IMG/VR virus record: IMGVR_UViG_2563366800_000008
Direction: 5' to 3' (one strand)
Origin: a virus
Taxonomy: Duplodnaviria > Heunggongvirae > Uroviricota > Caudoviricetes
Length of the DNA stretch: 31,111 bases
Part shown: positions 1 to 31,111 of the stretch, piece after piece
Position numbering within the stretch: the first letter of the stretch is position 1
Layout of the letters: every line of letters begins with the position of its first letter
The notes under the pieces: model-generated
Database searches by the model: none
What the model was told of the DNA's origin: nothing
What the model saw: the letters and a program-made list of their open reading frames with translations, nothing else
Position numbers and translations under genes: made by a program

Positions 1-1128
1 TTATGCCGCCAGCACGCGGTTGCGTCCATCATTTTTCGCCCGATACAAAGCATCATCAACGCGTTTAAACAGTTCATCGATGCTTTCATTTCCTTCGTGA
101 TGCGCCACACCAATGCTGACGGTAAAGCGTGGTAAGCCCGAAATACTCACTTTTGCCACGCTTACGCGGATAGTTTCAGCCAGCGAAAGCGCGGTATCCA
201 GTGGGGTTCTTGGTAGCAATAAGACAAACTCTTCGCCTCCCCAACGAAACACCAAATCGCCTTTGCGAGCGCAACTTTCGAGGGTGCGGGCGAGGGCGCA
301 TAACACCTCATCACCTTTAGAATGCCCATAGAGATCGTTAATGTGTTTAAAACGATCGGTGTCGATGAGCAACAAGCTGTAATCCTGAGCGATGGCGAGA
401 TGCTGCATTTGGCCTGGTTCCGTAATGTGATAAAACTGTCGCCGATTCAGTAATCCGGTCATCGCGTCATGGTGAGCAGCATGTTCCAGCTGCTCCTCCA
501 GCCGTTTTTGCTCAGTAATATCATGCACAATACATAACATGAGCTTGTCGCCATAAATTTCAATCGGTCCGGCATAGGTCTGCACATGACGAGTCGAACC
601 ATCCGCCAGTTTATGAACAAAATTCAAAGGTTTATGACCACCGGGTAAATGCGAGATTTCATGCATGATAGGCATGACGCGACGCCCGAGCATATTTATT
701 TCCCAGGTATGTTTCTGGCACATCGTTTCATGGTTATAACCATAGAAATTGAGCGCGGCGAGGTTAGCATCGACGATTTGTCCATCTCGTGACGGGTCAA
801 TCAACAACATTGGTGCAGAGTTAGTCAGAAAAAAGCGCGCATAAAAACCTTGTTTTTTGCGCTGATAATTTGCCGAGCGACTGGCTTTTAAACCCAGCGT
901 TGCCGGCGCTTCGATACCTTCGAAAATAATCACCGGTTCTGTTTCTGTCAGCTTTCGCAAAACAAGCCGACAGCTCAATGCTGTTTCCTCTTCTTTACGC
1001 TGAACAGTGAGGATTTCGATAATATCGTGTTGGTTTTGCAGATCGGAGAGGTATTTCGGCAGTTCTTTTTGTGAGGAGACGGAATAGGGTCCGGTTCGTA
1101 GCTGACTAAACGTGAGGTCTTGCATCAA
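1..1128 (-). CDS. dgcM: Host PAS-GGDEF diguanylate cyclase; 5' end interrupted by the prophage
   Basis: 375-aa ORF with GGEEF active-site motif (RWGGEEFVLLL) and PAS-like N-terminal region; stop codon at 1-3. Reading frame stays open upstream to a TAG at 1213-1215 and encodes SLDLLTSPVWIVSPFEEQLIYANSAAKLL, which matches my recollection of the DgcM/YdaM N-terminus. No in-frame start before that; first in-window ATG is at 1123-1125 (ORF track begins at a TTG). Confidence 0.8.
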   Translation of the reverse strand: MMQDLTFSQLRTGPYSVSSQKELPKYLSDLQNQHDIIEILTVQRKEEETALSCRLVLRKLTETEPVIIFEGIEAPATLGLKASRSANYQRKKQGFYARFFLTNSAPMLLIDPSRDGQIVDANLAALNFYGYNHETMCQKHTWEINMLGRRVMPIMHEISHLPGGHKPLNFVHKLADGSTRHVQTYAGPIEIYGDKLMLCIVHDITEQKRLEEQLEHAAHHDAMTGLLNRRQFYHITEPGQMQHLAIAQDYSLLLIDTDRFKHINDLYGHSKGDEVLCALARTLESCARKGDLVFRWGGEEFVLLLPRTPLDTALSLAETIRVSVAKVSISGLPRFTVSIGVAHHEGNESIDELFKRVDDALYRAKNDGRNRVLAA

Positions 1129-1248
1129 CAGTTTCGCCGCGCTATTGGCATAAATTAACTGTTCCTCAAAGGGCGAAACGATCCAGACAGGACTGGTGAG
1201 TAAGTCCAGTGACTAGTGACAGTGATGTATGGATCAAACAGAGAACCC

Positions 1249-1288
1249 GGGAATAACCGGGAATTCATGGGAATTAACGGGAGGAAGG
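1249..1288. repeat. Four tandem 10-bp units GGGAATAACC / GGGAATTCAT / GGGAATTAAC / GGGAGGAAGG near the prophage left end
   Basis: Directly visible head-to-tail repeat with 10-bp period, about 40 bp inside the inferred terminus. Position fits transposase end-binding sites (attL). Confidence 0.5.
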
Positions 1289-1506
1289 CTTGAGTTGTGA
1301 GGCTTCGCACAACGTTAAGCTACTCGACTTGTGGAAAATCTGGCATATCGTCAATTTTGGATCATTCGATAGCGAAGCCAGTTAAGTGTCACATAGATTT
1401 GGATCGTATAGCAGTTAATTTCAAAGCGTTTAACGGGATTTAAACTCAGCTTAAAATGCCCACAGGAGGTGCGAAGGTAAAGCCAGCCAATTGAGCACTT
1501 TTGCAA

Positions 1507-2106
1507 TCAGCCAGCTTTATTTCGCGTGCTCAGCTTCGGCGCGGCTTGAATCTGTTCATTGGGATCACGTTGTTCAAAAATCTCTCTATCTGCACTGGCT
1601 TCCAAATCAGCTACCATCGGCATTAAAGCGTTCAGCCCACCTTGCATGAAAACCTTAATAACATACTGTTTTTGACGCTCTGTTAAGTTGTCGAAAAGCA
1701 TTATCCATAGGTCCCGAGCTGTTGAGCTTGGTGACGATAAGGCTGAGTCAGGTATAACTGAGCGCTCTTCTACCCCCAAGAATTTCTTTGTTTCTTCTGG
1801 CAAGACCGATACATGATATTCATATGCTTTCGATTTAGCCTTCTTACGTTTCAACTTAGGATTATTACTCACAAGTTGTTCCAGTTTCCGCCGGACATTC
1901 GGCGCTCCACTGGGGAAACCTGGTAGACCAATACAATCCTGAACTGACACCCATTCACTAAAATCAACCATATCATTCACCGTACTTTTCTGTGTTATTG
2001 AAAAATACATCTGGTACTTTTTTGTGATTAACCACGGAAAATCAAGTAACGAATTGATTTTAAATAAAATATCATGGTTAACCTCATCAACCATAAAAGT
2101 ACGCAA
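1507..2106 (-). CDS. c: Mu c-type repressor (winged-helix DNA-binding)
   Basis: 199-aa ORF transcribed away from the early operon, at the left end as in Mu. Segment GGLNALMPMV resembles the Mu repressor as I recall it. ORF-track start is a TTG at 2104-2106; first ATG is at 2092-2094, so the true start is uncertain. Confidence 0.7.
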   Translation of the reverse strand: MRTFMVDEVNHDILFKINSLLDFPWLITKKYQMYFSITQKSTVNDMVDFSEWVSVQDCIGLPGFPSGAPNVRRKLEQLVSNNPKLKRKKAKSKAYEYHVSVLPEETKKFLGVEERSVIPDSALSSPSSTARDLWIMLFDNLTERQKQYVIKVFMQGGLNALMPMVADLEASADREIFEQRDPNEQIQAAPKLSTRNKAG

Positions 2107-2200
2107 AAGTATTTACTTTCGTTCTTTTGTGTTCTAATCTTTACTCGTAGTGGTTAGCGATATTGCTGACCTGAACGTGTAAACATTTAAGGATCGCAGA
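2107..2200. promoter_or_regulatory. Divergent early/repressor promoter and operator region
   Basis: AT-rich 94-bp gap between the leftward repressor and rightward ner. Direct repeats TTTACTTTCG (2112-2121) and CTTTACTCG (2139-2147). Position corresponds to Mu Pe/Pc operators. Confidence 0.5.
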
Positions 2201-2437
2201 ATGATGACCAAAAGCCAAGACTGGCACCCGGAAGACATCAAAGCAGCGATTAGGAAACGTGGGATGACTACCAGTCAGCTCTCCAGAAGCAACGGATTAG
2301 CGGAATCAACATTACGAAATGTATTCCGCCACCACTGGCCGAAAGGGGAAAAAATTATTGCTGAGTTTCTGGGGCTTACCCCCAGAGATATTTGGCCCTC
2401 ACGTTATGAAGCTGTATCAGTCAAAGAGGTTGCATAA
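2201..2437 (+). CDS. ner: Ner-like DNA-binding transcriptional regulator
   Basis: 78-aa ORF; HHWPKGEKIIAEFLGLTPRDIWPSRY resembles Mu Ner. AAGGA Shine-Dalgarno 7 nt upstream. Stop overlaps the transposase start (TAATG). Confidence 0.85.
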   Translation: MMTKSQDWHPEDIKAAIRKRGMTTSQLSRSNGLAESTLRNVFRHHWPKGEKIIAEFLGLTPRDIWPSRYEAVSVKEVA

Positions 2438-4419
2438 TGGATTTCTGGGTTACCGCAAAAGAATGCGTAGGAATTTGTTCTTTTCCTAATGCAGAAAAGA
2501 ACGTCAGAAAACATTTGGAGTCTTTTGTCAGTGGACGTAGTGAACTACGCCGTAAACGTGCTGGCACCAAAGCATTCGAATACCACATATCGGTGTTGCC
2601 ACCTGAAGTCCGCGCTGAACTGCTGGCCGCACGTGGCCTGATTGAAACATCATCCGGGCTGATTACATTGCCACAGGAGCCTGAGCGCGTGGCGGCTGAC
2701 GATCTGGAACGCCAGCGACTGTGGTCTGCATGGGAGAAAGCTACCGGCGAGCAGCGTCTGCATGCAGAACGCCGGACTAAAGCTGCCGCGCTGGTGGCGG
2801 AACTGATGGCTTCCGGCATCGGCAATCGTAAGGCGATCACGCTGGCAGCAAAACAGCTGCAAATCAGTGAAGGTACGCTGCGCAATCTTTACTACAAAGT
2901 CAAAGACCATAGTCCTGACCTCTGGGGTCCGGTACTGCTTGACCGCCGTGTGCGTGAAAAACGTCAGACTGGCCGGACTGCCGATATCTCTGAAGATGCC
3001 TGGCAGTTCTTCCTGGGCGATTATCTGCGAAACGAAGCGCCGTTCTTCTCCAAAAGCTATGAGCGCCTTGAAAAGGCGGCAGATGCTCATGGCTGGATTA
3101 TTCCCGCTGAGCGCACTCTGCGCCGCAAGCTAGAACGTGAAGTTGATCCGCGTATCGTCGTTGCCACCCGTGAGGGCGAGAACGCGCTGGCGCAGATGTA
3201 TCCGTCGCAGCAGCGCACCGTGGCATATCTTCATGCGATGGAGTGGATCAATGGCGACGGTTACCAGCACAACGTGTTTGTCCGTTGGTTTAACGGCGAC
3301 ATCATCCGTCCTAAAACGTGGTTCTGGCAGGATGTCCACAGTCGCAAAATTATTGGCTGGCGTGCTGATTTGTCGGAGAACAGTGACAGCATCCGTTTAT
3401 CCCTGATGGATACCATCCGCGCTTACGGTAAGCCTAAACATGTGACCATCGATAACACCCGCGCTGCTGCAAATAAATGGCTGTCCGGTGGCGTTCCTAA
3501 CCGTTACCGCTTCAAAGTCAAACCTGATGACCCGATGGGGATCATCCCTCTGCTGGGAATGAAGCTGCACTGGACGGGGGTGATTGGCGGTAAGGGCTGG
3601 GGACAGGCAAAGCCCGTTGAACGTGCCTTCGGCGTGGGCGGTCTGGGCGAATATATCGACAAACATCCTGCGCTGGCTGGAGCATTTGCCGGTGAAAACG
3701 TCAGCTCCAAGCCAGAGAACTACGGCAGCCTGGCGGTGGATGTGGATACATTCCTGGAAACCATCAGCGAAGGTGTCGCCATGTTCAACGCGAAGGCCGG
3801 GCGCGAGACCGAGATGTGCCGGGGGGAACTGTCCTTCGACCAGGCGTTTGAGCGCAGCTACAGCCAGTCAGTCATCACCCGTATGACCGAAGAGCAAATT
3901 CGTCAACTGATGCTGCCTGCGGAAGCTGTACGCGTGAAGACTACAGGCGAATTTACGATGGAGTGCGGGGGCTCGTTATTTGGCCGTAAGAATACTTACT
4001 GGAGTGAACAGCTCGTCAGCCACCGCTCGCGCAAAATCACCGTCCGGTTTGATCCAAGGAACCTGCACGGAGAAGTCGCCTGTTATGACCTCGACGGCCG
4101 TTTCCTTTGCATGGCTGAGTGTCGTGCCGCCGTGGCCTTTGGCGATACCGAGGCTGGACGTGAACACAACCGTGCACGCCGCGAGATGATCAAGAGTACG
4201 AAGAAAGCGACTAAGGCTCTGAACCGTATGACGGCGATTGAGGTGAATGACCTGCTGCCGAAGACTGAGCATGCAGAACTGCCGGAGCGGCATGTGGTGG
4301 AGCGTGTATTTACCCTGGGCAACACCGTCAAGCGCGTGGAGGACATACAGGAAACGCAGAGCGAAAACGACGTTATTTTCCAGCAGTTTGTTAATAAGGC
4401 TAAACAGGCACGGAAATAA
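2437..4419 (+). CDS. A: MuA-type DDE transposase
   Basis: 660-aa ORF directly after ner. N-terminal region resembles the repressor DNA-binding domain, as in MuA/c. Size and position match MuA. Confidence 0.9.
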   Translation: MDFWVTAKECVGICSFPNAEKNVRKHLESFVSGRSELRRKRAGTKAFEYHISVLPPEVRAELLAARGLIETSSGLITLPQEPERVAADDLERQRLWSAWEKATGEQRLHAERRTKAAALVAELMASGIGNRKAITLAAKQLQISEGTLRNLYYKVKDHSPDLWGPVLLDRRVREKRQTGRTADISEDAWQFFLGDYLRNEAPFFSKSYERLEKAADAHGWIIPAERTLRRKLEREVDPRIVVATREGENALAQMYPSQQRTVAYLHAMEWINGDGYQHNVFVRWFNGDIIRPKTWFWQDVHSRKIIGWRADLSENSDSIRLSLMDTIRAYGKPKHVTIDNTRAAANKWLSGGVPNRYRFKVKPDDPMGIIPLLGMKLHWTGVIGGKGWGQAKPVERAFGVGGLGEYIDKHPALAGAFAGENVSSKPENYGSLAVDVDTFLETISEGVAMFNAKAGRETEMCRGELSFDQAFERSYSQSVITRMTEEQIRQLMLPAEAVRVKTTGEFTMECGGSLFGRKNTYWSEQLVSHRSRKITVRFDPRNLHGEVACYDLDGRFLCMAECRAAVAFGDTEAGREHNRARREMIKSTKKATKALNRMTAIEVNDLLPKTEHAELPERHVVERVFTLGNTVKRVEDIQETQSENDVIFQQFVNKAKQARK

Positions 4420-4514
4420 AAAAGCGACGTAGTGAGCGCCGCTTCTGAATTAAGTGAATCAGTTTTAACACCTGAATAATTACAGGCCATTTAAAAAATA
4501 CAGGATTAATAATC

Positions 4515-5453
4515 ATGACGCAAATTAACCATGATGTTGTGCGCAGTGCCATTCGTGAACTTATCGACAGCAAGACGATTTCCGGTGCAGCGCTGGCGCG
4601 TGAGACCGGTACATCAACCGCGACGGTTTCACAGTTCCTGAACGGGAAATACAAAGGTGACAATGACACCGTAGCTGCCAGCCTGAATACCTGGCTTGAA
4701 AGTCACAACGCCGCGAAAACCACGCTTCCGGTGGCCCCTGATTTCGTTGAGACACCGACCTCTCAGAAAATCCTCGCCACCCTGACGTGGGCGCAGCTGG
4801 CCGGGACGATTGTGCTGGTTTACGGCAATCCGGGCGTGGGTAAGACAAAGGCTATCCGGCAGTATGCCGCAGGCGGTAATAACGTCTGGCACATCACCGC
4901 CAGCAAATCCCGCAGCAATGAGCTGGAGACCCTGTATGAACTGGCCCTGAAAATGGGCATCAGCGATGCGCCATACCGCCGTGGTGCACTCTCTCGCCTG
5001 CTGCGCCAGCGTCTGCCGGACACGCGCGGCCTGATAGTGGTGGATGAAGCCGACTGGCTGAGTCTGGATGCGGTGGAAGAGCTGCGTATTCTCCAGGAGG
5101 AATGTGGCGTGGGGCTGGCACTGGTGGGTAACCACAAGGTCTATGACCGTCTTACCGGCGGCCAGCGCAGCGTGGATTTTGCCCGCCTGTTCTCCCGCGT
5201 GTCCAAGAAGTACGTCATCAATACCGTTTCCGCTGGTGACGTGGACAGCTTCTGCGATGCCTGGCAGGTCACCGGCGCTGACGAACGCAAGCTGCTGAAG
5301 GCTATCGCCCGACGTCCGGGGGCGCTGCGTTCTCTGTCGCACATCCTGCCGCTGGCCGGAATTTACGCTCAGGGCAAGGGTGAGACCATTGGCACGGCGC
5401 ACATCCAGTCCGCCATGCTGGAGCTGGGCCACAGCGGTATCGGAGAGGAGTGA
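4515..5453 (+). CDS. B: MuB-type AAA+ ATPase, transposition target DNA activator
   Basis: 312-aa ORF with Walker A motif GNPGVGKT and N-terminal HTH-like region; same length and position as Mu B. Confidence 0.9.
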   Translation: MTQINHDVVRSAIRELIDSKTISGAALARETGTSTATVSQFLNGKYKGDNDTVAASLNTWLESHNAAKTTLPVAPDFVETPTSQKILATLTWAQLAGTIVLVYGNPGVGKTKAIRQYAAGGNNVWHITASKSRSNELETLYELALKMGISDAPYRRGALSRLLRQRLPDTRGLIVVDEADWLSLDAVEELRILQEECGVGLALVGNHKVYDRLTGGQRSVDFARLFSRVSKKYVINTVSAGDVDSFCDAWQVTGADERKLLKAIARRPGALRSLSHILPLAGIYAQGKGETIGTAHIQSAMLELGHSGIGEE

Positions 5454-5457
5454 CATC

Positions 5458-5697
5458 ATGATCGCCGAACGTATTGCAGAGCACATCAGCATGGCAGAAG
5501 CGGCGCAGAACTGGCTGCGTGCGCGTGGCAGTCGCGTGACTGACGTTCGGGTGTTTATGCGTCGCCCGCTGCTGGAGATTGCCTGCCCGCCGGTTGAGCT
5601 GCTTAACAGCGCAGAGCGCATTGCTGAATCACACAACGGTGGCACCCGCTCCGTCTGGGTCGCCAGTCTGGAAGGTTGCCGGATTATCTGGAGGTAA
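5458..5697 (+). CDS. Hypothetical early-region protein
   Basis: 79-aa ORF from ATG 5458 with GAGGAG 9 nt upstream; sits where Mu has kil. No family recognised. Confidence 0.5.
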   Translation: MIAERIAEHISMAEAAQNWLRARGSRVTDVRVFMRRPLLEIACPPVELLNSAERIAESHNGGTRSVWVASLEGCRIIWR

Positions 5698-5699
5698 GC

Positions 5700-5990
5700 A
5701 TGGGGTGGAGAACGGGTAAAACATGGTCCCCCGAAGAGCTTCGCATTCTTGAGCAGAGTGCAGGGAAAGTCAGTGTTATCGGGCTGGCTCAGCAACTGGG
5801 ACGTACAAAACAGTCCGTTCAGAATTGCGCTCTTCGTCTTGGACTGTCACTGCGTATTCGTACAGAGGACGAGCATGATGCGTATTTATGCCGTGAGCTT
5901 TATAAGGAGGGGCTGACCGTTGCGATCATCGCAGAAAAAATGGAAATGTCCCGTCGTCAGGTTTTTAACATCGTTTATCGCGACAGCTAA
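5700..5990 (+). CDS. Hypothetical protein with two HTH-like segments, putative DNA-binding
   Basis: 96-aa ORF from ATG 5700 with GGAGG upstream. Segments VIGLAQQLGRTKQSVQNCALRLGL and LTVAIIAEKMEMSRRQVFNIV look like helix-turn-helix motifs. Confidence 0.5.
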   Translation: MGWRTGKTWSPEELRILEQSAGKVSVIGLAQQLGRTKQSVQNCALRLGLSLRIRTEDEHDAYLCRELYKEGLTVAIIAEKMEMSRRQVFNIVYRDS

Positions 5991-6004
5991 CTTAAAGGTT
6001 TTTT

Positions 6005-6280
6005 ATGACTGAGAAACAGCAATCAATATTAATCGCTTATGCGTGGGCCAGCGGGCTGATTGAATTTGGTCAGACACTCCCGGAAGGCGCTTTACCTATC
6101 GCGAGCGCCCGTCATCACAAGCGGCTCCGGGAGGTCATAAATGTTTACGCACGCCACGGATATGCCCCTGGGCAGCTACTGGTTCCGGGGATTCCTGAAG
6201 CAGCCACCCAGAACGAAGCCGGAGTGGCTCTGACAAAGTTCTGTTTTTATGTTGAACGCGCATTACTGAATAAGGATTAA
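6005..6280 (+). CDS. Hypothetical early-region protein
   Basis: 91-aa ORF, AAGG upstream, same strand and tight packing as neighbours. No family recognised. Confidence 0.5.
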   Translation: MTEKQQSILIAYAWASGLIEFGQTLPEGALPIASARHHKRLREVINVYARHGYAPGQLLVPGIPEAATQNEAGVALTKFCFYVERALLNKD

Positions 6281-6284
6281 AACA

Positions 6285-6536
6285 ATGGCTAAACAGGTTA
6301 TCACCATTGTCATTGAGGATGGCATCGTTCAGAAAAGTGACAAATCAATTAATAACGAACTACCTGAAGGGAAACTCAATATTCAGTTTCATCTTAATAA
6401 CACAAATGATGATGGTTCATTTTCGTTTCTGGTTGCTGAAGGTCTGTCAGCTATTTTCCCGATGGCGATCCAGCAGGTCACCACGTTTGTGAAAGCAAGG
6501 GTGGAGCAGGATAACCGTAAAATAATCAAACACTGA
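6285..6536 (+). CDS. Hypothetical early-region protein
   Basis: 83-aa ORF, lower GC than neighbours, 4 bp after the previous ORF. No family recognised. Confidence 0.45.
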   Translation: MAKQVITIVIEDGIVQKSDKSINNELPEGKLNIQFHLNNTNDDGSFSFLVAEGLSAIFPMAIQQVTTFVKARVEQDNRKIIKH

Positions 6537-6543
6537 GGTTGAT

Positions 6544-7071
6544 ATGAAAGCACCTAAAAAACCACGAGCCAAGTCTGCTGCGGCAGTGGCCGTTCCGCAG
6601 TCACGTGAAGACGTGATTAACGATATCCGAAAAATTGGCGACATCACCCGTGTCATTTTGCGCCGTGAAACAGAACTGAATGACAAACTGGCCGAGCTGA
6701 CTAACGACGCCGCTCCCGGAATTGAAGCGCTCAAGAAAGAGCTGGGCCGCTTACAAACTGGCGTCCAGACGTGGTGTGAAGCCAACCGTGCAGAGCTTAC
6801 GAAAGACGGTAAGACCAAGACGGCCAACCTGACAACGGGCGAAGTTCGCTGGCGTAAGCGCCCGCCCAGCGTCACCATTCGCAAAGTTGAAGATGTTATT
6901 GCGTTACTCAAGAAATTCAGCCTGGGTAAATTTCTTCGCAATAAAGAGGAAATTAATAAAGAGGCAATTCTTGCATCACCGAATGAAGTTAAGGGAATTG
7001 CAGGGATATCCATTAAATCAGATGTTGAGGATTTTGAAATAATCCCATTTGAACAAACTGTAACTGATTAA
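6544..7071 (+). CDS. gam: Gam host-nuclease inhibitor (DNA end-binding, Ku-like)
   Basis: 175-aa ORF; segments TWCEANRAELTKDGKTKTANLTTGEVRWRKRPPSV and KSDVEDFEIIPFEQ resemble Mu Gam as recalled. Confidence 0.85.
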   Translation: MKAPKKPRAKSAAAVAVPQSREDVINDIRKIGDITRVILRRETELNDKLAELTNDAAPGIEALKKELGRLQTGVQTWCEANRAELTKDGKTKTANLTTGEVRWRKRPPSVTIRKVEDVIALLKKFSLGKFLRNKEEINKEAILASPNEVKGIAGISIKSDVEDFEIIPFEQTVTD

Positions 7072-7108
7072 TTAACTTTCTTTGATTCTCAGAATTTTAA
7101 TACGGTAT

Positions 7109-7137
7109 GCCTGCCGGGGCTTCGTGCACCCGCAGGC
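7109..7137 (+). other. GC-rich imperfect stem-loop between gam and the next ORF
   Basis: GCCTGC (7109-7114) pairs with GCAGGC (7132-7137), plus GGG/CCC inner pairs; no T-tract follows. Confidence 0.3.
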
Positions 7138-7160
7138 AACTAAATATGGAGTTTAAGCGA

Positions 7161-7817
7161 ATGACCAGGCATACGATTATCAATATCCAGCAGATACGTG
7201 ACGATATCTGCAAACGTAAAGCAATGCCGCCATTTGGCCCCGATACCAGTATTAATCGTCTTAAAACTATCAATGAGACCCAGCGCAGTTTCACTCTTGA
7301 AGTCGTGGAATTGTTGCTGGGTGAAATAGACGTCCTGTCAAAATCAGAATGGACACTGGCGGATGAACTGGTCAAGGCCCAAAAACGCATAGCTGAGCAG
7401 GAACGCACTAACACCGCCCAGGACGATCACATCAATCAGCAGGCAGACCGTATCGAATGCCTGGAAAAGAAAAACGACGATCTGGGCAAAGCTATTAGGG
7501 CCGCACTTCCATCGTTTTCACTGTCACCAGCAGCATCTGATGTTCTGGCCGAGCGCCAGCGGCAGATATCGGTTAAGGGGTACACTACACAGCAGGACGA
7601 CACATATATTGAAGGTGAGCTGGCCGCAGCGGCTATAAGTTACATAGAGCCTTTGGCGGCTGAAGAATACTGGCCTGCTGACTGGCATGATGACAGTTTC
7701 AAACCGTCAGACTATCGTCGAAATTTAGTGAAAGCATGTGCGCTTTTGATTGCAGAAATTGAGCGTATTGACCGCCAGTCGGAGGGAAATAACGATGAGC
7801 CGCGCATCCCTGATTAA
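7161..7817 (+). CDS. Hypothetical protein, coiled-coil N-terminal half and acidic C-terminal half
   Basis: ORF open from 7107; ATG 7161 has GGAG 9 nt upstream, with alternative ATGs at 7107 and 7146. Occupies the slot between gam and gemA. No family recognised. Confidence 0.5.
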   Translation: MTRHTIINIQQIRDDICKRKAMPPFGPDTSINRLKTINETQRSFTLEVVELLLGEIDVLSKSEWTLADELVKAQKRIAEQERTNTAQDDHINQQADRIECLEKKNDDLGKAIRAALPSFSLSPAASDVLAERQRQISVKGYTTQQDDTYIEGELAAAAISYIEPLAAEEYWPADWHDDSFKPSDYRRNLVKACALLIAEIERIDRQSEGNNDEPRIPD

Positions 7818-8322
7818 GTTAATCCATGTTGCCCGTCGCAATCTACAACTGGACGATGACACCTACCGCTCTGTACTGATGCGAGTGACGGGAAAGCAAA
7901 GCTGTCGTGACCTGAGAGTCGGCCAACTGGAGGATGTGCTGAAGGTACTGGAGGATAAGGGTTTCATTCGTACCCGTCCCCGTTCTCCGGCTCGCCGTCA
8001 TCGTGAGACAGATATCACCGCAAAGGTCCGCAGCATCTGGCGGCAGATGCATCTTGATGGGTTTATCCGTGATGGCAGCGATACCTCACTCGATTCGTTC
8101 GTCGCGAAGATGACTGTCAGAACCAACAAAGGTAAAGGTATCGCCAGCCTGGCATGGTGCCGTGGCGATAATCTTCTGATGGTGCTGGAAAGCCTCAAGC
8201 AATGGCACCTGAGAGAAATGACAGAGGCGCTGAGTCCGCGAGACCTGGCATTTCAGGATAATCGGGGTTATGACGCCATCAACAGCCTGTATTCCAGTAA
8301 AGTAAGAAAGGTGCGCACATGA
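7795..8322 (+). CDS. gemA: GemA-like protein (Mu gp16 family)
   Basis: N-terminus MSRASLIKLIHVARRNLQLDDDTYRSVLMRVTGKQSCRDL resembles Mu GemA. ATG at 7795; the ORF-track start at 7750 is a TTG. Confidence 0.75.
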   Translation: MSRASLIKLIHVARRNLQLDDDTYRSVLMRVTGKQSCRDLRVGQLEDVLKVLEDKGFIRTRPRSPARRHRETDITAKVRSIWRQMHLDGFIRDGSDTSLDSFVAKMTVRTNKGKGIASLAWCRGDNLLMVLESLKQWHLREMTEALSPRDLAFQDNRGYDAINSLYSSKVRKVRT

Positions 8323-8726
8323 GCGAAAAGCAGAATGACCTGTTTGGTGATATCCAGGATGACAGCATTCTGGAGCACCTGGACGATGACAGTTCGGCGG
8401 AAACTGTGCGTTTCCCTGCACTGCTGACAGAACTGAATACGCTGTTGCGTGGCGAACTGACAAAGCATGGTGTTGACCCACGAATCTCTCTGGAGCTGGT
8501 CTATGCGATTAGCTGTCAGATTGGTGGAATGCAGATTTATTTTCCACGCGGCCAGACTCTTGAGTCATTGATTCGTGATATGAAAATCTGGCGTGATTTC
8601 AATGGCAGAAACATCACAGAGTTGGTTGAGCGTTACCGTGTTACCTATAAAACGGTGTATAAAGCAATCCGGAGAATGCGAAAGTTAGAGCAAGGTAAGA
8701 GGCAGCTCTCATTTAATATGGAGTGA
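8319..8726 (+). CDS. mor: Mor/C-family transcriptional activator
   Basis: 135-aa ORF; DLFGD..DD.IL.HLD...RFPALL.EL..LLRGEL and C-terminal HTH TVYKAIRRMR resemble Mu Mor. Start overlaps the gemA stop (ATGA). Confidence 0.85.
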   Translation: MSEKQNDLFGDIQDDSILEHLDDDSSAETVRFPALLTELNTLLRGELTKHGVDPRISLELVYAISCQIGGMQIYFPRGQTLESLIRDMKIWRDFNGRNITELVERYRVTYKTVYKAIRRMRKLEQGKRQLSFNME

Positions 8727-8730
8727 TAAT

Positions 8731-9054
8731 ATGGTTGGTGTGATTGTTATTAACATAGTTTGTATTATATGTGTTTTTTGGGTTTTCTTTGATGCTACTT
8801 CTAACAACATAGGAAGTTATGTTGTTAGAGACGGTGTGCGAAAAGGATGTCGCAGAGGCATACACCCTGTGGTTTGGGCTGCGCTGAGTATATTTATACT
8901 TCCTTTTATTTGGTATCTGATCAACAGGAAATCTTTATTGATCGCTGCGGAAGAATATCCAGTAAAGACTGATAAAAGCGTAAGTTTTATTATTCTACTT
9001 TTGTTGGTATCAGGATGGTTGCTCTATCGCTACAAAGATTATTTATTCTATTAA
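8731..9054 (+). CDS. Small hydrophobic membrane protein (about 3 predicted TM segments), AT-rich moron-like gene
   Basis: 107-aa ORF with visibly lower GC than its flanks and three hydrophobic stretches; followed by an intrinsic terminator. Occupies the position of C in Mu but is not a Mor/C homologue. Confidence 0.55.
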   Translation: MVGVIVINIVCIICVFWVFFDATSNNIGSYVVRDGVRKGCRRGIHPVVWAALSIFILPFIWYLINRKSLLIAAEEYPVKTDKSVSFIILLLLVSGWLLYRYKDYLFY

Positions 9055-9070
9055 GTTATAGCCAATACAA

Positions 9071-9086
9071 TGAAGCCGGTTAATCC
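9071..9086 (+). promoter_or_regulatory. Conserved motif TGAAGCCGGTTAATCC upstream of the lysis operon; candidate late-promoter activator site
   Basis: Identical 16-mer recurs at 17045-17060 upstream of the head gene; both copies lie 76-80 nt before the first ATG of an operon. Confidence 0.45.
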
Positions 9087-9097
9087 GGCTTTTTTTT
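9073..9097 (+). terminator. Rho-independent terminator
   Basis: Perfect inverted repeat AAGCCGG-TTAAT-CCGGCTT followed by a run of T residues. Confidence 0.7.
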
Positions 9098-9150
9098 CGT
9101 CCGGCACATGATGGAAGGGAAATCTAACCCACTTCCAAAGGTGCCGTTTT

Positions 9151-9741
9151 ATGAACAACACCCCCGATTCTCCCGCATTTCGCAATGCTCTTGCTTTCGT
9201 GCTCAGCGCAGAACGCGGATATGTCAATGACCCCACTGACCGTGGCGGTGAAACTAACTTCGGTATATCAGATAAACGCGACGGTGTTGCCGATGGCATG
9301 ACCGACGTTAATGGCGATGGCAAGCCTGATACTCGTATTCGTGATTTAACGGTTGAACAGGCCGGACAGATTTACTTCCGTGACTACTGGTATCCGGCGT
9401 ATTGCCAGTTATGGCCGGATGATATCGCCCTGTTTGTCTTTGATTCTGCCGTCCAGCATGGCGTCAAAAAGGCTGTCCAGTTGCTTCAGGAAGCTGTGGG
9501 TTTCACTGGCAAAAGCGTTGACGGTATCGCCGGTAAAAACACCCGTGCAGCCGTTGAGCGTGCTGACCCTGACTGGCTGCTGAACCGTTTGTTTCTGCAA
9601 CGTTCCCGCTATTACGCCGACATCATCAAAGCAAACTCTTCGCAGGGCAAGTTCCTCAACGGCTGGTTTAACCGCCTTGACAACCTCGCTGACGCCTGTC
9701 GTGAGATTTCCGGTGTCCGCTATTCGGTAGCCCGGAGCTGA
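9151..9741 (+). CDS. Endolysin, GH108-type lysozyme with C-terminal peptidoglycan-binding domain
   Basis: 196-aa ORF; N-terminal LSAERGYVNDPTDRGGETNFGI and C-terminal region VDGIAGKNTRAAVE fit the GH108 plus PG_binding_3 architecture as I recall it. Confidence 0.8.
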   Translation: MNNTPDSPAFRNALAFVLSAERGYVNDPTDRGGETNFGISDKRDGVADGMTDVNGDGKPDTRIRDLTVEQAGQIYFRDYWYPAYCQLWPDDIALFVFDSAVQHGVKKAVQLLQEAVGFTGKSVDGIAGKNTRAAVERADPDWLLNRLFLQRSRYYADIIKANSSQGKFLNGWFNRLDNLADACREISGVRYSVARS

Positions 9742-9742
9742 T

Positions 9743-9961
9743 ATGGGCAAGGGATGGGACGCTTCGCTGAAACAGGGACGACGTGACCGGCTGAGGCAGG
9801 AAGTTCTTCACCGAATAGCAGGTGGCCCCGTCCCCGTTCCGACAAGTTATGCAGGTCATGACGGTACACACGCCAGTTACTACATGCGCGGCTGGTCATC
9901 CGTCGATATCAGAGACATCGTCTGGCAATGCCAGCGATACAAGGAAAAACACAATGTTTAA
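9743..9961 (+). CDS. Hypothetical lysis-cassette protein
   Basis: 72-aa ORF starting 2 nt after the endolysin stop; no TM segment or lipobox seen. Confidence 0.4.
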   Translation: MGKGWDASLKQGRRDRLRQEVLHRIAGGPVPVPTSYAGHDGTHASYYMRGWSSVDIRDIVWQCQRYKEKHNV

Positions 9962-10361
9962 ATCGTTTAGCTGCGACTGGTTAAGGCTGGCACTGGTACA
10001 GGTTTTGCGCTCCGGATGGAGCATTGTCATTCTCGTCGGCCTGTCGCTGTTCATCTGTAGTTTCTCAGGCCGCCAGGCATTTATGGTCTGGTGGCTGGCA
10101 CTCTCCGGCGTGGTTCTGATCGGATTCAGTATCTTTCTTGGCAATCTTCCGTACAGGCTTCTTAAACCTGAAATGCATATCAGCCGGCATGCCCGTTTCT
10201 GGGCGTGGGTCATCTGGGTTGTAGGCGGTTTTCTTCTCATTCTGAGCCAGCTATATGCCACCCCGTTATACCTGATTCTTCTTACACCAGTGGGTGCTGC
10301 AATCGGCGTTCTTTTCTGTATGTGGGTTGAACGTAAGGGGCTTCTTGCATGGATCCAGTAA
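9954..10361 (+). CDS. Integral membrane protein (about 4 TM segments), possible lysis or holin-associated protein
   Basis: ATG 9954 with AAGGA 8 nt upstream; strongly hydrophobic throughout. The ORF-track start at 9822 is an out-of-context extension overlapping the previous gene. Confidence 0.55.
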   Translation: MFKSFSCDWLRLALVQVLRSGWSIVILVGLSLFICSFSGRQAFMVWWLALSGVVLIGFSIFLGNLPYRLLKPEMHISRHARFWAWVIWVVGGFLLILSQLYATPLYLILLTPVGAAIGVLFCMWVERKGLLAWIQ

Positions 10362-10957
10362 CCATCTCTACCGTTGCCAGCGTTCTGATGAAGGCAGGAC
10401 CGTCGTTACTGCGTACCGTGGGCGGCTGGTTCGGTGGCGACACCGCCAGAACGGCAGATTCTGTGGCGGGGATCGTTGAGAACGTCAACAGCGTCATCAA
10501 CCCGCAGGACCAGCAGCGGGTGCTTGAGCAAAAACTGGCGGCGCTGCCGCCAGAACAGTTCGTCCAGCTCCAGTCCCTGAAGGTCCAGATTGAACAATTC
10601 CAGCTTGAGCGGGACAAAGCCGTACTGGCTGACCGTCAGGCTGCCCACCATGAACAGCAGGAAACCATCCGTAACGGGGACAACGCCACGGATGAATATG
10701 TCCGTCAGACCAGACCGCTGATGGCCCGGCTGTCGCTATACAGCAGCATTGCGTATGTGATGCTGATGTCTGTGGGTCAGCAGGCTGGCGCGGTATCCGG
10801 TGCTTTTGGTCATGCCTTCTCCATGCCATCACCGGACTGGGATATCGCACTCATGCTGGCGACACCGGCGCTTGGGTATCTTGGTTTTCGTACCCTTGAC
10901 GGGTTCGCCCGGTACAGCAAATCCAGCAAACACAAAACGATGGCGGCGGGTAGATGA
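10349..10957 (+). CDS. Putative holin (3-TM holin family-like)
   Basis: 202-aa ORF with an N-terminal hydrophobic segment, central coiled coil and C-terminal hydrophobic segments; sits in the lysis cassette. Family assignment is from memory. Confidence 0.5.
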   Translation: MDPVTISTVASVLMKAGPSLLRTVGGWFGGDTARTADSVAGIVENVNSVINPQDQQRVLEQKLAALPPEQFVQLQSLKVQIEQFQLERDKAVLADRQAAHHEQQETIRNGDNATDEYVRQTRPLMARLSLYSSIAYVMLMSVGQQAGAVSGAFGHAFSMPSPDWDIALMLATPALGYLGFRTLDGFARYSKSSKHKTMAAGR

Positions 10958-11160
10958 CGGATGAACTGGACAAGGCCAGCGGCCTTGAGATGGCAGACCG
11001 TGAACGGGCATTAAATGCTCAGTTAAACAGGGTTAAAGAATCTCCTGACACGCCAGACCACTGCAACGACTGTGGTGACGAAATTGACCCGAAACGACTG
11101 GCGGCCATGCCGGATGCCGTGACCTGCATTGACTGCCAGACACTCAGGGAGACGGCATAA
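10954..11160 (+). CDS. traR: TraR/DksA-family C4 zinc-finger protein
   Basis: 68-aa ORF with CNDCGDEI...CIDCQ, the four-cysteine spacing typical of TraR/DksA zinc fingers. Confidence 0.8.
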   Translation: MTDELDKASGLEMADRERALNAQLNRVKESPDTPDHCNDCGDEIDPKRLAAMPDAVTCIDCQTLRETA

Positions 11161-11466
11161 ATGGAATGGGAAACCGTAAGAAGTAACTGGGCTGTCATCT
11201 GGGCCGGACTGATGTCCGGTATCAATATTATCCACCTGCTGCTGGTGAAAACCTATGCCCGCCGGGAAGAGATGGAGAAAGTTAACAGCCGGATGAGTGC
11301 ACTTGAAAAGGCCATCGACGGGATGCCGTCACGGCAGGAACTCCACCAGTTGCAACTGGATATGAGCAACCTGCGCGGCGAAATACGGGAGTTCTCCGGA
11401 ATGCTCCGGCAGGCCACACGTATCAGCGATCTGTTGCTGGAAAACGAACTGAAGGAAAAAAATTAA
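11161..11466 (+). CDS. Hypothetical membrane-anchored coiled-coil protein
   Basis: 101-aa ORF; N-terminal hydrophobic helix then coiled coil. Conserved in this position in Mu-like phages as far as I recall. Confidence 0.55.
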   Translation: MEWETVRSNWAVIWAGLMSGINIIHLLLVKTYARREEMEKVNSRMSALEKAIDGMPSRQELHQLQLDMSNLRGEIREFSGMLRQATRISDLLLENELKEKN

Positions 11467-11472
11467 GAGGCT

Positions 11473-11766
11473 ATGAGCATGCAAGAAATCCTCAACAGCG
11501 ACCAGCGTCTGGTCATTCTGCGCTCACTGGTGGAGTGCGGAGACAGTGCAAACGAATCCATTCTACAGACCTGCCTCCAGACCTACGGCCACCGGGTTTC
11601 CCGTGACACCGTCCGCACCCTCCTTGCGTGGCTACGTGAACAGGGACTCGTCACCCTGTCAGATGTCTCCGGGTGTTACGTCGCCGGCATCACAGGACGC
11701 GGTGAAGATGTGGCCTTTGGGCTGGCGACGGTCCCCGGCGTCAAAAAACCACGTGCGCGGGAGTGA
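11473..11766 (+). CDS. Hypothetical winged-helix-like protein
   Basis: 97-aa ORF on the late strand; no confident family assignment. Confidence 0.5.
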   Translation: MSMQEILNSDQRLVILRSLVECGDSANESILQTCLQTYGHRVSRDTVRTLLAWLREQGLVTLSDVSGCYVAGITGRGEDVAFGLATVPGVKKPRARE

Positions 11767-11768
11767 CG

Positions 11769-12143
11769 ATGGAACGGGCCAGAATACTTCAAATGTTAAT
11801 GACCTGCCGCCAGCAGGCGGAACAGTTGCGCCGCCTGTCAGGTCTGGCGGAGCGTCGGGAGTCCGGTGAAATCGGCATGTCAGCGAATGCGCTTTTTCAG
11901 GCCGCTGTGATCATTGATTCCCTTATCAGTGCAAATGAAAAAGCACTGGAAGGCATTGCCCGGTTGGACCGCTCTGAAACCCAGCTTATAGGAGAGCGCG
12001 ATCAGGTTATCGCCGTACTGGACAGCATGTATGAGGCTGTAACCGGTGCGCCCCCTGAGTGGAGCAGCGCATTTGGTTTTACGGATGCGATTAACGATGT
12101 GACAGAGCGTATTTTTGAACTGGAGAACATCTGCCATGACTAA
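11769..12143 (+). CDS. Hypothetical protein
   Basis: ORF-track start 11763 is a GTG that overlaps the previous stop; ATG at 11769 has GGAG upstream. Confidence 0.5.
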   Translation: MERARILQMLMTCRQQAEQLRRLSGLAERRESGEIGMSANALFQAAVIIDSLISANEKALEGIARLDRSETQLIGERDQVIAVLDSMYEAVTGAPPEWSSAFGFTDAINDVTERIFELENICHD

Positions 12144-12414
12144 AGCCCTTAAGCCACTGAGCAGCAGCCAGCGCGACATCATCCGGAAAATGGCCGCCAT
12201 TCTCGTCTGTGCGGAAATTGAAGTCAGAGCCATTGCACCGCAGTTTGAAAAATCGACGGGTAAAAAATACAACTCCGAATCCGCTGATTCGTATCTGAAC
12301 ACATTCCTCAACAGCAACCCGGAATACAAACGCGTCTGGAAGTTGCTGCTGAAAGACAAATCCAGCGTTGAACGTGACTTCCTTGAACGTATGAGGAGGG
12401 AGAATGGCAAGTGA
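12136..12414 (+). CDS. Hypothetical protein
   Basis: ATG 12136 inside ORF 12115..12414, overlapping the previous stop by 8 nt. Confidence 0.45.
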   Translation: MTKALKPLSSSQRDIIRKMAAILVCAEIEVRAIAPQFEKSTGKKYNSESADSYLNTFLNSNPEYKRVWKLLLKDKSSVERDFLERMRRENGK

Positions 12415-12982
12415 ACGCCAGACGCGCGGACGACCCTCAAAGATTGATTTGCTCCCGGATGCGGTCCGGGAGCAACTTCATCAGATGCTGCGCGACAAAC
12501 GACATACCCAGGAAGAAATCCGCGAAGCGATTAACGAGCTGATCAACGAATATAACCTTCCGGAGGACATGCAAATCAGCCGTACCGGTCTGAACCGCTA
12601 CGCAAGCCGCATGGAAACGATGGGGTCAAAGATTCGCGCTTCACGCGAGATGGCTGAAATATGGGCATCAAAACTTGGCTCAGCGCCGACGTCTGACGTC
12701 GGAAAATTACTGCTGGAGTTTGTCAAAACACTGGCCTTTGAAACCTCAATGGAAATGGCTGACAGCGATAAAACTGTCGAACCAAAAGCGCTGGGCCAGC
12801 TTGCGCTTGTCGCCCAGCGACTGGAAGCCGCAGCGATGGCAAGCCACAAACGCGAGAAAGAAATCCAGCAGGAGTTTGCGAAAAAAGCCGCTGCGGCCGC
12901 AGAGACCATAACCCGTTCTGCTGGTCTGTCTGCTGAGACGGCGGCTGATATCAAACGTCAGATTCTGGGGATTGCAGAATGA
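12404..12982 (+). CDS. Terminase small-subunit-like protein (Mu gp27 family)
   Basis: 192-aa ORF directly before the large terminase; N-terminus RGRPSKIDLLPDAVREQL resembles Mu gp27 as recalled. Confidence 0.7.
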   Translation: MASERQTRGRPSKIDLLPDAVREQLHQMLRDKRHTQEEIREAINELINEYNLPEDMQISRTGLNRYASRMETMGSKIRASREMAEIWASKLGSAPTSDVGKLLLEFVKTLAFETSMEMADSDKTVEPKALGQLALVAQRLEAAAMASHKREKEIQQEFAKKAAAAAETITRSAGLSAETAADIKRQILGIAE

Positions 12983-14562
12983 CGACGATGACGCCGGACA
13001 GAACACTCACCAGTCAGTCCGCTGCGGCTATCCTGTCGGGCGAGTTCGACAAAAGCCAGCTACTGCTTCCCTACCAGAAGCGGTGGATTGCCGACTCCTC
13101 TCAACTGAAGATTGCCGAGAAGTCGCGTCGTACCGGTCTGACCTGGGCGGAAGCCGCTGACGCGGCCCTCAACGGCTCAATGTCGGTGGAGGCCGGTGGG
13201 TGCGACACATTCTACGTCGGCACAACGAAAGACATGGCCCGTGAGTTTATTGATGCCTGTGCCATGTGGGCGAAAGCCTATGACCGCGCCGCGTCTGGCA
13301 TTGGTGAAGAAGTGCTGAAGGATGAAGACAAAGACATCCTGGTCTATGTCATCCAGTTCGCCAGTGGCTACAAAATCAAGGCGCTGTCGTCTAACCCGTC
13401 GAACCTGCGTGGTATGCAGGGTAACGTCATCATTGATGAGGCCGCATTCCAGGCTGACCTTGCAGCGGTACTCAAGGCGGCGCTGGCGCTGACAATGTGG
13501 GGGAATAATGTTCGCCTTATTTCCACTCACAACGGTATTGATAACCTGTTTAACACCATCATCACCGACAGCCGGGCCGGGAAAAAACGCTACTCTGTCC
13601 ATCACGTCGATATTGAAACGGCCATTGCAGAGGGGCTGTATCAGCGCATCTGTCAGGTTACAAAAAAAGTCTGGTCTGTGGAGGCCGAAGCGGAATGGCT
13701 GGCTAACCTGCTGAGCGACACGGCCACAGAGGAAGATGCCCGCGAGGAATACTACTGCGAGCCGAAGAACGGCGGTGGCGTCTATATCGCACGTTCCCTG
13801 CGCGAACGTGCGGCCAGAGGTCCGACCGTTGTCCTGCGCTTCACCGGTACGGCTGATTTTAACGCGATGCCGGACGGACTGCGCCGTGTGGAAATGCAGG
13901 AATGGCTGGAGACGGTCGTACTACCCGAACTGGAGAAGCTGCCGCAGAACCTGCGCCACTGTCTGGGGGAGGACTTTGCGCGTAATGGTGACCTGACCGT
14001 GTTTGCACCGGTGACAGTCAACGATGACACGACGCGCAACGTCCCGTTCCTGGTGGAACTCAGCAATGTGCCATTTAAACAGCAGGAGCAGGCGCTGTTT
14101 TATATCTGTGACAGGCTTCCCCGCCGTGACGGCATCAAGCTCGATGCGCGGGGTAACGGTCAGTATCTGGCAGAACAGGCGGCGGAAAAATACGGTGATG
14201 AAGTTGAGCAGGTGCAGCTTTCCGTCAAATACTACCGGGAGAACATGCCACGGTTCCGTGCGGCATTCGAAGACAATGAGCTGGTACTGCCAAAGCATGA
14301 AGATGTGATCACAGACCTCGGCGCAATTCAGCTTTATCGCGGCGTACCGGGCATTGATGATGCACGAACTACCGGCACCGATGGCCGCAAGCGTCACGGT
14401 GACTCTGCTATCGCTATTTTTCTCGGTTTCCTCGCCAGTCGCGAGGACTGCCGCCGTTATGAAGTCCACAAGTTAAAGAAACCTTCCCGCCCCGATGAGC
14501 GTAATGAACACCGTCAGGTCCGCATCACACGGGGTCTTAAAAATCAGCGGGGATTACTCTGA
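12979..14562 (+). CDS. Terminase large subunit (Mu gp28-like)
   Basis: 527-aa ORF, the size and position of Mu gp28; acidic nuclease-like C-terminal half. Confidence 0.85.
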   Translation: MTTMTPDRTLTSQSAAAILSGEFDKSQLLLPYQKRWIADSSQLKIAEKSRRTGLTWAEAADAALNGSMSVEAGGCDTFYVGTTKDMAREFIDACAMWAKAYDRAASGIGEEVLKDEDKDILVYVIQFASGYKIKALSSNPSNLRGMQGNVIIDEAAFQADLAAVLKAALALTMWGNNVRLISTHNGIDNLFNTIITDSRAGKKRYSVHHVDIETAIAEGLYQRICQVTKKVWSVEAEAEWLANLLSDTATEEDAREEYYCEPKNGGGVYIARSLRERAARGPTVVLRFTGTADFNAMPDGLRRVEMQEWLETVVLPELEKLPQNLRHCLGEDFARNGDLTVFAPVTVNDDTTRNVPFLVELSNVPFKQQEQALFYICDRLPRRDGIKLDARGNGQYLAEQAAEKYGDEVEQVQLSVKYYRENMPRFRAAFEDNELVLPKHEDVITDLGAIQLYRGVPGIDDARTTGTDGRKRHGDSAIAIFLGFLASREDCRRYEVHKLKKPSRPDERNEHRQVRITRGLKNQRGLL

Positions 14563-16130
14563 TGTTTAAACAACTAACCGGAGCCGTTCGCCGGCTGCTC
14601 AGTCCTGCCACGGGAGAAGTTGTCACCGTGAACAAGGATGAGCTGAAGCAGACGCAATCCGCAGCGGCGGTAATGAGTGTACGTTCCCCCTCGGCAGGTA
14701 TCAGCGTTGCCAGTACGCTGAGTCCCGGCAGGCTTGCGGGGATCTTACGTAATGCAGCCGATGGTCATGCCCGTGATTTCTTCATTATGGCGGAGGAACT
14801 GGAGGAACGTGACCTCCACTACGCCAGCGTTTTACGTACACGCAAGCTGACGGTTTCCGGGATTGAACCTTCAGTGGAGGCCGGGAGCGATTCCCCGCGG
14901 GATGTGGAAATCGCAGATGATATCCGTAACCTCATGGCGCAACCGCAGGTTCCCGAACTGCTGTTCGATTTGCTGGACGGGCTTGGTAAAGGCGTTGGTG
15001 TCTGCGAAATCCTCTGGAATACCAGCACCACACTCTGGAAACCCCGCGATTATGAATGGGTAGATCCACGTTTTCTGAAACCTGACCGGGAAACGCTGCG
15101 TGATTTCAGACTACTGACGGACAGGAACCCCATCGATGGTGAGCCATTGTCACCGGGGAAATTTATCGTCCATAAGCCCCGCCTGAAATCCGGTCTGCCC
15201 TTGCGTAACGGTCTGGCGCGTCTGGTGGCCGTCATGTATATGCTCAAGTCCTACACAGTCCGGGACTGGTGGGCGTTTGCTGAAAAATTTGGCATCCCGA
15301 TTGTGGTGGGTAAATACGGCAACAACGCCAGCCCGGAACAAATCCAGACATTGCTGGATGCGATTGCATCACTGGCATCAGATGCCGGCTGCGCAATCCC
15401 CGACTCGATGAAACTGGAGATGCAGGAAGCGGCGAGCCGTAACAGCGGTGGCACTCTCTTTAAAGAGATGGCCGAATGGTGTGACGCGCAGATTAGTAAG
15501 GCCGTACTGGGGCAGACCATGACCACGGATGACGGCAGTTCACGTGCTCAGGCGGAAGTCCACAATGGTGTGCGTATGGACATCGCCAAATGGGATGCCT
15601 GGCAGTTATCCAACACGCTGTCTGAATTCCTTGTTCGTCCCTATGTGGATATGAATTACGGACCACAGGAGCATTACCCCCGCGTCGTTCTGCGCATCAG
15701 CAAACCGGAAGATCTTAAGGTTCTGGTGGATGCACTGTCGCCGCTGATTGACCGGGGGATGGAAGTTCAGATGTCAGAGATCCGTGACAAATTCGGGCTG
15801 TCTGAACCGGAGAAAGGCGCAAAAATTCTGACACCAACGGCGCAAATGACTAACCCACTACCGGCCATGAACCGTGAGCAGACTGCGCTTAACCGCAGCC
15901 AGCCTGACGTTCTTGATATGATGGTGGATGAAGCGATGAATGACTGGCAGCGTACCGGCGATGCGTTCACCAGTCCGGTGCTTGAGCTGGCAAAGAAATC
16001 TGACAGCTTTGAATCTTTTCTTGCTGGCCTGCCGGCGCTTCAGAAAGAACTTGATGCGGATGAGTTTGCGACGCAGCTGGCGATGCTCTGTTTTAAAGCC
16101 CGGTCGCTGGGAGATGTAAACGATGGCTAA
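14562..16130 (+). CDS. Portal protein (Mu gp29 family)
   Basis: 522-aa ORF immediately after the terminase; size and position match the Mu portal. Confidence 0.85.
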   Translation: MFKQLTGAVRRLLSPATGEVVTVNKDELKQTQSAAAVMSVRSPSAGISVASTLSPGRLAGILRNAADGHARDFFIMAEELEERDLHYASVLRTRKLTVSGIEPSVEAGSDSPRDVEIADDIRNLMAQPQVPELLFDLLDGLGKGVGVCEILWNTSTTLWKPRDYEWVDPRFLKPDRETLRDFRLLTDRNPIDGEPLSPGKFIVHKPRLKSGLPLRNGLARLVAVMYMLKSYTVRDWWAFAEKFGIPIVVGKYGNNASPEQIQTLLDAIASLASDAGCAIPDSMKLEMQEAASRNSGGTLFKEMAEWCDAQISKAVLGQTMTTDDGSSRAQAEVHNGVRMDIAKWDAWQLSNTLSEFLVRPYVDMNYGPQEHYPRVVLRISKPEDLKVLVDALSPLIDRGMEVQMSEIRDKFGLSEPEKGAKILTPTAQMTNPLPAMNREQTALNRSQPDVLDMMVDEAMNDWQRTGDAFTSPVLELAKKSDSFESFLAGLPALQKELDADEFATQLAMLCFKARSLGDVNDG

Positions 16131-16917
16131 GCCGGTCAGCGATAAATACAGCATTATTCCCCAGGAAGCACTGGCCTGGCTGAAGGCGAAAAAGCTGAAG
16201 CCGGGATTTGATTACCGCGATGTCTGGATGGAAGAACACAGCATCGGCTTTACTGTGGCAAAGATGACGCAGCTTGATTTGCTGGCGGACGTTCGCCAGC
16301 TCGTGGAGGACGCACTGGAGAGCGGCCAGACCTTTGAGCAATTTCGCGAGGTTCTTAAACCTATGCTGGTCAAACGTGGATGGTGGGGACAGCAACTGAT
16401 GGATGATCCACTGACCGGTGAAACCCGTACTGTCCAGCTCGGCAGTGACCGCCGGATGCGCGTTATCTACGACACCAACATGCGGACAGCCCGCGCGGCG
16501 GGACAATGGCAGCGTATTGAACGGACCCAACGGGCAATGCCTTATCTTGTCTACACCGTCGGCCCCTCACGTGAGCACCGTGCGGAGCATCTGCGCTGGA
16601 AGGATGTCTGCCTGCCGGTGGATCATCCGTTCTGGCGAACACACATGGGGCCGAACGGCTGGGGATGCAAATGCGGTACACGGCAAATCAGCCGGTATGA
16701 GTATGAGCAGATGAAGGCCAACGGCACTATCAACACGGAAGCCCCTGAAGTGCGTACGGTCAGATGGGTTAACAAACGCACCGGCGAAGAAGAGACCATT
16801 CCGGAGGGGATTGATCCCGGCTGGGCGTACAACCCCGGAATCTCCCGCAGTCGCGAGCTGGATGAACAGCTACGCAGAAAACAGGACGCGTTTGACAGTC
16901 ATTCGCCACAAAGATAA
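16123..16917 (+). CDS. Head morphogenesis protein (Mu F-like)
   Basis: 264-aa ORF after the portal, the position of Mu F. Confidence 0.7.
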   Translation: MAKPVSDKYSIIPQEALAWLKAKKLKPGFDYRDVWMEEHSIGFTVAKMTQLDLLADVRQLVEDALESGQTFEQFREVLKPMLVKRGWWGQQLMDDPLTGETRTVQLGSDRRMRVIYDTNMRTARAAGQWQRIERTQRAMPYLVYTVGPSREHRAEHLRWKDVCLPVDHPFWRTHMGPNGWGCKCGTRQISRYEYEQMKANGTINTEAPEVRTVRWVNKRTGEEETIPEGIDPGWAYNPGISRSRELDEQLRRKQDAFDSHSPQR

Positions 16918-16958
16918 AAACCATCCCACAACGCGCGTGGCGGCATTAACGATTATTA

Positions 16959-17060
16959 CGTCATGACGGCACGTGAAAAAATCGTTAAACGCGCCACAGC
17001 GTTTTTAAACGTGTTTTAAACGCGGTTTCATGCCGCGTTTACAGTGAAGCCGGTTAATCC
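16959..17060 (+). promoter_or_regulatory. Head-operon upstream regulatory array: palindromes, 9-mer repeats and the shared 16-mer
   Basis: Palindrome CGTCATGACG (16959-16968), CACGTG (16970-16975), three direct TTAAACGYG copies (16985, 17005, 17016) and one inverted copy forming a 9-bp stem (17017-17041), then TGAAGCCGGTTAATCC (17045-17060), 61 nt before the protease/scaffold ATG. Confidence 0.5.
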
Positions 17061-17120
17061 ACCTGCATCCCCGTTCCCCCCCACACTGTCCGGAAGTAAA
17101 CAACGTGACCGGACAACACC

Positions 17121-18077
17121 ATGAACCCGAACAATACGGAACTGCTGGCGCTCTGCTTTCAGCTTCCTGACCTTACCGATGATGCATTGCCGGAATGGCT
17201 GCCGATGATACCGGCGGGAACCTTTACAGGGCGTGATGGCCGTTCGTGGGTGAACAACAATCCGGAAGCCATCATTCGTGCCTCGATGGCTTATCCAAAG
17301 CTCCCGTTTGATATCGAGCACTCTACCGAACTGAAAGGCCCGAAAGGCGATGAAGCCCCGGCTTATGGCTGGATTGACGGCTATCGCGTCAGTGATGGCG
17401 TGGTGGAGGCGCACGTTGAATGGACTGATGACGGCATGGCGCAGCTGCGCGGCAAGAAGTACCTCTATTACAGTCCGGCCTTTCGGTTCACTGCGGACGG
17501 TCAGGTCACCCGCCTGTCCAGCGCCGCGCTGACCAACAAACCCAACCTTGATTTACCCGCACTCAACTCTGAGGAAAACACGATGACCGTACCTGTCCAG
17601 ATTGTGACAGTGCTTGGCCTCGCGGCCACTGCCACAGCAGACGACGCAGTAAAAGCCATTCAGCAGATTAAGACCGCCGAGCAGGTGGCGCTTAACCGCG
17701 CTGAGAATCCTGACCTGACGAAGTTCATTCCGGTAGAGACCCACCAGTTAGCACTTAACCGTGCGGAAAGCGCTGAAAACAAACTCAATGAGATTGCCAT
17801 CAAAGAATCAGAAGCACTGGTGGACAGCGCCATTGAGTCGGGGAAAGTCGCACCGGCCAACCGAGAAATGTATCTCGCCACCTGCCGCTCTGAAGAGGGC
17901 CGAAAGCGGTTTGCTGAATTCGTGAAAGCGGCACCGGTCATTGTCAGCAAGACCACGACGACCAAAAAAGAAGGCACCGAAGGTCATGCCTCGCTTTCTG
18001 ACGAAGACCTCGCGATGTGCCGCCATATGGGCATCAGCGAAGAAGAATTCCTTTCCGTTCGTAAGCAGGAGAAATAA
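17121..18077 (+). CDS. Head maturation protease / scaffold (Mu I family)
   Basis: 318-aa ORF directly upstream of the major head gene; N-terminal protease-like region and Ala/Glu-rich helical C-terminal region as in Mu gpI. Confidence 0.8.
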   Translation: MNPNNTELLALCFQLPDLTDDALPEWLPMIPAGTFTGRDGRSWVNNNPEAIIRASMAYPKLPFDIEHSTELKGPKGDEAPAYGWIDGYRVSDGVVEAHVEWTDDGMAQLRGKKYLYYSPAFRFTADGQVTRLSSAALTNKPNLDLPALNSEENTMTVPVQIVTVLGLAATATADDAVKAIQQIKTAEQVALNRAENPDLTKFIPVETHQLALNRAESAENKLNEIAIKESEALVDSAIESGKVAPANREMYLATCRSEEGRKRFAEFVKAAPVIVSKTTTTKKEGTEGHASLSDEDLAMCRHMGISEEEFLSVRKQEK

Positions 18078-18080
18078 TTC

Positions 18081-18974
18081 ATGCAGGTATCCGCAGAAGT
18101 GTTGCATGCCCTGACCACCGCACTGAGCGCCGCCTTTACCAAAGGTGTTGGTCGGGTCAATCCGCAGTATCGATCCATCGCCACGGTCATCCCCAGTTCC
18201 GGCGCGTCTAACACTTATGGCTGGGTTGAAGACTTCCCGACCATCAAAGAATGGATCGGGGCGCGTCAGCTGAAAGAACTGGCTCAGGCCGGGTATGTCA
18301 TTACCAACAAGACCTGGGAAAACTCGGTCAAGGTCAAGCGCGAAAAAATCGAGGACGATCAGATTGGTCAGTATTCCGTGATTGCTGAGCAGCTTGGCCG
18401 CGATACCACGATTTTCCCGGACAAGCTGTCGTTTGAGTTGCTGTGCAAAGGCTTCGATACGCTGTGCTGGGACGGTCAGTATTTCTTCGATACTGATCAC
18501 CCTGTTGGTACATCCACCAAATCGAACGTTGTGGGCGACCCGGCGACCGATACGGGTGAGCCGTGGTTCCTGATTGATGCAACGCATGCGCTGCTGCCCA
18601 TCATTTACCAGGAGCGCCGTCCGTTTAACTTCATCGCCCTTGATGATCTCACCAGTGAGCGTGTGTTCCTTCAGAACGAATTCGCCTACGGGACCGATGG
18701 CCGCAGCAACGTTGGCTTTGGTTTCTGGCAGACCTGTGTGGGGTCAAAAGCAGCACTGAACAAAGCGAACTATGAAGCCGCTGTCTCCGCAATGATGGGT
18801 ATCACGGACTCTAACGGCGAACCTCTGGGCATGAATCCGACATTGCTGGTCGTCGGTAAGAACAACCGTGGTGCGGCCAAGGCGCTGATTGAAGCGGTTA
18901 CGGCTGATGGTGGTGGTTCAAACATCTATTACAAGGATGTTGACCTGCTGGTCTCACCTTACGTCAAAGCATGA
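18081..18974 (+). CDS. Major head subunit (Mu T family)
   Basis: 297-aa ORF after the protease/scaffold; size and position match Mu gpT. Confidence 0.85.
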   Translation: MQVSAEVLHALTTALSAAFTKGVGRVNPQYRSIATVIPSSGASNTYGWVEDFPTIKEWIGARQLKELAQAGYVITNKTWENSVKVKREKIEDDQIGQYSVIAEQLGRDTTIFPDKLSFELLCKGFDTLCWDGQYFFDTDHPVGTSTKSNVVGDPATDTGEPWFLIDATHALLPIIYQERRPFNFIALDDLTSERVFLQNEFAYGTDGRSNVGFGFWQTCVGSKAALNKANYEAAVSAMMGITDSNGEPLGMNPTLLVVGKNNRGAAKALIEAVTADGGGSNIYYKDVDLLVSPYVKA

Positions 18975-19008
18975 CGTCATTACGTAAAAAATCACGTAAT
19001 GCCGGATT

Positions 19009-19029
19009 AAGGAGGGGTTAACCCTCCTT
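19009..19029 (+). other. Stem-loop after the major head gene, possible attenuator
   Basis: AAGGAGGG (19009-19016) pairs with CCCTCCTT (19022-19029) around a GTTAA loop; only a short T run follows. Preceded by inverted repeat CATTACGT/ACGTAATG (18978-19001). Confidence 0.4.
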
Positions 19030-19057
19030 TAAACCCAACCTGAATGAGGTTTAAAAA

Positions 19058-19651
19058 GTGAGTGGAAAAGTTAATAAGTCAGCCGCTGGTAAGACCGGAA
19101 CCACTTCGGAAAAGAAAGACGACAAAGCAACGAAGGATACGCCTGTCCCGGCGAAACCGGCACCGGTGGCACCAGTTATTACTGATGACAGTCAGGCATC
19201 ACAACCGGCGGTTGCAGCTTCAGATGTCGCATCTGACCCGGAACCTGTACCCGGTGACAATGGAATAACGGTTATCCCGGCCACAGTCAGTCTTGTCACC
19301 ATACCGGGTGAGAACACGGGTGATGACCTGAGAAAACATCTCTGGCAGGAGACGCTGGCACATGACCATTCAGAGGCTGTTCGCATTGCTGAAAATGTCG
19401 TGGTGCTGGAGGTCCGCGCCATTCCGGAAAACGGTTTTCGCCGGGCTGGCCGATTCTGGCCGCACGATACGGTGCATGTGTTTGTCAGCGATAACCCGGA
19501 TGAACAGATTCTGGAAGATGCCGGTGGTAATCCGCTACAGGGGTGCGTGATCAGTACCGACACAGCCCTGCGTCTGAAGGCTGAAAAGATGCTGATTGTG
19601 ACCGAACTGGCGACCGTTGCCGGGACTGAAGCCGACGTGGAGAGCAAATAA
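19058..19651 (+). CDS. Hypothetical virion-associated protein with Ala/Pro/Thr-rich low-complexity N-terminus
   Basis: 197-aa ORF with GTG start and GAGG 9 nt upstream; lies between the major head gene and the gp36-like gene. Confidence 0.55.
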   Translation: MSGKVNKSAAGKTGTTSEKKDDKATKDTPVPAKPAPVAPVITDDSQASQPAVAASDVASDPEPVPGDNGITVIPATVSLVTIPGENTGDDLRKHLWQETLAHDHSEAVRIAENVVVLEVRAIPENGFRRAGRFWPHDTVHVFVSDNPDEQILEDAGGNPLQGCVISTDTALRLKAEKMLIVTELATVAGTEADVESK

Positions 19652-20091
19652 TGGGCATCTACGTAACGCGTGAGGACCTGCTGGCAACCGATGGTGACCG
19701 CGTCTGGAACATGGCAATCAACAAAGAGACGCAGCAGCTCGACGAAGAAAAGATCCAGCGTGCGATTGATGACACTGATGCAGAAATTAATTCCTTTCTG
19801 GCAAAGCGTTATCAGTTGCCGCTGAACCTTCCGAGCCTGCCGAGTCCGTTGCGCCGGGCGGCGGTTTCCATCGCGTTCTACTGGCTGTCTGAACGGGACC
19901 ATCAGATCACCGATGAAATCCAGAAGCGTTACGACGAAGCCCTCCGCACCCTGCGTGAAATCGCCAACGGCACCCGTGACCTCGGTGTGCCGTCTGACAC
20001 CCCGGTCCCTGAGACCGACACCGGAAAGCTGATCATCGTCAGTGAAAACCGTCGTCTGTTCACCCGTAACAACCTGAAAGGGGTGCTGTGA
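19651..20091 (+). CDS. Mu gp36-like head-tail joining protein
   Basis: 146-aa ORF in the Mu gp36 position; start overlaps the upstream stop. Confidence 0.65.
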   Translation: MGIYVTREDLLATDGDRVWNMAINKETQQLDEEKIQRAIDDTDAEINSFLAKRYQLPLNLPSLPSPLRRAAVSIAFYWLSERDHQITDEIQKRYDEALRTLREIANGTRDLGVPSDTPVPETDTGKLIIVSENRRLFTRNNLKGVL

Positions 20092-20633
20092 TGGGAATTA
20101 CTGTCGAGGTCAGAGGAGACCAGAAGTTTCAGGACATTCGCCGTGCGATTGAGCGACTGGCTGACCAGTCGCTGCAACAGGAGCTACTGGAGAGCATTGG
20201 CGCTGTGGTGGAGTCACAGACCCGCCGGCGCATCTCCAGCGAAAAATCCAGTCCTGCCGGCGAGAAATGGCAGGACTGGTCTGACAGCTACGCGAAAACC
20301 AGACACAGCAACCAGAGCCTGTTACAGGGCAACGGCGATCTGCTCGACAGTATCCAGTATGTGGTCAGCGGCTCTGTCGTTCGTGTGGGTACGCCGCTTG
20401 ATTATGGCCGGACGCACAACGAGGGGTTTTCCGGCTCGGTGTCTGTGTCAGCCCATAAGCGACTCATCTCACAGGCATTTGGACGGGCGCTTAAACACGG
20501 GGTATGGCAAACCGTGGGGGCGCATAAACGTATGTTGAACATCCCGCAGCGTGAGTTCCTCGGCCTGTCCTCCGGGAACAGTCAGGAACTGCTGCACGTC
20601 ATCGGGGATTTCTGGAATGAGGTTCTGCAATGA
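20088..20633 (+). CDS. Phage virion morphogenesis protein (gpG/S-like)
   Basis: 181-aa ORF, translationally coupled (ATGA overlap) to the previous gene. Confidence 0.6.
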   Translation: MMGITVEVRGDQKFQDIRRAIERLADQSLQQELLESIGAVVESQTRRRISSEKSSPAGEKWQDWSDSYAKTRHSNQSLLQGNGDLLDSIQYVVSGSVVRVGTPLDYGRTHNEGFSGSVSVSAHKRLISQAFGRALKHGVWQTVGAHKRMLNIPQREFLGLSSGNSQELLHVIGDFWNEVLQ

Positions 20634-21253
20634 ATGAACGTCCGGCGTTCGTCACCCTGGGCAGTACGGTCAGTGCCGCCGAGAATATTGTTAACTGGCT
20701 GAAAGCTGAACTGGAGGGTGAAAAGCAACCTGACCGGGTTGAAAAGGTGGAGCGTCACATCGGTCAGTTTAACACCCCGGATCAGGTCAAAAGCTATATG
20801 TCCGGGCGCGGCGGCAGTATCCGTATTGCGGCCTTACGGGTCAGGAATATCCAGAACCGTCGCGGCATGACCGGACTTGTGACCTGGGCGGCCTACATCA
20901 TGATGGCTGATTTCTGGGGATACCCGCGCGATGCCCGCTGTGAGGTTATTGCCGGACGCCTTGCCCGTCGTATCAGTTGTCGTGAAGCGGCTGCGGGCAT
21001 GAAGGCTGAGCGTATGGCTGAGAACATCGCCGCTGAAAACCTCTGGTCGGGTGGCCTGGACAATCTCGGGATCACCATGTGGGCCGTTACATGGGAACAG
21101 GAATTCCGTCTTGATGATGAGATAGACCTGTCCACGCTGCCGGAATTCCTGCGACTGGGGGCAACCATTGTGGTGAACGGACAGCCTGTAAGCGATGAGC
21201 CGCAAATCATAAACGTAAGAGAAGGACAGACTGATGACAAAGAAAATGATTAA
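20630..21253 (+). CDS. Mu gp37-like protein
   Basis: 207-aa ORF in conserved position before the tail sheath gene. Confidence 0.6.
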   Translation: MNERPAFVTLGSTVSAAENIVNWLKAELEGEKQPDRVEKVERHIGQFNTPDQVKSYMSGRGGSIRIAALRVRNIQNRRGMTGLVTWAAYIMMADFWGYPRDARCEVIAGRLARRISCREAAAGMKAERMAENIAAENLWSGGLDNLGITMWAVTWEQEFRLDDEIDLSTLPEFLRLGATIVVNGQPVSDEPQIINVREGQTDDKEND

Positions 21254-21422
21254 GCCATCACGGGCGGGCCTGCTCGTTCGTAAGGCTGATGGCAGTCACC
21301 TTGCCGCTGATGGCGAGACGCTGCCGGTCAATGCGTACTGGCTGCGCCGTGAAAAAGAAGGCGATGTGAATATCACTGAGCCACCGAAGTCCCGCACACC
21401 TAAAACCGATAAGGAGGCATGA
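21234..21422 (+). CDS. Small Mu gp38-like protein
   Basis: 62-aa ORF with AGAAGGA upstream; immediately precedes the sheath gene. Confidence 0.5.
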   Translation: MTKKMIKPSRAGLLVRKADGSHLAADGETLPVNAYWLRREKEGDVNITEPPKSRTPKTDKEA

Positions 21423-22900
21423 TGTCCATCGGTAATATTCCTGATGATATTCGTGTCCCGCTGGTCTGGATCGATATCGATAACTCTATGGCGATGAGTG
21501 CCGCGCCGGCACAGTCCCGAAAAATTCTGGTTGTGGGTCAGCAGCTCGCCAGCGCGACTGCTTTACCGTTGACGCTGAACCGTATTACTGGCGACAGCAT
21601 GGCTGATGAACTCTATGGCCGTGGCTCCATGCTGGGTGAAATGGCAAAGATGGTCCGTATGGCCAACAGTTACACCGAGATGTATGCGATGGGACTGGAA
21701 GATATTGCCCAGGGTGCCGCGGCGAGTGCCACAGTCACGATGCTCGGCACCGCCACTCAGGCTGGTACGCTGGCACTGATGATCAATGGCGTATCTGTCC
21801 AGGTCGGGGTCAGCATCGGTGATGAAGCGGCAACCATTGCCGGCAATATCATCGCTGCAATTACCGCAAAGCCTGCCACTCAGGTTACTGCCACAGCAAA
21901 AGCTGAAGCTGCTGCAACGGTAGTGCTGACCGTGAAGTGGAAAGGCGTCACGGGAAATGACAGTGATGTGCGCCTGAACTATTACGCCGGAGAAAAAACA
22001 CCTGCCGGCATCAGTGCAACACTGACCGCATTTTCGGGTGGTACGGGGACGCCGGATATTCAGTCTGTTGTCGCGGCGCTGGGAGATGACTGGTACACGG
22101 ATATCATCTTCCCGTACCTCGATGCCCAGAGCCTGAACACCATTCGTGACGAACTGCTGGAACGCTGGGGGCCGCTCAAGATGATGGAGGCGCTGTTGTG
22201 GTCTGCTTATCGCGGAACACATGCCCAGAGCGGAACATTCGGACATACCCGCAATGACTGGCTGATTTCCTGTATCGGCACCAACATCGCACCTGAACCG
22301 TCATGGATGTGGGCCGCCAGCTACGGTGCAACGGCGGCATACCAGCTTGCCATAGATCCGGCCCGTCCTCTCCAGACTCTGATCCTGACAGGCATCAAGC
22401 CCCCCGCTCGCGGTATCCGCTGGGATATGCCAGAGCGTAACCTGCTGTTGCATGACGGTATCGCCACGCACTTTGTTGATGCCGGAGATAACGTCTGTAT
22501 TGAGCGCGAAATCACCATGTACCGCGTAAACCGCTATGGCGATACGGACATTTCATACCTCGATGTGCAGTCGCCAGCAACGCTTGGCCGTATCCGTTAT
22601 GTCATCAAAAACCGTTTCACCAGTCGCTACCCACGCCACAAGCTGGCGGGTGATGACGTGCTTGATTTGCTCGATGCCGGTCAGCCAGTCATGACGCCAA
22701 AAATCTGTCGGGCTGAGTTACTGGATATTGCGCTGACTGAGCTTATCCCGGCAGGTCTGGTGGAGGATTTCGAAGATTATAAAGACACGCTTGATGTCAC
22801 CATCGACAGCAAAGACCCAAACCGTCTGAACTTTATCTGCCACCCGAATCTGGTGAATCAGTTGCGCGTTCTGGCCGGTCTCATCCAGTTCAAACTTTAA
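21419..22900 (+). CDS. Contractile tail sheath protein (Mu L family)
   Basis: 493-aa ORF followed directly by a small tube-like gene, the sheath/tube pair of myovirus tails. Confidence 0.85.
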   Translation: MMSIGNIPDDIRVPLVWIDIDNSMAMSAAPAQSRKILVVGQQLASATALPLTLNRITGDSMADELYGRGSMLGEMAKMVRMANSYTEMYAMGLEDIAQGAAASATVTMLGTATQAGTLALMINGVSVQVGVSIGDEAATIAGNIIAAITAKPATQVTATAKAEAAATVVLTVKWKGVTGNDSDVRLNYYAGEKTPAGISATLTAFSGGTGTPDIQSVVAALGDDWYTDIIFPYLDAQSLNTIRDELLERWGPLKMMEALLWSAYRGTHAQSGTFGHTRNDWLISCIGTNIAPEPSWMWAASYGATAAYQLAIDPARPLQTLILTGIKPPARGIRWDMPERNLLLHDGIATHFVDAGDNVCIEREITMYRVNRYGDTDISYLDVQSPATLGRIRYVIKNRFTSRYPRHKLAGDDVLDLLDAGQPVMTPKICRAELLDIALTELIPAGLVEDFEDYKDTLDVTIDSKDPNRLNFICHPNLVNQLRVLAGLIQFKL

Positions 22901-22909
22901 GGAACCAGC

Positions 22910-23266
22910 ATGGCAAATATTCTGGGTATGGCGGCGATTCGTATTAATGGCCGTGAAATCAAAACTGAAGGCAAGTCCACCCTGAATCCGGGTGGCTATG
23001 CCCGCCAGCAACACATGGGCGGCGGTAAGGTCTGGGGGAATTCCCGCAAGATGGCTGCCCCCTCCATCAAACTGACCATTGCAGCGGATCGTGACGTTGA
23101 TGTGATTGAAATCAGTAACTGGGAGGACGTGACCGTCATGTTCTACGGTGACAACGGCCTCAACTACATGATGACCGGCGCGGCCACCGATAACCCGGCT
23201 GAACTGGACGAAGACGCGGGGACAGTTTCGGCTAACTTCATCGGCGTCAAGTGTGTGAAGGTGTAA
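22910..23266 (+). CDS. Tail tube protein (Mu M family)
   Basis: 118-aa ORF after the sheath gene, AAGGA upstream. Confidence 0.8.
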   Translation: MANILGMAAIRINGREIKTEGKSTLNPGGYARQQHMGGGKVWGNSRKMAAPSIKLTIAADRDVDVIEISNWEDVTVMFYGDNGLNYMMTGAATDNPAELDEDAGTVSANFIGVKCVKV

Positions 23267-23269
23267 GAC

Positions 23270-23665
23270 ATGGCTGAACTGACATTCCCTCTGGTACACG
23301 GTCTGCGCACCGGCAAAGGTACTACCGACGAAATGCTTCACAAGGATGTGACGCTACGCGAGCTGACATCACGGGATGTTATCGAATCACAACTGGCCTC
23401 CGAGCGCGTTGTGATTGGGGATAACGGCAAGGCGGTTGCCTACTGCTCTGAGGTCATGATGGGTCTGGAGATGATGCGCCGGCAGATTAAGAAGATTGGA
23501 GAAATCCCCGGCCCGCTGGACATGAATCAAATTTATGCCCTGCATCCGGAAGATTTGAAGTTGCTGACAGAAAAGGGTCAGGCGATGGATGACATGCTGG
23601 GGGAGACTGCCGAACGGGGGCGACATGATGCCGATGGCAGCGGCGCTCAATCTACTGCTGATTAA
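23270..23665 (+). CDS. Tail assembly chaperone
   Basis: 131-aa ORF between the tube and tape-measure genes, the conserved chaperone position. Confidence 0.65.
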   Translation: MAELTFPLVHGLRTGKGTTDEMLHKDVTLRELTSRDVIESQLASERVVIGDNGKAVAYCSEVMMGLEMMRRQIKKIGEIPGPLDMNQIYALHPEDLKLLTEKGQAMDDMLGETAERGRHDADGSGAQSTAD

Positions 23666-23774
23666 CCTCTCTCAGCGTTTCGATGTTAACCGGCTTGAGC
23701 AACTGCCCCTACGGCAGTTGCTTATTCAGGTCAGGCAACTGAGGAAGCAATATGACAAACCGCCTAAGCACTGA
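23589..23774 (+). CDS. Possible frameshift extension of the tail assembly chaperone
   Basis: ORF in the +1 frame overlapping the chaperone's last 77 nt and ending just inside the tape-measure gene; G-runs at 23600-23605 and 23615-23620 lie in the overlap. Confidence 0.3.
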   Translation: MTCWGRLPNGGDMMPMAAALNLLLINLSQRFDVNRLEQLPLRQLLIQVRQLRKQYDKPPKH

Positions 23775-25671
23775 AATTCTGATTAACCTTGCCGGGAACC
23801 TGACGGCTAAAGCCCGCCAGTACGGCGCTAACATGAGCGAGTTTGCCAGCCGTAACCAGAAAGCAATGTCTGTTGTTAAGGCCGCGTCTGAATCTGCCGG
23901 ACGTGGTCTGGACATGCTCAGTAATCGCTATACAACGATGATTGCCGGCCTTGCCAGCGGCGCAGCGCTGAGAGAATTTGCTAAAACAGATCGACAATTA
24001 ACCGGGCTGGGTATTGCCGCCGGTAAAACTCGTGATGAGATGCGCAATATCTTTGATGGTATTCAGGATACCGCCATCAAATTCCGGGTGGATGACTCGG
24101 AGGTGTTGGCCGCACTGGAGAATGTCAACAAAACGACCGGTGATCTGGATTTCGGTATTCAGAATAAGGGCATGATAGCCGCCTCTATCGCTGCATCAGG
24201 CTCTCAGGGGGATTCGATTGGCGGACTGTTTTCTCAGTTCCCCAAATTTGGTCTTCAGACTGAAAAGCAGACGCTTGCAGCTATGGACACGTTAAACCTT
24301 CTGGGAAAAGAAGGCGCATTTGAGCTGAAAGACATTGCAGAAAAAGGCGTCAGAGCCTTCTCTATGTACTCCGCTGCTGGCGGGAGTGGCGTTAAGGGAG
24401 TCAAAGACGTAGGCGTTGTACTGGAATCAGCCATTGATGCCACAGGCAACCGTGATACAGCAGCCACGGCGACTGAAAACCTTATTCGTGATCTGCAGTT
24501 GCCAAAGGTTGTTAGCACCCTTCGAAAGAATGGTGTCAACGTTTATGACAAAGATGGGAAGATGCGATCACTTCCAACACTCCTGGAGGAAATCGCTAAA
24601 AAATCAGGGAGTAAAGGTTCTGAGAAACAGAATAAAAGACTCCTGGAAGCCGGTTTTAACCAGGACAGTATTTTACTTATCAGCAGTGCCACCTCTGGTA
24701 AAGGAGCAGAAAACCTCAAGCGATACCAGTCAGTTGTCGGGGACGGCACAGGCATCATGAAAGATGCTGAATATGCGGCGAAAGATTTTACTTCGGCACT
24801 GACCAGCCTGAATGTTACCTGGAAGAAGTTTTCTAACAGCAATCTTGCCGGCCCGGTACAGGACCTGGCTGATGCTATCAATTCAGTTGATCAAAAGACG
24901 GTTCAGAACTGGCTGGAAGTCGGCAAGAAAATAGCCATTGCGACCGCTGGAGTCATTGCGGCACGTAAAGCATTTAAAATTGGTAAAGGTGCATGGGAGT
25001 TTCTCCAGCCAGAAAAAGGCGGAAAAGGCATCCCTAAAGGCGTCTCCGATGTTTTTGGCTCCGGTGTTATGCCCGTTTATGTCGTGAACATGGGCAAAGG
25101 TGGGATGGGGGGGCCGGGTGATTTAATCCCCGATGGACCTGATGGAAAAAATCCCCGTAAACCTAATAGTCCCAGACGTCCTGGCAGCCCACAGGAAATG
25201 GTCGGCCTGACCATGCTGGCGTCAACTATTCCATACCTTTATGAAGAACCATCACTGAGCAGTGATGACAAAGCTGGCATGGTTCAGTGGGCAAAGGATC
25301 GTGCCAAACGCAAAGCAAATGAGAAACCGGTTATTGACCCGCGCCCGTGGGCATCACTGACCCCGGCGACGCCGTTCATTCCTGCGGCTGAAAATCCCCC
25401 GGCAGACAGACCGCGCCCTGAAACGAGTGATCATTCTTTGTTTGGTGTCATCGTTGATTTTCTGCGTGGCACCAACGCCGCAATTGAAAACAAAAACGCG
25501 TTTGATAAGCCTGTTCAGCCACCTGCATTACCCACAACCCTACAGAAAATGCAGGGTGAAATCCGCGTGATCCTTGAGGGTGGCGGTGGCCGTGTTAAAA
25601 GCGTCACCATGAACCAGCCGGATATCAAACTTAGTGCATCTGCTGGCGTGTCCAGCGTGGAGCAAGGCTGA
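23752..25671 (+). CDS. Tail tape measure protein
   Basis: 639-aa ORF after the chaperone; long helical Ala-rich N-terminal region and Gly/Pro-rich C-terminal part. Confidence 0.85.
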   Translation: MTNRLSTEILINLAGNLTAKARQYGANMSEFASRNQKAMSVVKAASESAGRGLDMLSNRYTTMIAGLASGAALREFAKTDRQLTGLGIAAGKTRDEMRNIFDGIQDTAIKFRVDDSEVLAALENVNKTTGDLDFGIQNKGMIAASIAASGSQGDSIGGLFSQFPKFGLQTEKQTLAAMDTLNLLGKEGAFELKDIAEKGVRAFSMYSAAGGSGVKGVKDVGVVLESAIDATGNRDTAATATENLIRDLQLPKVVSTLRKNGVNVYDKDGKMRSLPTLLEEIAKKSGSKGSEKQNKRLLEAGFNQDSILLISSATSGKGAENLKRYQSVVGDGTGIMKDAEYAAKDFTSALTSLNVTWKKFSNSNLAGPVQDLADAINSVDQKTVQNWLEVGKKIAIATAGVIAARKAFKIGKGAWEFLQPEKGGKGIPKGVSDVFGSGVMPVYVVNMGKGGMGGPGDLIPDGPDGKNPRKPNSPRRPGSPQEMVGLTMLASTIPYLYEEPSLSSDDKAGMVQWAKDRAKRKANEKPVIDPRPWASLTPATPFIPAAENPPADRPRPETSDHSLFGVIVDFLRGTNAAIENKNAFDKPVQPPALPTTLQKMQGEIRVILEGGGGRVKSVTMNQPDIKLSASAGVSSVEQG

Positions 25672-27002
25672 TGGCTGCTACCCGATGGGAAGACCTGCGC
25701 GATGCTTCGTTCCGGGGCGTCTCGTTTTATCTGGTCGATAACGAAGGCACCAGCGGCCGTCGGGCAATTCCCCGCGCCTACCCCAAAAAAGAAGTGGGCT
25801 GGACCGAGGATAACGGTGCCGTTCTGACCCAACAGCAAATCAACGGCAAGCTGATTGGAAAGAACTACCAGAGCCAACTGGAGGCACTTCTCCGGGCTCT
25901 GAACACACCTGGACCCGGTGAACTTATCCATCCGTGGTTCGGCATTCAGAAGGTTCAGATTGGTAAGGTGACTCACCGTCTGAGCACTGAGGAAGGCGGC
26001 ATTGCCTACATCTCTTTTGAGGTATCTGAGGCGGGCGAGCGCCTGTTTCCTGCGCCGGCAGAAAATACCAGCCTGACGGTACTCAGCGCAGCGGATAAGG
26101 TCAAAGCTGCGCTGGCGAATGGCGATGTCTTTGCCCTGCTTGATGGTCTTGGTGAGATGGCCGATACGTGGATGGACGACATGGAAAATCTGGTAGTGGG
26201 TGTGCTGACGCTGCCCTCCGCGATTACTGAATGGACTGACCGTTTAGGGCGTTTTCGTGGGTTGATTGAGCTGGCCGTCGCGAAACCAGCCGGATTTATC
26301 AATGATGTTCTGAACCTTGTCAGCGGTGTACGCGACACCGTGACCGAACCTCTTTGGTCAATGCGGGTTTATGATCAGATCCGCAACCGGTGGCAGGGAG
26401 ATCAGTTTTCCGGTTCTTCATCTTCGCCGTGGTCGTCGCCGGTTTCGCCAACAAATACAAGTGACCGGGCGACAGCCGCTGCACTTCACCAGTTGCCCAA
26501 ATACATGTCAGTCACACCAGGTTCAGTGACTGACGGAAAGTATGGTTTTGCCAGCAGCCTTCCGGACGTTGTCCCTGAACTGACCGATGCCATGCAGGCC
26601 AACATCACTCATTTTCGTCAGCTGATTGTCGTTGCCAGCCTAATTGGACAGGCAGAGACCGTTGCCAGCACCGAGTTCAGAAGTAGTGAGGAAGCCATAA
26701 GTGCGGGTGACACGCTGGCTGAGCAACTGAATGAACAAGCTGTGTATGCCGTAGAAAACGGTCAGCGGAATTTGTGGCATGCCCTGCGCGAGCTGCGCTT
26801 TGCCGTCGTCAATGACGTGCGGGTCAGAAGCGCTCAGCTACCACAGACACGAACGGTCATTCTGACCACAACGTCCCCGGTATCTCTGATTGCATGGCGT
26901 GAAACCGGTAATACCGAGAACCGTGACGCCATCGCGTCAAGGAACCGATTGAAAGACCCGGCGTTCGTTCTTCCGGGTAAACCTGTCGAGGTAACAGATT
27001 GA
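25671..27002 (+). CDS. DNA circularization protein (Mu N family)
   Basis: 443-aa ORF directly after the tape measure, the position of Mu N; start overlaps the upstream stop. Confidence 0.75.
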   Translation: MAATRWEDLRDASFRGVSFYLVDNEGTSGRRAIPRAYPKKEVGWTEDNGAVLTQQQINGKLIGKNYQSQLEALLRALNTPGPGELIHPWFGIQKVQIGKVTHRLSTEEGGIAYISFEVSEAGERLFPAPAENTSLTVLSAADKVKAALANGDVFALLDGLGEMADTWMDDMENLVVGVLTLPSAITEWTDRLGRFRGLIELAVAKPAGFINDVLNLVSGVRDTVTEPLWSMRVYDQIRNRWQGDQFSGSSSSPWSSPVSPTNTSDRATAAALHQLPKYMSVTPGSVTDGKYGFASSLPDVVPELTDAMQANITHFRQLIVVASLIGQAETVASTEFRSSEEAISAGDTLAEQLNEQAVYAVENGQRNLWHALRELRFAVVNDVRVRSAQLPQTRTVILTTTSPVSLIAWRETGNTENRDAIASRNRLKDPAFVLPGKPVEVTD

Positions 27003-28093
27003 TGGAAATGGTTGTGCTTGAGGTTGACGGCCAGCAGTGGGACGGATGGACAGAGATGTCCATCACTTCCTCACTGGAGGCTGTTGCCGGCGAATTTGAT
27101 CTCACTGTCACCACACAATGGTCAGAAGCATCACCACGCGTGATTAAGCAGGGCATGCCCTGCATCGTCAGGCTGGGAAAAGATACGGTTCTGACGGGGT
27201 ATATTGATGATTTCATTCCCAGCTATGACGCAGAAAACATGAGTATTCGCGTTATGGGGCGGGATAAAACCGGCGATCTCGTTGACAGCTCAGTGGTGCA
27301 TAAATCCGGCCAGTGGAAAGGTGTTCGACTGGAGCAACTGGCAGTGGAAATCTGCAAACCCTATGGCATCAGTGTTATCAGTGAAACTGACACTGGTGAA
27401 ACCTTCGGTAGCGTGGTGCTTGAACAGGGAGAGACCGCCTTCGATCTTCTTGACCGCCTGGCTAAACAACGCGGCGTTCTGCTGACTGCTGATGGTCTGG
27501 GTAATCTGATCATCACCCGTGCATCAACAAAGCGTGCCGGCGTTCCTCTGATTTTCGGGACCAATATTCTTGCAGCCCGCGGCCGGTTCAGCTGGCGTGA
27601 GAGAAACAGCCAGTACATCGTGAAAGGCACCTCCAGTGCGGGTGGGAGCACGTGGGACGATCAGCCAGTCAAAGTGATTGGAGGACGTCAGACCATCGTT
27701 GATGATGGTGACATCAACCGTTACCGCCCGAAAATTCTGGTCAATGAAGACAGCCTGACCGTCGGAGGCGCAAGTACACGCGGTGAATGGTACAAAGCGC
27801 GGATGATGGGCGAAGCCAACAGCACCGAAATTACACTGGCAGGATGGCGAGAGAATGGCGATGAAGGCCCGTTATGGCAGAAAAACAGGCGCGTTGATAT
27901 TGATGACCCGGTACAGAACCTGAAGGACTCATGGCTGATTAAAACCGTCACGTTTACTGAAGGTGATAACGGACGTCTCTGCGTTCTGACGCTGGTTCCC
28001 CCTGAGTCGATGGATATGCCTGAAACCAGTGCGAAAAAAGCAGGCAAGAAAGGCAAGAGATCAAAGGCAAAAACGGAGGAAACATGGGACTGA
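26999..28093 (+). CDS. Baseplate hub / tail protein (Mu P family, gpD-like)
   Basis: 364-aa ORF in the Mu P position, with a basic Lys-rich C-terminal tail. Confidence 0.75.
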   Translation: MMEMVVLEVDGQQWDGWTEMSITSSLEAVAGEFDLTVTTQWSEASPRVIKQGMPCIVRLGKDTVLTGYIDDFIPSYDAENMSIRVMGRDKTGDLVDSSVVHKSGQWKGVRLEQLAVEICKPYGISVISETDTGETFGSVVLEQGETAFDLLDRLAKQRGVLLTADGLGNLIITRASTKRAGVPLIFGTNILAARGRFSWRERNSQYIVKGTSSAGGSTWDDQPVKVIGGRQTIVDDGDINRYRPKILVNEDSLTVGGASTRGEWYKARMMGEANSTEITLAGWRENGDEGPLWQKNRRVDIDDPVQNLKDSWLIKTVTFTEGDNGRLCVLTLVPPESMDMPETSAKKAGKKGKRSKAKTEETWD

Positions 28094-28626
28094 ATCCGGC
28101 AAATATCGGTCGCACACTTGAAGGTATTGGACGCCGGCTGCGATTGCTCGTTGACAGGGCCGTTGTTCGTATCGTTACAGACAGTCTCGGGCGTCAGAAC
28201 CTCCAGATCCAGTCTCTGGCGGATTCCACCAATGATGATGTTGAACGTTTCCAGAACTACGGCCTGACGTCTGTGCCGCCAGTCGGTTCAGAAGCACTCA
28301 TTCTGGCAGTGGGGGGACGCCGGGAAGGTCTGGTGGCAATCGCTGTTGAAGACAAGCGCTGTCGTCCAAAAGGTCTGGAGGATGGAGAGGTCAGGTTATA
28401 TCACGGCGATGGTCAGTCTTATATCACCCTGAAAAAAGGTGGTCTTATCGACGTTAAAGGGAAATCGGTTAATTACGATGCCGGCGAATTGTTTGCGATA
28501 AATACAAAATTATTAAAAGTTAACGGCCCATCTGTATTTTCAAATGATATTCAGGTCGCCGGTAAATCTGTTCTTGAGCATTTCCATATGGACGGGGATG
28601 GCAAAAAAACATCGGAGATGAAATGA
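28084..28626 (+). CDS. Baseplate assembly protein V-like (spike)
   Basis: 180-aa ORF in the conserved baseplate order. Confidence 0.7.
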   Translation: MGLNPANIGRTLEGIGRRLRLLVDRAVVRIVTDSLGRQNLQIQSLADSTNDDVERFQNYGLTSVPPVGSEALILAVGGRREGLVAIAVEDKRCRPKGLEDGEVRLYHGDGQSYITLKKGGLIDVKGKSVNYDAGELFAINTKLLKVNGPSVFSNDIQVAGKSVLEHFHMDGDGKKTSEMK

Positions 28627-29075
28627 CTATTGGTATCAGCTGGAATAATCAACTCTCCAGAGGTGAACTGACAATTAACCATGATGGTTTATCGCGTGAT
28701 GAAGGACTGGTCACTTTGGTTCTGATTTGTCTTTTCACCGACGTCCGTGCTGATACTGATGACATTATTCCTGATAACTCATCGGACCCGAGAGGCTGGC
28801 CCGGCGACACATTTAGTGATTATCCGTGGGGATCGAAACTCTGGTTGCTGGATCGCGAGAAGCTGACGGAATCCGTCAGAATGCGGGTGGAAGATTATGC
28901 ACTGCTTTCTATGCAACCGCTTTTACGTTCTGGTTATGCGCGTAATGCAGCAGTCACAGCCACTATAAGCGGCAATGACCGAATTAATTTTATTGTCATT
29001 CTAACCCGCCCGGATAAAACGACGCTCCGGATTGAAATAAGTAAACGCTGGGAGTCCACTGCTAATGCCTTATAA
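28623..29075 (+). CDS. Baseplate protein, GP46 family (gpW/gp25-like)
   Basis: 150-aa ORF immediately upstream of the baseplate J gene. Confidence 0.7.
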   Translation: MTIGISWNNQLSRGELTINHDGLSRDEGLVTLVLICLFTDVRADTDDIIPDNSSDPRGWPGDTFSDYPWGSKLWLLDREKLTESVRMRVEDYALLSMQPLLRSGYARNAAVTATISGNDRINFIVILTRPDKTTLRIEISKRWESTANAL

Positions 29076-30141
29076 CGTTCCCGCGCTGCGCAAGCTTATT
29101 ACTGACGGCGAAAAAGATATTGCCTTTGAACTGGGGCTGCAAAAACTTCCGCCAGTAGGCGTTGAGAAAGCTCTAAATACCTCATTCAGCAATCAGGTTC
29201 GTGATTTATACGACCATCAGAGCTGGATTAAAGACCAGATTATTCCGTCTGTTAAATCTGATGATGAAACCATCATTGAGACTGCGGCCAGCGAAGGCGT
29301 CGTCAGAAAACAGGCCACGTTTGCTACGGGGCCGGCGGTATTTAAAGGGAATACACCGCTGCCGGAAGATATGGAGATGCAAACCGCTACCGGTATTGTT
29401 TATGCCGTGACGACTTCCGGCGTTCCTGTAGATGGGGTCATGACTGTAACCATTCAGGCCAGCGATGCCGGCGCGTCAGGAAACCTTCCGGAAGGTGAAA
29501 GCCTGACCCTGCTGTCCCCCGTTCCCGGCGTGGAAAGTATTGGTTTAACGGGTACGGGAGGCATCATCGGTGGTTCGGATATTGAGCCAGTTTCTGAATT
29601 GCTTGACCGGCTTTTATTCCGTAAACGCAATCCCCCCGTTGGTGGGGCTGTGCATGACTATGTCATCTGGGCGCGAGAAATGGCTGGTGTCAGTCGGGCG
29701 TGGGCATTTGATGCCTGGCATGGTCCCTGCACAATCGGACTGGCATGGGTTTATGACGATCGTTCAGTGATTACCCCCGGATATCAGGACCGGAAAAATA
29801 TGGAAGATTACCTTTTCCGTCATACCGACCCGGCGACTGGCGTATGGGTTGGTAAACCTGGAGGAATAGAAGTCTGGCCCGTGGAACTGGTGCTCCGTCC
29901 CGTCAATATGATTATTGGCATAACACCGGATACACCGGCCACGCGTAAAGCTGTCCAGTCCCGCCTGTTGACGCTTCAGAAGACGCTGCAACCAGGACAA
30001 ACGCTGCCCATTTCAGCGATTCGCACTGCTATCGGCACCGCATCTGGCGTGACGGATTACACGCTGAATCTGACCGCTGACATTCCCTGTGCTCAGAATG
30101 AACTTATCACTATCGGAGTGCTGACATGGCCCACAGTGTAG
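29065..30141 (+). CDS. Baseplate J-like protein (Mu gp47)
   Basis: 358-aa ORF in the baseplate wedge position. Confidence 0.8.
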   Translation: MPYNVPALRKLITDGEKDIAFELGLQKLPPVGVEKALNTSFSNQVRDLYDHQSWIKDQIIPSVKSDDETIIETAASEGVVRKQATFATGPAVFKGNTPLPEDMEMQTATGIVYAVTTSGVPVDGVMTVTIQASDAGASGNLPEGESLTLLSPVPGVESIGLTGTGGIIGGSDIEPVSELLDRLLFRKRNPPVGGAVHDYVIWAREMAGVSRAWAFDAWHGPCTIGLAWVYDDRSVITPGYQDRKNMEDYLFRHTDPATGVWVGKPGGIEVWPVELVLRPVNMIIGITPDTPATRKAVQSRLLTLQKTLQPGQTLPISAIRTAIGTASGVTDYTLNLTADIPCAQNELITIGVLTWPTV

Positions 30142-30716
30142 ATGAATGGCTGGGCGCTTTATGGCAGGTCATGCCACGTGGCAAAGCGTGGTCACGCGAT
30201 GAGGATGGTGATTTAAACCGTTTTTTACGGGCGTTAGCCAGGCGTTTAAGTCAGACGGAATTTGATGCAGAAAACCTGCTACCGGAGATGCGGCCAGAAA
30301 CAACATTTATGCTGCTGGAAGAATGGGAGGAATACCTTGAACTGCCGGAGTGTGGGCAGTTAAGCGGTACTGTAGAAGACCGACGTCGTGCTGTCGTGGA
30401 GAAGTATCACCGCAAAGGTGGCCTTTCCCCGTGGCAGATTGAAGCTGTGGCTGCCGCGCTTGGATTTACTATCCGGGTTACTGTCATTCTGCCTCACCAC
30501 TGCATGCGTAGCTGCGTGTATCCCCTTTATCCAGCTCGTTATCGCTGGACGTTACAGATTGATGTGATCGGTATCAACGGCGGACGTTTTACCTGTATCG
30601 ATAACGTCATGACACCGCTTCTGAGCGAACGTGCAAGAGAACTGGAGTGTGTGCTGACGAAATACCGTCTCGGCGGCACAGCATACGAATATTTTTATTC
30701 TTCAGGAGATAACTGA
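30126..30716 (+). CDS. Tail protein, Mu gp48 family (gpI-like)
   Basis: 196-aa ORF directly before the tail fibre gene. Confidence 0.7.
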
Positions 30717-31111
30717 TGTTTCACGTAGATAATTCAACCGGTGTTCCGGTTATGCCACAACCGTCTCCTGTCACCAGTGAGACCGAGCTTTTCTTTACTG
30801 AAGGAGGTAATGGCGTTCCTCCGACGTATCCCGGACCGGACTGGTTTAATGTCATTCAAAGCGAGCTGCTCAATATTCTCAAGGCCGCTGGGATTGATCC
30901 TGACAAAATGGACAACACGCAGATTCTGGTCGCTCTCAAAAAACTGTTTCTGAGTCGTTCCAATCCATTTGGCGACATTAAAGCAGATGGTGCGGCAGCA
31001 ATCGCGGCGGCTCTCACAAACCTTGGTTTGGGAGAAGCAGCTAAAAGGAATGTAGGTACAGGGGCGAATCAGATACCTGATATGAGCCTGTTCGCGTCAA
31101 GTAATACCGCA
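30716..31111 (+). CDS. Tail fibre protein, N-terminal part; runs off the window
   Basis: Open frame from ATG 30716 (overlapping the previous stop) with no stop to the window end; not in the ORF track because it is open-ended. Translation [60 protein letters not shown] resembles P2 H / Mu S tail fibre N-termini. Confidence 0.8.

Follow-up and report, generated by a model that had tools for sequence, protein, structure and literature searches.

Genes and features of the window

The window, a stretch of 31,111 nucleotides, begins with most of a host diguanylate cyclase gene, dgcM (ydaM), on the minus strand and continues into the left end of a Mu-like prophage, whose genes fill the rest of it. 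The features are given below with their coordinates, strand and the evidence for each.

1..1209, minus strand: dgcM (ydaM) remnant, codons 9–410 plus the stop codon (stop at 3..1), containing the second PAS fold and the GGDEF domain (100% K-12 identity; Pfam PAS_4/PAS_9 and GGDEF)
1205..1209: left copy of the 5-bp target-site duplication, TCCAG (once in K-12, at both prophage ends in the source scaffold)
1210..1506: prophage left end (attL region), beginning 5'-TGACTAGTGACAGTGATG (TGACTAG...); the same terminus is found at about 17 host sequences
1213..1215, minus strand: in-frame TAG of phage origin, closing the dgcM frame ahead of codon 9 (translation)
1507..2094, minus strand: homologue of the Mu c-type repressor (Pfam HTH_Tnp_Mu_1, E 2.8e-8), at the left end and divergent from ner and A as in Mu
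2201..2437, plus strand: Ner-like early regulator (Pfam HTH_35, E 8.6e-31)
2437..4419, plus strand: MuA-type DDE transposase, 660 aa (Pfam HTH_Tnp_Mu_1, HTH_Tnp_Mu_2, DDE_2 and Mu-transpos_C)
4515..5453, plus strand: MuB-type AAA+ target-DNA activator (Pfam Phage-MuB_C and AAA_22)
5458..31111, plus strand: remaining prophage in the window (RefSeq annotation of the ECONIH4 copy, Pfam, ORFs), with the parts that follow
Early and regulatory genes, plus strand: kil; gam, 6544–7071; gemA, 7795–8322; mor, 8319–8726 (ECONIH4 RefSeq annotation, Pfam, ORFs)
9151–9741, plus strand: lysis, GH108 endolysin
Head genes, plus strand: terminase, 12979–14562; DUF935 portal, 14562–16130; protease; gpT major head protein, 18081–18974
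Tail genes, plus strand: sheath, 21422–22900; tube; tape measure, 23752–25671
27002–30716, plus strand: baseplate, homologues of Mu gp44–48
From about 30716, plus strand: start of a tail-fibre gene, cut off by the window end
31018..31111: left arm of an inverted repeat (at least 95 nt) flanking the invertible tail-fibre segment (scaffold comparison)

Annotation was transferred from the prophage copy in the complete genome ECONIH4 with a shift of +1063; the two copies differ at 3 of 29,902 bases. The transposase matches the Mu transpososome chain 4FCY_A with an E value of 1.5e-204. RefSeq places its start at an internal ATG (635 aa, window 2515), and the 660-aa reading frame from 2437 aligns to MuA from residue 1; the longer protein, with an ATG that overlaps the stop codon of ner, is probably the true one. 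The repressor has no relative of solved structure at E ≤ 0.01, and its gene and the dgcM remnant share a strand. Several motifs containing TGGATC within 1210..1506 may be transposase-binding sites.

The dgcM remnant and the left junction

The minus-strand GGDEF reading frame remains open above its listed TTG/ATG start (1128/1125), reading ...SLDLLTSPVWIVSPFEEQLIYANSAAKLL before it ends at the TAG at 1213–1215; the first-pass annotation had described this extension, which contains no start codon, and it is plainly seen in the translation. On the minus strand, bases 1–1209 are identical to the last 1209 nt of K-12 dgcM (1209/1209 nt), which settles the gene identity proposed earlier from the encoded N terminus, with one correction: the remnant lacks exactly eight N-terminal residues, MITHNFNT, rather than about seven. 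In K-12, the sequence past ...GTAAGTCCAG runs on as GGTATTGAAGTTGTGCGTAATCAT, the reverse complement of ATG ATT ACG CAC AAC TTC AAT ACC. The first host codon in the remnant is Leu9 (CTG, 1209–1207), the TCA and TAG that precede it being phage sequence, and the insertion point is therefore between dgcM codons 8 and 9.

When bases 1–1600 were compared by megablast with 5,426 complete E. coli genomes, dgcM was matched in 5,392. The best matches, including K-12 MG1655, are identical over exactly 1–1209 and end at 1209. None of the genomes covers the 1–1600 query past 1209, and the insertion is shared by none of them; alignment to the uninterrupted K-12 gene likewise shows no collinearity beyond this base. 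The junction, previously placed at about 1210 with a TG start on the phage side, lies exactly between 1209 and 1210, with TG at 1210–1211, and the phage sequence starts at this same base in three complete genomes. The break is a deterministic one in the sequence, backed by a second junction described below, and does not depend on a statistical signal. On the other side of the remnant, smrA and abgR adjoin dgcM in their native order in the source scaffold (locus L021).

Many short Logan contigs (L036–L045) also stop within 3 nt of dgcM codon 9 and give the same 402-aa partial product. Having no phage sequence, they look like contig-edge artefacts and are uninformative about further lysogens.

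The right junction and the target-site duplication

The first-pass annotation had proposed looking for a second junction beyond the window. Looking up the exact protein sequences of the repressor and the gp48 homologue led to the scaffold KE137202.1 (GCA_000408625.1), which the window matches exactly wherever the two overlap (1–12094 with L021 and 20126–31111 with L031). In this scaffold, the right phage end (...GGCGCGCGGCA) lies ~31.7 kb beyond the left end, downstream of the Gin-type recombinase gene, and the junction reads ...GTGTCGCGTTTTGATTGGCGCGCGGCA-TCCAG-GGTATTGAAGTTGTGCGTAATCAT-TGAGATCC...; other extracts of the L031 junction read ...GATTGGCGCGCGGCA-TCCAG-GGTATTGAAGTTGTGCGTAATCAT and ...GGCGCGCGGCA-TCCAG-GGTATTGAAG... 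Beyond this second TCCAG come the eight missing dgcM codons, the upstream and promoter region of dgcM, and then ynaN, zntB, dbpA, ttcA and the Rac integrase, in K-12 order. The right flank has 0 mismatches to K-12 in 1505 nt and the left flank has 2 in 2709 nt. TCCAG is present as a single copy at the empty K-12 site and as two copies in KE137202.1, one per prophage end. Because the second TCCAG copy, the eight missing codons and the native flanks are all found at the right end, the insertion is a simple one, with 5 bp of the target duplicated and no rearrangement. This also amends the earlier claim that the promoter and start codon had been removed. The gene body is indeed cut off from both, and neither is deleted; both now lie some 31.7 kb away, at the opposite end of the prophage.

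KE137202.1 is a draft scaffold whose prophage sequence is interrupted by a 190-N gap, a circumstance that could favor reading the junction as an assembly or scaffolding artefact in which a prophage contig was chimerically joined to dgcM. Both junctions, however, lie in gap-free sequence, and a mis-join would not yield a matching 5-bp duplication that is single copy at the empty site, together with host flanks that are exactly adjacent in K-12. Moreover, about 17 other insertions share this exact terminal base of the phage. We regard an artefact as wholly improbable.

The window ends one base before the gap, which makes the completeness of this prophage copy putative. The two arms of the inverted repeat that flanks the invertible tail-fibre segment (L031 10893–10987 and 12013–12107) are 99%-complementary, and the Gin-type recombinase gene is adjacent; this repeat is the probable cause of the gap in the assembly. 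This gin-like serine recombinase gene (L031 12169–12788) is the last gene of the prophage. The prophage has no com/mom, because the gin stop codon lies only 65 bp from the right end. In pattern scans of a genome-contig and a viral-contig collection, from both of which the source strain is absent, neither the left junction nor the predicted right junction had a match.

Phage ends, insertion sites and mobility

The segment from 1210 to 6000 is 100% identical in the three complete genomes ECONIH4, CAVP776 and EC09. In each the match starts exactly at 1210, and the sequence to its left is unrelated host DNA (a lambdoid tail-assembly gene, a DUF932 gene and the yiiE region). The element ends in 5'-TG...CA-3', with TGACTAG... 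at 1210 on the left and ...GCGCGGCA on the right; the ECONIH4 prophage ends in ...GATTGGCGCGCGGCA and has ATGGC on both sides. The same ends adjoin about 17 host sites in public E. coli assemblies, including yfaL, an aconitase gene, prfC, paaK, fimbrial genes and nhaR. Both ends were readable in five genomes, and each of the five has a perfect 5-bp duplication: TCCAG in KE137202.1, and ATGGC, GCCAC, ACGGT and CTGGC in the others. With some sites counted twice, 16 of 18 pentamers fit N-Y-(G/C)-R-N, the known target preference of Mu.

Between the two ends we found no terminal inverted repeats of 9 nt or longer, and only short motifs of the TGGATC type are shared, which is what Mu-like ends, built from separate transposase-binding sites, would be expected to show. 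Intact copies measure 32,316 bp in CAVP776 and 32,356 bp in EC09 (~32.3 kb). With only those 3 mismatches to the ECONIH4 copy, which occupies another site, the lineage has moved recently.

Gene content, TG...CA ends, 5-bp duplications and the many insertion sites together identify the element as a Mu-family transposable phage. The first-pass annotation had called it Mu-like from the sequence of the window, and the MuA, MuB, c and Ner homologues uphold that call. We propose that the prophage entered dgcM of a K-12-like E. coli by DDE transposition of the MuA/MuB type on lysogenization. The footprints of transposition are observed directly, and the chemistry is assigned by homology.

A different route to the same position would be site-specific recombination, with the 5' end of dgcM serving as an attachment site. 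There is precedent for this, in that temperate coliphages of the mEpimmI group (for example, mEp021) integrate in the 5'-terminal region of ydaM (dgcM) and disrupt the gene (PMC11893012), and in many E. coli integrase-type prophages occupy a site just about 6 codons away from the present one. Yet the prophage annotations examined contain no integrase gene and do contain the MuA/MuB pair; the same phage sits at about 17 unrelated sites; and the dgcM junction differs from the mEpimmI core. Moreover, the phage or a relative (at least 80% identity) occurs in just 5 of the 5,426 complete E. coli genomes, in none of them in dgcM. Targeting of dgcM by an integrase thus has hardly any probability, and transposition by a Mu-family phage stands as the explanation for the insertion.

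The ECONIH4 copy (L005 147–35004) lies inside a tail-assembly gene of a lambdoid prophage and carries an IS66-family element within its own tail-fibre assembly gene. In an assembly collection, 2,151 indexed blocks contain the repressor protein, as against 5 of 5,426 complete genomes and no close deposited phage genome.

Relation to Mu and other phages

The prophage shares with Mu, D108 and SfMu the early layout in which c lies on one strand and ner, A and B on the other. Homologues of the Mu group extend to kil, gam, gemA and mor and to the head, sheath, tube and gp44–48 baseplate genes. As in that group, a Gin-type invertase adjoins an invertible tail-fibre segment, and 5'-TG...CA-3' ends, a 5-bp target duplication and many insertion sites are held in common. 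The transposase, in contrast, shares only 51% identity with the A protein of Mu, D108 or SfMu. The element is also shorter than Mu (about 32.3 kb versus 36.7 kb) and, unlike Mu, lacks com/mom.

At the megablast level, the prophage DNA resembles neither Mu nor any of the 50,697 phage genomes on deposit. The top-scoring phage genome in DNA comparison is that of Klebsiella phage Kp4866-3, which aligns at 74.6% identity to 27% of the query. The high nucleotide identity expected within the genus Muvirus is thus absent, as judged by the lack of a megablast match to Mu-group genomes and by the 51% identity of the transposase. A literature search on this prophage type returned nothing specific to it. 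Mu itself was named for insertional mutation, and an event of this kind has long been known. What is new is this allele alone, together with a phage lineage that has no sequenced free-phage representative among the 50,697 records searched. The window documents a Mu-family coliphage lineage that is apparently active and frequent in public assemblies and that has no close relative among those records, and it offers a clean natural example of a mutator phage creating a regulatory mutation.

Predicted effect on dgcM expression

dgcM is controlled by RpoS, and its product acts with PdeR and MlrA to turn on csgD (PMC5635695). In the lysogen, ~31.7 kb would separate the 402-codon gene body from its ATG, ribosome-binding site and RpoS-dependent promoter, and the phage TAG at 1213–1215 would precede that body in frame. 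What remains of dgcM at the right end codes for a fusion peptide of 28 aa, MITHNFNTLDAARQSKRDTLTTNIGSRL. With the gene body cut off from its expression signals and a phage stop codon in front of it, we infer that full-length DgcM cannot be made and that the allele would be a dgcM null or a strong hypomorph. Deletion of dgcM in K-12 strongly lowers the wrinkling of macrocolonies that depends on curli and cellulose (PMC5635695), from which we predict a matrix-poor phenotype: the lysogen would show weaker csgD expression driven by DgcM and MlrA and less curli and cellulose, if the strain is otherwise matrix-proficient. Taken as a whole, Mu-family transposition into dgcM that leaves the lysogen with a null or strongly hypomorphic allele is the reading we hold with high confidence, its functional part being the predicted one.

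A truncated protein is nonetheless conceivable. An in-frame ATG is present at dgcM codon 37 (1125), and the isolated GGDEF domain of DgcM is active in vitro (PMC5635695); translation from codon 37 could, on these grounds, yield a DgcM with residual activity. Neither a consensus scan nor RNA folding revealed a convincing intrinsic terminator between the repressor stop (1507) and the phage end, and the fold of this region is no more stable than that of shuffled sequence (z 0.30). A weak 5-bp GC hairpin followed by a U-tract is present on the minus strand at 1261–1236 (CCCGGTTATTCCCGGG then TTCTCTGTTT), 26–50 nt inside the left end, where it overlaps the GGGAAT-repeat part of the phage end. This element might act as a weak terminator for the repressor transcript.

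These observations bear on a rival account in which the insertion is real and dgcM is not silenced. Constitutive transcription of the repressor gene would read through the left end, and translation would restart at Met37 to give a truncated DgcM (residues 37–410) that is independent of RpoS and might escape control by PdeR, so that matrix regulation would be changed and not abolished. The shared minus strand of the repressor gene (1507–2094) and the remnant, the lack of a strong terminator between them, the in-frame TTG/ATG at 1128/1125 and the contact of the PAS domains with PdeR, together with the catalytic activity of the GGDEF domain by itself (PMC5635695), are all compatible with it. However, no Shine-Dalgarno-like sequence precedes the ATG at 1125 (GCGGCGAAACTGTTGATG), and the hairpin with the UUCUCUGUUU that follows it at 1261–1236 could end the repressor transcript. 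Loss of 36 residues would also take away part of the first PAS fold and may destabilize the protein. Finally, the 374-aa 'protein' is what gene callers put out for any dgcM with a broken 5' end and is no evidence of expression. We judge read-through with a restart at Met37 to be improbable, and a null or strongly hypomorphic allele remains the preferred outcome.

Should the predicted null hold, the strain would lack one of the two cyclases required for turning CsgD on and would make less curli and cellulose matrix, which would be relevant to anyone phenotyping the isolate or using it in biofilm comparisons. The case is an ordinary phage-caused mutation in one strain and leaves current understanding unchanged. 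Disruption of the dgcM 5' end by a prophage has already been published for the unrelated, integrase-type mEpimmI phages.

Other lesions of the dgcM 5' end and prophages in the curli circuit

The dgcM 5' region is uninterrupted in 5,363 of the 5,392 complete E. coli genomes that carry the gene. Among ten loci listed for the 374-aa Met37 form of DgcM, eight (L006–L010, L012, L014 and L015) have an integrase-bearing prophage that breaks dgcM at about codon 14–15. The breaks lie at about 9890–10000 in each locus (compare window 1191–1194), with in-frame stops upstream and no replacement start codon. The other two loci have +1 frameshifts in dgcM and no prophage:

L011, about 9900 (GCA_900450175.1): +1 frameshift at codon 4, ACGCCACAAC
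L013, about 9930 (GCA_016648175.1): +1 frameshift at codon 13, AGTCACTGTCTGG

The integrase-prophage break is about 6 codons from the Mu-like site and agrees with the published mEpimmI phages. Those phages resemble the present one in hitting the same gene within a few codons; they differ from it in using a tyrosine integrase and a fixed att core, in recurring in many genomes and in belonging to an unrelated phage type.

A second parallel comes from another gene of the circuit. In E. coli O157:H7, insertion of a Stx prophage in mlrA (yehV) abolishes curli and biofilm (Uhlich et al. 2013, cited in PMC6029578). The two cases are alike in that a gene of the same PdeR–DgcM–MlrA–csgD switch is interrupted, with loss of curli to be expected. 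The mlrA case differs in being a site-specific lambdoid integration that is lineage-wide and has a tested phenotype, whereas here a transposable phage has entered a partner gene in a single strain, with a predicted effect.

The first 15 codons of dgcM are hit by two unrelated phage types and by no fewer than two independent +1 frameshifts, and many broken 5' ends are found in public assemblies, which suggests an adaptive 'curli-off' route. A broader reading would be that the Mu-like insertion is no neutral accident and belongs to a recurrent, selected inactivation of the dgcM 5' end in gut E. coli, in parallel with mlrA::prophage, or alternatively that read-through gives rise to an RpoS-independent truncated cyclase; we consider this pair of proposals, taken together, unlikely.

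The 374-aa 'Met37' protein of the broken alleles is indexed in 420 collection blocks. At the GCA_016648175.1 locus, a phage-type core, ACTGTCTGG, replaces the K-12 sequence CCTGTCTGG, and the frameshift there could be the excision scar of an mEpimmI-type prophage.

Follow-up and report, generated by a model that had tools for sequence, protein, structure and literature searches.

The genes of phage Mu are expressed in a three-step cascade, which leads from the early genes to Mor, from Mor to C and from C to the late genes, with a PI promoter that depends on C. The Mor site of Mu lies at -51 to -36 of the middle promoter Pm (PMC4287176), and the two activators, Mor and C, each act in a promoter-specific manner (PMC4287176, PMC4390567). 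The primer "Mu Pm nt9163" includes the box sequence AGCCGGTTAATCCGGCT (PMC9239132). The phage-database record closest to the prophage described here is that of Kp4866-3 of Klebsiella (OK490420), which is marked UNVERIFIED and is unannotated.

The window, which is the whole stretch of DNA analysed (31,111 nucleotides), covers, at 1210-31111, 29.9 kb from the left end of a Mu-like transposable prophage in E. coli that is 32.3 kb long in all (Table 1). It is likely to be the intact and recently mobile prophage of a Mu-like transposable myovirus, which transposed into the host gene dgcM and represents an uncharacterised sister lineage of Mu, with a two-step regulatory cascade proposed below. All of the genes named in a preliminary description of this DNA (a Mu-type repressor, ner, A, B, gam, gemA, a single mor, a GH108 endolysin and TraR) were recovered in Pfam searches and in BLAST comparisons with Mu.

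Table 1. Features of the window, with the evidence for each.
Feature	Position	Strand	Basis
dgcM (diguanylate cyclase), host gene split by the prophage	1..1209	-	100% match in thousands of E. coli genomes, ends at 1209
Prophage left end: terminal TG, TWTGGATCR repeats, GGGAAT repeats	1210..1506	+	Identity with copies elsewhere begins at 1210
Mu-type repressor (c analogue)	1507..2094	-	PF02316, E 2.8e-8
Divergent regulatory region	1972..2200	.	Repeat search; size same as Mu c-ner interval
ner	2201..2437	+	PF13693, 8.6e-31; 51% to Mu Ner
Transposase A, 660 aa	2437..4419	+	PF02316, PF09039, PF02914, PF09299; 51% to Mu A, full length
Transposition ATPase B	4515..5453	+	AAA, Phage-MuB_C; 47% to Mu B
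Early accessory genes: kil-like, gp9-like, two small ORFs, gam	5458..7071	+	BLAST against Mu
218-aa ORF, function not assigned	7161..7817	+	PHROG 9763 sole match
gemA	7795..8322	+	PF06252, 4.9e-31; 51% to Mu GemA
mor, sole Mor/C-family gene	8319..8726	+	PF08765, 1.8e-30; 63% to Mu Mor
Small 3-TM membrane protein in slot of Mu gp18-C	8731..9054	+	Three hydrophobic segments; PHROG 36430, function unknown
Mor box 1 and T8 run	9071..9098	+	AGCCGGTTAATCCGGCT at 9074-9090; starts 80 bp upstream of endolysin start
Soluble GH108 + PG_binding_3 endolysin	9151..9741	+	PF05838, 8.9e-22; PF09374, 7.9e-16
gp18-like ORF, 4-TM protein, 202-aa protein: candidate holin region	9743..10957	+	BLAST against Mu, Pfam, hydrophobicity, PHROG
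TraR/DksA-type zinc-finger protein	10954..11160	+	PF01258, 2.4e-12
DUF2730 protein with N-terminal TMD (Mu gp25 releasin family), gp26-like protein	11161..11766	+	PF10805, 2.1e-30
Two ORFs without assigned function, not in Mu	11793..12414	+	BLAST, Pfam, PHROG
Packaging/head: gp27-like small terminase, large terminase, Mu-type portal, short F protein	12404..16917	+	Pfam
Block resembling DNA just right of Mu gyrase cut site	16990..17044	.	~75% identical to Mu 17897-17950 (estimate from alignment)
Mor box 2	17045..17064	+	TGAAGCCGGTTAATCC; starts 76 bp upstream of protease gene, position of Mu PI promoter
Protease (I), major head protein (gpT), head-completion and neck genes	17121..21422	+	Pfam, BLAST against Mu
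Contractile tail and baseplate, Mu order: sheath, tube, chaperone, tape measure, N, P, gp45-48 homologues	21422..30716	+	PGAP names on near-identical copy
Tail-fibre gene, 5' part, cut by window end	30716..31111	+	39% to Mu S N-terminus

Prophage Ends and Early Genes

Megablast comparison with 5,426 complete E. coli genomes revealed that host DNA runs to 1209 and that the prophage begins at 1210, with TGACTAGTG... The ~2.4 kb beyond the window end, comprising the rest of the fibre cassette, a Gin-like invertase gene and the right end, are known from the copy in CAVP776, which is complete at 32,316 bp, has the termini TG...CA, and lies between the two copies of a 5-bp duplication, ACGGT. For a copy in ECONIH5, which is 93% identical, the target duplication GCCGT was read directly; the target duplications and TG...CA ends are thus those of two related copies, and not of the window's own right end. 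The sequence TWTGGATCR occurs three times on the same strand, at 1228, 1356, and 1398, and nowhere else in the 43.5-kb locus. These repeats are candidate transposase sites, one near the tip and two ~130-170 bp inward. Four 10-bp GGGAAT repeats at 1246-1285 have the same offset as Mu nt 30-68. The end repeats had been described as unlike those of Mu, which holds for the left-end sequence, as it does not match Mu L1, but not for the TG/CA termini, the 5-bp duplication, the 1+2 spacing of sites, and the GGGA block, which are all Mu-like, nor for the right end, where 18 of 27 positions equal Mu R1 in a manual alignment.

The DDE triad of the transposase is kept, with D274/D339/E395 aligning to D269/D336/E392 of MuA. 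The TG...CA ends would be the substrate of this MuA-type DDE transposase together with the MuB ATPase, with replication and integration as in Mu. The kil-like and gp9-like ORFs are 55% identical to Mu gp5 and 46% identical to Mu gp9, respectively, and gam (6544-7071; Phage_Mu_Gam, 1.3e-36) is 56% identical to that of Mu. The true start of the repressor is probably Met42, at ~1971; the match to PHROG 7148 "transcriptional repressor" (5e-60) begins at residue 40. Residues 43-118 of the repressor share 43% identity with residues 1-73 of the transposase, and the match to Mu c is weak (29%, E 0.004). In the c-ner interval, a repeat search identified GTACTTTT(C/T)TGTG at 1982 and 2014, with an inverted copy at 2092, as candidate operators. 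The repressor, sharing the N-terminal DNA-binding domain of the transposase, and Ner would control this divergent early promoter region.

Lysis, Head and Tail Modules

No hydrophobic N-terminus was found in the endolysin, and BLAST revealed no homologue of it in Mu. Because the enzyme is soluble, lysis would require a membrane-permeabilising partner, which may be supplied by the adjacent membrane proteins. The holin role is tentatively placed within 9743..10957, where the gp18-like ORF is 67% identical to Mu gp18, and the 202-aa protein shows weak similarity to a GTA 3-TM holin. Homologues of TraR are present in Kp4866-3, Vibrio phage martha and the E. coli ETEC1732 prophage, and absent from Mu and BcepMu. 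The TMD of the DUF2730 protein spans residues 10-30, and the gp26-like protein is 59% identical to Mu gp26. The claim of a non-Mu lysis module is accordingly correct for the GH108 enzyme, but homologues of Mu gp18, gp25 (DUF2730), and gp26 are kept.

The head and tail genes follow the Mu order from gp27, terminase, portal, F, protease and gpT through sheath to baseplate (Pfam, BLAST), in agreement with the preliminary description, although the G homologue is placed after the gp36 homologue, and not after F. The products of 12404..16917 are 70-86% identical to those of Kp4866-3, 56-69% to those of martha, and 28-48% to those of Mu; the tail and baseplate proteins are 54-84% identical to Kp4866-3 and 24-43% to Mu. 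The block at 16990..17044 lies near the prophage centre and may have a gyrase-related function, the Mu gyrase cut site being annotated at 17879/80. A gix-like invertase site with the core AAACCTTGGTTT is found in the fibre gene at 31013-31037, and its inverted partner follows past the window in the CAVP776 copy, along with a Gin homologue 80% identical to Mu Gin.

A Single Mor and Two Mor Boxes

When Mu C was compared with the whole prophage by BLAST, it matched mor alone (34-35%), as expected from the earlier suggestion of one Mor/C-family activator instead of two. The recognition helix of the prophage Mor, TVYKAIRRMR, is the same as that of Mu Mor and unlike that of C. The 3-TM protein at 8731..9054, which has no Pfam match, was rejected as a C homologue, since Mu C matches mor only.

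Two Mor boxes are present and conserved. The 17-bp box 1 is unchanged compared to the dyad in the mor-gp18 gap of Mu, the site of Pm, and a 28-nt block, which includes AGCCGGTTAATCCGGCT and the T-run, is common to the prophage and this gap. The dyad and T-run at 9072-9098 score as an intrinsic terminator too, and part of the conservation of box 1 could reflect a terminator role. Box 2 is an imperfect dyad with 16 identical bases in common with box 1, and 0.07 such matches per window are expected by chance. It is kept at the same place in four relatives, including ECONIH5, ETEC1732, and Kp4866-3, all three of which have the two-box layout; in Mu, one copy of the full 17-nt dyad is present. No convincing -10 hexamer could be assigned at the expected distance from box 1 or box 2. 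Before the tail and baseplate genes, where Mu has PP, no Mor box was found in the prophage; a 4-mismatch match at 26900 was rejected as a tail promoter, as it lies within a coding region and is not kept in ETEC1732.

The Pm-position Mor box upstream of the endolysin and the second copy at the PI position are new here, and suggest a two-step cascade, from early to Mor to late, in which both boxes are candidate sites of Mor binding and activation. The three steps of Mu would shrink to two, with a single Mor produced from the early transcript. At the dyad box (9074-9090), Mor would switch on an operon of the endolysin, holin candidates, TraR, DUF2730, and packaging genes, and at the second box (~17048-17060), the protease and capsid genes. 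Expression of the tail genes through read-through is an assumption, made because no box precedes the tail and baseplate genes.

One possibility is that Mor serves only the first operon and that the late genes need a second, non-homologous activator, such as TraR or the gp26-like winged-helix protein, so that the cascade stays three-step. TraR-family proteins bind RNA polymerase as regulators, and the gp26-like protein gives weak HTH matches; the imperfect dyad of box 2 and the lack of a Mor box in front of the tail genes would also fit. We nevertheless consider a second activator unlikely, given the 16 bases shared by the two boxes and the conservation of box 2 in place in four relatives. Moreover, we know of no sequence-specific promoter activation by TraR or gp26-like proteins, and Mu also has a gp26 homologue, yet C does the job there. 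The prophage retains a repressor domain, ner, gemA, mor, and even a Mor-binding box of Mu type, and the designation "non-Mu regulatory module" was overstated; the differences are that C has been lost and that TraR is present.

Mosaic Relationships

Megablast gave no match of the prophage to Mu, D108, or SfMu, and the best phage record, Kp4866-3, covered 27% of the query at 74.6% identity. The proposed separation from classical Mu is thereby supported, and near-identity to a characterised phage genome was not observed. Judged by sequence, the prophage is not a Muvirus, and its early module is a ~50%-identical sister of that of Mu. For the early region, the nearest relatives are Mu, D108, and SfMu (~51% aa; transposase 51%), whereas the lysis, head, and tail genes have theirs in Kp4866-3 (64-72% on average) and the martha group, and are only ~35% identical to Mu; for the portal, the values are 72%, 56%, and 28%, respectively. 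Because the closest relative switches along the genome, the prophage is mosaic, as had been proposed. From mor rightwards, it carries a late module of the type found in Kp4866-3, in ~1% of E. coli genomes (terminase-portal segment in 51 of 5,426) and, more distantly, in martha. The ETEC1732 prophage is a natural hybrid: it has Mu ends, its c, ner, A, B, gam, and mom are 89-99% identical to Mu, and its genes from mor to tail are 60-85% identical to those of the window's prophage. The break falls after gemA, which is 81% identical to Mu, and before mor (63%).

Simple vertical divergence from Mu, with uneven similarity caused by faster evolution of structural genes and no modular exchange, would agree with the gene order, which is collinear to that of Mu between c and the fibre genes, and with Mu homologues for 29 of the 48 genes. 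This explanation is quite improbable, however, since Kp4866-3 combines a 72% portal with a transposase that is 36% identical over 162 aa only, while Mu shows the opposite combination, and since ETEC1732 joins a Mu early region to a late module of the window's type.

Mobility and Integrity

Three further E. coli genomes contain ~100% identical sequence from 1210 on, each at another locus (megablast). The CAVP776 copy, 100% identical to window 1210-25000, sits in a DUF932 gene, that of ECONIH4 in a lambdoid tail gene, and that of EC09 near yiiE; the window and the CAVP776 copy differ at 2 positions in the 29.8 kb before the fibre cassette. Near-identical copies at four loci (dgcM included) in unrelated strains thus indicate recent movement, and we infer that the phage is viable. 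The prophage is known from genome sequence alone, no spanin was detected in it, and com and mom were not found by BLAST against Mu, as might be the case for a defective, domesticated remnant. Such a remnant is very unlikely in view of the recent movement, the intact target duplications at two copies, and a near-identical copy with the full 48-gene set and zero annotated pseudogenes.

Comparison with Known Systems

Membership in a BcepMu-type lineage, which had been favoured together with SfMu, is barely conceivable and was ruled out by gene-by-gene comparison: both phages have one Mor/C homologue and an endolysin of non-Mu type, but BcepMu has homologues for only 7 of 48 genes (21-37% identity), a transposase that is 22% identical in alignment and not detected by BLAST, an inverted early region, a P2-like tail, and neither GH108 nor a TraR homologue. 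SfMu belongs to the genus Muvirus and has two Mor/C genes, a Mu-type lysis cassette, and a transposase as distant as that of Mu. BcepMu, a transposable phage of Burkholderia, shares TerL (52%) and detectable GemA, F, and small terminase, and differs in its unrelated rve-type transposase and transglycosylase endolysin.

Vibrio phage martha 12B12 and the Vibrio 1.028.O group have a single Mor, a DksA/TraR-like zinc finger, DUF2730, and a short F, and their G gene follows the gp36 homologue; 30 of 48 genes are in common at 44-57% (portal 56%, transposase 45-46%). They differ in their marine Vibrio hosts, LexA-type repressor, and other endolysin, and no Gam or Gin homologue was found by BLAST. Kp4866-3 has its GH108, TraR, and DUF2730 genes in the same layout, one Mor (72%), and both Mor boxes, but has other fibre genes and no detectable Gam or Gin homologues. 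The late module from mor to baseplate (60-85% aa), GH108, TraR, and two Mor boxes are also present in the ETEC1732 Mu-hybrid prophage and ~46 other complete E. coli genomes; this type has genuine Mu ends and early genes (c 94%, A 98%), com and mom, and lacks Gin and an invertible segment.

Compared to Mu, the prophage has no C, SAR GH24 endolysin, gp23 spanin, com, or mom, and adds GH108, TraR, and extra ORFs. It also differs in its left-end sequence, in the size of F (264 aa, 439 aa in Mu), in the relocated G homologue, in a Mor box at the PI position too, and in head and tail proteins that are only ~35% identical. It shares with Mu the machinery and order of a c-type repressor domain, ner, A, B, kil, gam, gemA, and mor, an identical Mor box, TG...CA ends with a 5-bp duplication, a Gin invertase with gix-like sites, a Mu-type portal, protease, gpT, sheath, and baseplate, and a central block like the DNA beside the Mu gyrase site.

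Relationship to known phages

The preliminary description of this DNA had observed a Mu-like phage from 1210 onward, and that observation is correct and reflects more than chance. Its reading of a mosaic, non-classical Mu-like phage is right, and its choice of nearest kin is wrong. Megablast queries covering 1210-26000 and 25500-31111 were compared with 50,697 phage records. Mu, D108 and SfMu gave no match to either query segment, bearing out the proposal of a lineage separate from classical Mu. The best record, the unverified and unannotated Klebsiella phage Kp4866-3, covered 27% of the query at 74.6% identity, so that no characterised phage was found to be near-identical to the prophage. The ICTV genus level lies at about 70% nucleotide identity.

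Gene-by-gene comparison of the predicted proteins with reference phages revealed that the nearest relative changes with the module. Protein identity to Muvirus ranges from 34 to 52% by module. In a ranking across the phage records, the transposases of SfMu, D108 and Mu come nearest (51%), followed by those of Vibrio Mu-like phages (45-48%), and the Kp4866-3 transposase aligns at 36% over 162 aa only. The portal is closest to that of Kp4866-3 (72%), followed by the Vibrio phage martha 12B12 group (56%), Shewanella MuM16-2 (52%) and Mu (28%). Outside E. coli, the nearest transposases of this type were found in Trabulsiella fragments (~90%) and in Kluyvera and Phytobacter prophages (~69-70%). Judged from these alignments, the switch of nearest relative from module to module is real mosaicism, as first proposed.

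Gene-by-gene BLAST of 48 prophage genes against reference phages
Phage	Identity by module	Genes in common
Mu	early 52%, head 34%, tail 35%; lysis –	29/48
Kp4866-3	lysis 68%, head 72%, tail 64%; early –	37/48
Vibrio phage martha	44-57% (range over modules)	30/48
BcepMu	21-37% (range over modules)	7/48

A hybrid prophage and occurrence in E. coli

The position of the module seam is shown by a prophage of E. coli ETEC1732 (NZ_CP122823.1, 5592-40840), which is inserted in flhA and has Mu ends. Its c, ner, A, B, gam and mom genes are 89-99% identical to those of Mu (c 94%, A 98%), and com is also carried, whereas the region from mor to the baseplate genes is 60-85% identical to the window prophage and 27-51% identical to Mu. 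The seam separates gemA, which is 81% identical to Mu, from mor, which is 63% identical. By sequence, this element is a natural hybrid, in which Mu early genes are joined to the late module with GH108, TraR and a single Mor. The terminase-portal segment was detected in 51 of 5,426 complete E. coli genomes, five of them at 95% identity or more and the others at ~71%, a frequency of roughly 1% for the lineage. The Sakai prophage Sp18 was excluded as a member of the late-module group, because its match is limited to 190 nt of the terminase.

Insertion sites and ends

The prophage splits dgcM (ydaM), a diguanylate cyclase gene and regulator of curli and biofilm formation; since the insertion knocks the gene out, the host phenotype may change. 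The dgcM sequence matches thousands of E. coli genomes at 100%, with the match breaking off at 1209, and the homology of prophage copies at other loci begins at 1210, so the left boundary proposed in the preliminary description is exact. The dgcM/prophage junction was absent from all 5,426 complete E. coli genomes searched, and among these the insertion appears to be specific to the source strain.

Window positions 1210-25000 recur at ~100% identity at other chromosomal sites in three complete E. coli genomes: inside a DUF932 gene (CAVP776), beside yiiE (EC09) and inside a lambdoid tail-assembly gene (ECONIH4). With the window's own site, the near-identical copies thus occupy four loci, all different. 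The CAVP776 element measures 32,316 bp from TGACTAGTG... to ...GCGCGGCA and lies between two direct copies of the 5-bp sequence ACGGT; in E. coli ECONIH5, a relative with 93% identity splits narX with a 5-bp duplication, GCCGT. The terminal TG lies at window 1210, and the CA terminus was read in the CAVP776 and ECONIH5 copies, the right junction of the source copy being beyond the window. The TG...CA ends, the 5-bp target duplications and the unrelated insertion sites together constitute a Mu-type transposition signature. Upstream of the fibre cassette, the window and the CAVP776 copy differ at two positions in 29.8 kb. For annotation, the prophage truly starts at 1210 and ends ~2.4 kb downstream of the window. 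Beyond 31111, the CAVP776 copy carries the remainder of the fibre gene, genes for fibre assembly, an alternative fibre cassette on the opposite strand, a Gin-like invertase and the right end.

The suggestion that the end repeats are unlike those of Mu held in part. The left-end sequence does differ from Mu L1, but the layout, with its repeats and GGGA block, is Mu-like, and the CAVP776 right end agrees with Mu R1 at 18 of 27 positions (manual alignment). TWTGGATCR, a candidate transposase site, occurs three times, at offsets 19, 147 and 189 from the left tip, with no other match in the 43.5-kb locus, and a related sequence, ATTGGATCG, was recognised by eye in inverted orientation near the right end. 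Four 10-bp repeats with GGGAAT lie at offsets 37-76, where Mu has CCGGGA/TCGGGA/ATGGGA; this GGGA-repeat region of Mu is the location of the pac signal.

Early genes

All genes named in the preliminary description, namely the repressor, ner, A, B, gam, gemA, mor, the GH108 endolysin and TraR, are present. Pfam thresholds are exceeded by Ner (PF13693), A, B, Gam, GemA and Mor alike, and each of these proteins shares 47-63% identity with the corresponding Mu protein. Transposase A contains all four MuA Pfam domains (PF02316, PF09039, PF02914 and PF09299), and its D274, D339 and E395 align with the MuA DDE triad, D269, D336 and E392; B has MuB_C and AAA domains. GemA (PF06252), Mor (PF08765) and the Mu-type portal (PF06074) were all detected, and these are hallmarks of Mu-like transposable phages (PMC9239132). 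Scans for tRNAs, Rfam families and PADLOC defence proteins found none.

A shared N-terminal domain arrangement allows the c repressor and the transposase of Mu to recognise the same operator/enhancer DNA. Residues 43-118 of the window repressor are 43% identical to residues 1-73 of its own transposase, and this homology, together with a PHROG 7148 match that begins at residue 40, indicates that the true start of the repressor is probably Met42. A start at Met42 leaves a 229-bp regulatory region, Mu-sized, with GTACTTTT(C/T)TGTG repeats. The public annotation of a near-identical copy likely contains two start errors, one in the repressor (1971-2094) and one in the transposase, which is 26 codons short; Met1 of Mu A lines up with the ATG at 2437 instead of with the PGAP start, which was placed at 2515.

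Coordinates of features in and beside the prophage
Feature	Coordinates	Strand	Remarks
dgcM, interrupted	1-1209
Repressor	1507-2094	minus	PF02316 Mu DNA-binding domain; PHROG 7148 'transcriptional repressor'
mor	8319-8726
Mor C-terminus	8700-8726		...KRQLSFNME
107-aa 3-TM membrane protein	8731-9054		slot between mor and endolysin; no Pfam match
Box 1, candidate Mor site	9074-9090		before endolysin; identical to dyad in Mu Pm gap
gp18-like ORF	9743-9961		N-terminal part of PHROG 2121
4-TM protein	9954-10361		candidate for membrane lesion
202-aa protein	10349-10957		C-terminal part of PHROG 2121; candidate for membrane lesion
Phased T/A-tract block	16990-17044		candidate right arm of strong gyrase site
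Box 2	17048-17064		before protease gene
Diverged fibre segment	31008-31111		departs from CAVP776 copy
Left gix-like site	31013-31037		core AAACCTTGGTTT at 31018-31029

A single activator and two Mor boxes

When every Mu protein was searched against the complete prophage by tblastn, Mu Mor (63%) and Mu C (35%) each matched the mor gene alone, in agreement with the earlier claim of one Mor/C-family activator rather than two. The predicted recognition helix, TVYKAIRRMR, is the same in the window Mor and Mu Mor, and reads QIYQIIARQR in Mu C. The 107-aa ORF that follows mor was excluded as a hidden C homologue, being a 3-TM membrane protein without a Pfam match. Located between mor and the terminator-like Mor box, it would be the final gene of the early transcript; in the relatives from ECONIH5 and ETEC1732, this slot is occupied by different, longer ORFs. 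ECONIH5 Mor, 94% identical to the window Mor, differs from it at the C-terminus, where it reads ...KHQLDLFGRE and contains a consensus-like beta-clamp-binding motif, QLDLF; an N-terminal QNDLF is kept in both proteins. Late transcription by Mu C reportedly depends on clamp-binding motifs (2026 paper, PMC12867686).

The 96-bp gap before the endolysin holds AAGCCGGTTAATCCGGCTTTTTTT, with 28 nt identical to the Mu mor-gp18 gap, the location of the middle promoter Pm of Mu. Box 1 lies in this gap, and the primer 'Mu Pm nt9163' includes exactly its sequence (PMC9239132). In published experiments, Mor was found to bind a dyad element of Pm that spans -51 to -36 with its centre at -43.5, and neither Mor nor C activated the promoters of the other (PMC4287176, PMC4390567). 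A Mor-dependent (Pm-type) promoter is defined by a dyad Mor element upstream of a -35-less promoter, together with a cognate Mor protein. A 17-mer search with up to three mismatches revealed a single further site in the window, box 2, with ~0.07 matches expected by chance. Its identity to box 1 reaches 16 nt with the flanks (TGAAGCCGGTTAATCC), and the distance from its start to the protease gene downstream is 76 bp. In the alignment with Mu, box 2 replaces the upstream half of the PI region, and the downstream part (…ACTG…) remains aligned. ECONIH5 and Kp4866-3 share the two-site layout, as does ETEC1732, which has a variant of its own, TAAAT.

In Mu, the full 17-nt dyad occurs once. A 13-nt match to the core of the box, AGCCGGTWAATCC, lies inside the gp47 baseplate gene of Mu (30681-30693) and SfMu (31093-31105); it is not seen with the full 17-mer and is probably due to chance. 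A third box before the baseplate genes, at the position of Mu PP, was rejected, as the sequence at window 26900 has four mismatches, is coding and is not conserved in ETEC1732.

These observations suggest a scheme in which Mor would directly switch on two late promoters, the middle step of Mu having been lost or never gained. We lean slightly towards the view that the single Mor, with the helix and box of Mu Mor, directly drives the lysis-packaging and head operons. Box 1 is followed first by the endolysin gene and next by genes that are homologous or positionally equivalent to Mu middle-operon genes, which is consistent with such Mor-to-late control. Because -10 hexamers and start sites placed by Mu Pm spacing are ambiguous for both boxes, the 17-mer search of the window gave no Mor box before the baseplate genes, and box 1 with its T-run resembles an intrinsic terminator for the early transcript, we only infer control of two promoters by Mor. 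The most useful specific feature of the prophage is that a genome with a single activator reuses the Mor box of Mu at two putative late promoters.

Lysis region

The lysis region that follows mor encodes an endolysin with GH108 and PG_binding_3 domains, a TraR/DksA zinc-finger protein and a DUF2730 protein. Neither a SAR/signal sequence nor a hydrophobic N-terminus was found in the endolysin, which would thus need a membrane lesion to reach the wall. Two candidates for this role are the 4-TM protein and the 202-aa protein; the 202-aa protein matches the GTA 3-TM holin family below threshold (E 0.031). The gp18 homologue shares 67% identity with Mu gp18, and the next membrane-protein gene overlaps it by 8 nt, the same as in Mu. 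The 4-TM ORF separates the two PHROG 2121 halves, whose homologues adjoin in Vibrio phage martha. A lipobox scan for spanins in all plus-strand frames of 8700-12500 yielded implausible embedded ORFs alone.

The DUF2730 protein retains an N-terminal TMD, as in the Mu gp25 'releasin' family. Such proteins are also found beside cytoplasmic endolysins, where their role is unexplained (PMC9239132). The prophage would pair such a 'releasin' homologue with a soluble, non-SAR endolysin in an E. coli host, and is a test bed for the role of DUF2730 with a SAR-less endolysin.

Head, tail and fibre genes

The Mu order is kept for homologues of gp27, terminase, portal, F, protease, gpT, sheath, tube, tape measure, N, P and gp45-48. 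Small shifts from this order were noted: the G homologue lies behind the gp36 homologue, F has 264 aa compared with 439 aa, and a few ORFs are lineage-specific. A phased T/A-tract block (CGTTTTTAAACGTGTTTTAAACG...) near the prophage centre is ~75% identical to Mu 17897-17950, directly right of the annotated gyrase cut site at 17879/80. Its conservation in ETEC1732 and Kp4866-3 and its near-central position make it a candidate for the right arm of a strong gyrase site (for background, see PMC10052514).

In the CAVP776 copy, the Gin homologue is 80% identical and is accompanied by inverted gix-like sites. From the left of these sites onward, the window fibre gene departs from that copy, and the diverged segment matches the fibre genes of three Shigella phages, SfI, SfII and SfIV, at 97-98% identity. 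Inversion of the segment was excluded as the cause of the divergence, as the last 73 nt match neither strand of the copy. Their match to the SfI, SfII and SfIV fibre genes points to cassette replacement, and the divergence looks like a swap of the receptor-binding cassette at the invertase crossover site.

Comparison with known systems

The prophage adds a new and so far uncharacterised member to the Mu-like transposable phages, a well-known family. The proposed affinity to BcepMu/SfMu-type prophages did not survive comparison. SfMu is a Muvirus that, unlike the prophage, has two Mor/C genes and the Mu lysis genes. BcepMu has a different transposase (22% identical in alignment, with no BLAST match), an inverted early arm and a P2-like tail, and matches one of ten tail genes, the tape measure, at 21%. 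With Muvirus the prophage shares the Gin invertase and the invertible fibre segment. The Mu SAR muramidase gp22 (lys), the gp23 spanin, gp24, com and mom gave no match in the full prophage (tblastn, E <0.1). If this lineage were annotated by rules derived from Mu, including those for C-dependent late promoters, its ends, late promoters and lysis genes would be predicted wrongly.

Muvirus has two Mor/C paralogues, Mor for Pm and C for the late promoters, whereas the prophage has one, and its Mor boxes occupy the places where Mu has the C-dependent promoters Plys and PI. If two-promoter control by Mor is true, the prophage would represent a natural form of the Mu cascade that is ancestral-like or collapsed, and cross-activation of its promoters by Mu Mor would be expected. 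The three-tier cascade of Mu would then seemingly be cut to two tiers in a tractable host, allowing direct tests of Mor/C specificity and of how the extra tier evolved.

Follow-up and report, generated by a model that had tools for sequence, protein, structure and literature searches.

The locus considered here raises a simple question: what reads the four short repeats that lie just inside one end of a Mu-like prophage, and for what process? The window (the whole stretch of DNA that was analysed, 31,111 nucleotides) carries them at 1249-1288 on the plus strand, where the sequence is GGGAATAACC GGGAATTCAT GGGAATTAAC GGGAGGAAGG. A preliminary description had reported four head-to-tail 10-bp units that open with GGGA, three of them with GGGAAT, and the sequence, Tandem Repeats Finder (3.5 copies of period 10 at 1248-1282) and an array score all agree with it. 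This score counts the matches to GGGA at four positions spaced 10 bp apart, (GGGA-N6)x4, with a maximum of 16 and with both strands scanned. The array reaches 16/16, the sole 16 in the window, and elsewhere in the prophage, shifted registers of the array aside, just one position exceeds 12/16, with a score of 13. In 100 dinucleotide shuffles of the whole window the best score is at most 12 in 68 cases, 13 in 21 and 14 in two, and none is above 14. Because the shuffles never exceed 14 and the array has 16/16, we take it to be real and not a product of chance. The longer pattern GGGAAT-N4-GGGAAT occurs twice in the window, both times in the array, where 0.16 occurrences are expected and 0 of 100 shuffles reach two. 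The period of one helical turn places the units on the same DNA face, which fits a multimeric protein as had been proposed, and positions that played no part in the selection are kept in 38 non-redundant arrays, to which we return below.

We consider the boundaries of the element. Homology to the host gene dgcM, followed in 5,389 E. coli genomes, stops at window position 1209, and in three genomes that carry the same prophage at other insertion sites the matching starts at 1210 (TGACTAGTGACAG...). With the left end placed there, the array occupies nt 40-79 of the element, which bears out the earlier estimate of its distance from the terminus (about 40 bp). The right end lies outside the window, and its sequence is taken from one of the genomes with the same prophage (L001), in which the element spans 988-33303 and has the 5-bp target duplication ACGGT at both junctions; this copy shows 59 differences from the copy in the window over 29,902 positions. 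The interrupted dgcM gene (a diguanylate cyclase, minus strand, window 1-1209) has its 5' part split from the remainder by the prophage, and the strain is probably without a functional DgcM. On the inner side, the repressor gene forms the boundary of a non-coding left-end region of 297 bp. The element also encodes a Ner-like protein, MuB, Mor, and Mu-type head and tail genes. The features that matter for the argument are collected in Table 1.

Table 1. Features of the left end and candidate reader genes (window coordinates)
Feature	Position	Strand	Basis or remark
Left terminus (TG) of the Mu-like prophage	1210..1211	+	host/prophage match boundaries
L1, terminal transposase-binding word (predicted), TGACAGTGATGTATGGATCA	1217..1236	+	exact TGACA-N8-TGGATCR
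Four 10-bp units of the array	starts 1249, 1259, 1269, 1279	+	GGGA opens each
Small inverted repeat GTTGTG-AGGCTTCG-CACAAC around a GGCTT word	1294..1313	.	just 3' of the array
Candidate L2, TCAATTTTGGATCATTCGATAGCGAAGC	1351..1378	+	TGGATCA half-word (~1358-1364) and Mu-like AGCGAAG
L3, transposase-binding word (predicted), TGTCACATAGATTTGGATCG	1387..1406	+	1 mismatch; equals L001 1165-1184
Mu-type repressor gene	1507..2106	-	ORF list; Pfam HTH_Tnp_Mu_1, E 3e-08
MuA-type transposase	2437..4419	+	Pfam HTH_Tnp_Mu_1, HTH_Tnp_Mu_2, DDE_2, Mu-transpos_C
Small gp26-like protein, possible winged helix	11473..11766	+	phrog_436; weak Pfam winged-helix match
Gp27-family small terminase subunit (putative)	12404..12982	+	PF11985, E 5.7e-57; phrog_426 'terminase small subunit', E 1e-68
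Large terminase subunit	12979..14562	+	Pfam Terminase_6N; L001 annotation 'terminase large subunit domain-containing protein'

The sites of the transposase can be located by a left-end alignment of the element with a 74%-identical E. coli relative (L002), elements of Phytobacter, Kluyvera, Sodalis and Apirhabdus, and Mu. The alignment reveals the element's own end-word, TGACA-N8-TGGATCR, whose exact or one-mismatch copies in 42 kb are limited to L1, L3 and, in inverted orientation, the right end. The first 30 bp of the element are identical in L002. The half-word at candidate L2, which has no exact match to the pattern, is likely to be L2 itself, and TTAGATCA/TTGGATCA is kept at this column in ECONIH5, Phytobacter and Kluyvera. 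The array falls between L1 and L2/L3. At the right end (L001 coordinates) two copies of the end-word face each other, an exact one at 33255-33274 on the minus strand and one with two mismatches at 33229-33248 on the plus strand, and the latter, with its opposite orientation, resembles Mu R3. The outermost 27 bp of the right end (reverse complement TGCCGCGCGCCAATCAAAACGCGACAC) we take to be similar to Mu R1 (TGAAGCGGCGCACGAAAAACGCGAAAG).

The next question is how this arrangement compares with that of Mu. Nucleotides 33-72 of Mu read GGGAGGACAT TGGATTATTC GGGATCTGAT GGGATTAGAT, directly after L1 and before L2, with GGGA at nt 33, 53 and 63 and TGGA at nt 43. When Mu is aligned to the element, the columns without variation cluster in the GGGA words of units 1, 3 and 4 rather than in L1. 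The two left ends (attL in Mu) share the place of the array, its strand, the 10-bp period, the four units, the GGGA word and the restriction to the left end; they differ in that the units are cleaner here (4/4 with GGGA, 3/4 with GGGAAT) and in the flanking transposase words. The start at nt 40, against nt 33 in Mu, is explained by L1, which lies further in here. Since the same four-unit 10-bp array is present in Mu, the repeats are no departure from Mu; the feature is the counterpart of the presumed pac/spacer segment of Mu and is ordinary for the window alone. Among the cognate genes, Gp27 has 44% identity to that of Mu (tblastn) and the MuA-type transposase 51%. Packaging of Mu starts at the left side and takes in 50-150 bp of host DNA there (PMC5977238), and a paper on the mapping of the Mu packaging site (Groenen and van de Putte 1985) is listed by its title among the references of PMC5418689. 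Our literature searches for the coordinates of Mu pac yielded this title and the statements on the HU spacer discussed below, and no text giving coordinates. Groenen and van de Putte reportedly placed Mu pac in 1985 at about nt 35-58 of the left end, and Harel et al. are said to have refined it in 1990 to nt 32-54. These would presumably be units 1 and 2 of the Mu array.

Conservation beyond Mu was followed through the proteins, as the left-end 295 bp have no blastn match among 50,697 phage records; window 1100-1600 matches no Rfam family. The scan of transposase relatives (37-70% identity) covers 80 loci from Enterobacterales, Vibrio, Aeromonas, Pasteurellaceae, Shewanella, Rheinheimera and others. 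Exact (GGGA-N6) runs of at least three units are present in 8 of these loci, all of them upstream of the transposase and on the inward strand, and none elsewhere. For the 69 loci whose upstream sequence extends over 1.4 kb or more, we defined a left-end zone that makes up 8% of the positions. The best (GGGA-N6)x4 match of the whole locus, on either strand, lies in this zone in 55 of the 69, and the positions with a score of at least 14/16 number 46 inside the zone and 0 outside. Wherever the terminus can be verified, the array starts 31-46 nt from it and reads inward: besides the starts given for this element and Mu, these are nt 32 in the Klebsiella element Kp4866-3, nt 40 in Vibrio phage 1.159.O and in contig L029, nt 45 in B3 and nt 46 in BcepMu. 

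The bases are conserved as well as the spacing. In the 38 non-redundant arrays, position 4 is A in 97%, position 5 is A or T in 85% and position 7 is A or T in 97%, so that positions 4-7 are A/T-rich; among the positions that were not selected for, A occupies position 7 in 71% of the arrays and C in none, a pyrimidine stands at position 10 in 100%, and T at position 30 in 76%. The unit consensus is roughly YGGGAWnArrY. Variant words are also found in a 10-bp array directly after the terminal site, namely GGGTT in Pusillimonas, Bordetella and Billgrantia, and a GTGTTA/GGTTA array in one Vibrio element, yet the L1 of the latter matches that of Vibrio elements with GGGATC arrays. These variants come from the left-end zones of L052, L058, L060, L067 and L066, loci that end before the terminase genes, and the record of Chromohalobacter phage YPCBV-1 begins inside the left end and is uninformative for co-variation of word and terminase. 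A change of word at unchanged period and place looks like co-evolution with a sequence-specific reader, as far as the comparison of sequences can tell. Within Mu-like left ends the phased YGGGAW array is the best-conserved feature, and this comparative result is possibly under-described in the literature.

If the word follows a reader, the presence of the array should follow one too, and we turn to complete or near-complete genomes in which both the transposase and the small terminase can be classed with Pfam. Arrays of 14-16/16 are found at the left end of genomes that combine a MuA-type transposase with a Gp27-type small terminase: this element, Mu, two Vibrio phages, Alteromonadaceae phage B23, Ochrobactrum phage POA1180 and Microcystis phage Mwe-Yong1. 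The Gp27-type carriers include three other transposase/end-word classes. Klebsiella Kp4866-3 has the D3112 architecture (HTH_Tnp_Mu_1, rve and Mu-transpos_C), the end-word ATTTGATAC and an array of 15/16; B3 and BcepMu have an rve-only transposase without the Mu HTH domains, an inverted early region, the end-word GCGCGATAWWT in both, and arrays of 14/16 that are the top match genome-wide. The D3112 architecture is combined with a DUF1804 protein (PF08822) in JBD88a, RcapMu, Klebsiella Kp4852-3 and Ralstonia YO044_1, and these four have no array: their best match is 11-13/16 and never at an end, and the first 200 bp of JBD88a and RcapMu contain no GGGA array and no obvious array of 10-11-bp period. 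Left-end arrays that score 14/16 or higher are thus present in 10 of 13 informative Gp27-type genomes and in 0 of 4 of the DUF1804 type (one-sided Fisher ~0.015, with no phylogenetic correction and four Gp27-negative lineages sampled). In the Gp27-type genomes it is the top genome-wide match in the nine that were scanned whole, Mu being scanned at its two ends only. The other three Gp27-type phages have degenerate arrays (Pasteurella AFS-2018a with 2/4 units, StopSmel with 12/16 and Rhodovulum P1 with 10/16). 

This co-occurrence, which is observed directly, also holds in subsets of genomes that can be set side by side. Among G+C-rich genomes the array is present in B3 and BcepMu and missing in JBD88a, RcapMu and Ralstonia YO044_1 (63% G+C). 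Kp4866-3 and Kp4852-3 share the host genus and the transposase architecture and differ in terminase type and in the presence of the array. The DUF1804-type phages (D3112/JBD88a, RcapMu, Kp4852-3) are like the element in lifestyle and in their Mu-type transposase domains, and differ from it by the PF08822 protein in the small-terminase position and by the missing GGGA array; presumably they also package from the left end. Because presence tracks Gp27 and not the class of transposase, the array follows the Gp27-type packaging module. What the correlation identifies is the Mu-type head module, in which Gp27 and the gp26-like gene travel together, and not a single protein.

Some of these genomes deserve a remark. 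Kp4866-3 and the element of the window are mosaic relative to each other: they are 80-87% identical in the late genes (Gp27, the large terminase and the gp26-like gene), with Gp27 at 86% and the gp26-like protein at 87.5%; MuB is 48% identical, and the transposase, of another domain architecture and with another end-word, is 25-36% identical. JBD88a and B3 have nearly identical right ends (TGTAGCGCGGCGCGAAATTTGGCGCGGATTTGCGCAATAAATGACGCG...) within their last 200 bp; their transposase families and left ends differ, and the left end of JBD88a has AAATATYGATC words. The record of Mwe-Yong1 has the look of a rearranged or chimeric sequence: its right end, beside portal and protease genes, holds an inverted left end of the Mu type together with the array, and the opposite end has an integrase and a cox gene.

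Combining the place of the array with its distribution, we arrive at a reading of the array as a Mu-type pac site to which a Gp27 terminase would bind as an oligomer along one face of the DNA, and we give this reading a probability of about 0.6. The array has several features expected of such a site. It is confined to the left end, where it lies between L1 and L2/L3 at a distance of tens of bp from the terminus; the same element encodes Gp27 and a large terminase; and its presence tracks the type of the terminase, not that of the transposase. Elsewhere among phages, pac is usually recognised by the small terminase. The Gp27 gene is located directly upstream of the large terminase gene, and the assignment of Gp27 as the putative small terminase rests on this position together with the family annotation. 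The N-termini of Gp27 proteins have in common RxSK(I/V)xxLP and S(R/K)xx(L/V/F)xR(Y/H), and the latter stretch resembles the recognition helix of an HTH motif. An AlphaFold2 model of Gp27, made with a shallow alignment in which all sequences are at least 71% identical, is mediocre overall (pLDDT 67.9) and has a confident N-terminal helical domain; a Foldseek search of the PDB with this model returned nothing below E = 1.6, and a sequence search found no relative of Gp27 with a solved structure, so that these structural results weigh neither for nor against the reading. The MuA-type transposase is not the reader that we propose for the array.

The following sequence of events can be envisaged. 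During late lytic growth, the Gp27-type small terminase would bind the successive YGGGAW words as an oligomer, possibly assisted at the array by the small gp26-like protein. As the words are one helical turn apart on one face, they could be read by the DNA-binding domains of neighbouring terminase subunits on DNA that would bend readily in a single direction, and the alternation of G-rich and A/T-rich halves of the units would favour wrapping of the DNA. The large terminase would be recruited next and, we infer, would cut the host DNA shortly outside the left end, with the filling of the head proceeding rightwards from the cut. Repeated sites for a small terminase are known from the R-elements of lambda cosB, which act with IHF, and from the pacL boxes of SPP1 on bent DNA. 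The array is like these in having short direct repeats near the start of packaging, an oligomeric small terminase with N-terminal DNA-binding domains as the supposed partner, and DNA bending, which here is a proposal. It differs in setting: cosB and pacL adjoin the terminase genes within concatemers or circular genomes, whereas the array belongs to the end of an integrated transposon, ~11 kb away from the genes for the terminase, between transposase sites and with the proposed cut in host DNA, and there is no sequence similarity between them. Mu is a standard model of transposition, and the recognition of its integrated genome by the terminase is a poorly characterised step. For that step the array offers a conserved motif, four YGGGAW words directly after L1, together with Gp27 as a candidate reader. 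It is also a practical annotation marker for the left end of a Mu-like prophage, its orientation and its terminase type.

The array also lies in a stretch of DNA for which a different role is documented in Mu. HU binds and bends the L1-L2 spacer of Mu in vivo (PMC3145075), exactly the gap in which the array is found, and in Mu genetics the 74-bp L1-L2 spacer is handled as a unit (PMC3820752). The array could therefore be an architectural spacer and nothing else, its phased units bending the L1-L2 gap and HU folding it so that the transposase bound at L1 and that bound at L2/L3 meet; the GGG followed by A/T-rich positions in each unit would, read from the letters, be the classic pattern of anisotropic bending. 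HU has no sequence specificity, yet the bases are kept from alphaproteobacterial to gammaproteobacterial phages, including genomes of 63% G+C. The array is moreover kept in B3 and BcepMu, which have an unrelated rve-only transposase and a different end architecture, and four phages whose transposases are of the Mu type lack it. As the sole function, then, we hold the spacer role to be unlikely. An HU-bent spacer is compatible with a pac site, and the two roles may exist at once. It is tempting to go one step further and see in the 40 bp a shared switch point, at which the HU-folded spacer of the transpososome is also the docking site for a ring of Gp27 terminase. Late binding of the terminase would then block synapsis of the left end, each prophage copy would cease to be a replicating transposon and become a substrate for packaging, and the changes of word to GGGTT or GGTTA would mark switches of terminase specificity that isolate the packaging of co-resident Mu-like phages. 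This is a speculative idea that we regard as doubtful.

The packaging reading with Gp27 as the reader has a close neighbour, in which the reader is a different product of the late module. This could be the gp26-like winged-helix protein alone, or a protein that protects or marks the DNA end that is packaged first and ejected last. In B3 (ORF29) and in B23, the gene directly before Gp27 is annotated as similar to Mu gp26; BcepMu and the Vibrio phages have at that position a small ORF, possibly a gp26-like gene. The high identity of the gp26-like protein in Kp4866-3 illustrates that genes which travel together are inseparable by comparison. No specific evidence speaks against another reader; in favour of Gp27 is the usual division of labour by which the small terminase recognises pac in other phages, and so are the apparently HTH-like N-terminal stretch of Gp27 and the N-terminal helical domain that is predicted with confidence. 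We consider this alternative rather improbable.

We come to the proposal of the preliminary description, that the repeats are binding sites of the transposase with an end-recognition code unlike that of Mu. An array less than 80 bp from the terminus, phased as sites for a multimer often are, made this a natural thought, and the sites of MuA (L1-L3, R1-R3) are likewise short repeated words near the end of an element that are bound by a multimeric protein. The MuA sites, however, are present at both ends in defined orientations and vary with the transposase, and the GGGA array does neither. The units were expected to recur inverted at the right end, and their absence was named beforehand as telling against the proposal; the right end contains a single GGGAAT and no array, with a score of at most 10/16 on either strand, and the right ends of 7 phages score at most 10/16. 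The separate word TGACA-N8-TGGATCR fits both ends in the expected orientations, and the array, restricted to the left end, is not the code. Nor does it lie where Mu has L1-L3, as had been thought, but in the gap between L1 and L2, as the GGGA array of Mu itself does. The array is constant across four end-words and three transposase architectures, kept with unrelated transposases and lost where a Mu-type transposase is combined with another small terminase. That it should be a set of transposase sites is very improbable.

Equally hard to sustain is an intrinsic terminator in units 1-2 that would stop leftward (repressor-strand) transcription from reading through into host DNA: a consensus scan does find CCCGG-TTATTC-CCGGG followed by TTCTCTGTTT on the minus strand at 1261-1246 (1 found, 0.2 expected), but the minimum-energy fold of the minus-strand RNA omits the hairpin and barely beats shuffles (z = -1.96), and neither the Kluyvera nor the Mu array contains the palindrome, so a terminator cannot explain the conserved feature and was rejected.

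Two further elements of the left end should be mentioned. A GGCTT or GGGGCTT word is found 15-25 bp past the array in many loci, often within a small palindrome; in Mu (L003) nt 79-91 are GGGGCTTGCAAGCC, with a GGCTT-type word, and the palindrome is GGCTTGCAAGCC. The inverted repeat with its GGCTT word just 3' of the array possibly belongs to the same site as the array. On the far side of L3, at window 1436-1466, TTTAA(A/C) words follow each other every 11 bp (GTTTAAC GGGA TTTAAAC TCAG CTTAAAA). This 11-bp element is kept in relatives, at ~1712-1745 in L002 and at ~190-225 in Mu, there as TTCAA words, and in L072, L074, L080, L083 and L084 it lies at about -1100 to -1165 from the transposase. 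In several Pasteurellaceae loci it is the best self-periodic feature.

Follow-up and report, generated by a model that had tools for sequence, protein, structure and literature searches.

The closest described systems for the locus studied here are the early control regions of phages Mu and D108. In Mu, the repressor gene c and the ner-A-B operon are transcribed divergently, and the transposition enhancer is composed of two clusters of binding sequences that are separated by an IHF site and overlap operators O1-O3. The Mu early promoter (Pe) has a 5/6 match at -35 and starts at an A. D108 is heteroimmune with Mu and represents the classic swap of an immunity region on a Mu backbone.

We analyzed a 31,111-nucleotide stretch of viral DNA (hereafter, the window) that carries a transposable, Mu-like E. 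coli prophage, as its ORFs and Pfam domains indicate. The left end of the prophage lies at ~1210, within a GGDEF diguanylate-cyclase gene, and the gene order from this end inwards is a leftward repressor followed by rightward ner, transposase A and B. As in Mu, c-like and ner-A-B genes diverge from an intergenic region of ~230 bp; the corresponding gap is 235 bp between the annotated genes of the RefSeq Mu record. From the sites described below and the parallel with Mu, we conclude that the 229 bp between the 154-aa Mu-family repressor and ner probably constitute a Mu-type early control region that works as we propose. Its logic is ordinary and control regions of this kind are known, but its immunity type is new.

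Genes and extent of the control region

The genes that define the locus, together with the region between them, are as follows.

1507..1971, minus strand: repressor gene (c-like), 154 aa, probable start at ATG 1971 as in its homologues; HTH_Tnp_Mu_1, E = 1.4e-8
1972..2200, no strand: full repressor-ner control region, 229 bp, 32% GC, with the repressor start at 1971
2189..2193, plus strand: ner Shine-Dalgarno sequence AAGGA, read directly and invariant in 7 loci
2201..2437, plus strand: ner gene, 78 aa; Pfam HTH_35, E = 8.6e-31
2437..4419, plus strand: transposase A; Pfam DDE_2, HTH_Tnp_Mu_1, HTH_Tnp_Mu_2 and Mu-transpos_C

An earlier note on this DNA had proposed a divergent repressor/ner switch of a Mu-like element, and the Pfam domains in the repressor, in Ner and in the adjoining transposase support this assignment. 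The region occupies the Mu-type position, between a leftward Mu-family repressor and rightward ner-A-B near the left end of the prophage. The switch was correctly recognized in that note; the boundaries and candidate sites given for it were wrong. The gap of 94 bp that it described holds only if the repressor starts at TTG 2106, whereas the homologue-backed ATG at 1971 gives 229 bp. Because the repressor very probably starts at this ATG (see below), we take the control region to be 1972-2200, of which the 94-bp stretch is the right-hand 40%. The description of that stretch as AT-rich was accurate (36% GC in 2107-2200 compared to 53% in the whole window).

The repressor matches the winged-helix "Mu DNA-binding domain" (PF02316) with 35.6 bits, above the Pfam cut-off of 23.3, and resembles, though only weakly (E = 0.41), the solved structure 1TNS of the MuA N-terminal domain. 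Despite the shared organization, there is no detectable DNA similarity between Mu and positions 1200-2500 of the window, and the proteins have diverged: the repressor is 28% identical to Mu Rep (E = 0.001), and the transposase is 51% identical to the Mu, D108 and SfMu transposases. The closest characterized Ner is that of D108 (58% identity, compared to 49% for Mu Ner). The repressor and operator DNA of D108 is unrelated to that of the window. A nucleotide search with positions 1200-2500 of the window gave no match among 50,697 phage records, and the control region is thus common to no phage characterized in that set. An Rfam search with the whole window also gave no match. With regard to the C-terminal oligomerization and protease-sensitive region expected of this family, the window repressor and Mu Rep both have a GGL.ALMP motif and end in a K-A-(G/V) tail.

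The prophage is 100% identical in E. coli strains ECONIH4 and CAVP776 and 99.9% identical in EC09. The host flanks of the ECONIH4 copy differ from those in the window, and the genes that harbor the related elements of ECONIH5 and VREC0864 are different again. Across the 229 bp, six other copies are 100% identical. Viral and metagenome contigs yielded only 100%-identical copies, which are uninformative for footprinting, and no further homoimmune relatives were found in GTDB species genomes. The footprint for the immunity type of the window therefore draws on two diverged relatives only, L005 and L006, whose repressors are 86% and 84% identical to that of the window. A ner-anchored search added two Trabulsiella loci to the more distant set. 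The control region is likewise 229 bp long in both L005 and L006, and measures 227 bp in L012 and 234 bp in L002. Alignment of the window with L005 and L006 reveals conserved blocks at 1972-2039 and 2095-2200 that flank a variable spacer at 2040-2094.

Candidate repressor sites flank a candidate IHF site

Within the control region we noted a short T-rich motif, RTACTTTT, with four matches in the 31 kb, all located between 1982 and 2112 (at 1982 and 2014 on the plus strand and at 2102 and 2112 on the minus strand). The expected count is 1.07, and a count of four was reached by 0 of 100 shuffles. When the 229 bp were shuffled locally, only 7 of 5000 shuffles contained some non-trivial 7-mer at least four times; low-complexity and overlapping k-mers were excluded from this test. 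The motif copies and neighboring elements give the following candidate sites.

1982..1994, plus strand: candidate repressor site of the left cluster, GTACTTTTCTGTG; direct-repeat family D1, conserved block A of alignment A2
2014..2026, plus strand: candidate repressor site of the left cluster, GTACTTTTTTGTG; spaced 32 bp from the copy at 1982
2047..2059, minus strand: candidate IHF site, AATCAATTCGTTA (WATCARNNNNTTR); perfect consensus, between the site clusters
2090..2102, minus strand: candidate repressor site of the right cluster, GTACTTTTATGGT; inverted repeats I2 and I3
2100..2112, minus strand: candidate repressor site of the right cluster, ATACTTTTGCGTA; 10 bp from GTACTTTTATGGT and invariant in L005 and L006
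2121..2133, plus strand: weaker candidate repressor site in the promoter spacer, GTTCTTTTGTGTT; third member of D1, PWM score 13.1

The left cluster is formed by two GTACTTTTYTGTG repeats, at 1982 and 2014, and the right cluster spans 2090-2133, over the predicted early promoter. The RTACTTTT copies fall in the two blocks that are conserved in L005 and L006, with the variable spacer between them. At the edge of this spacer, the core of the 2090-2102 site (2095-2102) is invariant in both relatives while its outer bases (2090-2094) vary. The GTTCTTTTGTGTT copy, 77% identical to the reference copy of D1, is likewise invariant in both, and a fifth, degenerate TACTTT core is present at 2114-2119. 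Enrichment, clustering and conservation together suggest that the TACTTTT copies are likely to be repressor sites. The literature searched yielded no published repressor consensus for comparison.

The IHF consensus at 2047-2059 is one of only two matches in the 31 kb. It lies in the variable spacer, and the corresponding sequences of L005 and L006 (AATCAGTAAGTTA and AATCAAACGATTA) retain every consensus position but have other bases at all four N positions. Relative to the ner ATG, the match lies at -154 in the window family, -152 in L002, -151 in L012 and -152 in Mu; its position is thus fixed across four immunity types, including that of Mu, in otherwise unalignable sequences. These observations make it very likely that 2047-2059 is an IHF site. 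At the sequence level, the locus therefore has two repeat clusters separated by an IHF consensus, as in the Mu enhancer, where short T-rich repeats (CTTTTY in Mu, TACTTTT in the window) similarly flank an IHF site ~152 bp 5´ of ner. The two differ in their site motif and in the strand that carries the IHF core, which in the window is opposite to that in Mu. A clear O3-like cluster, present in Mu, was not found in the control region of the window, and D108 has no exact IHF consensus in the stretch examined.

Predicted early promoter and candidate Ner operator

Since a strict consensus scan of 1972-2200 reported no promoter, we used a relaxed weight-matrix scan with heuristic weights. The best rightward candidate and the symmetric elements adjacent to it are listed here.

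2112..2117, plus strand: predicted -35 hexamer, TTTACT (TTTACA in L005 and L006), of the best rightward promoter candidate
2135..2140, plus strand: predicted -10 hexamer, TAATCT, after a 17-bp spacer; relaxed scan, collinear with Mu and relatives
2139..2147, plus strand: CTTTACTCG, from the last two bases of the predicted -10 hexamer to the predicted start; TTTAC(T/A)CG column in relatives
2152..2171, no strand: dyad GGTTAGC-N6-GCTGACC, with covariation across 7 loci
2177..2184, no strand: right arm of an outer inverted repeat, CGTGTAAA, conserved in all relatives

The predicted early promoter, with a transcription start predicted near 2147, matches the consensus at only 4/6 and 3/6 positions; the TTTACA of L005 and L006 is a better match to the -35 consensus than the TTTACT of the window. 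Its position is collinear with TTTACA-17-TATCTT at 993-1021 of Mu, with TTGAAT-16-TATATT in L002 and with TTTACA-17-TATCTT in L003, as well as with hexamers taken from alignment A5 in L011 (TTTACA-17-TATATT) and L012 (TTTACA-17-CATTCT). In Mu, the two hexamers end 7 nt short of the mapped Pe start at position 1028. As in Mu, a promoter of the form TTTAC(A/T)-17-TA(T/A)(C/T)(T/C)T would lie under the right cluster of the window, where the candidate sites at 2100-2133 overlap the best promoter candidate, itself weak relative to consensus. Given this collinearity, we consider the placement of the early promoter (TTTACT-17-TAATCT) to be likely correct. The second TTTACT, at 2140, was rejected as a -35 hexamer, as there is no -10 hexamer at the right distance from it.

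For the repressor promoter (Pc), which Mu has, the same relaxed scan gave weak candidates only, none of which we adopted: TTGGCT(2218)-17-TGcGATCCT(2190) and TTAATC(2031)-18-TATTTT(2002).

Just 3´ of the predicted start, in a position like that of the dyads found just 3´ of the early start in Mu and directly 3´ of the early promoter in D108, is the dyad at 2152-2171. Across the 7 loci, 98% of its cells are paired and three pairs are changed on both sides, its symmetry was matched by 0 of 500 shuffles, and RNAalifold selects the same stem at 2152-2171. The dyads at the equivalent place are CTAAGT-N6-ACTTAG in Mu and CCGTGAGCTAC-N8-GTAGCTCACGG in D108, which are the Ner operators mapped by footprinting in these phages; the D108 dyad differs from that of the window in having 11-bp arms around N8 rather than 7-bp arms around N6. 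An outer inverted repeat, with CTTTACTCG (2139-2147) as its left arm and CGTGTAAA as its right arm, surrounds the dyad.

On balance, we favor, at slightly better than an even chance, the assignment of 2152-2171 as a Ner operator. The same symmetry, together with the CTTTACTCG region, could instead, though this seems unlikely, give the ner-A-B RNA a stem-loop in its 5´ leader that affects stability or translation. Compensatory changes at three pairs keep the stem, and with a single exception the imperfect cells are G.T on the plus strand and hence G.U in the early RNA, both of which would fit a leader hairpin. The recognition helix of Ner is nearly invariant while the sequence of the dyad varies, a pattern that suits a hairpin about as well as an operator. 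The presence of dyads at the equivalent position in Mu and D108 argues for an operator, as does the GTGAGC contained in the D108 half-site, which recurs in L002. Additionally, Ner residues 30/31 (SN, IN, CH or SH) change together with dyad position 4. Against a leader hairpin, the single-sequence fold does not use it and the z-score is only -1.7, and the TTTAC arm of the outer inverted repeat would be absent from the early RNA since it lies upstream of the predicted start.

The repressor start codon

The extent of the control region depends on where the repressor starts. Upstream of ATG 1971, alternative starts are available at TTG 2106 (the longest ORF) and ATG 2094 (the PGAP call, 195 aa). 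The repressor type is rare, with three 90%-identity clusters among 5.8 billion proteins, and besides the PGAP form, the only close homologues in this set are P0002 (86% identical) and P0003 (84% identical), both of which are 154 aa. Mu-type repressors that are more distant, those of L002 (ECONIH5) and L012 (Trabulsiella), have their start at the residue aligned with it, with a strong AGGAGG just 5´ of the repressor ATG in L002. A Shine-Dalgarno sequence, GGTGA or GAGGA, is found 5-6 nt 5´ of ATG 1971, and the alignment of the repressor with its own transposase begins at residue 2 of the former and residue 1 of the latter.

Substitution patterns also point to a start at 1971. When the window is compared with L005 and L006, the 135-nt extension has its substitutions evenly distributed over the three codon positions (13/12/11 and 9/8/6), whereas the core CDS has 16/9/28 and 14/10/22, a coding pattern. 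The density of substitutions is 27% in the extension compared to 11% in the core, and the amino-acid changes in the extension would be radical. Judged by these comparisons, the 135 bp upstream of ATG 1971 (1972-2106) evolve as non-coding DNA. We therefore hold it highly likely that repressor translation starts at ATG 1971, and the RefSeq start (195 aa) probably is 41 codons too long.

A longer repressor of 195-199 aa, started at 2094 or 2106, or the production of both forms, would place the left site cluster and the IHF site within 5´ coding sequence. In the window, L005 and L006, 47 codons of the upstream frame indeed contain no stop, although 23-36 substitutions have occurred (P ~ 0.017 from composition alone), and because it is open in all three family members, some small probability remains with a longer isoform. 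The 195-aa form also is the one used by PGAP and by cluster P0001, and there is a parallel in Mu, where the c ORF (339-929, 196 aa, TTG start) reads through its CTTTT sites, with the three leftmost sites located within the first codons. We nevertheless regard the longer protein as improbable: besides the missing codon-position bias, the radical changes in the extension and the 154-aa gene calls for P0002 and P0003, L005 has no ATG at the position of 2094, there is no Shine-Dalgarno sequence before 2094, 2106 or 2010, and in-frame stops occur 16 codons upstream in L012 and 11 codons upstream in L002. With the start at 1971, the window repressor is shorter than that of Mu (154 versus 196 aa), which is why the left cluster of the window would lie outside the coding sequence.

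Two short strings within the predicted early promoter

The earlier note had drawn attention to two strings ~27 bp apart, and these are present, TTTACTTTCG at 2112-2121 and CTTTACTCG at 2139-2147, with starts 27 bp apart. Each is unique in the window, and without gaps they have only the 6-mer TTTACT in common. When the 94 bp were shuffled with dinucleotides preserved, a direct repeat of 6 nt without overlap arose in 2926 of 5000 shuffles (59%), which places the observed repeat no higher than chance. Nor is the 6-mer conserved, as its first copy is altered in L005 and L006, where the string reads TTTACATTCG and TTTACT is changed to TTTACA.

The first string comprises the predicted -35 hexamer and the degenerate TACTTT copy, and we read it as a -35 hexamer because the promoter candidate is collinear with Mu and the relatives. 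Together with the neighboring motif copy it makes up a small palindrome, AAAGTA-TT-TACTTT, and thus could be touched by the repressor. For the second string, TTTAC(T/A)CG is found at the same column in L002, L003 and L011, whose repressors differ from that of the window, those of L003 and L011 binding DNA through an HTH_3 domain rather than one of Mu type; this string consequently cannot be specific to the window repressor. Both strings most likely are parts of the early promoter rather than repressor sites.

The model in which the control region is 2107-2200 and TTTACTTTCG and CTTTACTCG form a pair of repressor half-sites can draw on the presence of both strings, on the TACTTT core in the first (the fifth copy of the enriched motif) and on the ~94-bp gap left by the longest ORF (and roughly by the PGAP annotation), but it is very improbable given a shared 6-mer at chance level, a first copy that is TTTACA in both close relatives, a second kept in heteroimmune loci with other repressors (HTH_3-type ones among them), the coincidence of the strings with -35 and -10/+1 elements, and the location of the strongest motif copies (1982 and 2014) outside the 94 bp. 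The related proposal that the 94-bp gap holds the operators and both promoters stands in part: the early promoter and part of the operators very probably are within it, and the left cluster and IHF site, at 1982-2059, are outside, in sequence that the note had assigned to the repressor gene.

Proposed operation of the switch

From the layout of the sequence and by analogy with Mu, which are our grounds for the protein-DNA contacts, transcription starts and enhancer activity suggested here, we propose the following scheme. The winged-helix domain of the repressor would bind the repeated sites with the (G/A)TACTTTT core, the two direct copies at 1982 and 2014 serving as an O1-like cluster and the two or three copies at 2090-2133 as an O2-like cluster over the -35 hexamer and spacer. 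IHF bound at 2047-2059 would bend the DNA such that repressor at both clusters could cooperate, and occupied sites would keep RNA polymerase off the early promoter. This promoter, starting near 2147, would drive ner, A and B. After induction, Ner might bind the dyad at 2152-2171 and damp early, and presumably also repressor, transcription.

The two clusters with the IHF site might double as the transposition enhancer, where repressor would compete with transposase. The N-terminal ~76 aa of the transposase are homologous to the DNA-binding domain of the repressor (43% identity, E = 3e-21), an identity of ~40% that is matched in Mu, where the repressor and transposase N-terminus are 41% identical, and on this basis the same sites could be expected to serve both proteins. 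If enhancer and operator are the same, the transposase N-terminus should track its own repressor. Among the window, L002 and L012, this covariation was not seen (41% identity to the own repressor compared to up to 50% to a foreign one), and the identity of enhancer and operator thus is without its predicted covariation. Weighing the Mu-like layout and the domain homology against this result, we consider an enhancer function of the two clusters and IHF site to be evenly poised.

Comparison with heteroimmune sister prophages

Two E. coli strains, ECONIH5 (L002) and VREC0864 (L003), as well as Trabulsiella guamensis (L011 and L012), contain sister prophages that encode Ner proteins 81-86% identical to that of the window. 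Around the ner ATG, hardly any variation is seen between about -25 and +30, and the scaffold of promoter and dyad is the same as in the window. They differ in carrying separate immunity cassettes. L002 has a Mu-type repressor with CGATTTT repeats and L012 a Mu-type repressor with TTCTTTT repeats, whereas L003 and L011 have an HTH_3 repressor, a 184-bp region and GCGAAT-type palindromes, with no IHF consensus. In the lineage that shares this scaffold, winged-helix repressors of Mu type thus come in at least three specificities (site cores TAC-TTTT, CGA-TTTT and TTC-TTTT), and the same C-terminal domain also occurs fused to a DNA-binding domain of the unrelated HTH_3 type.

A more far-reaching reading, which we put forward only tentatively and regard as unlikely, is that the lineage maintains a rigid scaffold (IHF ~152 bp from ner, promoter at -89/-61, Ner dyad and invariant ner 5´ end) into which immunity cassettes are swapped, with enhancer and operator separate in some members. 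Separate sets of sites for the two functions are conceivable because the transposase N-terminus does not track its own repressor. If true, such a separation would break the competition between repressor and transposase that is thought to be central to Mu regulation. The results obtained for the window leave the current understanding of Mu regulation unchallenged.

The interest of the locus is modest and resides in a mis-annotated start codon, an IHF position that is fixed in heteroimmune relatives and a series of operator specificities. Its main value is in correct annotation, of the repressor start, of operators and an IHF site hidden in a false extension of the gene, and of "repeats" that are promoter elements. 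Beyond this, the window and its sister prophages make up a natural series of Mu-type winged-helix repressors on a fixed scaffold, whose site motifs have a TTTT core in common and vary in the triplet 5´ of it. Such a series could be used to learn how the winged-helix fold reads DNA, and for orthogonal Mu-based switches or mini-Mu tools.

The repeated motif is particular to each immunity type, whereas its offsets, to either side of the IHF site, are similar. Measured from the ner ATG, they are as follows.

Window, TACTTT: -218, -186, -100 and -90
L002, CGATTT: -218, -187, -135 and -82
L012, TTCTTTT: -216, -192, -173, -168, -101 and -80
Mu, CTTTTY: -208, -193, -177, -111, -96, -95 and -80

In all four motifs, a T-run follows a type-specific trinucleotide. 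We infer that the conserved wing (RKR.G.KA.EY) may read the T-run while the variable helix-turn-helix reads the 5´ triplet, an assignment based on the Mu repressor-DNA structure.

A dyad between the predicted early promoter and ner

Between the predicted early promoter and ner we noted an inverted repeat in the window, which is also found in six related loci: the two nearest relatives, of the same immunity family (L005 and L006), and four heteroimmune prophages, two from E. coli (L002, the sister prophage in ECONIH5, and L003, in VREC0864) and two from Trabulsiella guamensis (L011 and L012).

2152-2171, dyad of the form 7-N6-7

Across these seven sequences, compensatory changes at three pairs keep the dyad symmetric, and all but one of the imperfect cells are G.T on the plus strand. 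As judged from the sequences, two readings of the dyad stand side by side: an operator for Ner, in co-evolution with residues 30/31 of that protein, or an early-leader RNA hairpin.

Downstream, between about -25 and +30 relative to the ner ATG (2176-2230), the nucleotides are almost invariant in the window and the four heteroimmune loci, even between loci that are only ~77% identical overall. Immunity cassettes may recombine at this joint, or a second signal, for example the promoter of the repressor gene, may overlap the stretch. Position 2806 of locus L001 is the counterpart of ~2515 in the window.

Repressor architecture and start

For comparison with the window repressor gene (1507-1971), we took the HTH_3-type repressor genes of the E. 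coli VREC0864 prophage and one T. guamensis prophage.

L003 1822-2343, HTH_3-type repressor gene
L011 595-1116, HTH_3-type repressor gene

These repressors have a C-terminal part in common with the Mu-type repressors, with GL.GLMP and EIFEQ in both types, as well as a tail whose last residues are T(R/Q)NKAG; from the protein sequences, it looks like the DNA-binding domain was swapped onto a common C-terminal domain.

The repressor is annotated in RefSeq as a 195-aa form. In the window, L005 and L006, the reading frame 5´ of the repressor ATG (1972-2106 in the window) is open for 47 codons (P ~0.017 from composition alone), although its substitution pattern is like that of non-coding DNA. In heteroimmune relatives, this frame is closed by stop codons that lie 11-16 codons 5´ of the repressor ATG. 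A perfect 10-nt direct repeat, ATCAACCATA, is present at 1963-1972 and 2086-2095 of the window and absent from the compared L005 and L006 loci. Both copies read ATG GTT GAT (M-V-D) on the minus strand, and they coincide with the supported repressor start (1971) and the PGAP start (2094).

The prophage left end and insertion sites

The left end of the prophage lies at ~1210, and two kinds of repeat are found close to it.

1230, 1358 and 1400, direct copies of TGGATCRWW, spaced 128 and 42 bp apart
1248-1282, tandem repeat of a ~10-bp unit, CGGGAATTAA x 3.5, immediately inward of the left end

The TGGATCRWW triple resembles the L1-L2-L3 layout of the Mu transposase sites; across the whole window the motif is not enriched (9 matches, 5 expected). 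Similar to the tandem repeat, Mu has a GGGA-periodic stretch at 31-80, in the area of its packaging site.

The host gene split by the prophage (1-1209) encodes a PAS-GGDEF diguanylate cyclase. In ECONIH4, the same prophage has inserted into another prophage, in one of its tail-assembly genes. Related elements are inserted in narX in ECONIH5 and in an RHS gene in VREC0864. These differing insertion genes suggest recent transposition or independent infections for the prophage and the related elements.

Follow-up and report, generated by a model that had tools for sequence, protein, structure and literature searches.

The stretch of DNA analysed here (31,111 nucleotides, hereafter the window) is a Mu-like prophage of E. 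coli, and DNA that is 99.9–100% identical to it is present in three complete E. coli genomes. Its genes are arranged in the order transposase, MuB, kil, Gam, GemA, Mor, an ORF of 107 codons (X107), a hairpin, a GH108 endolysin (lys) and a homologue of Mu gp18, which is followed by a 135-aa multi-TM protein, a 202-aa protein, TraR and DUF2730, the family of the Mu gp25 releasin, and then by the genes from terminase onwards. The principal features of the region are listed in Table 1. The Mor protein of the window shares 63% identity with Mu Mor and 35% with Mu C. No second Mor/C copy could be found, either in the window by tblastn or in the whole annotated prophage. Another small low-GC ORF of the early region, at 6285–6536 (83 aa, GC 0.40, GC2 0.27, annotated as hypothetical), may represent further accessory cargo. 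Comparison of window positions 1 to ~2400 with the prophage of E. coli CAVP776 (L010) showed that the initial 60 bases of the window do not match those found at the corresponding position in CAVP776; there, the prophage interrupts a DUF932 gene belonging to a CP4-44-like island, beside the cbtA/cbeA toxin-antitoxin genes. Thus, the same phage has inserted at more than one place in the chromosome, which is expected of a phage that transposes.

Table 1. Features of the mor–lys region and the second operator copy (window coordinates)
Feature	Position	Strand	Basis
mor, sole Mor/C-family activator gene of the prophage	8319..8726	+	Pfam PF08765, E = 1.8e-30
Exchangeable cassette (mor 3' tail and cargo gene)	8690..9068 (approximate)	+	Sister-prophage comparison
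Shine-Dalgarno GGAG of X107, within the end of mor	8720..8723	+	Direct sequence reading
Cargo gene X107 (ATG start, TAA stop, 107 aa)	8731..9054	+	ORF call
Mor-operator-like 16-mer AATGAAGCCGGTTAAT	9069..9084	+	14/16 match to the Mor site of Mu Pm, AGTAAAGCCGGTTAAT
Intrinsic terminator (hairpin and T8)	9072..9097	+	Stem 9072-9092, T8 9090-9097; RNA fold
Inferred -10 hexamer CATGAT of the Mor-dependent lys-operon promoter	9107..9112	+	Gap-free alignment with Mu Pm
Endolysin gene lys (GH108 and PG_binding_3), first gene of the putative Mor-dependent operon	9151..9741	+	Pfam
Second Mor-operator copy AGTGAAGCCGGTTAATCC	17043..17060	+	Upstream of head protease gene (ATG 17121)

The start codon of X107 lies 4 nt after the mor stop and 7 nt after its GGAG motif. 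Among 40 prophage genes, X107 has the lowest GC content (0.352 against a mean of 0.528; z = −4.5) and the lowest GC3 (0.315 against a mean of 0.567; z = −3.5). Because GC3 is low as well, the AT bias is not explained by the hydrophobic amino-acid composition alone. The homologues of X107 are likewise atypical in base composition, being AT-rich compared with the surrounding phage genes. They are of equal length and share 38 invariant columns in an alignment of nine sequences, and the pairwise dN/dS is ~0.15 (17 distinct alleles among the matches listed), compared with 0.05 for mor and 0.10 for lys. Conserved length, invariant columns and purifying dN/dS together establish X107 as a real gene encoding a constrained protein.

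X107 is predicted to be a small inner-membrane protein with three TM helices. Kyte–Doolittle hydropathy identifies hydrophobic segments at residues 1–20, 47–64 and 84–100, and the AF2 model (43-sequence alignment; pLDDT 87.7, pTM 0.75) places helices at 2–24 (TM1), 46–64 (TM2, kinked) and 83–100 (TM3), together with an amphipathic helix at 66–75 and a short β-hairpin at 30–42. Conserved residues include D21, A22, I27 and G28 of the short β-hairpin loop and the pattern R66...A73...P77 of the amphipathic helix. K+R counts are ambiguous with respect to topology (3.6 for loop 1 and 4.8 for loop 2). Exactly two cysteines are present in the C-terminal extension of 15 of the 19 long homologues, which favours a C-out and hence N-in orientation, so that the likely topology is N-in/C-out with the conserved β-hairpin loop facing the periplasm. 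No specific structural neighbour of the X107 model was found. The features that an earlier sequence-only reading had picked out at this locus, namely, an ORF visibly lower in GC than its neighbours, a 107-aa product with about three TM segments and a terminator-like hairpin behind it, were all confirmed.

X107 is a full-length member of phrog_36430 (PHROGs v4; E = 1e-71, residues 1–107 on profile positions 1–107 of 107), a family that itself lacks functional annotation. Searches of Pfam, NCBIfam and PADLOC with X107 and its homologues returned nothing significant, the best hits being sub-threshold DUF7859 and DUF6111. The membrane domain PLDc_N, whose pattern (W..D ... W...P..Y..R) we presumed to resemble X107, was dropped as a candidate after no HMM match was obtained even at E ≤ 10. 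Nor was any sequence or fold similarity found between X107 and described exclusion or defence proteins. Among 5.8 billion proteins, the close family accounts for nine clusters, each from Enterobacteriaceae, and every close-family gene with a checked context is located in the same mor–X–hairpin–GH108 slot. Against phage records, megablast detected no close DNA relative, and tblastn detected an X107 homologue only in Klebsiella phage Kp4866-3 (unverified record). We found no description of either the mor–hairpin slot or the X107 family in the published literature.

An exhaustive profile search extended the family to a wider superfamily of 63 representatives at E < 1e-3, with W17, D21, A22, I27, G28, W49, Y62, L63, R66, L69, A73 and P77 as near-invariant positions. 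The superfamily includes versions of 99–103 aa, two of which are encoded in FluMu-like phages just upstream of mor. Other members have 180–445 aa and contain the module, sometimes duplicated, as their N-terminal membrane part. Contigs encoding these long homologues are mostly short; in one of them the gene has an HTH_3 regulator and an rve integrase as neighbours, which hints at a mobile element. The two FluMu-like homologues (L131, 5001–5309; L133, 5001–5306) are 26–34% identical to X107, adjoin a gene with an HI_1489_N domain on their upstream side and have a nearly native GC content, just slightly under that of their neighbours. The terminator hairpin that the FluMu-like phages have behind mor is a different one (ACCCGCC...GGCGGGTTTTT).

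The hairpin behind X107 has a stem of eight pairs (seven Watson–Crick and one G–U) and a folding energy of −15.1 kcal/mol (z = −2.7). An identical hairpin, AAGCCGGTTAATCCGGCTTTTTTT, is found directly after mor in Mu, where the mor stop is followed by 6 nt and then by AAAGCCGGTTAATCCGGCTTTTTTT; the Mu record annotates a predicted terminator at 9179–9200 within the Mor-activated middle promoter Pm at 9163–9233. The primer used to clone Pm starts at Mu nt 9163 and thus includes the hairpin (PMC9239132). In Mu Pm the Mor dyad is located at −51 to −36 (PMC4287176), which, with the Pm numbering reconstructed from the primer table of PMC4390567, identifies AGTAAAGCCGGTTAAT as the Mor site. Apart from the two differences within the 16-mer, the window and Mu are identical through the remainder of the hairpin, its T-run and the CGTCC that comes next. 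CATGAT aligns to the Mu hexamer, which would put the transcription start near 9120. The hairpin is retained at slots occupied by other cargo and at empty ones, including that of Mu, and is conserved in at least 100 related loci among the matches listed, whatever the cargo. Because it is identical behind Mu mor and persists irrespective of what precedes it, the hairpin is, on comparative grounds, a backbone element: a conserved early terminator combined with a Mor operator, and the counterpart of the predicted post-mor terminator of Mu. The hairpin is therefore not, as the sequence-only reading had it, the gene's own terminator.

The position of X107 was also reconsidered in relation to Mu C. 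In Mu, the order is mor, hairpin/Pm, gp18, gp19, gp20, C, terminator/Plys and lys, with C located ~800 bp further on, after gp18–gp20 in the middle operon. X107, in contrast, is inserted between mor and the hairpin, at a site represented by 6 nt in Mu, and the gp18 homologue is found downstream of lys. Moreover, at least 12 relatives without C have an empty slot, from which it follows that the absence of C and the carriage of cargo are independent. The absence of C is thus a trait of the lineage unrelated to cargo, and the proposal that X107 occupies the slot of C and replaces it has to be abandoned.

To describe the slot across relatives, viral contigs were scanned for the hairpin, yielding at least 120 loci (redundant copies kept), which were classed by tblastn and ORF calling. 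In at least 34 loci the mor stop and the hairpin are separated by 5–6 nt, that is, the slot is empty; these comprise both true Mu types and C-less GH108 types. A distance of 333–347 nt was observed in at least 22 loci, which carry members of the X107 family (at least 17 distinct alleles, 103–111 aa, 44–100% identical). In at least 41 loci the distance is 497–549 nt and the slot contains one of two unrelated families (at least 28 and at least 13 loci, respectively) of 159–178 aa, most with two cysteines. Proteins of the larger family have a signal peptide or an N-terminal anchor, and those of the smaller family a signal peptide. The GC content of all cargo types is 0.32–0.44, versus 0.47–0.58 for the flanks. 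We also considered whether the two-cysteine tails of the long X107 homologues are related to the alternative cargo families in a Rosetta-stone manner, and whether these two families are related to each other; both ideas were rejected, since hmmsearch and hhalign gave no signal (best probability 7.7%).

Comparison with closely related prophages delimits the exchanged segment. The window is 96–100% identical to L002 and L110, and 80–96% identical to L004, on both sides, and identity collapses only at ~8690–9068. L002 and L110 are E. coli sister prophages that carry one or the other of the two alternative cargo families. Identity to them breaks at ~8665–8700, within the last ~12 codons of mor, and resumes at ~9065, just before the operator. 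The variable cassette thus includes the last ~12 codons of mor. For Citrobacter relatives, identity is 91–96% in the flanking proteins but only 68% in the cargo protein, and several pairs of near-identical backbones display saturated synonymous divergence in the cargo gene (pS 0.82–0.88). This pattern indicates replacement of whole alleles by recombination rather than fast evolution in place. Taken together, the comparisons show that the slot between mor and the terminator/operator hairpin is a hotspot with four states, empty or occupied by one of three cargo families, and that enterobacterial Mu-like phages exchange at least three AT-rich cassettes horizontally at this site, X107 among them, each of which excludes the others. 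The view of X107 as AT-rich, non-core cargo is thereby upheld: the slot may be empty, contain X107 or contain unrelated genes, and sister prophages swap the cassette.

A second copy of the operator sequence bears on the control of the head genes. AGTGAAGCCGGTTAATCC occurs twice in the window, at 9069–9086 and 17043–17060, versus 0.01 matches expected by chance, and 60 nt separate the second copy from the head protease gene downstream of it. Relatives have the full hairpin with its T-run at the F/protease junction in all 22 cases not adjoining mor among the matches listed. Mor-operator-like sites thus lie ahead of the lys operon as well as the head protease operon, and the prophage has a single Mor/C-family gene, which supports the earlier suggestion that late transcription is run by one activator. 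The likely arrangement, judging from these sites, is a two-tier cascade in which one Mor probably drives both the lys and head operons via a combined terminator/operator module. A reversed copy of the operator core with one mismatch was also noted on the minus strand at 23685–23696 (GTTAACCGGCTT on the plus strand), in the intergenic region between tail chaperone and tape measure genes; it is followed at 23697–23735 by a GC-rich hairpin (GCAACTGCC...GGCAGTTGC) and then TTATT.

A consensus scan of the plus strand between 8000 and 10500 found no sigma-70-like promoter, although a weak or unusual promoter could escape such a scan. Reading by eye, we noted a weak TTGGTT-N18-TATAAA (8/12 matches) inside mor, ~70 nt upstream of X107. 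The early operon would thus end with X107, for which the scan gave no separate promoter.

The following scenario accounts best for these observations. X107 would be translated as the last gene of the early (Pe) transcript from a good Shine–Dalgarno sequence, starting 4 nt after mor, and transcription would stop at the backbone terminator. The DNA of the hairpin would then serve as the Mor operator of the promoter driving lys, gp18 and the genes that follow, and the second operator copy would place the head operon under Mor control. By analogy with Mu, X107 would not be expressed in the repressed lysogen. The protein would act at the envelope in phage–phage or phage–host conflict, its likeliest role being superinfection exclusion or a block of DNA entry during lytic growth, like T4 Imm. 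As a whole, this reading of X107 as swappable early-operon cargo engaged in envelope-level conflict, most likely superinfection exclusion, comes close to an even chance in our judgement without reaching it. Taken by itself, the assignment of function to envelope-level conflict, with superinfection exclusion in lytic growth foremost, is more tentative still; it is suggested by the facts that all alternative cassettes encode envelope proteins and that alleles are swapped among near-identical phages. Three considerations weigh against the scenario. First, early-operon expression is deduced from Mu and, if correct, the protein is absent from the repressed lysogen, which would be atypical for classical prophage exclusion genes. 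Second, the distant homologues in FluMu-like phages are located upstream of mor and have nearly native GC, and the X107 family may thus have an older, phage-intrinsic early role. Third, the K+R counts of the two loops are ambiguous as to topology. Independently of its function, lysis, late transcription and morphogenesis do not require X107, which is itself an ordinary accessory membrane protein, uncharacterised and located in a recombination hotspot.

A bolder version of the envelope-conflict reading can be formulated, which we consider possible but doubtful. According to it, the mor/Pm junction of enterobacterial Mu-like phages is a dedicated hotspot whose envelope proteins, of three or more families that exclude one another, serve exclusion, defence or counter-defence, and X107 is the founding phage member of an undescribed module. 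Equally speculative is the further proposal that this module, a three-helix unit with the signature W..xDA...IG...W...P..YL..R..L...A...P, also anchors two-cysteine domains, presumably periplasmic, in many uncharacterised bacterial proteins. If the cassettes do serve exclusion or defence, the slot amounts to a natural swap experiment, in which one backbone is combined with an empty slot or with three types of cargo, and could help to uncover novel anti-phage mechanisms acting at the envelope in clinical Enterobacteriaceae (E. coli, Klebsiella, Citrobacter, Enterobacter).

Alternatively, X107 could be an early host-takeover or counter-defence factor that perturbs a target in the host inner membrane and thereby favours Mu-type replication; division, transport, stress signalling or a membrane-bound abortive-infection effector would be candidate targets. 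That X107 closes the early region, which also contains kil, gam and gemA, is consistent with this, as are the membrane-anchor role of the module in many longer proteins and the FluMu-like homologues beside gemA/mor, whose near-native GC suggests a long-standing early role. However, X107 is dispensable in many close relatives, and the alternative cassettes are predicted to encode periplasmic proteins (with a signal peptide or anchor) rather than membrane proteins, which makes a target common to all cassettes hard to see. Known partners or motifs were not found for X107. We regard a host-takeover role as unlikely, yet deserving more weight than the alternatives that follow.

X107 might instead be a lysogenic-conversion moron, expressed from a cryptic promoter in the repressed prophage and altering the envelope or excluding phages in the lysogen. 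Cargo that is AT-rich, polymorphic for presence and absence and targeted to the envelope would suit such a role; AT-rich DNA can carry cryptic promoters, and the weak TTGGTT-N18-TATAAA in mor could be one. The plus-strand scan, however, produced no passing site, X107 abuts mor with a gap of 4 nt, the terminator belongs to the backbone, and a promoter within mor would fall in sequence conserved for coding reasons. For the same reasons (no plus-strand promoter found, the 4-nt gap and the backbone terminator) X107 does not qualify as a moron in the strict sense of a gene with its own promoter and terminator, as which it had been described. A conversion role therefore seems improbable to us.

We consider it very unlikely that X107 is a holin, pinholin or antiholin for the soluble GH108 endolysin encoded directly downstream. 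Its length of 107 aa and three TM helices do resemble class I holins, no SAR domain was seen at the N-terminus of the endolysin by direct reading of its sequence, and no holin is annotated in the cassette. But a terminator and a putative Mor-dependent promoter intervene between X107 and lys. X107 thus belongs to the early unit, and the holins that have been confirmed are encoded by late genes (PMC9239132). Furthermore, in relatives whose GH108 cassette is 92–100% identical, X107 is absent or replaced, the replacements being signal-peptide or anchored proteins predicted to be periplasmic. The C-terminal tail of X107, YKDYLFY, consists of seven residues with one basic and one acidic, there is no dual-start motif, and no match to a holin family was obtained. 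Better candidates are encoded downstream, namely, the 135-aa protein with four TM segments and the 202-aa protein with C-terminal hydrophobic segments. Given its separation from lys, its loss or replacement beside the same lysis genes, the lack of a charged C-terminal tail and of a dual-start motif and the late expression of holins, X107 is not the holin of the cassette. Nor is it conserved core lysis machinery of typical composition: the same GH108–gp18–TM135–p202 cassette occurs with the slot empty or filled by another gene, in agreement with the non-core status proposed previously. Finally, the notion of a chance ORF or decaying remnant without function, which the lack of a matched annotated domain and the very small close family might invite, has practically nothing left to recommend it and is effectively refuted by the conserved length and invariant columns, the dN/dS across the 17 distinct alleles among the matches listed, the confident AF2 model and the detection of remote homologues.

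Several observations on the lysis genes themselves emerged from this comparison. Profile phrog_2121 (284 positions) matches the 72-aa gp18-like protein at positions 3–74 and the 202-aa protein at positions 89–275, implying that the two are one protein in some phages. In the window, the 135-aa multi-TM ORF lies between the gp18-like and 202-aa ORFs and overlaps both (9743–9961, 9954–10361 and 10349–10957). The Mu spanins gp23/gp23.1 have no detectable homologue in the window. Eight loci of true Mu type (L104, L109, L012, L019, L047, L068, L070 and L112), with Mor 87–99% identical to that of Mu and with both C and the Mu SAR endolysin gp22 present, contain a GH108 homologue between Pm and gp18. 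Such contigs appear to encode two endolysins.

What this analysis adds is the assignment of the hairpin, the four-state polymorphism of the slot and the sequence support for a two-tier cascade with a single Mor. For the annotation of Mu-like prophages, this means that a hairpin following the cargo gene should be read as the conserved early terminator and putative Mor operator. The probable use of one Mor at both the lys and head promoters in this lineage is useful to know whatever the function of X107.

Comparison with known systems places these findings in context. With the early terminator/Pm region of Mu, the window shares the identical hairpin AAGCCGGTTAATCCGGCTTTTTTT, the Mor site (14/16), equal spacing to the −10-like hexamer and a gp18 homologue in the downstream operon. 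It differs in that the Mu hairpin follows mor after 6 nt and the promoter drives gp18–gp19–gp20–C, whereas in the window a cargo gene is wedged before the hairpin, the promoter would drive the endolysin directly and there is no C. Lambda S105, a class I holin, is similar to X107 in size (~105 aa), in its three TM helices and in adjoining the endolysin gene. However, X107 and the endolysin gene are in separate transcription units, and X107 is not retained together with the lysis genes, lacks a charged tail at its C-terminus and has no sequence similarity to S105, which is N-out/C-in as opposed to the N-in/C-out topology favoured for X107.

T4 Imm, P22 SieA and HK97 gp15 are superinfection-exclusion membrane proteins, and T4 Imm and Sp are early genes. 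X107 has no sequence or fold similarity to Imm, SieA or gp15, and the likeness is by analogy only: X107 too is a predicted small inner-membrane protein, non-essential and variable between relatives, and T4 Imm is made early in lytic growth, as X107 would be. Phage morons in the sense of Hendrix and Juhala are accessory cargo genes forming an autonomous promoter–gene–terminator unit. Like them, X107 is present or absent among close relatives, low in GC, dispensable lytically, horizontally exchanged and predicted to encode an envelope protein, but it is not autonomous: the scan revealed no separate promoter, and the terminator behind it is the early terminator/Mor operator of the backbone. In this respect, X107 is more like the optional genes of the semi-essential early region of Mu than like morons.

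Follow-up and report, generated by a model that had tools for sequence, protein, structure and literature searches.

Mor- and C-dependent promoters of Mu and the predicted Mor-dependent promoters of the window

In phage Mu, a single Mor operator at the promoter Pm drives the middle operon, and the product of that operon, C, then activates the late promoters. The Mor operator at Pm is AGTAA-AGCCGG-TTAAT (AGTAAAGCCGGTTAAT), which occupies positions -51 to -36 with a published dyad centre of -43.5 and falls within a Mor footprint extending from -56 to -36. The bases directly downstream of this dyad are reported to matter for activation. (Note that the importance of individual bases of the Mu operator was taken solely from later papers, and that the Mor/C family was defined by Kumaraswami et al. 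2004, as cited in a later paper.) The C-dependent promoters Plys and PI, which precede the endolysin gene and the I protease gene, respectively, have a weak -10 element, no -35 element, and a dyad operator centred near -43.5 that takes the form of a C box, TTAT-N5-6-ATAA. Other Mu-like prophages encode a single Mor/C activator, a small helix-turn-helix protein with an acidic N-terminus and a basic C-terminus, at the boundary between early and late genes; for most of these activators we found no definition of the operator in the literature searched.

The window analysed here, a stretch of 31,111 nucleotides of Mu-like prophage DNA, encodes an activator of this last kind, and here the probable operator is evident from the sequence, since it is the one of Mu Pm. 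The activator (135 aa, WP_016239620.1) matches Pfam PF08765 (Mor, 1.8e-30) and PHROG 532 ('late transcriptional activator'). It shares 63% identity with Mu Mor and has Mor (1RR7, E = 8e-49) as its best match among solved structures. Moreover, its recognition helix (TYKTVYKAIRRMR) is close to that of Mu Mor (TFNTVYKAIRRMR). The 40-kb identical prophage region L001 holds only one Mor/C-like locus, and no C gene was found in the prophage, its one Mor/C-family gene product being 35% identical to Mu C.

The features of the locus are collected in Table 1. The small open reading frame between mor and the first box, which is probably co-transcribed with the early operon, belongs to PHROG 36430 (function unknown) and has no Pfam match; its place is taken by unrelated open reading frames in relatives L002 to L005, and it is absent from relative L032 and from Mu, in which the box lies 60 nt and 10 nt after mor, respectively. 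The protease/scaffold gene is, as far as can be seen, also the first gene of the tail operon. A TraR/DksA-like zinc-finger gene (10954-11160) is present in the lysis operon.

Table 1. Positions in the window of the two predicted Mor operators and associated features
Feature	Position	Strand	Details
Mor orthologue gene	8319..8726	+	sole Mor/C-family activator gene; penultimate in early operon
Variable small ORF	8731..9054	+	107 aa; between mor and the terminator/operator
Mor box 1 (predicted operator)	9069..9086	+	dyad AATGA-AGCCGG-TTAAT = AATGAAGCCGGTTAAT (9069-9084) + conserved CC
Intrinsic-terminator-like hairpin and eight T	9072..9097	+	terminator scan and RNA fold; overlaps Mor box 1
Predicted -10 of lysis-operon promoter	9107..9112	+	CATGAT; 22 nt after box 1 element
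GH108 endolysin gene	9151..9741	+	first gene of lysis/packaging operon; Pfam PF05838 and PF09374; PHROG 315
Mor box 2 (predicted operator)	17043..17060	+	dyad AGTGA-AGCCGG-TTAAT = AGTGAAGCCGGTTAAT (17043-17058) + CC
Predicted -10 of head-operon promoter	17082..17087	+	CACACT; 23 nt after box 2 element
Mu I-type head protease/scaffold gene	17121..18077	+	first gene of head operon; Pfam PF10123 (Mu-like_Pro); PHROG 328

The repeated element and its likeness to the Mu Pm operator

A scan of the window located exact copies of the 16-mer TGAAGCCGGTTAATCC at two places only, 9071-9086 and 17045-17060, both on the + strand, 80 nt before the ATG of the endolysin gene (9151) and 76 nt before that of the protease/scaffold gene (17121), which confirms the positions given in an earlier, sequence-only reading of this DNA. 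At up to 3 mismatches the sole further match is at 9665-9680, on the minus strand and within the endolysin gene; shuffled-sequence controls at the same tolerance gave a mean of 0.29 matches and never reached 3. Although TGAAGCCGGTTAATCC is the window's only exact direct 16-mer repeat, the earlier statement that such a repeat is unlikely by chance was too strong: 9% of first-order Markov simulations of the window's length contain at least one, so that the copy count alone is only mildly improbable. The case for function is carried instead by position and conservation.

Of the 16-bp operator that Mor footprints at Mu Pm, the 16-mer takes in 14 bp, and its last two bases lie downstream; sequence comparison places the functional unit 2 bp to the left of the reported 16-mer, as a 16-bp dyad with CC after it. 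Around copy 1 there is no extension of the identity on the 5' side, and the downstream identity fades. Both boxes are imperfect 16-bp dyads in which two 5-bp inverted repeats surround a G/C-rich hexanucleotide, and they are identical to the Mu element at 14 (box 1) and 15 (box 2) of 16 bp. A scan of the window with the relaxed family consensus ARKRAARSCSGTWAATCC, allowing up to 2 mismatches, returned the same two sites alone.

We anchored the Mu +1 at position 725 of L006 by means of two bases known from the literature, -57G and -54A, and of the positions reported to react with permanganate (-12, -4, -1, +1, +3 and +4), and this anchoring puts the published dyad and footprint exactly on the box-like sequence. 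The Mu Pm sequence is AGTAAAGCCGGTTAATccggcttttttt...TATCCT, in which TATCCT is the mapped -10 hexamer, separated from the element by 22 nt; box 1 shows this spacing too, and at box 2 there is 1 nt more. Both -10 hexamers of the window are weak when compared to the consensus (4/6 at the lysis operon and 3/6 at the head operon), and a generic sigma-70 scan of the + strand gave no promoter of the -35/-10 type at the two boxes. In all lineages each box is followed, at 22 or 23 nt, by a -10-like hexamer (NANNNT), and in an alignment of 12 lineages (A5) its A at position 2 and T at position 6 are invariant. In the same alignment A.TRAAGCCGGTWAATCCGGCTTTTT is invariant and the sequence upstream cannot be aligned; box 1 lies within this invariant block. 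The bases 5' of the boxes (CCAATAC at box 1 and CGTTTAC at box 2; GTAAAC in Mu), which would fall at about -57 to -52, where a Pm-type promoter has an A/T-rich proximal UP subsite, are moderately A/T-rich. By analogy with Mu Pm, transcription of the lysis operon is predicted to start near A9120 and that of the head operon near A17095, which would centre the two elements at about -43.5 and -44.5, respectively.

These comparisons suggest, with a probability that we put at roughly 0.88, that the two copies are operators for the single Mor orthologue and form the upstream halves of Pm-type promoters. In particular, box 1 corresponds to Mu Pm in position and would be the operator for transcription of the lysis operon, and box 2 would have this role at the promoter of the head (protease/scaffold) operon. 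The likeness to Mu Pm, which together with the conservation described below strongly supports the earlier view of the 16-mer as a candidate operator of the Mor/C activator, takes in a nearly identical dyad, the downstream CC, the lack of a -35 element and an orthologous activator whose gene lies close upstream, where the early operon ends; copy 1 also shares with Pm a hairpin and T-run placed directly downstream of the mor region. Unlike Pm, the window carries the box twice, before operons that begin with the endolysin and head-protease genes and that are predicted to be driven directly; a variable open reading frame separates mor from box 1, copy 2 lacks the 3' arm of the hairpin and the T-tract, and position 4 of the left half-site is G (A in Mu), matching YK in the recognition helix (FN in Mu). 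Since box 2 keeps only the CC of the sequence that follows the dyad at Pm, and since bases there matter, box 2 could be weaker or could work somewhat differently.

The sequence-only reading had assigned the two sites to the positions of Mu Plys and PI. The positions are indeed equivalent, but by sequence the promoters are of the Pm type: neither site has a C box and there is no C gene, and a C-dependent promoter of the Plys, PI, PP or Pmom type was therefore rejected for both. The resemblance to PI extends beyond position. The F-I intergenic region of the window is homologous to the G-I region of Mu, including upstream intergenic sequence and the block CCCGCAnACTG, which is conserved across lineages at the head promoter and aligns with the -10 region of PI. 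On this homologous region the Mor box occupies the place of the Mu C box, and PI has about 26 extra bp at the C site when compared to the window.

Conservation of the boxes and rival explanations

The association between boxes and C was examined in IMG/VR loci with a Mor at least 55% identical. Of the C-less loci that extend as far as the protease gene there are 26, and in 24 of them both boxes are perfect and lie 72-105 nt 5' of the endolysin and protease genes; the other two (L024 and L032) have one slightly degenerate box each. Where a C gene is present (23 loci), there is always a single box, and it is the one at Pm. Every C-less relative that reaches the protease site has a box there (24 perfect and 3 slightly degenerate). 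A scan of genome contigs with the Mor alignment yielded 8 loci, one of which, from Serratia, was useful. (A GenBank search for close phage genomes gave a single match, to a distant Klebsiella phage.)

The boxes also vary with the activator. A recognition helix with YK goes together with TGA in both boxes of the genome and one with FN together with TAA, and the right half-site TAAAT occurs only alongside AIKR helices; the co-varying residues flank or align with the DNA-contacting residues S110, Q113, Y115, Q116 and R120 of MuC. Thus, box variants appear to track changes in the Mor recognition helix, albeit in few independent lineages and with exceptions (L030 and L087 combine AIKR with TTAAT).

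We considered whether the shared sequence might be nothing more than an intrinsic terminator duplicated at operon ends, with one copy behind the early operon and the other behind the packaging genes, with no activator bound at either copy and with the copy at the protease site a decaying remnant. Copy 1 does have the G+C-rich stem-loop and U-run of an intrinsic terminator: an 8-bp stem (9072-9079 with 9085-9092) closes the loop TTAAT, folds at -12.6 kcal/mol (9072-9092, z = -3.2) and is followed by eight T. The sequence-only reading was right about this stem, which is, however, the predicted 3' end of the early rather than the middle transcript, because the phage has no separate middle operon and the hairpin would close the early operon after mor and one small open reading frame. 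Furthermore, the host terminator after fadD contains the same core, GCCGGTTAATCCGGC, which shows that such a hairpin can exist without a link to Mor, and the full hairpin and T-run are present at the protease site in the lineages of L002, L021 and L030. Copy 2 of the window, however, is not terminator-like, as its RNA fold gave no hairpin (-5.9 kcal/mol, z = -0.15) and it has neither 3' arm nor T-run. The arm and run are likewise missing in L022, L023 and L025 with the box kept; at least two independent lineages have lost them and yet retain, unaltered, the loop, the 5' arm and another two bases upstream of it, and the part that is kept is precisely the Mor dyad, which reaches 3 bp past the stem. 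In the window's own lineage the sequence just 3' of box 2 is polymorphic and the box itself is invariant, and the -10 hexamer is kept at its fixed spacing. These observations argue that the conserved unit at the protease site is the box and not the hairpin. Finally, the identical sequence in Mu is footprinted by Mor, and the two roles are compatible at copy 1. The Pm feature in the Mu annotation includes the equivalent hairpin, labelled a predicted terminator, and there too it overlaps the operator. We regard a terminator with no operator function as very improbable.

Still less probable, in our estimation, is that the boxes are bound by a factor other than the Mor orthologue, such as a host protein, the GemA/gp16-like protein or the TraR/DksA-like protein (10954-11160). 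Late activators with a zinc finger are known from P2-type phages, and the gene for the TraR/DksA-family protein does sit in the lysis operon. Against this stand the identity of the sequence with the footprinted Mor site of Mu, the co-variation with the Mor recognition helix, and the fact that the number of boxes follows the presence or absence of a second Mor/C paralogue.

The least credible alternative is a repeat whose copies have no function in common and which arose by chance, or when two short and similar tracts recently recombined or underwent gene conversion: the simulated frequency of about 9% for sequences of the same length and composition is in its favour, and copying from site to site could in principle produce concerted differences between lineages, but relatives whose coding genes are only about 72% identical, and a Serratia prophage, carry the box at the two homologous positions, in intergenic surroundings that cannot be aligned and with a fixed -10 spacing, and 36 of the 49 exact occurrences of the 16-mer in IMG/VR are in Mu-like loci at the endolysin or protease position.

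This last count, together with an E. coli median of one related place per genome (the fadD-rnd terminator, GACGCCGGTTAATCCGGCGTTTTTTTT), also led us to reject a dispersed host repeat of the REP, BIME or ERIC type, and the motif thus survives the test for a generic host repeat that the sequence-only reading had proposed. Only 83 genomes contained at least 80% of a 40-nt query; bare 16-mers in the 28-Gb collection are below the detection limit of BLAST. The further scan proposed in the sequence-only reading, for copies before the tail genes, revealed no third site: in the window and in a complete relative prophage, the family consensus at up to 4 mismatches gave nothing convincing before tail, baseplate or mom genes, no box precedes com/mom in the relative examined, and none lies at the position, inside the N gene, that is equivalent to Mu PP. 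The best candidate (AGGGAAATCGGTTAAT, at 28458) was rejected as probably driven by coding sequence; it is inside the gp45 coding sequence, where it encodes the conserved GK(S/T)VN, lacks the CC and, in the window, has no -10 hexamer. The lack of a box before the tail genes implies either a very long head operon or another promoter or regulator that is outside our model.

A predicted two-tier cascade

We propose that the Mor boxes of the window belong to sigma-70-dependent, activator-dependent promoters in which the dyad A[A/G]TGA-AGCCGG-TTAAT and its CC replace the -35 element, and a weak -10 hexamer lies 22-23 nt further on. Once the prophage is induced, the early operon would yield Mor and its transcription would stop at the hairpin and T-run overlapping box 1; Mor would then recruit RNA polymerase to both boxes and so directly turn on the lysis/packaging operon and the head (probably also tail) operon, giving a cascade of two tiers with no C protein. 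(We infer Mor binding, the start sites and this timing from the likeness to Mu, from which the starts are extrapolated.)

This is a system known in kind, namely Pm-type promoters in a two-tier, C-less Mu-like prophage. The biology of such promoters is well understood, the motif is not new, the boxes reveal no new mechanism, and the wiring, with a probable Mor operator before both the lysis and the head operons, is only a little unusual. We found no earlier description of the two-box arrangement in the literature searched, which is weak evidence of its absence. What the boxes do provide is a ready late-promoter annotation for an entire group of Mu-like prophages, those of E. coli and Serratia and related ones, in which a Mor orthologue appears able to activate late genes directly. 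They also make up a natural series of promoter swaps (homologous PI scaffolds that bear either a Mor or a C box, sites with and without the hairpin, and TTAAT or TAAAT with the accompanying helix changes) that could be used to dissect Mor/C specificity and the evolution of two- and three-tier cascades.

A broader reading, which we consider doubtful as a whole, is that the terminator hairpin, Mor operator and -10 hexamer form a portable cassette that was copied to a second operon, with cascades that differ by exchanged boxes and with links to read-through and to the sliding clamp. If this were true, the three-tier cascade of Mu and the two-tier cascade of the window would be related through a swap of activator boxes on the homologous PI scaffold. 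As the same bases would serve as an arm of the RNA terminator and as a DNA operator, the extent to which the upstream operon is read through might also depend on whether Mor is bound. Clamp-binding-like motifs resembling those of MuC are found in the activator (QNDLF at the N-terminus) and, C-terminally, in its relatives (QLDLF, QMQLF or QMPLF), where the protein of the window has QLSF; an activator that joins such motifs to the DNA specificity of Mor might couple late transcription to replication without C.

Repeated operator-like element upstream of the lysis and head operons

The window represents a transposable, Mu-like E. coli prophage with 100% identity to prophages of strains CAVP776, EC09, and ECONIH4, and the 40-kb prophage region contains only one Mor/C-family gene. 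The sequence TGAAGCCGGTTAATCC is present in two exact copies, both on the plus strand, situated 80 nt before the ATG of the endolysin gene and 76 nt before that of the protease gene; coordinates and spacings were thus as described in the sequence-only reading. The next best match in the window has three mismatches and lies on the minus strand, within the endolysin gene. The repeat had also been thought improbable by chance, and it is the sole exact direct 16-mer repeat of the window, but because ~9% of composition-matched random sequences contain such a repeat, its occurrence is by itself weak evidence.

Features of the window around the two boxes (box, Mor-operator-like 16-bp dyad plus CC)
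Feature	Position	Context
Repressor, ner-like gene, transposase A and B, gam, gemA-like gene		Left part, in this order
Mor-family gene	8319-8726	After gemA-like gene
Small variable ORF	8731-9054	Between Mor-family gene and box 1
Box 1 element, AATGA-AGCCGG-TTAAT	9069-9084	14/16 positions identical to Mu Pm element
16-mer, copy 1	9071-9086	Before endolysin gene
Hairpin and T-run	9072-9097	Includes copy 1
Hexamer CATGAT	9107-9112	22 nt downstream of box 1 element
GH108 endolysin gene	Starts 9151	Then lysis and packaging genes, portal
F-like head protein gene	Ends 16917	Last gene before box 2
Box 2 element, AGTGA-AGCCGG-TTAAT	17043-17058	15/16 positions identical to Mu Pm element
16-mer, copy 2	17045-17060	Before protease gene
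Hexamer CACACT	17082-17087	23 nt downstream of box 2 element
I-type protease gene	Starts 17121	Then major head protein T, tail genes

For comparison with the Mu middle promoter Pm (AF083977; ...AGTAAAGCCGGTTAATccggctttttttacgtcctcaaTATCCT...), we anchored +1 at position 725 of our Mu Pm sequence (L006) using the published bases (-57 = G, -54 = A) and the permanganate-reactive bottom-strand T residues at -12, -4, -1, +1, +3, and +4. The Mor dyad of Pm has been placed at -51 to -36 (centre -43.5), within a footprint of -56 to -36, its 16 bp being two 5-bp inverted repeats separated by a G/C-rich hexanucleotide. The anchor fits all of the published positions, and thus the dyad is AGTAA-AGCCGG-TTAAT; this numbering makes TATCCT, 22 nt after the element, the -10 hexamer. 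The 16-mer proved to be the corresponding dyad element of the window without its first two bases and with the following CC. According to published work, activation depends critically on the bases directly 3' of the Mor dyad, and the identity between the copies ends where it does because the shared stretch is the operator together with these bases, rather than a hairpin. Copy 1 supplies the 5' arm and the loop of a hairpin with an 8-bp stem, followed by eight T residues (-12.6 kcal/mol, z = -3.2); no such folding is seen for copy 2, which lacks a complementary arm. Box 2 also differs from Pm in that no T-tract follows the operator. Each element is followed by a weak -10 hexamer of the form NANNNT, and by analogy with Pm transcripts would start near A9120 and A17095. 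(A plus-strand scan for sigma-70 promoters with -35 and -10 elements detected none at either box site.)

The candidate activator (135 aa) shares 63% identity with Mu Mor and 35% with Mu C, matches the Pfam Mor family and the Mor structure 1RR7, and has a recognition helix (TYKTVYKAIRRMR) close to that of Mor (TFNTVYKAIRRMR). Together with the matches of the elements to the Mu dyad, this supports the suggestion that the 16-mer is a candidate site for the Mor/C-family activator, and we consider it highly probable (roughly 0.88) that both sites are Pm-type, Mor-dependent promoters. By position, box 1 is homologous to Pm itself; box 2 is additional. Mu Pm likewise overlaps a terminator-like hairpin, the GenBank record annotating a predicted terminator inside the Pm feature. 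Of the proposal that the copy 1 stem ends middle transcription, the overlap of hairpin and operator is real, but the operon that would terminate there is the early one. Mor made from the early operon would then bind both boxes and recruit sigma-70 RNA polymerase, turning on the lysis/packaging and head operons directly, without a C tier; we infer Mor binding, start sites, and timing at both boxes.

Note that a mosaic junction lies where mor ends and the next ORF begins (8690-8745 with 8731-9054). The window allele encodes the ending ...KRQLSFNME and lacks 3 nt that are present in close relatives, whose ending is ...HQLDLFGRE, a perfect clamp-binding consensus (QL[SD]LF). The ORF encodes a 107-aa protein of unknown function with no Pfam match, replaced by unrelated ORFs in relatives. 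The N-terminal QNDLF of the window protein is a closer fit than the Mu Mor sequence to the clamp-binding motif published for the Mor/MuC family.

Conservation of the boxes among Mu-like prophages

We compared 78 IMG/VR loci encoding Mor relatives as well as E. coli and Serratia prophages, and tallied boxes against C in the IMG/VR loci with Mor at least 55% identical. Two perfect boxes were found in 24 of the 26 C-less loci that reach the protease gene: one precedes the GH108 endolysin gene by 73-105 nt, the other the protease gene by 72-92 nt. The remaining two loci (L024 and L032) have one box with a slightly altered spacer or left arm. Each of the 23 loci with C as well as Mor (Mu proper and variants) carries a single box, that of Pm, located 10 nt downstream of mor. 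In the Serratia prophage the box preceding the endolysin gene is perfect; that preceding the protease gene is degenerate (AGGGAAAGCGGTTAAT) and is followed by CACACT at 23 nt.

When 12 lineages were aligned, the box, hairpin arm, and T-run were invariant, as were two bases (A and T) of the -10 hexamer; 5' of the box the sequences could not be aligned. At the protease site, L002, L021, and L030 have the 3' arm and T-run, which are missing from the window's lineage (CCACCTG...) and from L022, L023, and L025 (CCATCTT.../CCGTCTC...); within the window's lineage the bases directly 3' of this box are polymorphic and the box is unchanged. The box is therefore the conserved unit. Left-arm TGA goes with helix residues YK and TAA with FN, changing in concert within genomes; right-arm TAAAT is found only with AIKR helices, which also occur with TTAAT in L030 and the Serratia prophage. 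The variable residues appear, from alignment, to flank or coincide with the DNA-contacting residues of MuC identified in a cryo-EM complex.

Between F and I, the intergenic sequence can be aligned with the G-I interval of Mu, and the alignment takes in the PI -10 block CCCGCAnACTG. In place of the C site and ~26 extra bp of Mu PI, the window's phage group has a Mor box. Just 5' of box 2, AAACGCGCCACAGCGTTTTTAAACGTGTTTTAAACGCGG (16985-17030) aligns with the Mu G-I sequence directly right of the annotated strong gyrase cut site, is kept in several relatives (GTTTTTAAACG/GTTTTAAACG repeats), and may correspond to the central strong gyrase site of Mu.

The operator, activator family, and promoter logic are textbook Mu biology. 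What appears to be new, if modest, is a Mor orthologue with a Pm operator as direct late activator of two operons in C-less enterobacterial Mu-like prophages; a literature search for an earlier account of Mor boxes before two late operons found none.

In some Mu variants with both Mor and C (L033, L040, and L053-L060; e.g. L033 10388-11800), a GH108 gene 68% identical to the window's endolysin is the first gene of the Pm-driven middle operon, before gp18 and C, and a normal Mu SAR endolysin is encoded after C. Linkage of Pm and GH108 is thus common to two-tier and three-tier phages. A Mu-like contig (L055 2409-2500) carries a ~41-bp tandem duplication of the Pm hairpin region, so that the first middle gene is preceded by two copies of the box and hairpin that overlap each other.

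Related sequences elsewhere in phage and host

The possibility that the motif is a generic repeat dispersed through host genomes can be dismissed: E. coli genomes contain one related hairpin, the fadD-rnd terminator, sharing only the GCCGGTTAATCCGGC core, and 36 of 49 exact 16-mer matches in IMG/VR lie at the two positions of Mu-like loci, the other 13 being in unrelated, coding-like contexts. The fadD-rnd hairpin (GACGCCGGTTAATCCGGCGTTTTTTTT; L085 1201-1228), directly 3' of fadD, occurs once per chromosome in 5423/5426 E. coli genomes; it has a 15-bp core in common with the Mu Pm/Mor-box hairpin, lacks the left half-site, and appears to be a host terminator of chance similarity, not a Mor target.

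Further copies had been envisaged upstream of the tail genes, but scans found no third box there in the window, or before com/mom in a complete relative. Either the operon from 17121 extends across the tail genes or there is an additional promoter. A weak box-like sequence in the gp45 baseplate gene (AGGGAAATCGGTTAAT, 28458-28473; AGGGAAAACGGTAAAT in ETEC1732, L086 31574-31589) bears its own lineage's TTAAT or TAAAT variant and resembles the degenerate Serratia box; it encodes GK(S/T)VN and is probably a coding-sequence coincidence.

Within the lysis operon, the window's phage family encodes a TraR/DksA-type C4 zinc-finger protein (10954-11160) that may also modulate late transcription. An exact 17-bp inverted repeat (AAATCAGCCGTACCGGT and its complement; 12573-12589 and 13843-13859, 1.27 kb between) lies in the small and large terminase genes. 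Finally, a strong hairpin without a clear T-run (AAGGAGGG-GTTAA-CCCTCCTT, 19009-19029), in the 84-nt gap 3' of the major head gene, may separate the head genes from those downstream as an attenuator or as an element affecting RNA stability.

Follow-up and report, generated by a model that had tools for sequence, protein, structure and literature searches.

A Mu-like Escherichia coli prophage whose lysis operon combines a predicted cytoplasmic GH108 endolysin with a candidate GTA-type holin and contains no recognisable spanin genes

The DNA analysed here, referred to as the window, is a 31,111-nt stretch from a virus of the Caudoviricetes. The features relevant to lysis are as follows.

8319..8726, + strand: Mor-family transcription activator (Pfam Mor, E 1.8e-30; PGAP name 'Mor transcription activator family protein').
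8731..9054, + strand: 107-aa protein with three transmembrane (TM) segments (three hydrophobic segments; phrog_36430, function unknown).
9073..9100, + strand: G+C-rich hairpin AAGCCGGTTAATCCGGCTT followed by a T run (terminator-like site at 9072-9092; hairpin proper at 9073-9091).
9151..9741, + strand: putative cytoplasmic endolysin of 196 aa, GH108 muramidase plus PG_binding_3 (PF05838, PF09374, phrog_315).
9743..9961, + strand: Mu gp18 homologue of 72 aa, soluble, basic, three-helix (tblastn, phrog_2121, AlphaFold2).
9954..10361, + strand: 135-aa inner-membrane protein with four TM segments (four hydrophobic segments; phrog_12596).
10349..10957, + strand: 202-aa membrane protein of the GTA-holin type, phrog_1544 (PHROG, fold match, gene context).
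10954..11160, + strand: TraR/DksA-family C4 zinc-finger protein of 68 aa (PF01258, TIGR02419, DksA structure).
11161..11466, + strand: DUF2730 protein of the Mu gp25 'releasin' family, with a TM segment at its N-terminus and a coiled coil beyond it (PF10805).
11473..11766, + strand: Mu gp26 homologue of the VpaChn25_0724 family, winged-helix-like (BLASTP, NF050184).

Five closely packed + strand ORFs occupy 9151-11160, as a sequence-only reading of this DNA had proposed, and the PGAP (NCBI) gene calls agree for all five in E. coli genomes showing 100% identity across 8700-12450. From the coordinates, neighbouring genes between 9741 and 11473 overlap or are spaced by -13 to +6 nt, which is indicative of tight coupling. 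The cassette had been taken to end at the TraR-like gene; that reading missed the DUF2730 gene, which follows directly at 11161-11466. The DUF2730 protein matches PF10805 over residues 5-98 (105.3 bits, E 2.1e-30), has a TM segment at 11-29 and is related to Mu gp25 (BLASTP, E 7e-12). Its gene is the fifth after the endolysin gene, in keeping with the rule for transposable phages that a DUF2730 gene lies within five genes after the endolysin (PMC9239132). The next protein is 59% identical to Mu gp26 (BLASTP, E 1e-39; NF050184, 121.6 bits), and this predicted homologue shows that the operon backbone runs on as in Mu.

The endolysin matched Glyco_hydro_108 (PF05838) with an E value of 8.9e-22 and 77.9 bits, well above the family cut-off of 21.2, and PG_binding_3 (PF09374) with 7.9e-16 and 58.5 bits; it was also assigned to phrog_315 'endolysin', and it matched NF040573 'holin-associated N-acetylmuramidase' below that model's cut-off (E 6.5e-19). 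Residues 20-24 read A-E-R-G-Y, corresponding to the E-G-G-Y-type motif of GH108 with its conserved Glu. This Glu is catalytic in the family, and the same role is putative here. No signal, SAR or other hydrophobic segment was found at the N-terminus of the endolysin, since the highest 19-residue hydropathy in the protein is 0.81; it is thus predicted to be of the cytoplasmic, holin-dependent type rather than a SAR or secreted enzyme. The SAR endolysin with which a releasin is partnered is therefore absent, the enzyme encoded here having no SAR domain. DUF2730 proteins occur alongside non-SAR endolysins in other phages also, where their role is unknown (Chamblee et al., PMC9239132). The original assignments of a GH108-type endolysin, membrane proteins and a TraR-family protein were borne out by the Pfam and hydropathy analyses.

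Upstream of the endolysin gene, 8319-8726 is the single Mor/C-family gene among the window ORFs tested, and its product is presumably the activator of the operon downstream. The hairpin and T run are invariant in an alignment of Mu 9164-9254, Klebsiella phage Kp4866-3 and the window, and the hairpin sequence is contained in the 'Mu Pm nt9163' primer of Chamblee et al. In Mu the identical element follows mor, around the point where the early transcript ends and the middle promoter Pm lies. The element at 9073..9100 probably marks the start of the lysis/late operon and may have a promoter role, although the Mor site described in the literature (5-bp repeats separated by a G/C-rich spacer, PMC4390567) has no obvious match to the hairpin. 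The 107-aa gene lies upstream of it and has the character of an AT-rich accessory gene, with a G+C content of 35% as compared with approximately 53% in its neighbours. It was found in Kp4866-3 and is missing from the sister E. coli lineage PSS-15, and in Vibrio and Shewanella relatives its place is taken by a gene for a secreted protein of 150 aa; it is not a conserved component of the lysis operon. Overall, the lysis/late operon of a Mu-like transposable E. coli prophage probably begins here, with 9073-11466 as its first part.

The lys operon of Mu (Chamblee et al. 2022, PMC9239132) comprises the SAR endolysin gp22, the spanins gp23/gp23.1, gp24, the releasin gp25, gp26 and gp27. It is evident that the backbone (activator, endolysin, variable slot, C4 zinc finger, DUF2730, gp26, small and large terminase) is common to Mu and the window, with the TraR-like, DUF2730 and winged-helix proteins corresponding in order to gp24, gp25 and gp26; in both cases the small terminase comes immediately next. 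The differences are limited to the endolysin and to the slot between endolysin and gp24: a cytoplasmic GH108 enzyme is present instead of a SAR lysozyme, and the slot holds Rz/Rz1 in Mu and the gp18-like, 4-TM and 202-aa genes here, so that Rz/Rz1 is absent and a GTA-type holin-like gene is present. In addition, a gp18-like gene and a multi-TM gene follow the endolysin in the window whereas those of Mu are in a separate middle operon, and gene C and gp20 of Mu were not found here. The description of the cassette as 'non-Mu' is consequently apt for the endolysin and the slot up to gp24, but not for the 72-aa protein, which is gp18 (67% identity), or for the gp24, gp25 and gp26 counterparts.

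The same module was found in Mu-like phages of Vibrio, Shewanella and Klebsiella and in 43 of 5426 complete E. coli genomes; it is conserved across two E. coli lineages, Kp4866-3 and plaque-forming Vibrio phages. The Vibrio and Shewanella Mu-like myophages (for example 1.028.O, martha 12B12, MuM16-2 and ZX4290) carry, in order, the endolysin, a gp18-like protein, a phrog_1544 protein of approximately 196 aa, TraR, DUF2730, a gp26-like protein and the small terminase, with protein identities to the window of 26-63%. They lack the 4-TM and 107-aa genes and encode the secreted 150-aa protein upstream, except for ZX4290, which instead has a 190-aa lipoprotein near mor. The 1.028.O group (DUF2730, GH108 endolysins) and martha 12B12 are tabulated in Table S1 of Chamblee et al. 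(PMC9239132).

Spanin genes were sought in six-frame scans of the whole prophage that considered every ATG, GTG and TTG start under permissive and strict settings. The same scripts recovered the o-spanin gp23.1 and the i-spanin gp23 of Mu as positive controls. No credible lipoprotein signal was detected in the window, in the part of the prophage's right end not covered by the window or in the whole genome of the close relative Kp4866-3, and so no o-spanin (lipobox lipoprotein) was found in any of the three; the complete Vibrio 1.028.O genome likewise yielded no lipoprotein spanin. No u-spanin of the T1 gp11 type (lipoprotein signal plus C-terminal TM domain) was found, there being zero lipobox ORFs, and no sense-strand ORF in the window had the i-spanin layout of an N-terminal TM domain followed by a soluble remainder, whereas the same scan finds Mu gp23. 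The DUF2730 protein is the only one with an N-terminal TM segment and a coiled coil, and it was rejected as an i-spanin, since K/R residues follow the TM segment directly and the family is predicted to be N-out/C-in (PMC9239132). The earlier proposal that the cassette has no recognisable spanins is thus upheld, and a search for a conventional i-spanin/o-spanin pair here or elsewhere in the prophage was empty. Approximately 13% of phages of Gram-negative hosts are without spanins, among them BPP-1 and RcapMu (PMC6139136).

A spanin might still have escaped these scans by virtue of a non-standard start, an unusual lipobox or a non-lipoprotein anchor, or might be supplied in trans by another prophage. 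There is precedent for oversight: nested spanin genes had been overlooked earlier, for example in LambdaSo (bioRxiv 10.1101/2024.01.23.576932), and 196 of the o-spanins in the survey of Kongari et al. had previously been unannotated (PMC6139136). Moreover, the ECONIH4 prophage sits within a lambdoid prophage. However, the all-start scans were empty on the operon sense strand, yet recover gp23.1 and gp23 of Mu; the complete relatives Kp4866-3 and 1.028.O are equally empty, and a transposable phage could not carry a reliance on another prophage from host to host. An undetected spanin is accordingly considered very unlikely.

That the prophage is a decaying, lysis-defective remnant from which spanins have simply been lost is barely credible. 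In E. coli it is known only as a prophage, and the ECONIH4 copy bears an IS66 insertion in the tail-fibre region, but every operon ORF is intact, the gene set has been retained, with protein identities of 29-87%, in two E. coli lineages, Kp4866-3 and plaque-derived Vibrio phages, and in no relative are spanins found in this slot.

Among the membrane proteins of the operon, the 202-aa protein is the best holin candidate. It was assigned to phrog_1544 with an E value of 2.3e-63, the same PHROG to which Bbp1 of BPP-1 belongs (1.5e-44). An AlphaFold2 model (pLDDT 91) is all helical, and its top BFVD fold match is 'Holin of 3TMs, for gene-transfer release' (PF11351; E 6.3e-8). GTA_holin_3TM (PF11351) itself matched the protein below the gathering threshold (E 0.031; 15.2 bits versus 24.8); the model matched 29 of 62 phrog_1544 family representatives (E<=0.01, best 8.4e-9), and RcapMu gp29, encoded directly after its endolysin, scores above the cut-off. 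Lysis by RcGTA depends on a two-gene endolysin/holin locus, rcc00555-rcc00556 (PMC5026251), and this pair, RcapMu gp28-gp29 and BPP-1 bbp2-bbp1 all consist of an endolysin gene followed by one for a weakly hydrophobic helical PF11351/phrog_1544 protein of 170-210 aa. The BPP-1 endolysin is a GH108 enzyme, as here, whereas the RcapMu enzyme is from another lysozyme family, and XhlA is encoded there instead of TraR and DUF2730. The window departs from the GTA and BPP-1 pairs in that its protein falls under the Pfam cut-off and two extra genes separate it from the endolysin.

In phages of Vibrio, Shewanella, Klebsiella and Janthinobacterium, in LP.1 and in BPP-1, the phrog_1544 gene is located directly or one to two genes 3′ of the endolysin. 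The endolysins concerned are of at least three enzyme types, those adjoining the proteins of BPP-1 (Bbp1), Vibrio LP.1 and Janthinobacterium Donnerlittchen being of different types. In the Vibrio and Shewanella relatives, which have the same cytoplasmic endolysin, the sole membrane proteins of the module are the homologue of approximately 196 aa and DUF2730, and the former is thus the only multi-TM holin candidate there. Several observations count against a holin function. The 202-aa protein has three weakly hydrophobic stretches (about 1-20, 124-146 and 164-180), of which a single one, at 124-142, exceeds a Kyte-Doolittle value of 1.3. In PB1-like phages the Bbp1 homologue is encoded among replication genes, apart from the endolysin, and in BPP-1 and Donnerlittchen another small membrane protein, encoded upstream of the endolysin, could be the holin, in which case the phrog_1544 protein would be left in the 'spanin position'.

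The 4-TM protein or the upstream 107-aa protein might, alternatively, be the true holin, with the 202-aa protein a regulator or without a role in lysis. Both are far more hydrophobic than the 202-aa protein, and the 107-aa protein, which is encoded just before the endolysin, resembles class I holins in its size and in the predicted N-out/C-in arrangement of its three TM segments; the PB1 Bbp1 homologue outside the lysis cluster can also be cited in favour. Against the 4-TM protein, relatives from Vibrio and Shewanella have the same signal-less endolysin but no 4-TM gene, and the multi-TM gp19 of Mu, at the corresponding position, showed no holin activity and is dispensable (PMC9239132). Against the 107-aa protein, its AT-rich gene precedes the hairpin and T run and was not found in the PSS-15 lineage. 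Either identification is therefore judged to be quite improbable. The 4-TM protein takes the position of Mu gp19, with no homology between them detected by BLASTP or hhalign. Its homologues are confined to Enterobacterales and, within the phage collection, to Kp4866-3 alone, and its gene is the fastest-evolving of the operon (identities of 49% and 29% with its counterparts in two sister lineages). It is possibly a holin regulator or accessory.

In tblastn comparisons the 72-aa protein shares 67% identity with Mu E18/gp18 and 69% with the SfMu counterpart, and phrog_2121 is common to it and Mu gp18. It has no hydrophobic segment and a net charge of +5. AlphaFold2 (pLDDT 85) predicts helices at 3-26, 43-53 and 56-70, and a PDB fold search with the model gave no match. 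To our knowledge, the disruptin of phiKT is the only alternative to spanins that has been worked out. That protein, gp28, is a cationic peptide that replaces spanins in a spanin-less coliphage (bioRxiv 10.1101/515445), and the 72-aa protein is likewise small and basic; unlike gp28, it is hydrophilic, of low hydrophobic moment and a predicted three-helix bundle, and its homologue coexists with spanins in Mu. Amphipathicity was analysed for this protein: the most amphipathic 18-mer reaches a hydrophobic moment of 0.35, with a mean hydrophobicity of -0.57, as compared with moments of 0.51-0.89 for reference membrane-active peptides. The low moment and hydrophilicity do not fit an amphipathic membrane-active helix of the disruptin kind.

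A broader possibility is that the phrog_1544 protein, alone or in a complex with the gp18-like, 4-TM or DUF2730 protein, is an outer-membrane disruptor of unrecognised type that carries out the last step of lysis. These genes fill the slot of Rz/Rz1 in Mu; BPP-1 and Donnerlittchen show the classical order of holin, endolysin and spanin with phrog_1544 last, and LP.1 has the same adjacency; and carriers of phrog_1544/GTA_holin_3TM recur among spanin-less phages, namely BPP-1, RcapMu (PMC6139136) and the present clade. Against this, the positive-inside rule places the coiled-coil part and basic C-terminus of the 202-aa protein in the cytoplasm, so that no more than a loop of about 15 residues would be exposed in the periplasm, not enough to span the distance to the outer membrane. 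The N-out/C-in prediction for DUF2730 (PMC9239132) is also adverse. Mu possesses gp18 together with spanins, and the Mu lysis constructs of Chamblee et al. were without genes 18-21; the gp18-like helices are hydrophilic, with a moment of 0.35 versus 0.5-0.9 for membrane-active peptides; and the Vibrio and Shewanella relatives, themselves spanin-less, lack the 4-TM gene. Such a disruptor is, in view of these data, unlikely.

Given the genes observed, their homologies and synteny and the lack of any spanin-type gene, the arrangement is best explained, with a probability of roughly 60%, by lysis through a cytoplasmic endolysin and a GTA-type holin with no spanin encoded. Upon induction, the single Mor-family activator (8319-8726) would activate transcription from a point shortly past the hairpin (9073-9091). 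The GH108 muramidase, encoded first, would build up in the cytoplasm because it has no export signal, while the 202-aa protein gathered in the inner membrane until a timed lesion allowed the muramidase to reach the cell wall. The gp18-like and fast-evolving 4-TM proteins would be translationally coupled accessories, possibly regulators of holin timing. In the productive phase, the TraR-like protein may bind the RNA polymerase secondary channel and shift transcription away from ribosome synthesis. Relative to Mu, the SAR endolysin and the Rz/Rz1 pair would have been swapped for a cytoplasmic endolysin and a holin. Since no spanin is encoded, rupture of the outer membrane would be either passive, following loss of the wall, or mediated by a factor not recognisable from sequence.

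It is rather unlikely, but worth stating, that the phrog_1544/GTA_holin_3TM group marks a spanin-independent mode of lysis, in which the replacement for Rz/Rz1, alone or with the gp18-like, 4-TM or DUF2730 protein, also fells the outer membrane; if true, such a route would explain the absence of spanins from BPP-1, RcapMu, RcGTA and this Mu-like clade.

The arrangement is real and largely already described, both the lack of spanins and host reprogramming by TraR having been documented in phages (PMC6139136, PMC9239242). These results do not overturn current views, but they supply a convenient test case: a prophage of the most tractable host that lacks spanins yet is related to the best-studied transposable phage and has the same gene backbone. 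Because the backbone is shared, swaps of the single slot (Rz/Rz1 versus the gp18-like, 4-TM and holin-like genes) would be informative. Such exchanges between Mu and the Mu-like phage could reveal whether a dedicated factor is required to rupture the outer membrane, whether the GTA-type 'holin' deserves its name and what DUF2730 does beside a cytoplasmic endolysin, the last being an important next step according to Chamblee et al.

With respect to the TraR-like protein, zf-dskA_traR (PF01258) matched with an E value of 2.4e-12 (47.1 bits versus 24.9), TIGR02419 (TraR family) fell just under its cut-off (58.5 bits versus 59.7), and the DksA structure 1tjl matched with an E value of 1.5e-7. Cys37, Cys40, Cys58 and Cys61 form a CxxC-x17-CxxC zinc finger and are presumably at the same positions as those of F TraR. 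The protein begins M-T-D-E-L-D, with acidic Asp3 and Asp6. F-plasmid TraR, lambda Orf73, P2 Orf82, VHML Orf8 and VP882 Orf61 similarly have about 70 aa, the same Cys pattern and acidic residues 3 and 6 (PMC9239242). Phage TraR homologues, including lambda Orf73 and P2 Orf82, bind RNA polymerase, inhibit rRNA promoters and have been shown experimentally to reprogramme the host, and D3A/D6A abolishes the Orf73 effect (PMC9239242). By analogy, the 68-aa protein may bind the secondary channel of the polymerase and alter initiation at rRNA promoters, although Orf73 is expressed early, whereas the present gene is in a presumably Mor-controlled lysis/packaging operon (late or middle). Alignment with Mu gp24 (BLASTP, E 4e-5) matches all four Cys residues, and the protein thus appears to be a positional and weak sequence homologue of gp24. 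The Pfam TraR model does not recognise gp24, which counts against this relationship, but the alignment suggests that gp24 may be a divergent TraR-like protein. The TraR-like gene had been described as embedded in the lysis cassette; it is no oddity there, as a zinc-finger gene is found at this position in every relative examined, Mu included.

The lysis operon of this Mu-like transposable prophage of E. coli consists of the following genes, and those called by PGAP were the same as those read from the ORF list.

9151-9741, + strand: GH108 endolysin (Glyco_hydro_108, E 8.9e-22; PG_binding_3, E 7.9e-16)
9743-9961, + strand: gp18-like protein of 72 aa, hydrophilic and basic
9954-10361, + strand: 4-TM protein of 135 aa, with four hydrophobic segments
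10349-10957, + strand: holin-like protein of 202 aa (phrog_1544), with three weakly hydrophobic stretches
10954-11160, + strand: TraR-like protein of 68 aa (zf-dskA_traR, E 2.4e-12; TIGR02419, 58.5 bits against a cut-off of 59.7; DksA structure 1tjl, E 1.5e-7)
11161-11466, + strand: DUF2730 protein
11473-11766, + strand: gp26-like protein

The first five of these are the ORFs of the cassette proposed in the sequence-only reading, and all five are real. The spacing between the operon genes ranges from -13 to +6 nt, so that they overlap or abut and form one translationally coupled block. A hydrophobic N-terminus was not found in the endolysin by hydropathy analysis; the enzyme is thus cytoplasmic, and a membrane lesion is needed for it to reach the wall.

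Upstream of the operon are genes for a transposase, a B-like ATPase, Gam, GemA and one Mor-family activator. Downstream are those for a DUF3486 small terminase, the large terminase, the portal and Mu-type head and tail proteins. The right end of the prophage, which lies beyond the window and was taken from strain ECONIH4, contains only tail fibres, an IS66 insertion and a Gin-type invertase. Three complete E. coli chromosomes match positions 8700-12450 at 100% identity and two others do so at approximately 96%, and a second lineage, approximately 72% identical, was observed in some 39 further records. Overall, the interval was matched in 43 of 5426 complete genomes. In the ECONIH4 copy, the prophage interrupts a tail assembly gene of a lambdoid prophage, and the IS66 element lies within the prophage's own tail-fibre region. 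The left flank (window 1-1300) has no match to that of the ECONIH4 locus (L001), indicating that the prophage occupies different chromosomal sites. Varied chromosomal sites are expected of a transposable phage.

The cassette had been regarded as non-Mu, a description that holds only in part, as the module has the backbone of Mu itself. With the 72-aa protein, Mu gp18 (E18) shares 67% identity, and the homologues from SfMu and Yersinia Mu-like phage share 69%. The DUF2730 protein (105 bits to DUF2730) aligns with Mu gp25 (E 7e-12), and the product of the gene that follows it is 59% identical to Mu gp26. The gene order in Mu is lys, gp23/gp23.1, gp24, gp25, gp26 and gp27, whereas that in the window is lys, gp18-like, 4-TM, 202-aa, gp24-like, gp25-like, gp26-like, two extra small genes and gp27-like. 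It is apparent from the shared order and homologies that the backbone is that of Mu; the differences are in the type of endolysin and in what occupies the slot separating it from gp24. Mu has a SAR endolysin, the spanins gp23 and gp23.1, no holin, and the DUF2730 'releasin' gp25 (Chamblee et al., PMC9239132). In that study, a DUF2730 gene was located no more than five genes from the endolysin in all 34 of the transposable phages examined, many of which have cytoplasmic endolysins beside DUF2730, and Vibrio Mu-like myophages with GH108 + PG_binding_3 endolysins already appear in its Table S1 (PMC9239132). The cassette thus belongs to a group of Mu-like lysis modules that has been tabulated before.

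The two extra small genes (11763-12414), which separate the small terminase from the gp26 homologue, encode an acidic protein of 126 aa (net charge -9) and a basic protein of 99 aa (+8), of families phrog_16295 and phrog_8988. Neither has a counterpart in Mu or the Vibrio relatives; the basic one has a counterpart in Klebsiella phage Kp4866-3.

Related modules were found in Vibrio phages 1.028.O and ZX4290 and in Shewanella phage MuM16-2. These comprise an endolysin (GH108, but DUF5675 in ZX4290), a gp18-like protein of approximately 87 aa, a homologue of the 202-aa protein of approximately 196 aa, TraR, DUF2730, a gp26-like protein and the small terminase, with no 4-TM gene in any of the three. 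Kp4866-3 and the second E. coli lineage (strain PSS-15) carry the complete enterobacterial version, 4-TM gene included.

Identity of operon proteins to those of the window (Kp4866-3; PSS-15; Vibrio 1.028.O)
202-aa protein: 85%; 69%; 40%
gp18-like protein: 79%; 79%; 26%
TraR-like protein: 53%; 44%; 46%
4-TM protein: 49%; 29%; absent

The 4-TM protein, which is confined to the Enterobacterales, shows the lowest identities and is absent from Vibrio 1.028.O; it thus evolves faster, and is distributed less widely, than any other member of the operon. It was considered as a homologue of Mu gp19, but the comparison (BLASTP E 2.9, hhalign probability 0.4%) makes it a positional analogue only. In Mu, the middle genes gp19 and gp20 can be dispensed with and show no holin activity (PMC9239132).

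The 202-aa protein on its own misses the cut-off of the Pfam GTA_holin_3TM model, and is a full-length member of phrog_1544 (E 2.3e-63). An exhaustive HMMER search yielded 132 representative relatives of 170-215 aa, and PF11351 was matched by 29 of the 62 representatives that were aligned (best E 8.4e-9). Conserved in the alignment are the motifs 'Q.TIR...D.YVR.TRP', before the second hydrophobic helix, and 'P.L.YMG.RT.D', which ends the third. AlphaFold2 gave a confident, all-helical model (pLDDT 91); nothing in the PDB matched it below E 2, and the best predicted viral structure was a 'Holin of 3TMs, for gene-transfer release' (E 6.3e-8).

Members of phrog_1544 adjoin endolysins in unrelated phages. 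In Bordetella phage BPP-1, bbp2 (GH108) is followed by bbp1 (phrog_1544, E 1.5e-44); in Vibrio phage LP.1, a GH108 'Bbp2' is followed by a homologue of the 202-aa protein; and in Janthinobacterium phage Donnerlittchen the order is holin III, LD-endopeptidase and the homologue. RcapMu gp29, encoded directly after the lysozyme, scores above the PF11351 cut-off, and RcGTA has a lysis locus of two genes, rcc00555-rcc00556 (PMC5026251). Near the signal-less endolysin of the Vibrio and Shewanella relatives, there are no membrane proteins other than the phrog_1544 protein and DUF2730, which makes the phrog_1544 protein the economical candidate for a predicted holin. Homologues of BPP-1 Bbp1 also occur in approximately 300 records of PB1-like Pseudomonas phages. 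In these phages, as in PB1 (L013, 37737-38342), the gene is situated between replication-type genes, next to a MazG-like pyrophosphatase, with the endolysin approximately 2 kb away on the other strand. Given this separation from the endolysin, the 'holin' label is not secure for the wider family.

In the search for spanins, all six frames were scanned from every ATG, GTG and TTG start for a lipoprotein signal, and a second scan sought ORFs in which an N-terminal TM segment precedes an otherwise soluble protein. As a positive control on Mu, the o-spanin gp23.1 (MQKKKLQPPLLVTIAALVLCLPLLLTGC...) and the i-spanin gp23 were both recovered. The strict lipoprotein scan gave no matches in the window, the right end of the prophage (L002) or the whole genome of Kp4866-3, and just two antisense TTG-start ORFs in the complete Vibrio phage 1.028.O; the permissive scan yielded only out-of-frame or antisense fragments. 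The earlier claim that the cassette has no recognisable spanins therefore stands, and extends to the whole prophage and its relatives. One embedded lipobox ORF (30418-30567; LTTAC/VAAC) was judged to be a chance match, as it is out of frame within a baseplate gene, starts with GTG/TTG, would have a 'mature' part that is hydrophobic, and fails the strict lipoprotein filter.

A lipobox-like sequence and a lipoprotein signal were observed in the relatives. The first TM segment of the PSS-15 4-TM protein (L012, 5244-5654) ends in the lipobox-like LFLASC at residue 32, the sole strict-filter match at that locus and probably just a TM helix. A ZX4290 gene (L005, 707-1279) situated between those for GemA and the late activator specifies a protein of 190 aa that carries a textbook lipoprotein signal (MKRLLSFGLIAMLAGC); the protein exceeds the length of a usual o-spanin and is not encoded where one would be expected, and the window does not contain it.

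The 202-aa and gp18-like proteins were considered as substitutes. The positive-inside rule, applied to R122 before helix 2 of the 202-aa protein and its K/R-rich tail after helix 3, predicts a topology in which the long coiled coil and the C-terminus lie in the cytoplasm and no more than a short loop is periplasmic; this speaks against the protein reaching the outer membrane as a spanin does. The gp18-like protein is modelled by AlphaFold2 as a hydrophilic three-helix protein (pLDDT 85) of low amphipathicity, and coexists with spanins in Mu, so it is not a disruptin-type substitute. A PDB search with the model revealed no known fold. The impression, from sequence, that the protein might be an Rmf/CrpP-like ribosome factor was dismissed, as there was no Pfam match even at E<=10 and no PDB match (best E 2.1). 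A precomputed annotation places Pfam accession PF26867 on all of the gp18-like homologues.

In the phrog_2121 profile (284 positions), the gp18-like protein matches positions 3-74 and the 202-aa protein positions 89-275, as if they were one protein in some phage. The corresponding Vibrio phage genes are in different frames and share 16-19 nt. No fusion was found among the 132 family representatives, three of the longest of which lack a gp18 domain, and the fusion suggested by the profile coverage is hypothetical.

The operon would thus supply an endolysin, a holin and accessories, and the outer-membrane step would be passive or carried out by something not recognisable from sequence. The remaining loopholes for a spanin are a non-standard start codon, a non-lipoprotein outer-membrane anchor or supply in trans. 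Spanin-less lysis is a known theme, as is phage TraR function, and BPP-1 and RcapMu are both in a published list of spanin-less phages (PMC6139136, Table 10). GTA-type holins and absent spanins are possibly associated, which would be of interest if borne out by a survey and E. coli genetics.

The TraR-like gene is likewise real, and lies directly before DUF2730 in all of the Mu-like relatives. Its product has Cys37/40/58/61 as well as Asp3 and Asp6. The TraR homologues of phages (lambda Orf73, P2 Orf82, VHML Orf8 and VP882 Orf61) bind RNAP and increase phage yield, and they inhibit the promoters for rRNA and ribosomal proteins; the effect of Orf73 is abolished by D3A/D6A (PMC9239242). The proposed reprogramming of host transcription is accordingly reasonable; it is not a new idea, having been established for the family. 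Mu gp24 (L008 3025-3219; Mu 11524-11718), which the Pfam TraR model did not detect, has a CxxC-x17-CxxC arrangement, and its entire length can be aligned with the TraR-like protein (27% identity, pairwise E 4e-5), with one single-residue gap and all four Cys matched. On the strength of this alignment, it may be a divergent TraR/DksA-type protein.

The region between the activator and the operon is arranged as follows.

8319-8726, + strand: Mor-family activator
8731-9054, + strand: 107-aa protein with three strong TM segments
9073-9100: perfect hairpin AAGCCGGTTAATCCGGCTT and T run

The 107-aa gene has a G+C content of 35%, against approximately 53% in its neighbours. It is present in Kp4866-3 and absent from the PSS-15 lineage, and a secreted 150-aa protein takes its place in the Vibrio and Shewanella relatives. 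Its product was weighed as a holin, but the gene's position upstream of the hairpin and T run, its composition and its absence from the sister lineage indicate that it is not a core lysis gene. The gene resembles a moron, with a possible role in superinfection exclusion or at the membrane.

From the hairpin through the T run to the ACGTCC that follows, the sequence is identical to the post-mor sequence of Mu, and it is also found in Kp4866-3. The first gene after the element is gp18 in Mu and the endolysin in the window. In Mu, the region with this element contains the end of the early transcript and the Mor-dependent middle promoter, and the primer 'Mu Pm nt9163' contains the element (PMC9239132). 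The hairpin (9073-9091) does not match the published Mor-binding site, with its 5-bp repeats and G/C-rich 6-bp spacer (PMC4390567), and it is therefore termed here only a conserved post-mor element. Among the window ORFs tested, there was just one Mor/C-family gene and no homologue of gene C. A partial second copy of AAGCCGGTTAATCC (9073-9091) was found at 17047-17065, in the intergenic space that precedes the head protease gene; 16 of 19 bases match, against 0.01 such matches expected by chance, and a C-rich run follows. The two sequences may represent a shared activator site of two late promoters. A two-tier cascade is proposed, in which the single Mor-family activator would act directly on the lysis and late operons.

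Follow-up and report, generated by a model that had tools for sequence, protein, structure and literature searches.

A probable central gyrase site and Mor-type late promoter upstream of the head protease gene in a Mu-like prophage of E. coli

The 203-bp gap between the stop of the head morphogenesis gene F (16917) and the start of the head protease gene I (17121) in a Mu-like prophage of E. coli probably combines a central strong gyrase-binding site (SGS) with a Mor-activated late promoter for the head genes. Coordinates refer, unless Mu is named, to the analysed stretch of 31,111 nucleotides (the window). The initial annotation had read the gap, with its palindromes and TTAAACGYG repeats, as a multi-input control point at the entry to the capsid genes, served by an activator together with another DNA-binding factor or an RNA-level element. 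[quoted passage not shown] The SGS and the Mor-type promoter are both known kinds of element, and most likely no new control device is present.

[quoted passage not shown] By analogy with Mu, supercoiling from the centre would help bring the phage ends together, and the paired ends would lead to transpososome assembly and prompt replicative transposition after induction; the array would serve this process rather than head-gene control. Positions 17043-17094 would form a late promoter of the Pm type (P_I), with a Mor box at about -51 to -36, no -35 and a weak -10, switched on by the phage's single Mor orthologue, which would likewise drive the lysis promoter at 9069-9112. In Mu itself the SGS is needed for prompt replication, central gyrase action promoting end synapsis, the genome centre is its optimal position, and function requires the right arm but not the left (PMC10052514, PMC6379681, PMC13284261). 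The repeat motifs of the Mu right arm bend DNA around the GyrA pinwheel and present the T-segment (PMC10052514, PMC13284261, PMC6379681). Since most other gyrase sites tested failed to replace the Mu SGS (review, PMC10052514), resemblance does not guarantee gyrase function. What the sequences themselves show is homology, phasing, conservation and position; gyrase binding and cleavage, a part in replication, the transcript start and Mor dependence are predictions built on these.

Prophage and genomic setting

The window belongs to a Mu-like transposable prophage of about 32 kb, and matches a prophage of E. coli ECONIH4 at 100% identity, where the element interrupts a lambdoid tail-assembly gene. 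Its ends lie at approximately L001 5236-40081, as judged by eye from the junction sequence, and an IS66 insertion of about 2.5 kb lies within it near the right end, so that the phage proper measures about 32.4 kb. This prophage type is present in 5 of 5,426 complete E. coli genomes. A 231-bp query covering the gap region finds one place per genome, always in this prophage and in those five genomes only, a distribution that does not fit a dispersed repeat such as a REP/BIME or MITE.

From the left, the gene order runs from a repressor-like and a ner-like gene to A- and B-sized transposition genes, the last two being inferred from ORF sizes and PGAP names (transposase-domain protein, AAA ATPase). 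Rightward follow a Gam-family host-nuclease inhibitor (PGAP name), GemA, one Mor-family activator and a GH108 endolysin, after which come the structural genes for terminase, the Mu-type portal, F, I (protease), T (major head) and the contractile tail; GemA, Mor, the Mu-type portal, F, I and T all have Pfam matches. The gap is flanked on the plus strand by a gene for a Mu F-like head morphogenesis protein (16123-16917; Pfam Phage_Mu_F, E=5.8e-13, and PGAP annotation of the identical prophage) and by the head protease/scaffold gene I (17121-18077; Pfam Mu-like_Pro, E=3.3e-47). The gap lies at about 49% of the prophage and the predicted gyrase site at 48.6% of the IS-free length of about 32.4 kb. 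As gene order is conserved in Mu-like phages, this central position is weak independent evidence.

Sequence features of the gap

The palindromes, TTAAACGYG copies, stem and 16-mer described by the initial annotation are all present where it placed them. TTAAACGYG occurs four times in the whole window, and three of these are direct plus-strand copies in a 40-bp stretch inside the gap (16985, 17005 and 17016), against a shuffle expectation of 0.40 for the whole window on both strands; none of 100 shuffled sequences reached four. An inverted copy had also been described, and here the stem holds, its 9-bp arms (17017-17025 and 17033-17041) pairing perfectly, but the 9-mer pattern itself is matched at only 8 of 9 positions. 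The 16-mer TGAAGCCGGTTAATCC (17045-17060) has its sole other exact copy at 9071-9086, and three places in the window match it with at most three mismatches where 0.29 are expected.

The palindromes CGTCATGACG (16959-16968) and CACGTG (16970-16975), by contrast, are of kinds that occur at chance frequency (25 perfect 10-bp palindromes in the window, with about 30 expected, and eight copies of CACGTG), and conservation of these two already fails in the nearest E. coli variant. Both are lineage-specific and lie on the predicted cleavage core. This core is also the centre of an imperfect dyad of 61 bp (16937-16997), our predicted gyrase G-segment, whose 21-nt arms (16937-16957 and 16977-16997) are complementary at 17 of 21 positions around a 19-nt centre, with its axis of symmetry at base 16967. 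It is the only inverted repeat of its class in the window, and none of five shuffles yielded one. The 48 bp from 16999 to 17046 hold the strongest A/T periodicity of 10-11.3 bp in the 31 kb. The initial annotation had overlooked both the dyad and this periodicity.

Two other assignments of the repeats were rejected. Transposase end-type sites can be set aside, as both the repeat and the shared block are absent from the left end of the prophage, and the only other TTAAACGCG in the window, at 60-68, lies outside the prophage. Nor is an IHF site indicated, the sequence AATCGTTAAACGC failing, when compared by eye, to fit WATCAR-N4-TTR.

[quoted passage not shown]

The Mu GenBank record marks a "gyrase cut site" at 17879/17880, in a 196-bp gap upstream of I and at 48.7% of the genome. 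Its right arm has a clear counterpart in the window at 16976-17044 (plus strand), an assignment that draws on Mu homology, periodicity, gyrase register and conservation. The arm comprises in order an A6T tract (16976-16982), the repeats TTAAACGCG (16985), TTAAACGTG (17005) and again TTAAACGCG (17016), a TTTCAT tract (17026) and the inverted copy CCGCGTTTA (17033-17041), all on the plus strand. When window block 16983-17027 (TCGTTAAACGCGCCACAGCGTTTTTAAACGTGTTTTAAACGCGGT) is compared with the whole of Mu on either strand, the best ungapped match, at 32 of 45 positions, is Mu 17894-17938 (TTTTAAAACGCGCCACGGGATTTTTAAACCGGTATTTAACGGTGT), that is +18 to +62 of the SGS; the next best place scores 26 and none of 300 shuffled queries exceeds 29. 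Searched in turn against the window, the Mu block returns 16983, again with 32 of 45 (next best 25, shuffled maximum 28). Ungapped genome-wide matching was used here in place of semi-global gapped identity of short blocks, for which the null was inflated; a blastn search with the Mu SGS did not find the site in the window. As the I proteins of Mu and the window are only 26% identical, this noncoding block is better kept than the genes that flank it.

Gyrase register and predicted cleavage

When the 133-bp Mu SGS fragment is set against the 133-bp gyrase consensus (PMC6379681), the central 4 bp in Mu fall at 17876-17879, and an ungapped transfer of this register to the window puts the corresponding 4 bp at 16965-16968. 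The A/T tracts of the arm, phased at about 10.5-11 bp, share the register of Mu and of the E. coli gyrase cleavage motif established by Topo-Seq (Sutormin et al. 2019, PMC6379681). Read by eye from the sequences and counted from the predicted cleavage centre, the tract centres lie at about +17 to +22, +31, +40, +52, +63 and +75 in the window, at +19.5, +31, +40.5, +52.5 and +64 in Mu, and at +20.5, +31, +40, +51 and +62.5 in the Topo-Seq consensus. By strength of A/T periodicity the window arm ranks first in the window, and the Mu right arm, taken as a control, ranks fourth in Mu.

A composition-normalised phase correlation, which compares the S/W pattern from +12 to +66 with the consensus sequence rather than with a weight matrix, ranks the Mu SGS control 46th of 73,154 at its correct register. 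In the window the same measure ranks 16966 as position 0 fourth of 61,942, and 16967 seventh. The carried-over Mu register, the phase correlation and the dyad centre at 16967 therefore converge on a cleavage centre at 16965-16969, where we predict a 4-bp staggered cut, good to 1-2 bp, the dyad centre falling no more than 1 bp from the position that the other two lines predict. A pseudo-matrix of matches to the 133-bp Topo-Seq consensus was dropped, as the genuine Mu SGS came out only around rank 841 of 73,000, and the best phase score in the gap of each relative was excluded from the evidence because, as a maximum over about 390 positions, it is biased.

The register is common to the two phages but the core is not. 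The cleavage cores, ATAAAATCAGCC in Mu, CATGACGGCAC in the window and TACGATGATTC in the Klebsiella type, vary among relatives, that of the window being unalignable with that of Mu, and left arm and core fit the gyrase consensus poorly in the window as they do in Mu.

Conservation in related prophages

A megablast search of the region against phage records gave no match, and relatives were collected by tblastn and pattern scan. Ranked by I protein, the nearest phages are Klebsiella phage Kp4866-3 (65%), Shewanella MuM16-2 (50%) and Vibrio phages (47-49%), to which a scan of bacterial genomes added 64 further loci. In relatives an A-tract and then three TTTAAAC or TTTGAAC units, at spacings of 20 and 11 bp, directly follow F; this array is found before I in relatives from Klebsiella, Raoultella, Kluyvera, Pluralibacter, Trabulsiella, Vibrio, Photobacterium and Shewanella. 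Of 68 loci, 33, among them loci from Rhodobacterales, Desulfobulbus and gut Alphaproteobacteria, carry TT[TAG]AA pairs at a spacing of 10-12 bp upstream of I, where the density is 2.67 per kb compared with 0.23 per kb elsewhere in the loci. The comparison with related phages that the initial annotation had suggested thus found the TTAAACGYG repeats kept, across host genera. The array is also central in four related phage genomes, at 48-51% of their length, in part as a consequence of the conserved order of genes.

The core and left side have drifted. Both palindromes are missing in the Klebsiella, Raoultella and Kluyvera relatives, the Klebsiella type having TACGATGATTCTCTG in their place, and the 61-bp dyad is not conserved in Klebsiella-type relatives. 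The same division is evident among E. coli variants, in which the right arm is invariant and the core variable: in the ECONIH5 prophage, 96.5% identical, both palindromes are broken and four of seven substitutions in the gap fall within 16957-16975, with 16976-17065 unchanged. A right-arm array that is kept while the core and left side drift is what the experimental dissection of the Mu SGS would predict. Indirect readout alone would hardly seem to call for conservation of the exact TTTAAAC heptamer as tight as that observed.

These patterns bear on an alternative in which the TTAAACGYG copies are sites for a sequence-specific phage or host protein that co-regulates the head promoter with the activator. 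Such a protein could account for a TTTAAAC heptamer that is almost exact across distant hosts, for the block AAACGCGCCAC common to the window and Mu, and for an array that adjoins the Mor box. We nevertheless consider it unlikely, as the homologous Mu segment is known from experiment to be the SGS right arm, on which gyrase action and Mu replication depend (PMC10052514, PMC13284261), and as the swap of TTTAAAC for TTTGAAC in Klebsiella relatives, with phase kept, fits bendability better than a base-specific reading. Furthermore, mutations in Mu Pm upstream of -57 have no effect on promoter activity (PMC4390567), and no candidate binding protein is known.

Alongside the SGS reading we would also entertain, as an improbable proposal, that the array goes beyond passive, bendable wrapping: that its bases are read specifically by a conserved factor, of phage or host origin, with a role in loading or regulating gyrase, or that gyrase occupancy of the arm is mechanically coupled to the Mor-dependent head promoter, the end of the arm lying about 11 bp before the Mor box in this phage. 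This proposal draws on the near-exact conservation of TTTAAAC and of AAACGCGC-CAC from Mu to Vibrio, Shewanella and 67%-GC Rhodobacterales prophages. Mechanical coupling, if true, would link replication state to late gene expression.

A probable Mor-type late promoter

The I-proximal end of the gap carries a Mor box, AGTGAAGCCGGTTAAT, on the plus strand at 17043-17058, which the shared 16-mer of the initial annotation (17045-17060) overlaps. Written as AGTGA-AGCCGG-TTAAT, it is a 16-bp dyad with 5-bp inverted repeats and a G/C-rich hexamer between them. The Mor site of Mu Pm is likewise described as a 16-bp element, from -51 to -36, with 5-bp inverted repeats and a G/C-rich hexamer, and Pm has G at -57 and A at -54 (PMC4390567, PMC4287176). 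In Mu 9120-9250 the sole sequence that fits this published description is 9173-9188 (AGTAAAGCCGGTTAAT, or AGTAA-AGCCGG-TTAAT), which we infer to be the Pm Mor site, placed from the verbal description and not from a printed sequence. This placement would imply a -10 of TATCCT and a start at Mu 9224. The window box matches it at 15 of 16 positions.

Downstream of the box, and beginning 23 bp after it, is a weak candidate -10 hexamer, CACACT (17082-17087, plus strand), which would place the P_I transcript start near 17094. The homologous hexamer in relatives is CATACT, GACACT or CATGCT, with A2 and T6 kept. A standard sigma-70 scan found no plus-strand promoter at the gap. The Mor box before I is conserved in relatives, and Klebsiella phage Kp4866-3 has the same box both after mor and before I.

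The window has a second putative Mor-type promoter on the plus strand before the lysis genes (9069-9112). Its box, AATGAAGCCGGTTAAT (9069-9084), matches the Mu box at 14 of 16 positions and is overlapped by a hairpin with a T-run, AAGCCGGTTAATCCGGCTTTTTTTT (9073-9097; -12.6 kcal/mol), and a -10 candidate, CATGAT (9107-9112), begins 22 bp after it. Over 24 bp the window copy at 9071 is identical to the mor-E18 intergenic (Pm) region of Mu, AGTAAAGCCGGTTAATCCGGCTTTTTTTACGTCC. The distance from box to -10 is 23 bp at P_I and 22 bp at both the window lysis promoter and Mu Pm.

The cognate activator is encoded at 8319-8726 (plus strand; Pfam Mor, E=1.8e-30), by the only gene of the Mor/C family annotated in the prophage, which has no C gene. 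Its product shares 63% identity with Mu Mor and 35% with Mu C. A Mor-type box, -10-like hexamers at suitable spacing and a lone Mor orthologue together indicate that the gap probably ends in a Mor-type late promoter, and it is the overlap of the 16-mer with this box and the correctly spaced hexamer that support the activator site proposed earlier. Judged by its genes and boxes, the regulatory cascade of this phage appears to have two steps and no C protein.

The adjacency of arm and promoter also raises the possibility that the array is curved, UP-element-like DNA that boosts the late promoter and has no role with gyrase. Phased A/T tracts do lie directly upstream of the Mor box, and in Mu Pm the Mor site is immediately preceded by a proximal UP subsite (PMC4390567). 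The array, however, extends to about -118 relative to the predicted start, much further than an UP element would, its register matches the gyrase motif, and the Mu arm is conserved yet lies more than 100 bp upstream of the apparent C-dependent P_I region. We regard this explanation as very unlikely and retain the SGS right arm as the preferred reading of the array.

RNA-level features

The inverted repeats could instead act in RNA, for instance by terminating or processing the upstream lysis/head transcript so that it stops short of I. The gap folds better than shuffled sequences (z=-3.9), the hairpin at 17017-17041 has a predicted energy of -14.7 kcal/mol, and the lys and I transcripts of Mu are separate, all of which would suit such a role. 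Against it, the hairpin is followed by TTTACAG and not by a U-run, there is no intrinsic terminator on the plus strand in 16700-17300, and in the same interval Rfam 15 gives no match at E<=1 on either strand. In relatives, pairs of the 9-bp hairpin are broken with no compensatory changes and the consensus folds at -4.2 kcal/mol, and, as noted above, the 61-bp dyad is not conserved. With neither an Rfam match, nor a plus-strand terminator, nor covariation in the hairpin, the suggestion of an RNA element is not borne out, and we find this reading very unlikely.

A different inverted repeat, TGTCCGG...CCGGACA (17088-17115, plus strand), is conserved. It spans the predicted start and the 5' leader of gene I, with invariant arms, a variable loop and one compensatory change from T-A to G-C.

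Implications

The proposed assignment, if correct, gives a concrete function to an intergenic gap of 200 bp that had no annotation in a clinical E. coli prophage, and extends the Mu SGS to a divergent lineage in which the right-arm signal is all that is common with Mu. Among the parts of the SGS, selection would then have preserved the TTTAAAC array with its phasing and register, together with the AAACGCGCCAC block, and not the core or left arm. The parts kept and lost match the experimental dissection in Mu, and such prophages would offer natural variants for studying how gyrase chooses its sites. A simpler regulatory cascade is also indicated, in which Mor would act directly on late promoters with no C protein. 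Current understanding is left unchanged by these assignments, which amount to tidy annotation rather than surprise.

Comparison with known systems

The closest known counterpart of the gap is the Mu SGS. Both sites occupy an intergenic gap upstream of I at the genome centre, with the right arm on the I side. Both have three TTAAAC-type repeats, spaced by 21 and 12 bp in Mu and by 20 and 11 bp in the window, and both contain the blocks AAACGCGCCAC and TTTTTAAAC, with the same A/T phase relative to the cut site. They differ in their cleavage cores, in the distance from cut to activator box, which is about 75 bp in the window and well over 100 bp in Mu, and in the gene on the upstream side. The window gap follows F where that of Mu follows G, as the G-like gene sits further downstream.

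SGS-like sequences at the centre of Mu-like prophages were reportedly described by Oram and Pato in 2004, and that of Sp18 in E. coli O157 Sakai is said to be the one functional replacement of the Mu SGS. The window is likewise a Mu-like prophage with a candidate central gyrase site. It also shares with the Topo-Seq motif of E. coli gyrase a periodic alternation of G/C and A/T of about 10.75 bp over +20 to +66, with which the window arm is in register.

On the promoter side, the two window promoters most resemble Mu Pm (Artsimovitch & Howe 1996; PMC4390567), to which P_I is related by its 15 of 16 box, its lack of a -35 and a -10 that lies 22-23 bp downstream, and by a Mor orthologue with nearly two-thirds of its residues identical. 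Pm, however, drives the middle operon encoding C, whereas the window boxes precede the late lysis and head operons, and the window copy before I lacks the second hairpin arm and T-run. In position the predicted promoter corresponds rather to Mu P_I, being immediately upstream of I and downstream of the SGS and serving transcription of the head genes, with the difference that Mu uses a C-type box and C protein at this place where the window has a Mor-type box and no C gene.

Results and discussion

Units of TTTAA or TTAAA, recurring at intervals of about 11 bp, also lie 5' of gene I in distant Mu-like prophages, an example being GCGCCGTTAAATACCATTTAAAGGGCC. The loci that carry them are from Rhodobacterales of about 67% GC (L023, L024, L026, L044, L056 and L065) and from gut Alphaproteobacteria (L052, L057 and L059), together with L029, L043 and L050. 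Two of the gut loci, L057 and L059, further have CAAAACGCGCACA, which resembles AAACGCGCCAC, a sequence common to Mu and the window. The repeat element upstream of gene I looks ancient and widespread in the Mu-like phage group. In the window, an inverted repeat, TGTCCGG...CCGGACA (17088-17115), covers the predicted transcript start and the leader of gene I. Among enterobacterial relatives its arms are invariant and the loop varies in both sequence and length, with one compensatory change, T-A to G-C. The repeat could act as an operator or form a hairpin in the leader.

Of the seven substitutions that separate the window from the ECONIH5 prophage (L072) in the gap before gene I, four fall within 19 bp (16957-16975), at the core where gyrase cleavage is predicted; the adjoining 90 bp are invariant between the two. 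This cluster may stem from weaker constraint, or from mutagenesis acting locally at a cleavage site. In the ECONIH4 locus that holds the prophage in full (L001), a lambdoid prophage has the Mu-like prophage inserted within one of its tail-assembly genes, with TATGGAT at both junctions (L001 5229-5235 and 40082-40088). An IS66 element (about L001 35513-38002) in turn interrupts a tail-fibre assembly gene of the Mu-like prophage. The putative strong gyrase site lies at 48.6% of prophage length, a position that shifts to 45.1% when IS66 is counted.

A second strongly phased A/T region (18975-19057) is found in the gap 3' of the major head gene T. When the 61,942 window positions are ranked by correlation with the phase of the gyrase right arm, the top rank falls here, with position 0 at 18968, and for 64-bp A/T periodicity 18975-19038 is rank 2 in the window; in Mu the post-T gap is likewise rank 2, for 48-bp periodicity. 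The region has a palindrome, ATGACGTCAT, at 18971 and a hairpin, AAGGAGGG-GTTAA-CCCTCCTT, and its reverse complement resembles 16941-16968 with a local score of 27, where shuffles reach at most 26. This stretch may be another gyrase site or a terminator region, or may have arisen by chance.

Inside a baseplate gene (28084-28626) there is a weaker site resembling the Mor box, AGGGAAATCGGTTAAT (28458-28473, three mismatches), with an A/T-rich -10-like stretch about 23 bp 3' of it. The equivalent position in the Klebsiella phage Kp4866-3 (27153) reads AGGGAAGACGGTAAAT; conservation of the site is confounded by the coding sequence. The site is a candidate third late promoter, which would be analogous to P_P of Mu.

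An A/T-rich ORF of 107 aa (8731-9054) separates the Mor gene from the lysis promoter. It has no Pfam match, its composition is markedly unlike its surroundings and its product looks hydrophobic; it is possibly an acquired moron. The stretch 8319-9150 holds the single Mor/C-family activator gene of the whole prophage (L001), which has no C gene, and a Mor-type box stands directly 5' of the lysis genes (9069-9084) and of gene I (17043-17058). Together these features imply a cascade that passes from early genes through Mor directly to late genes, and so has two tiers, whereas that of Mu has three.
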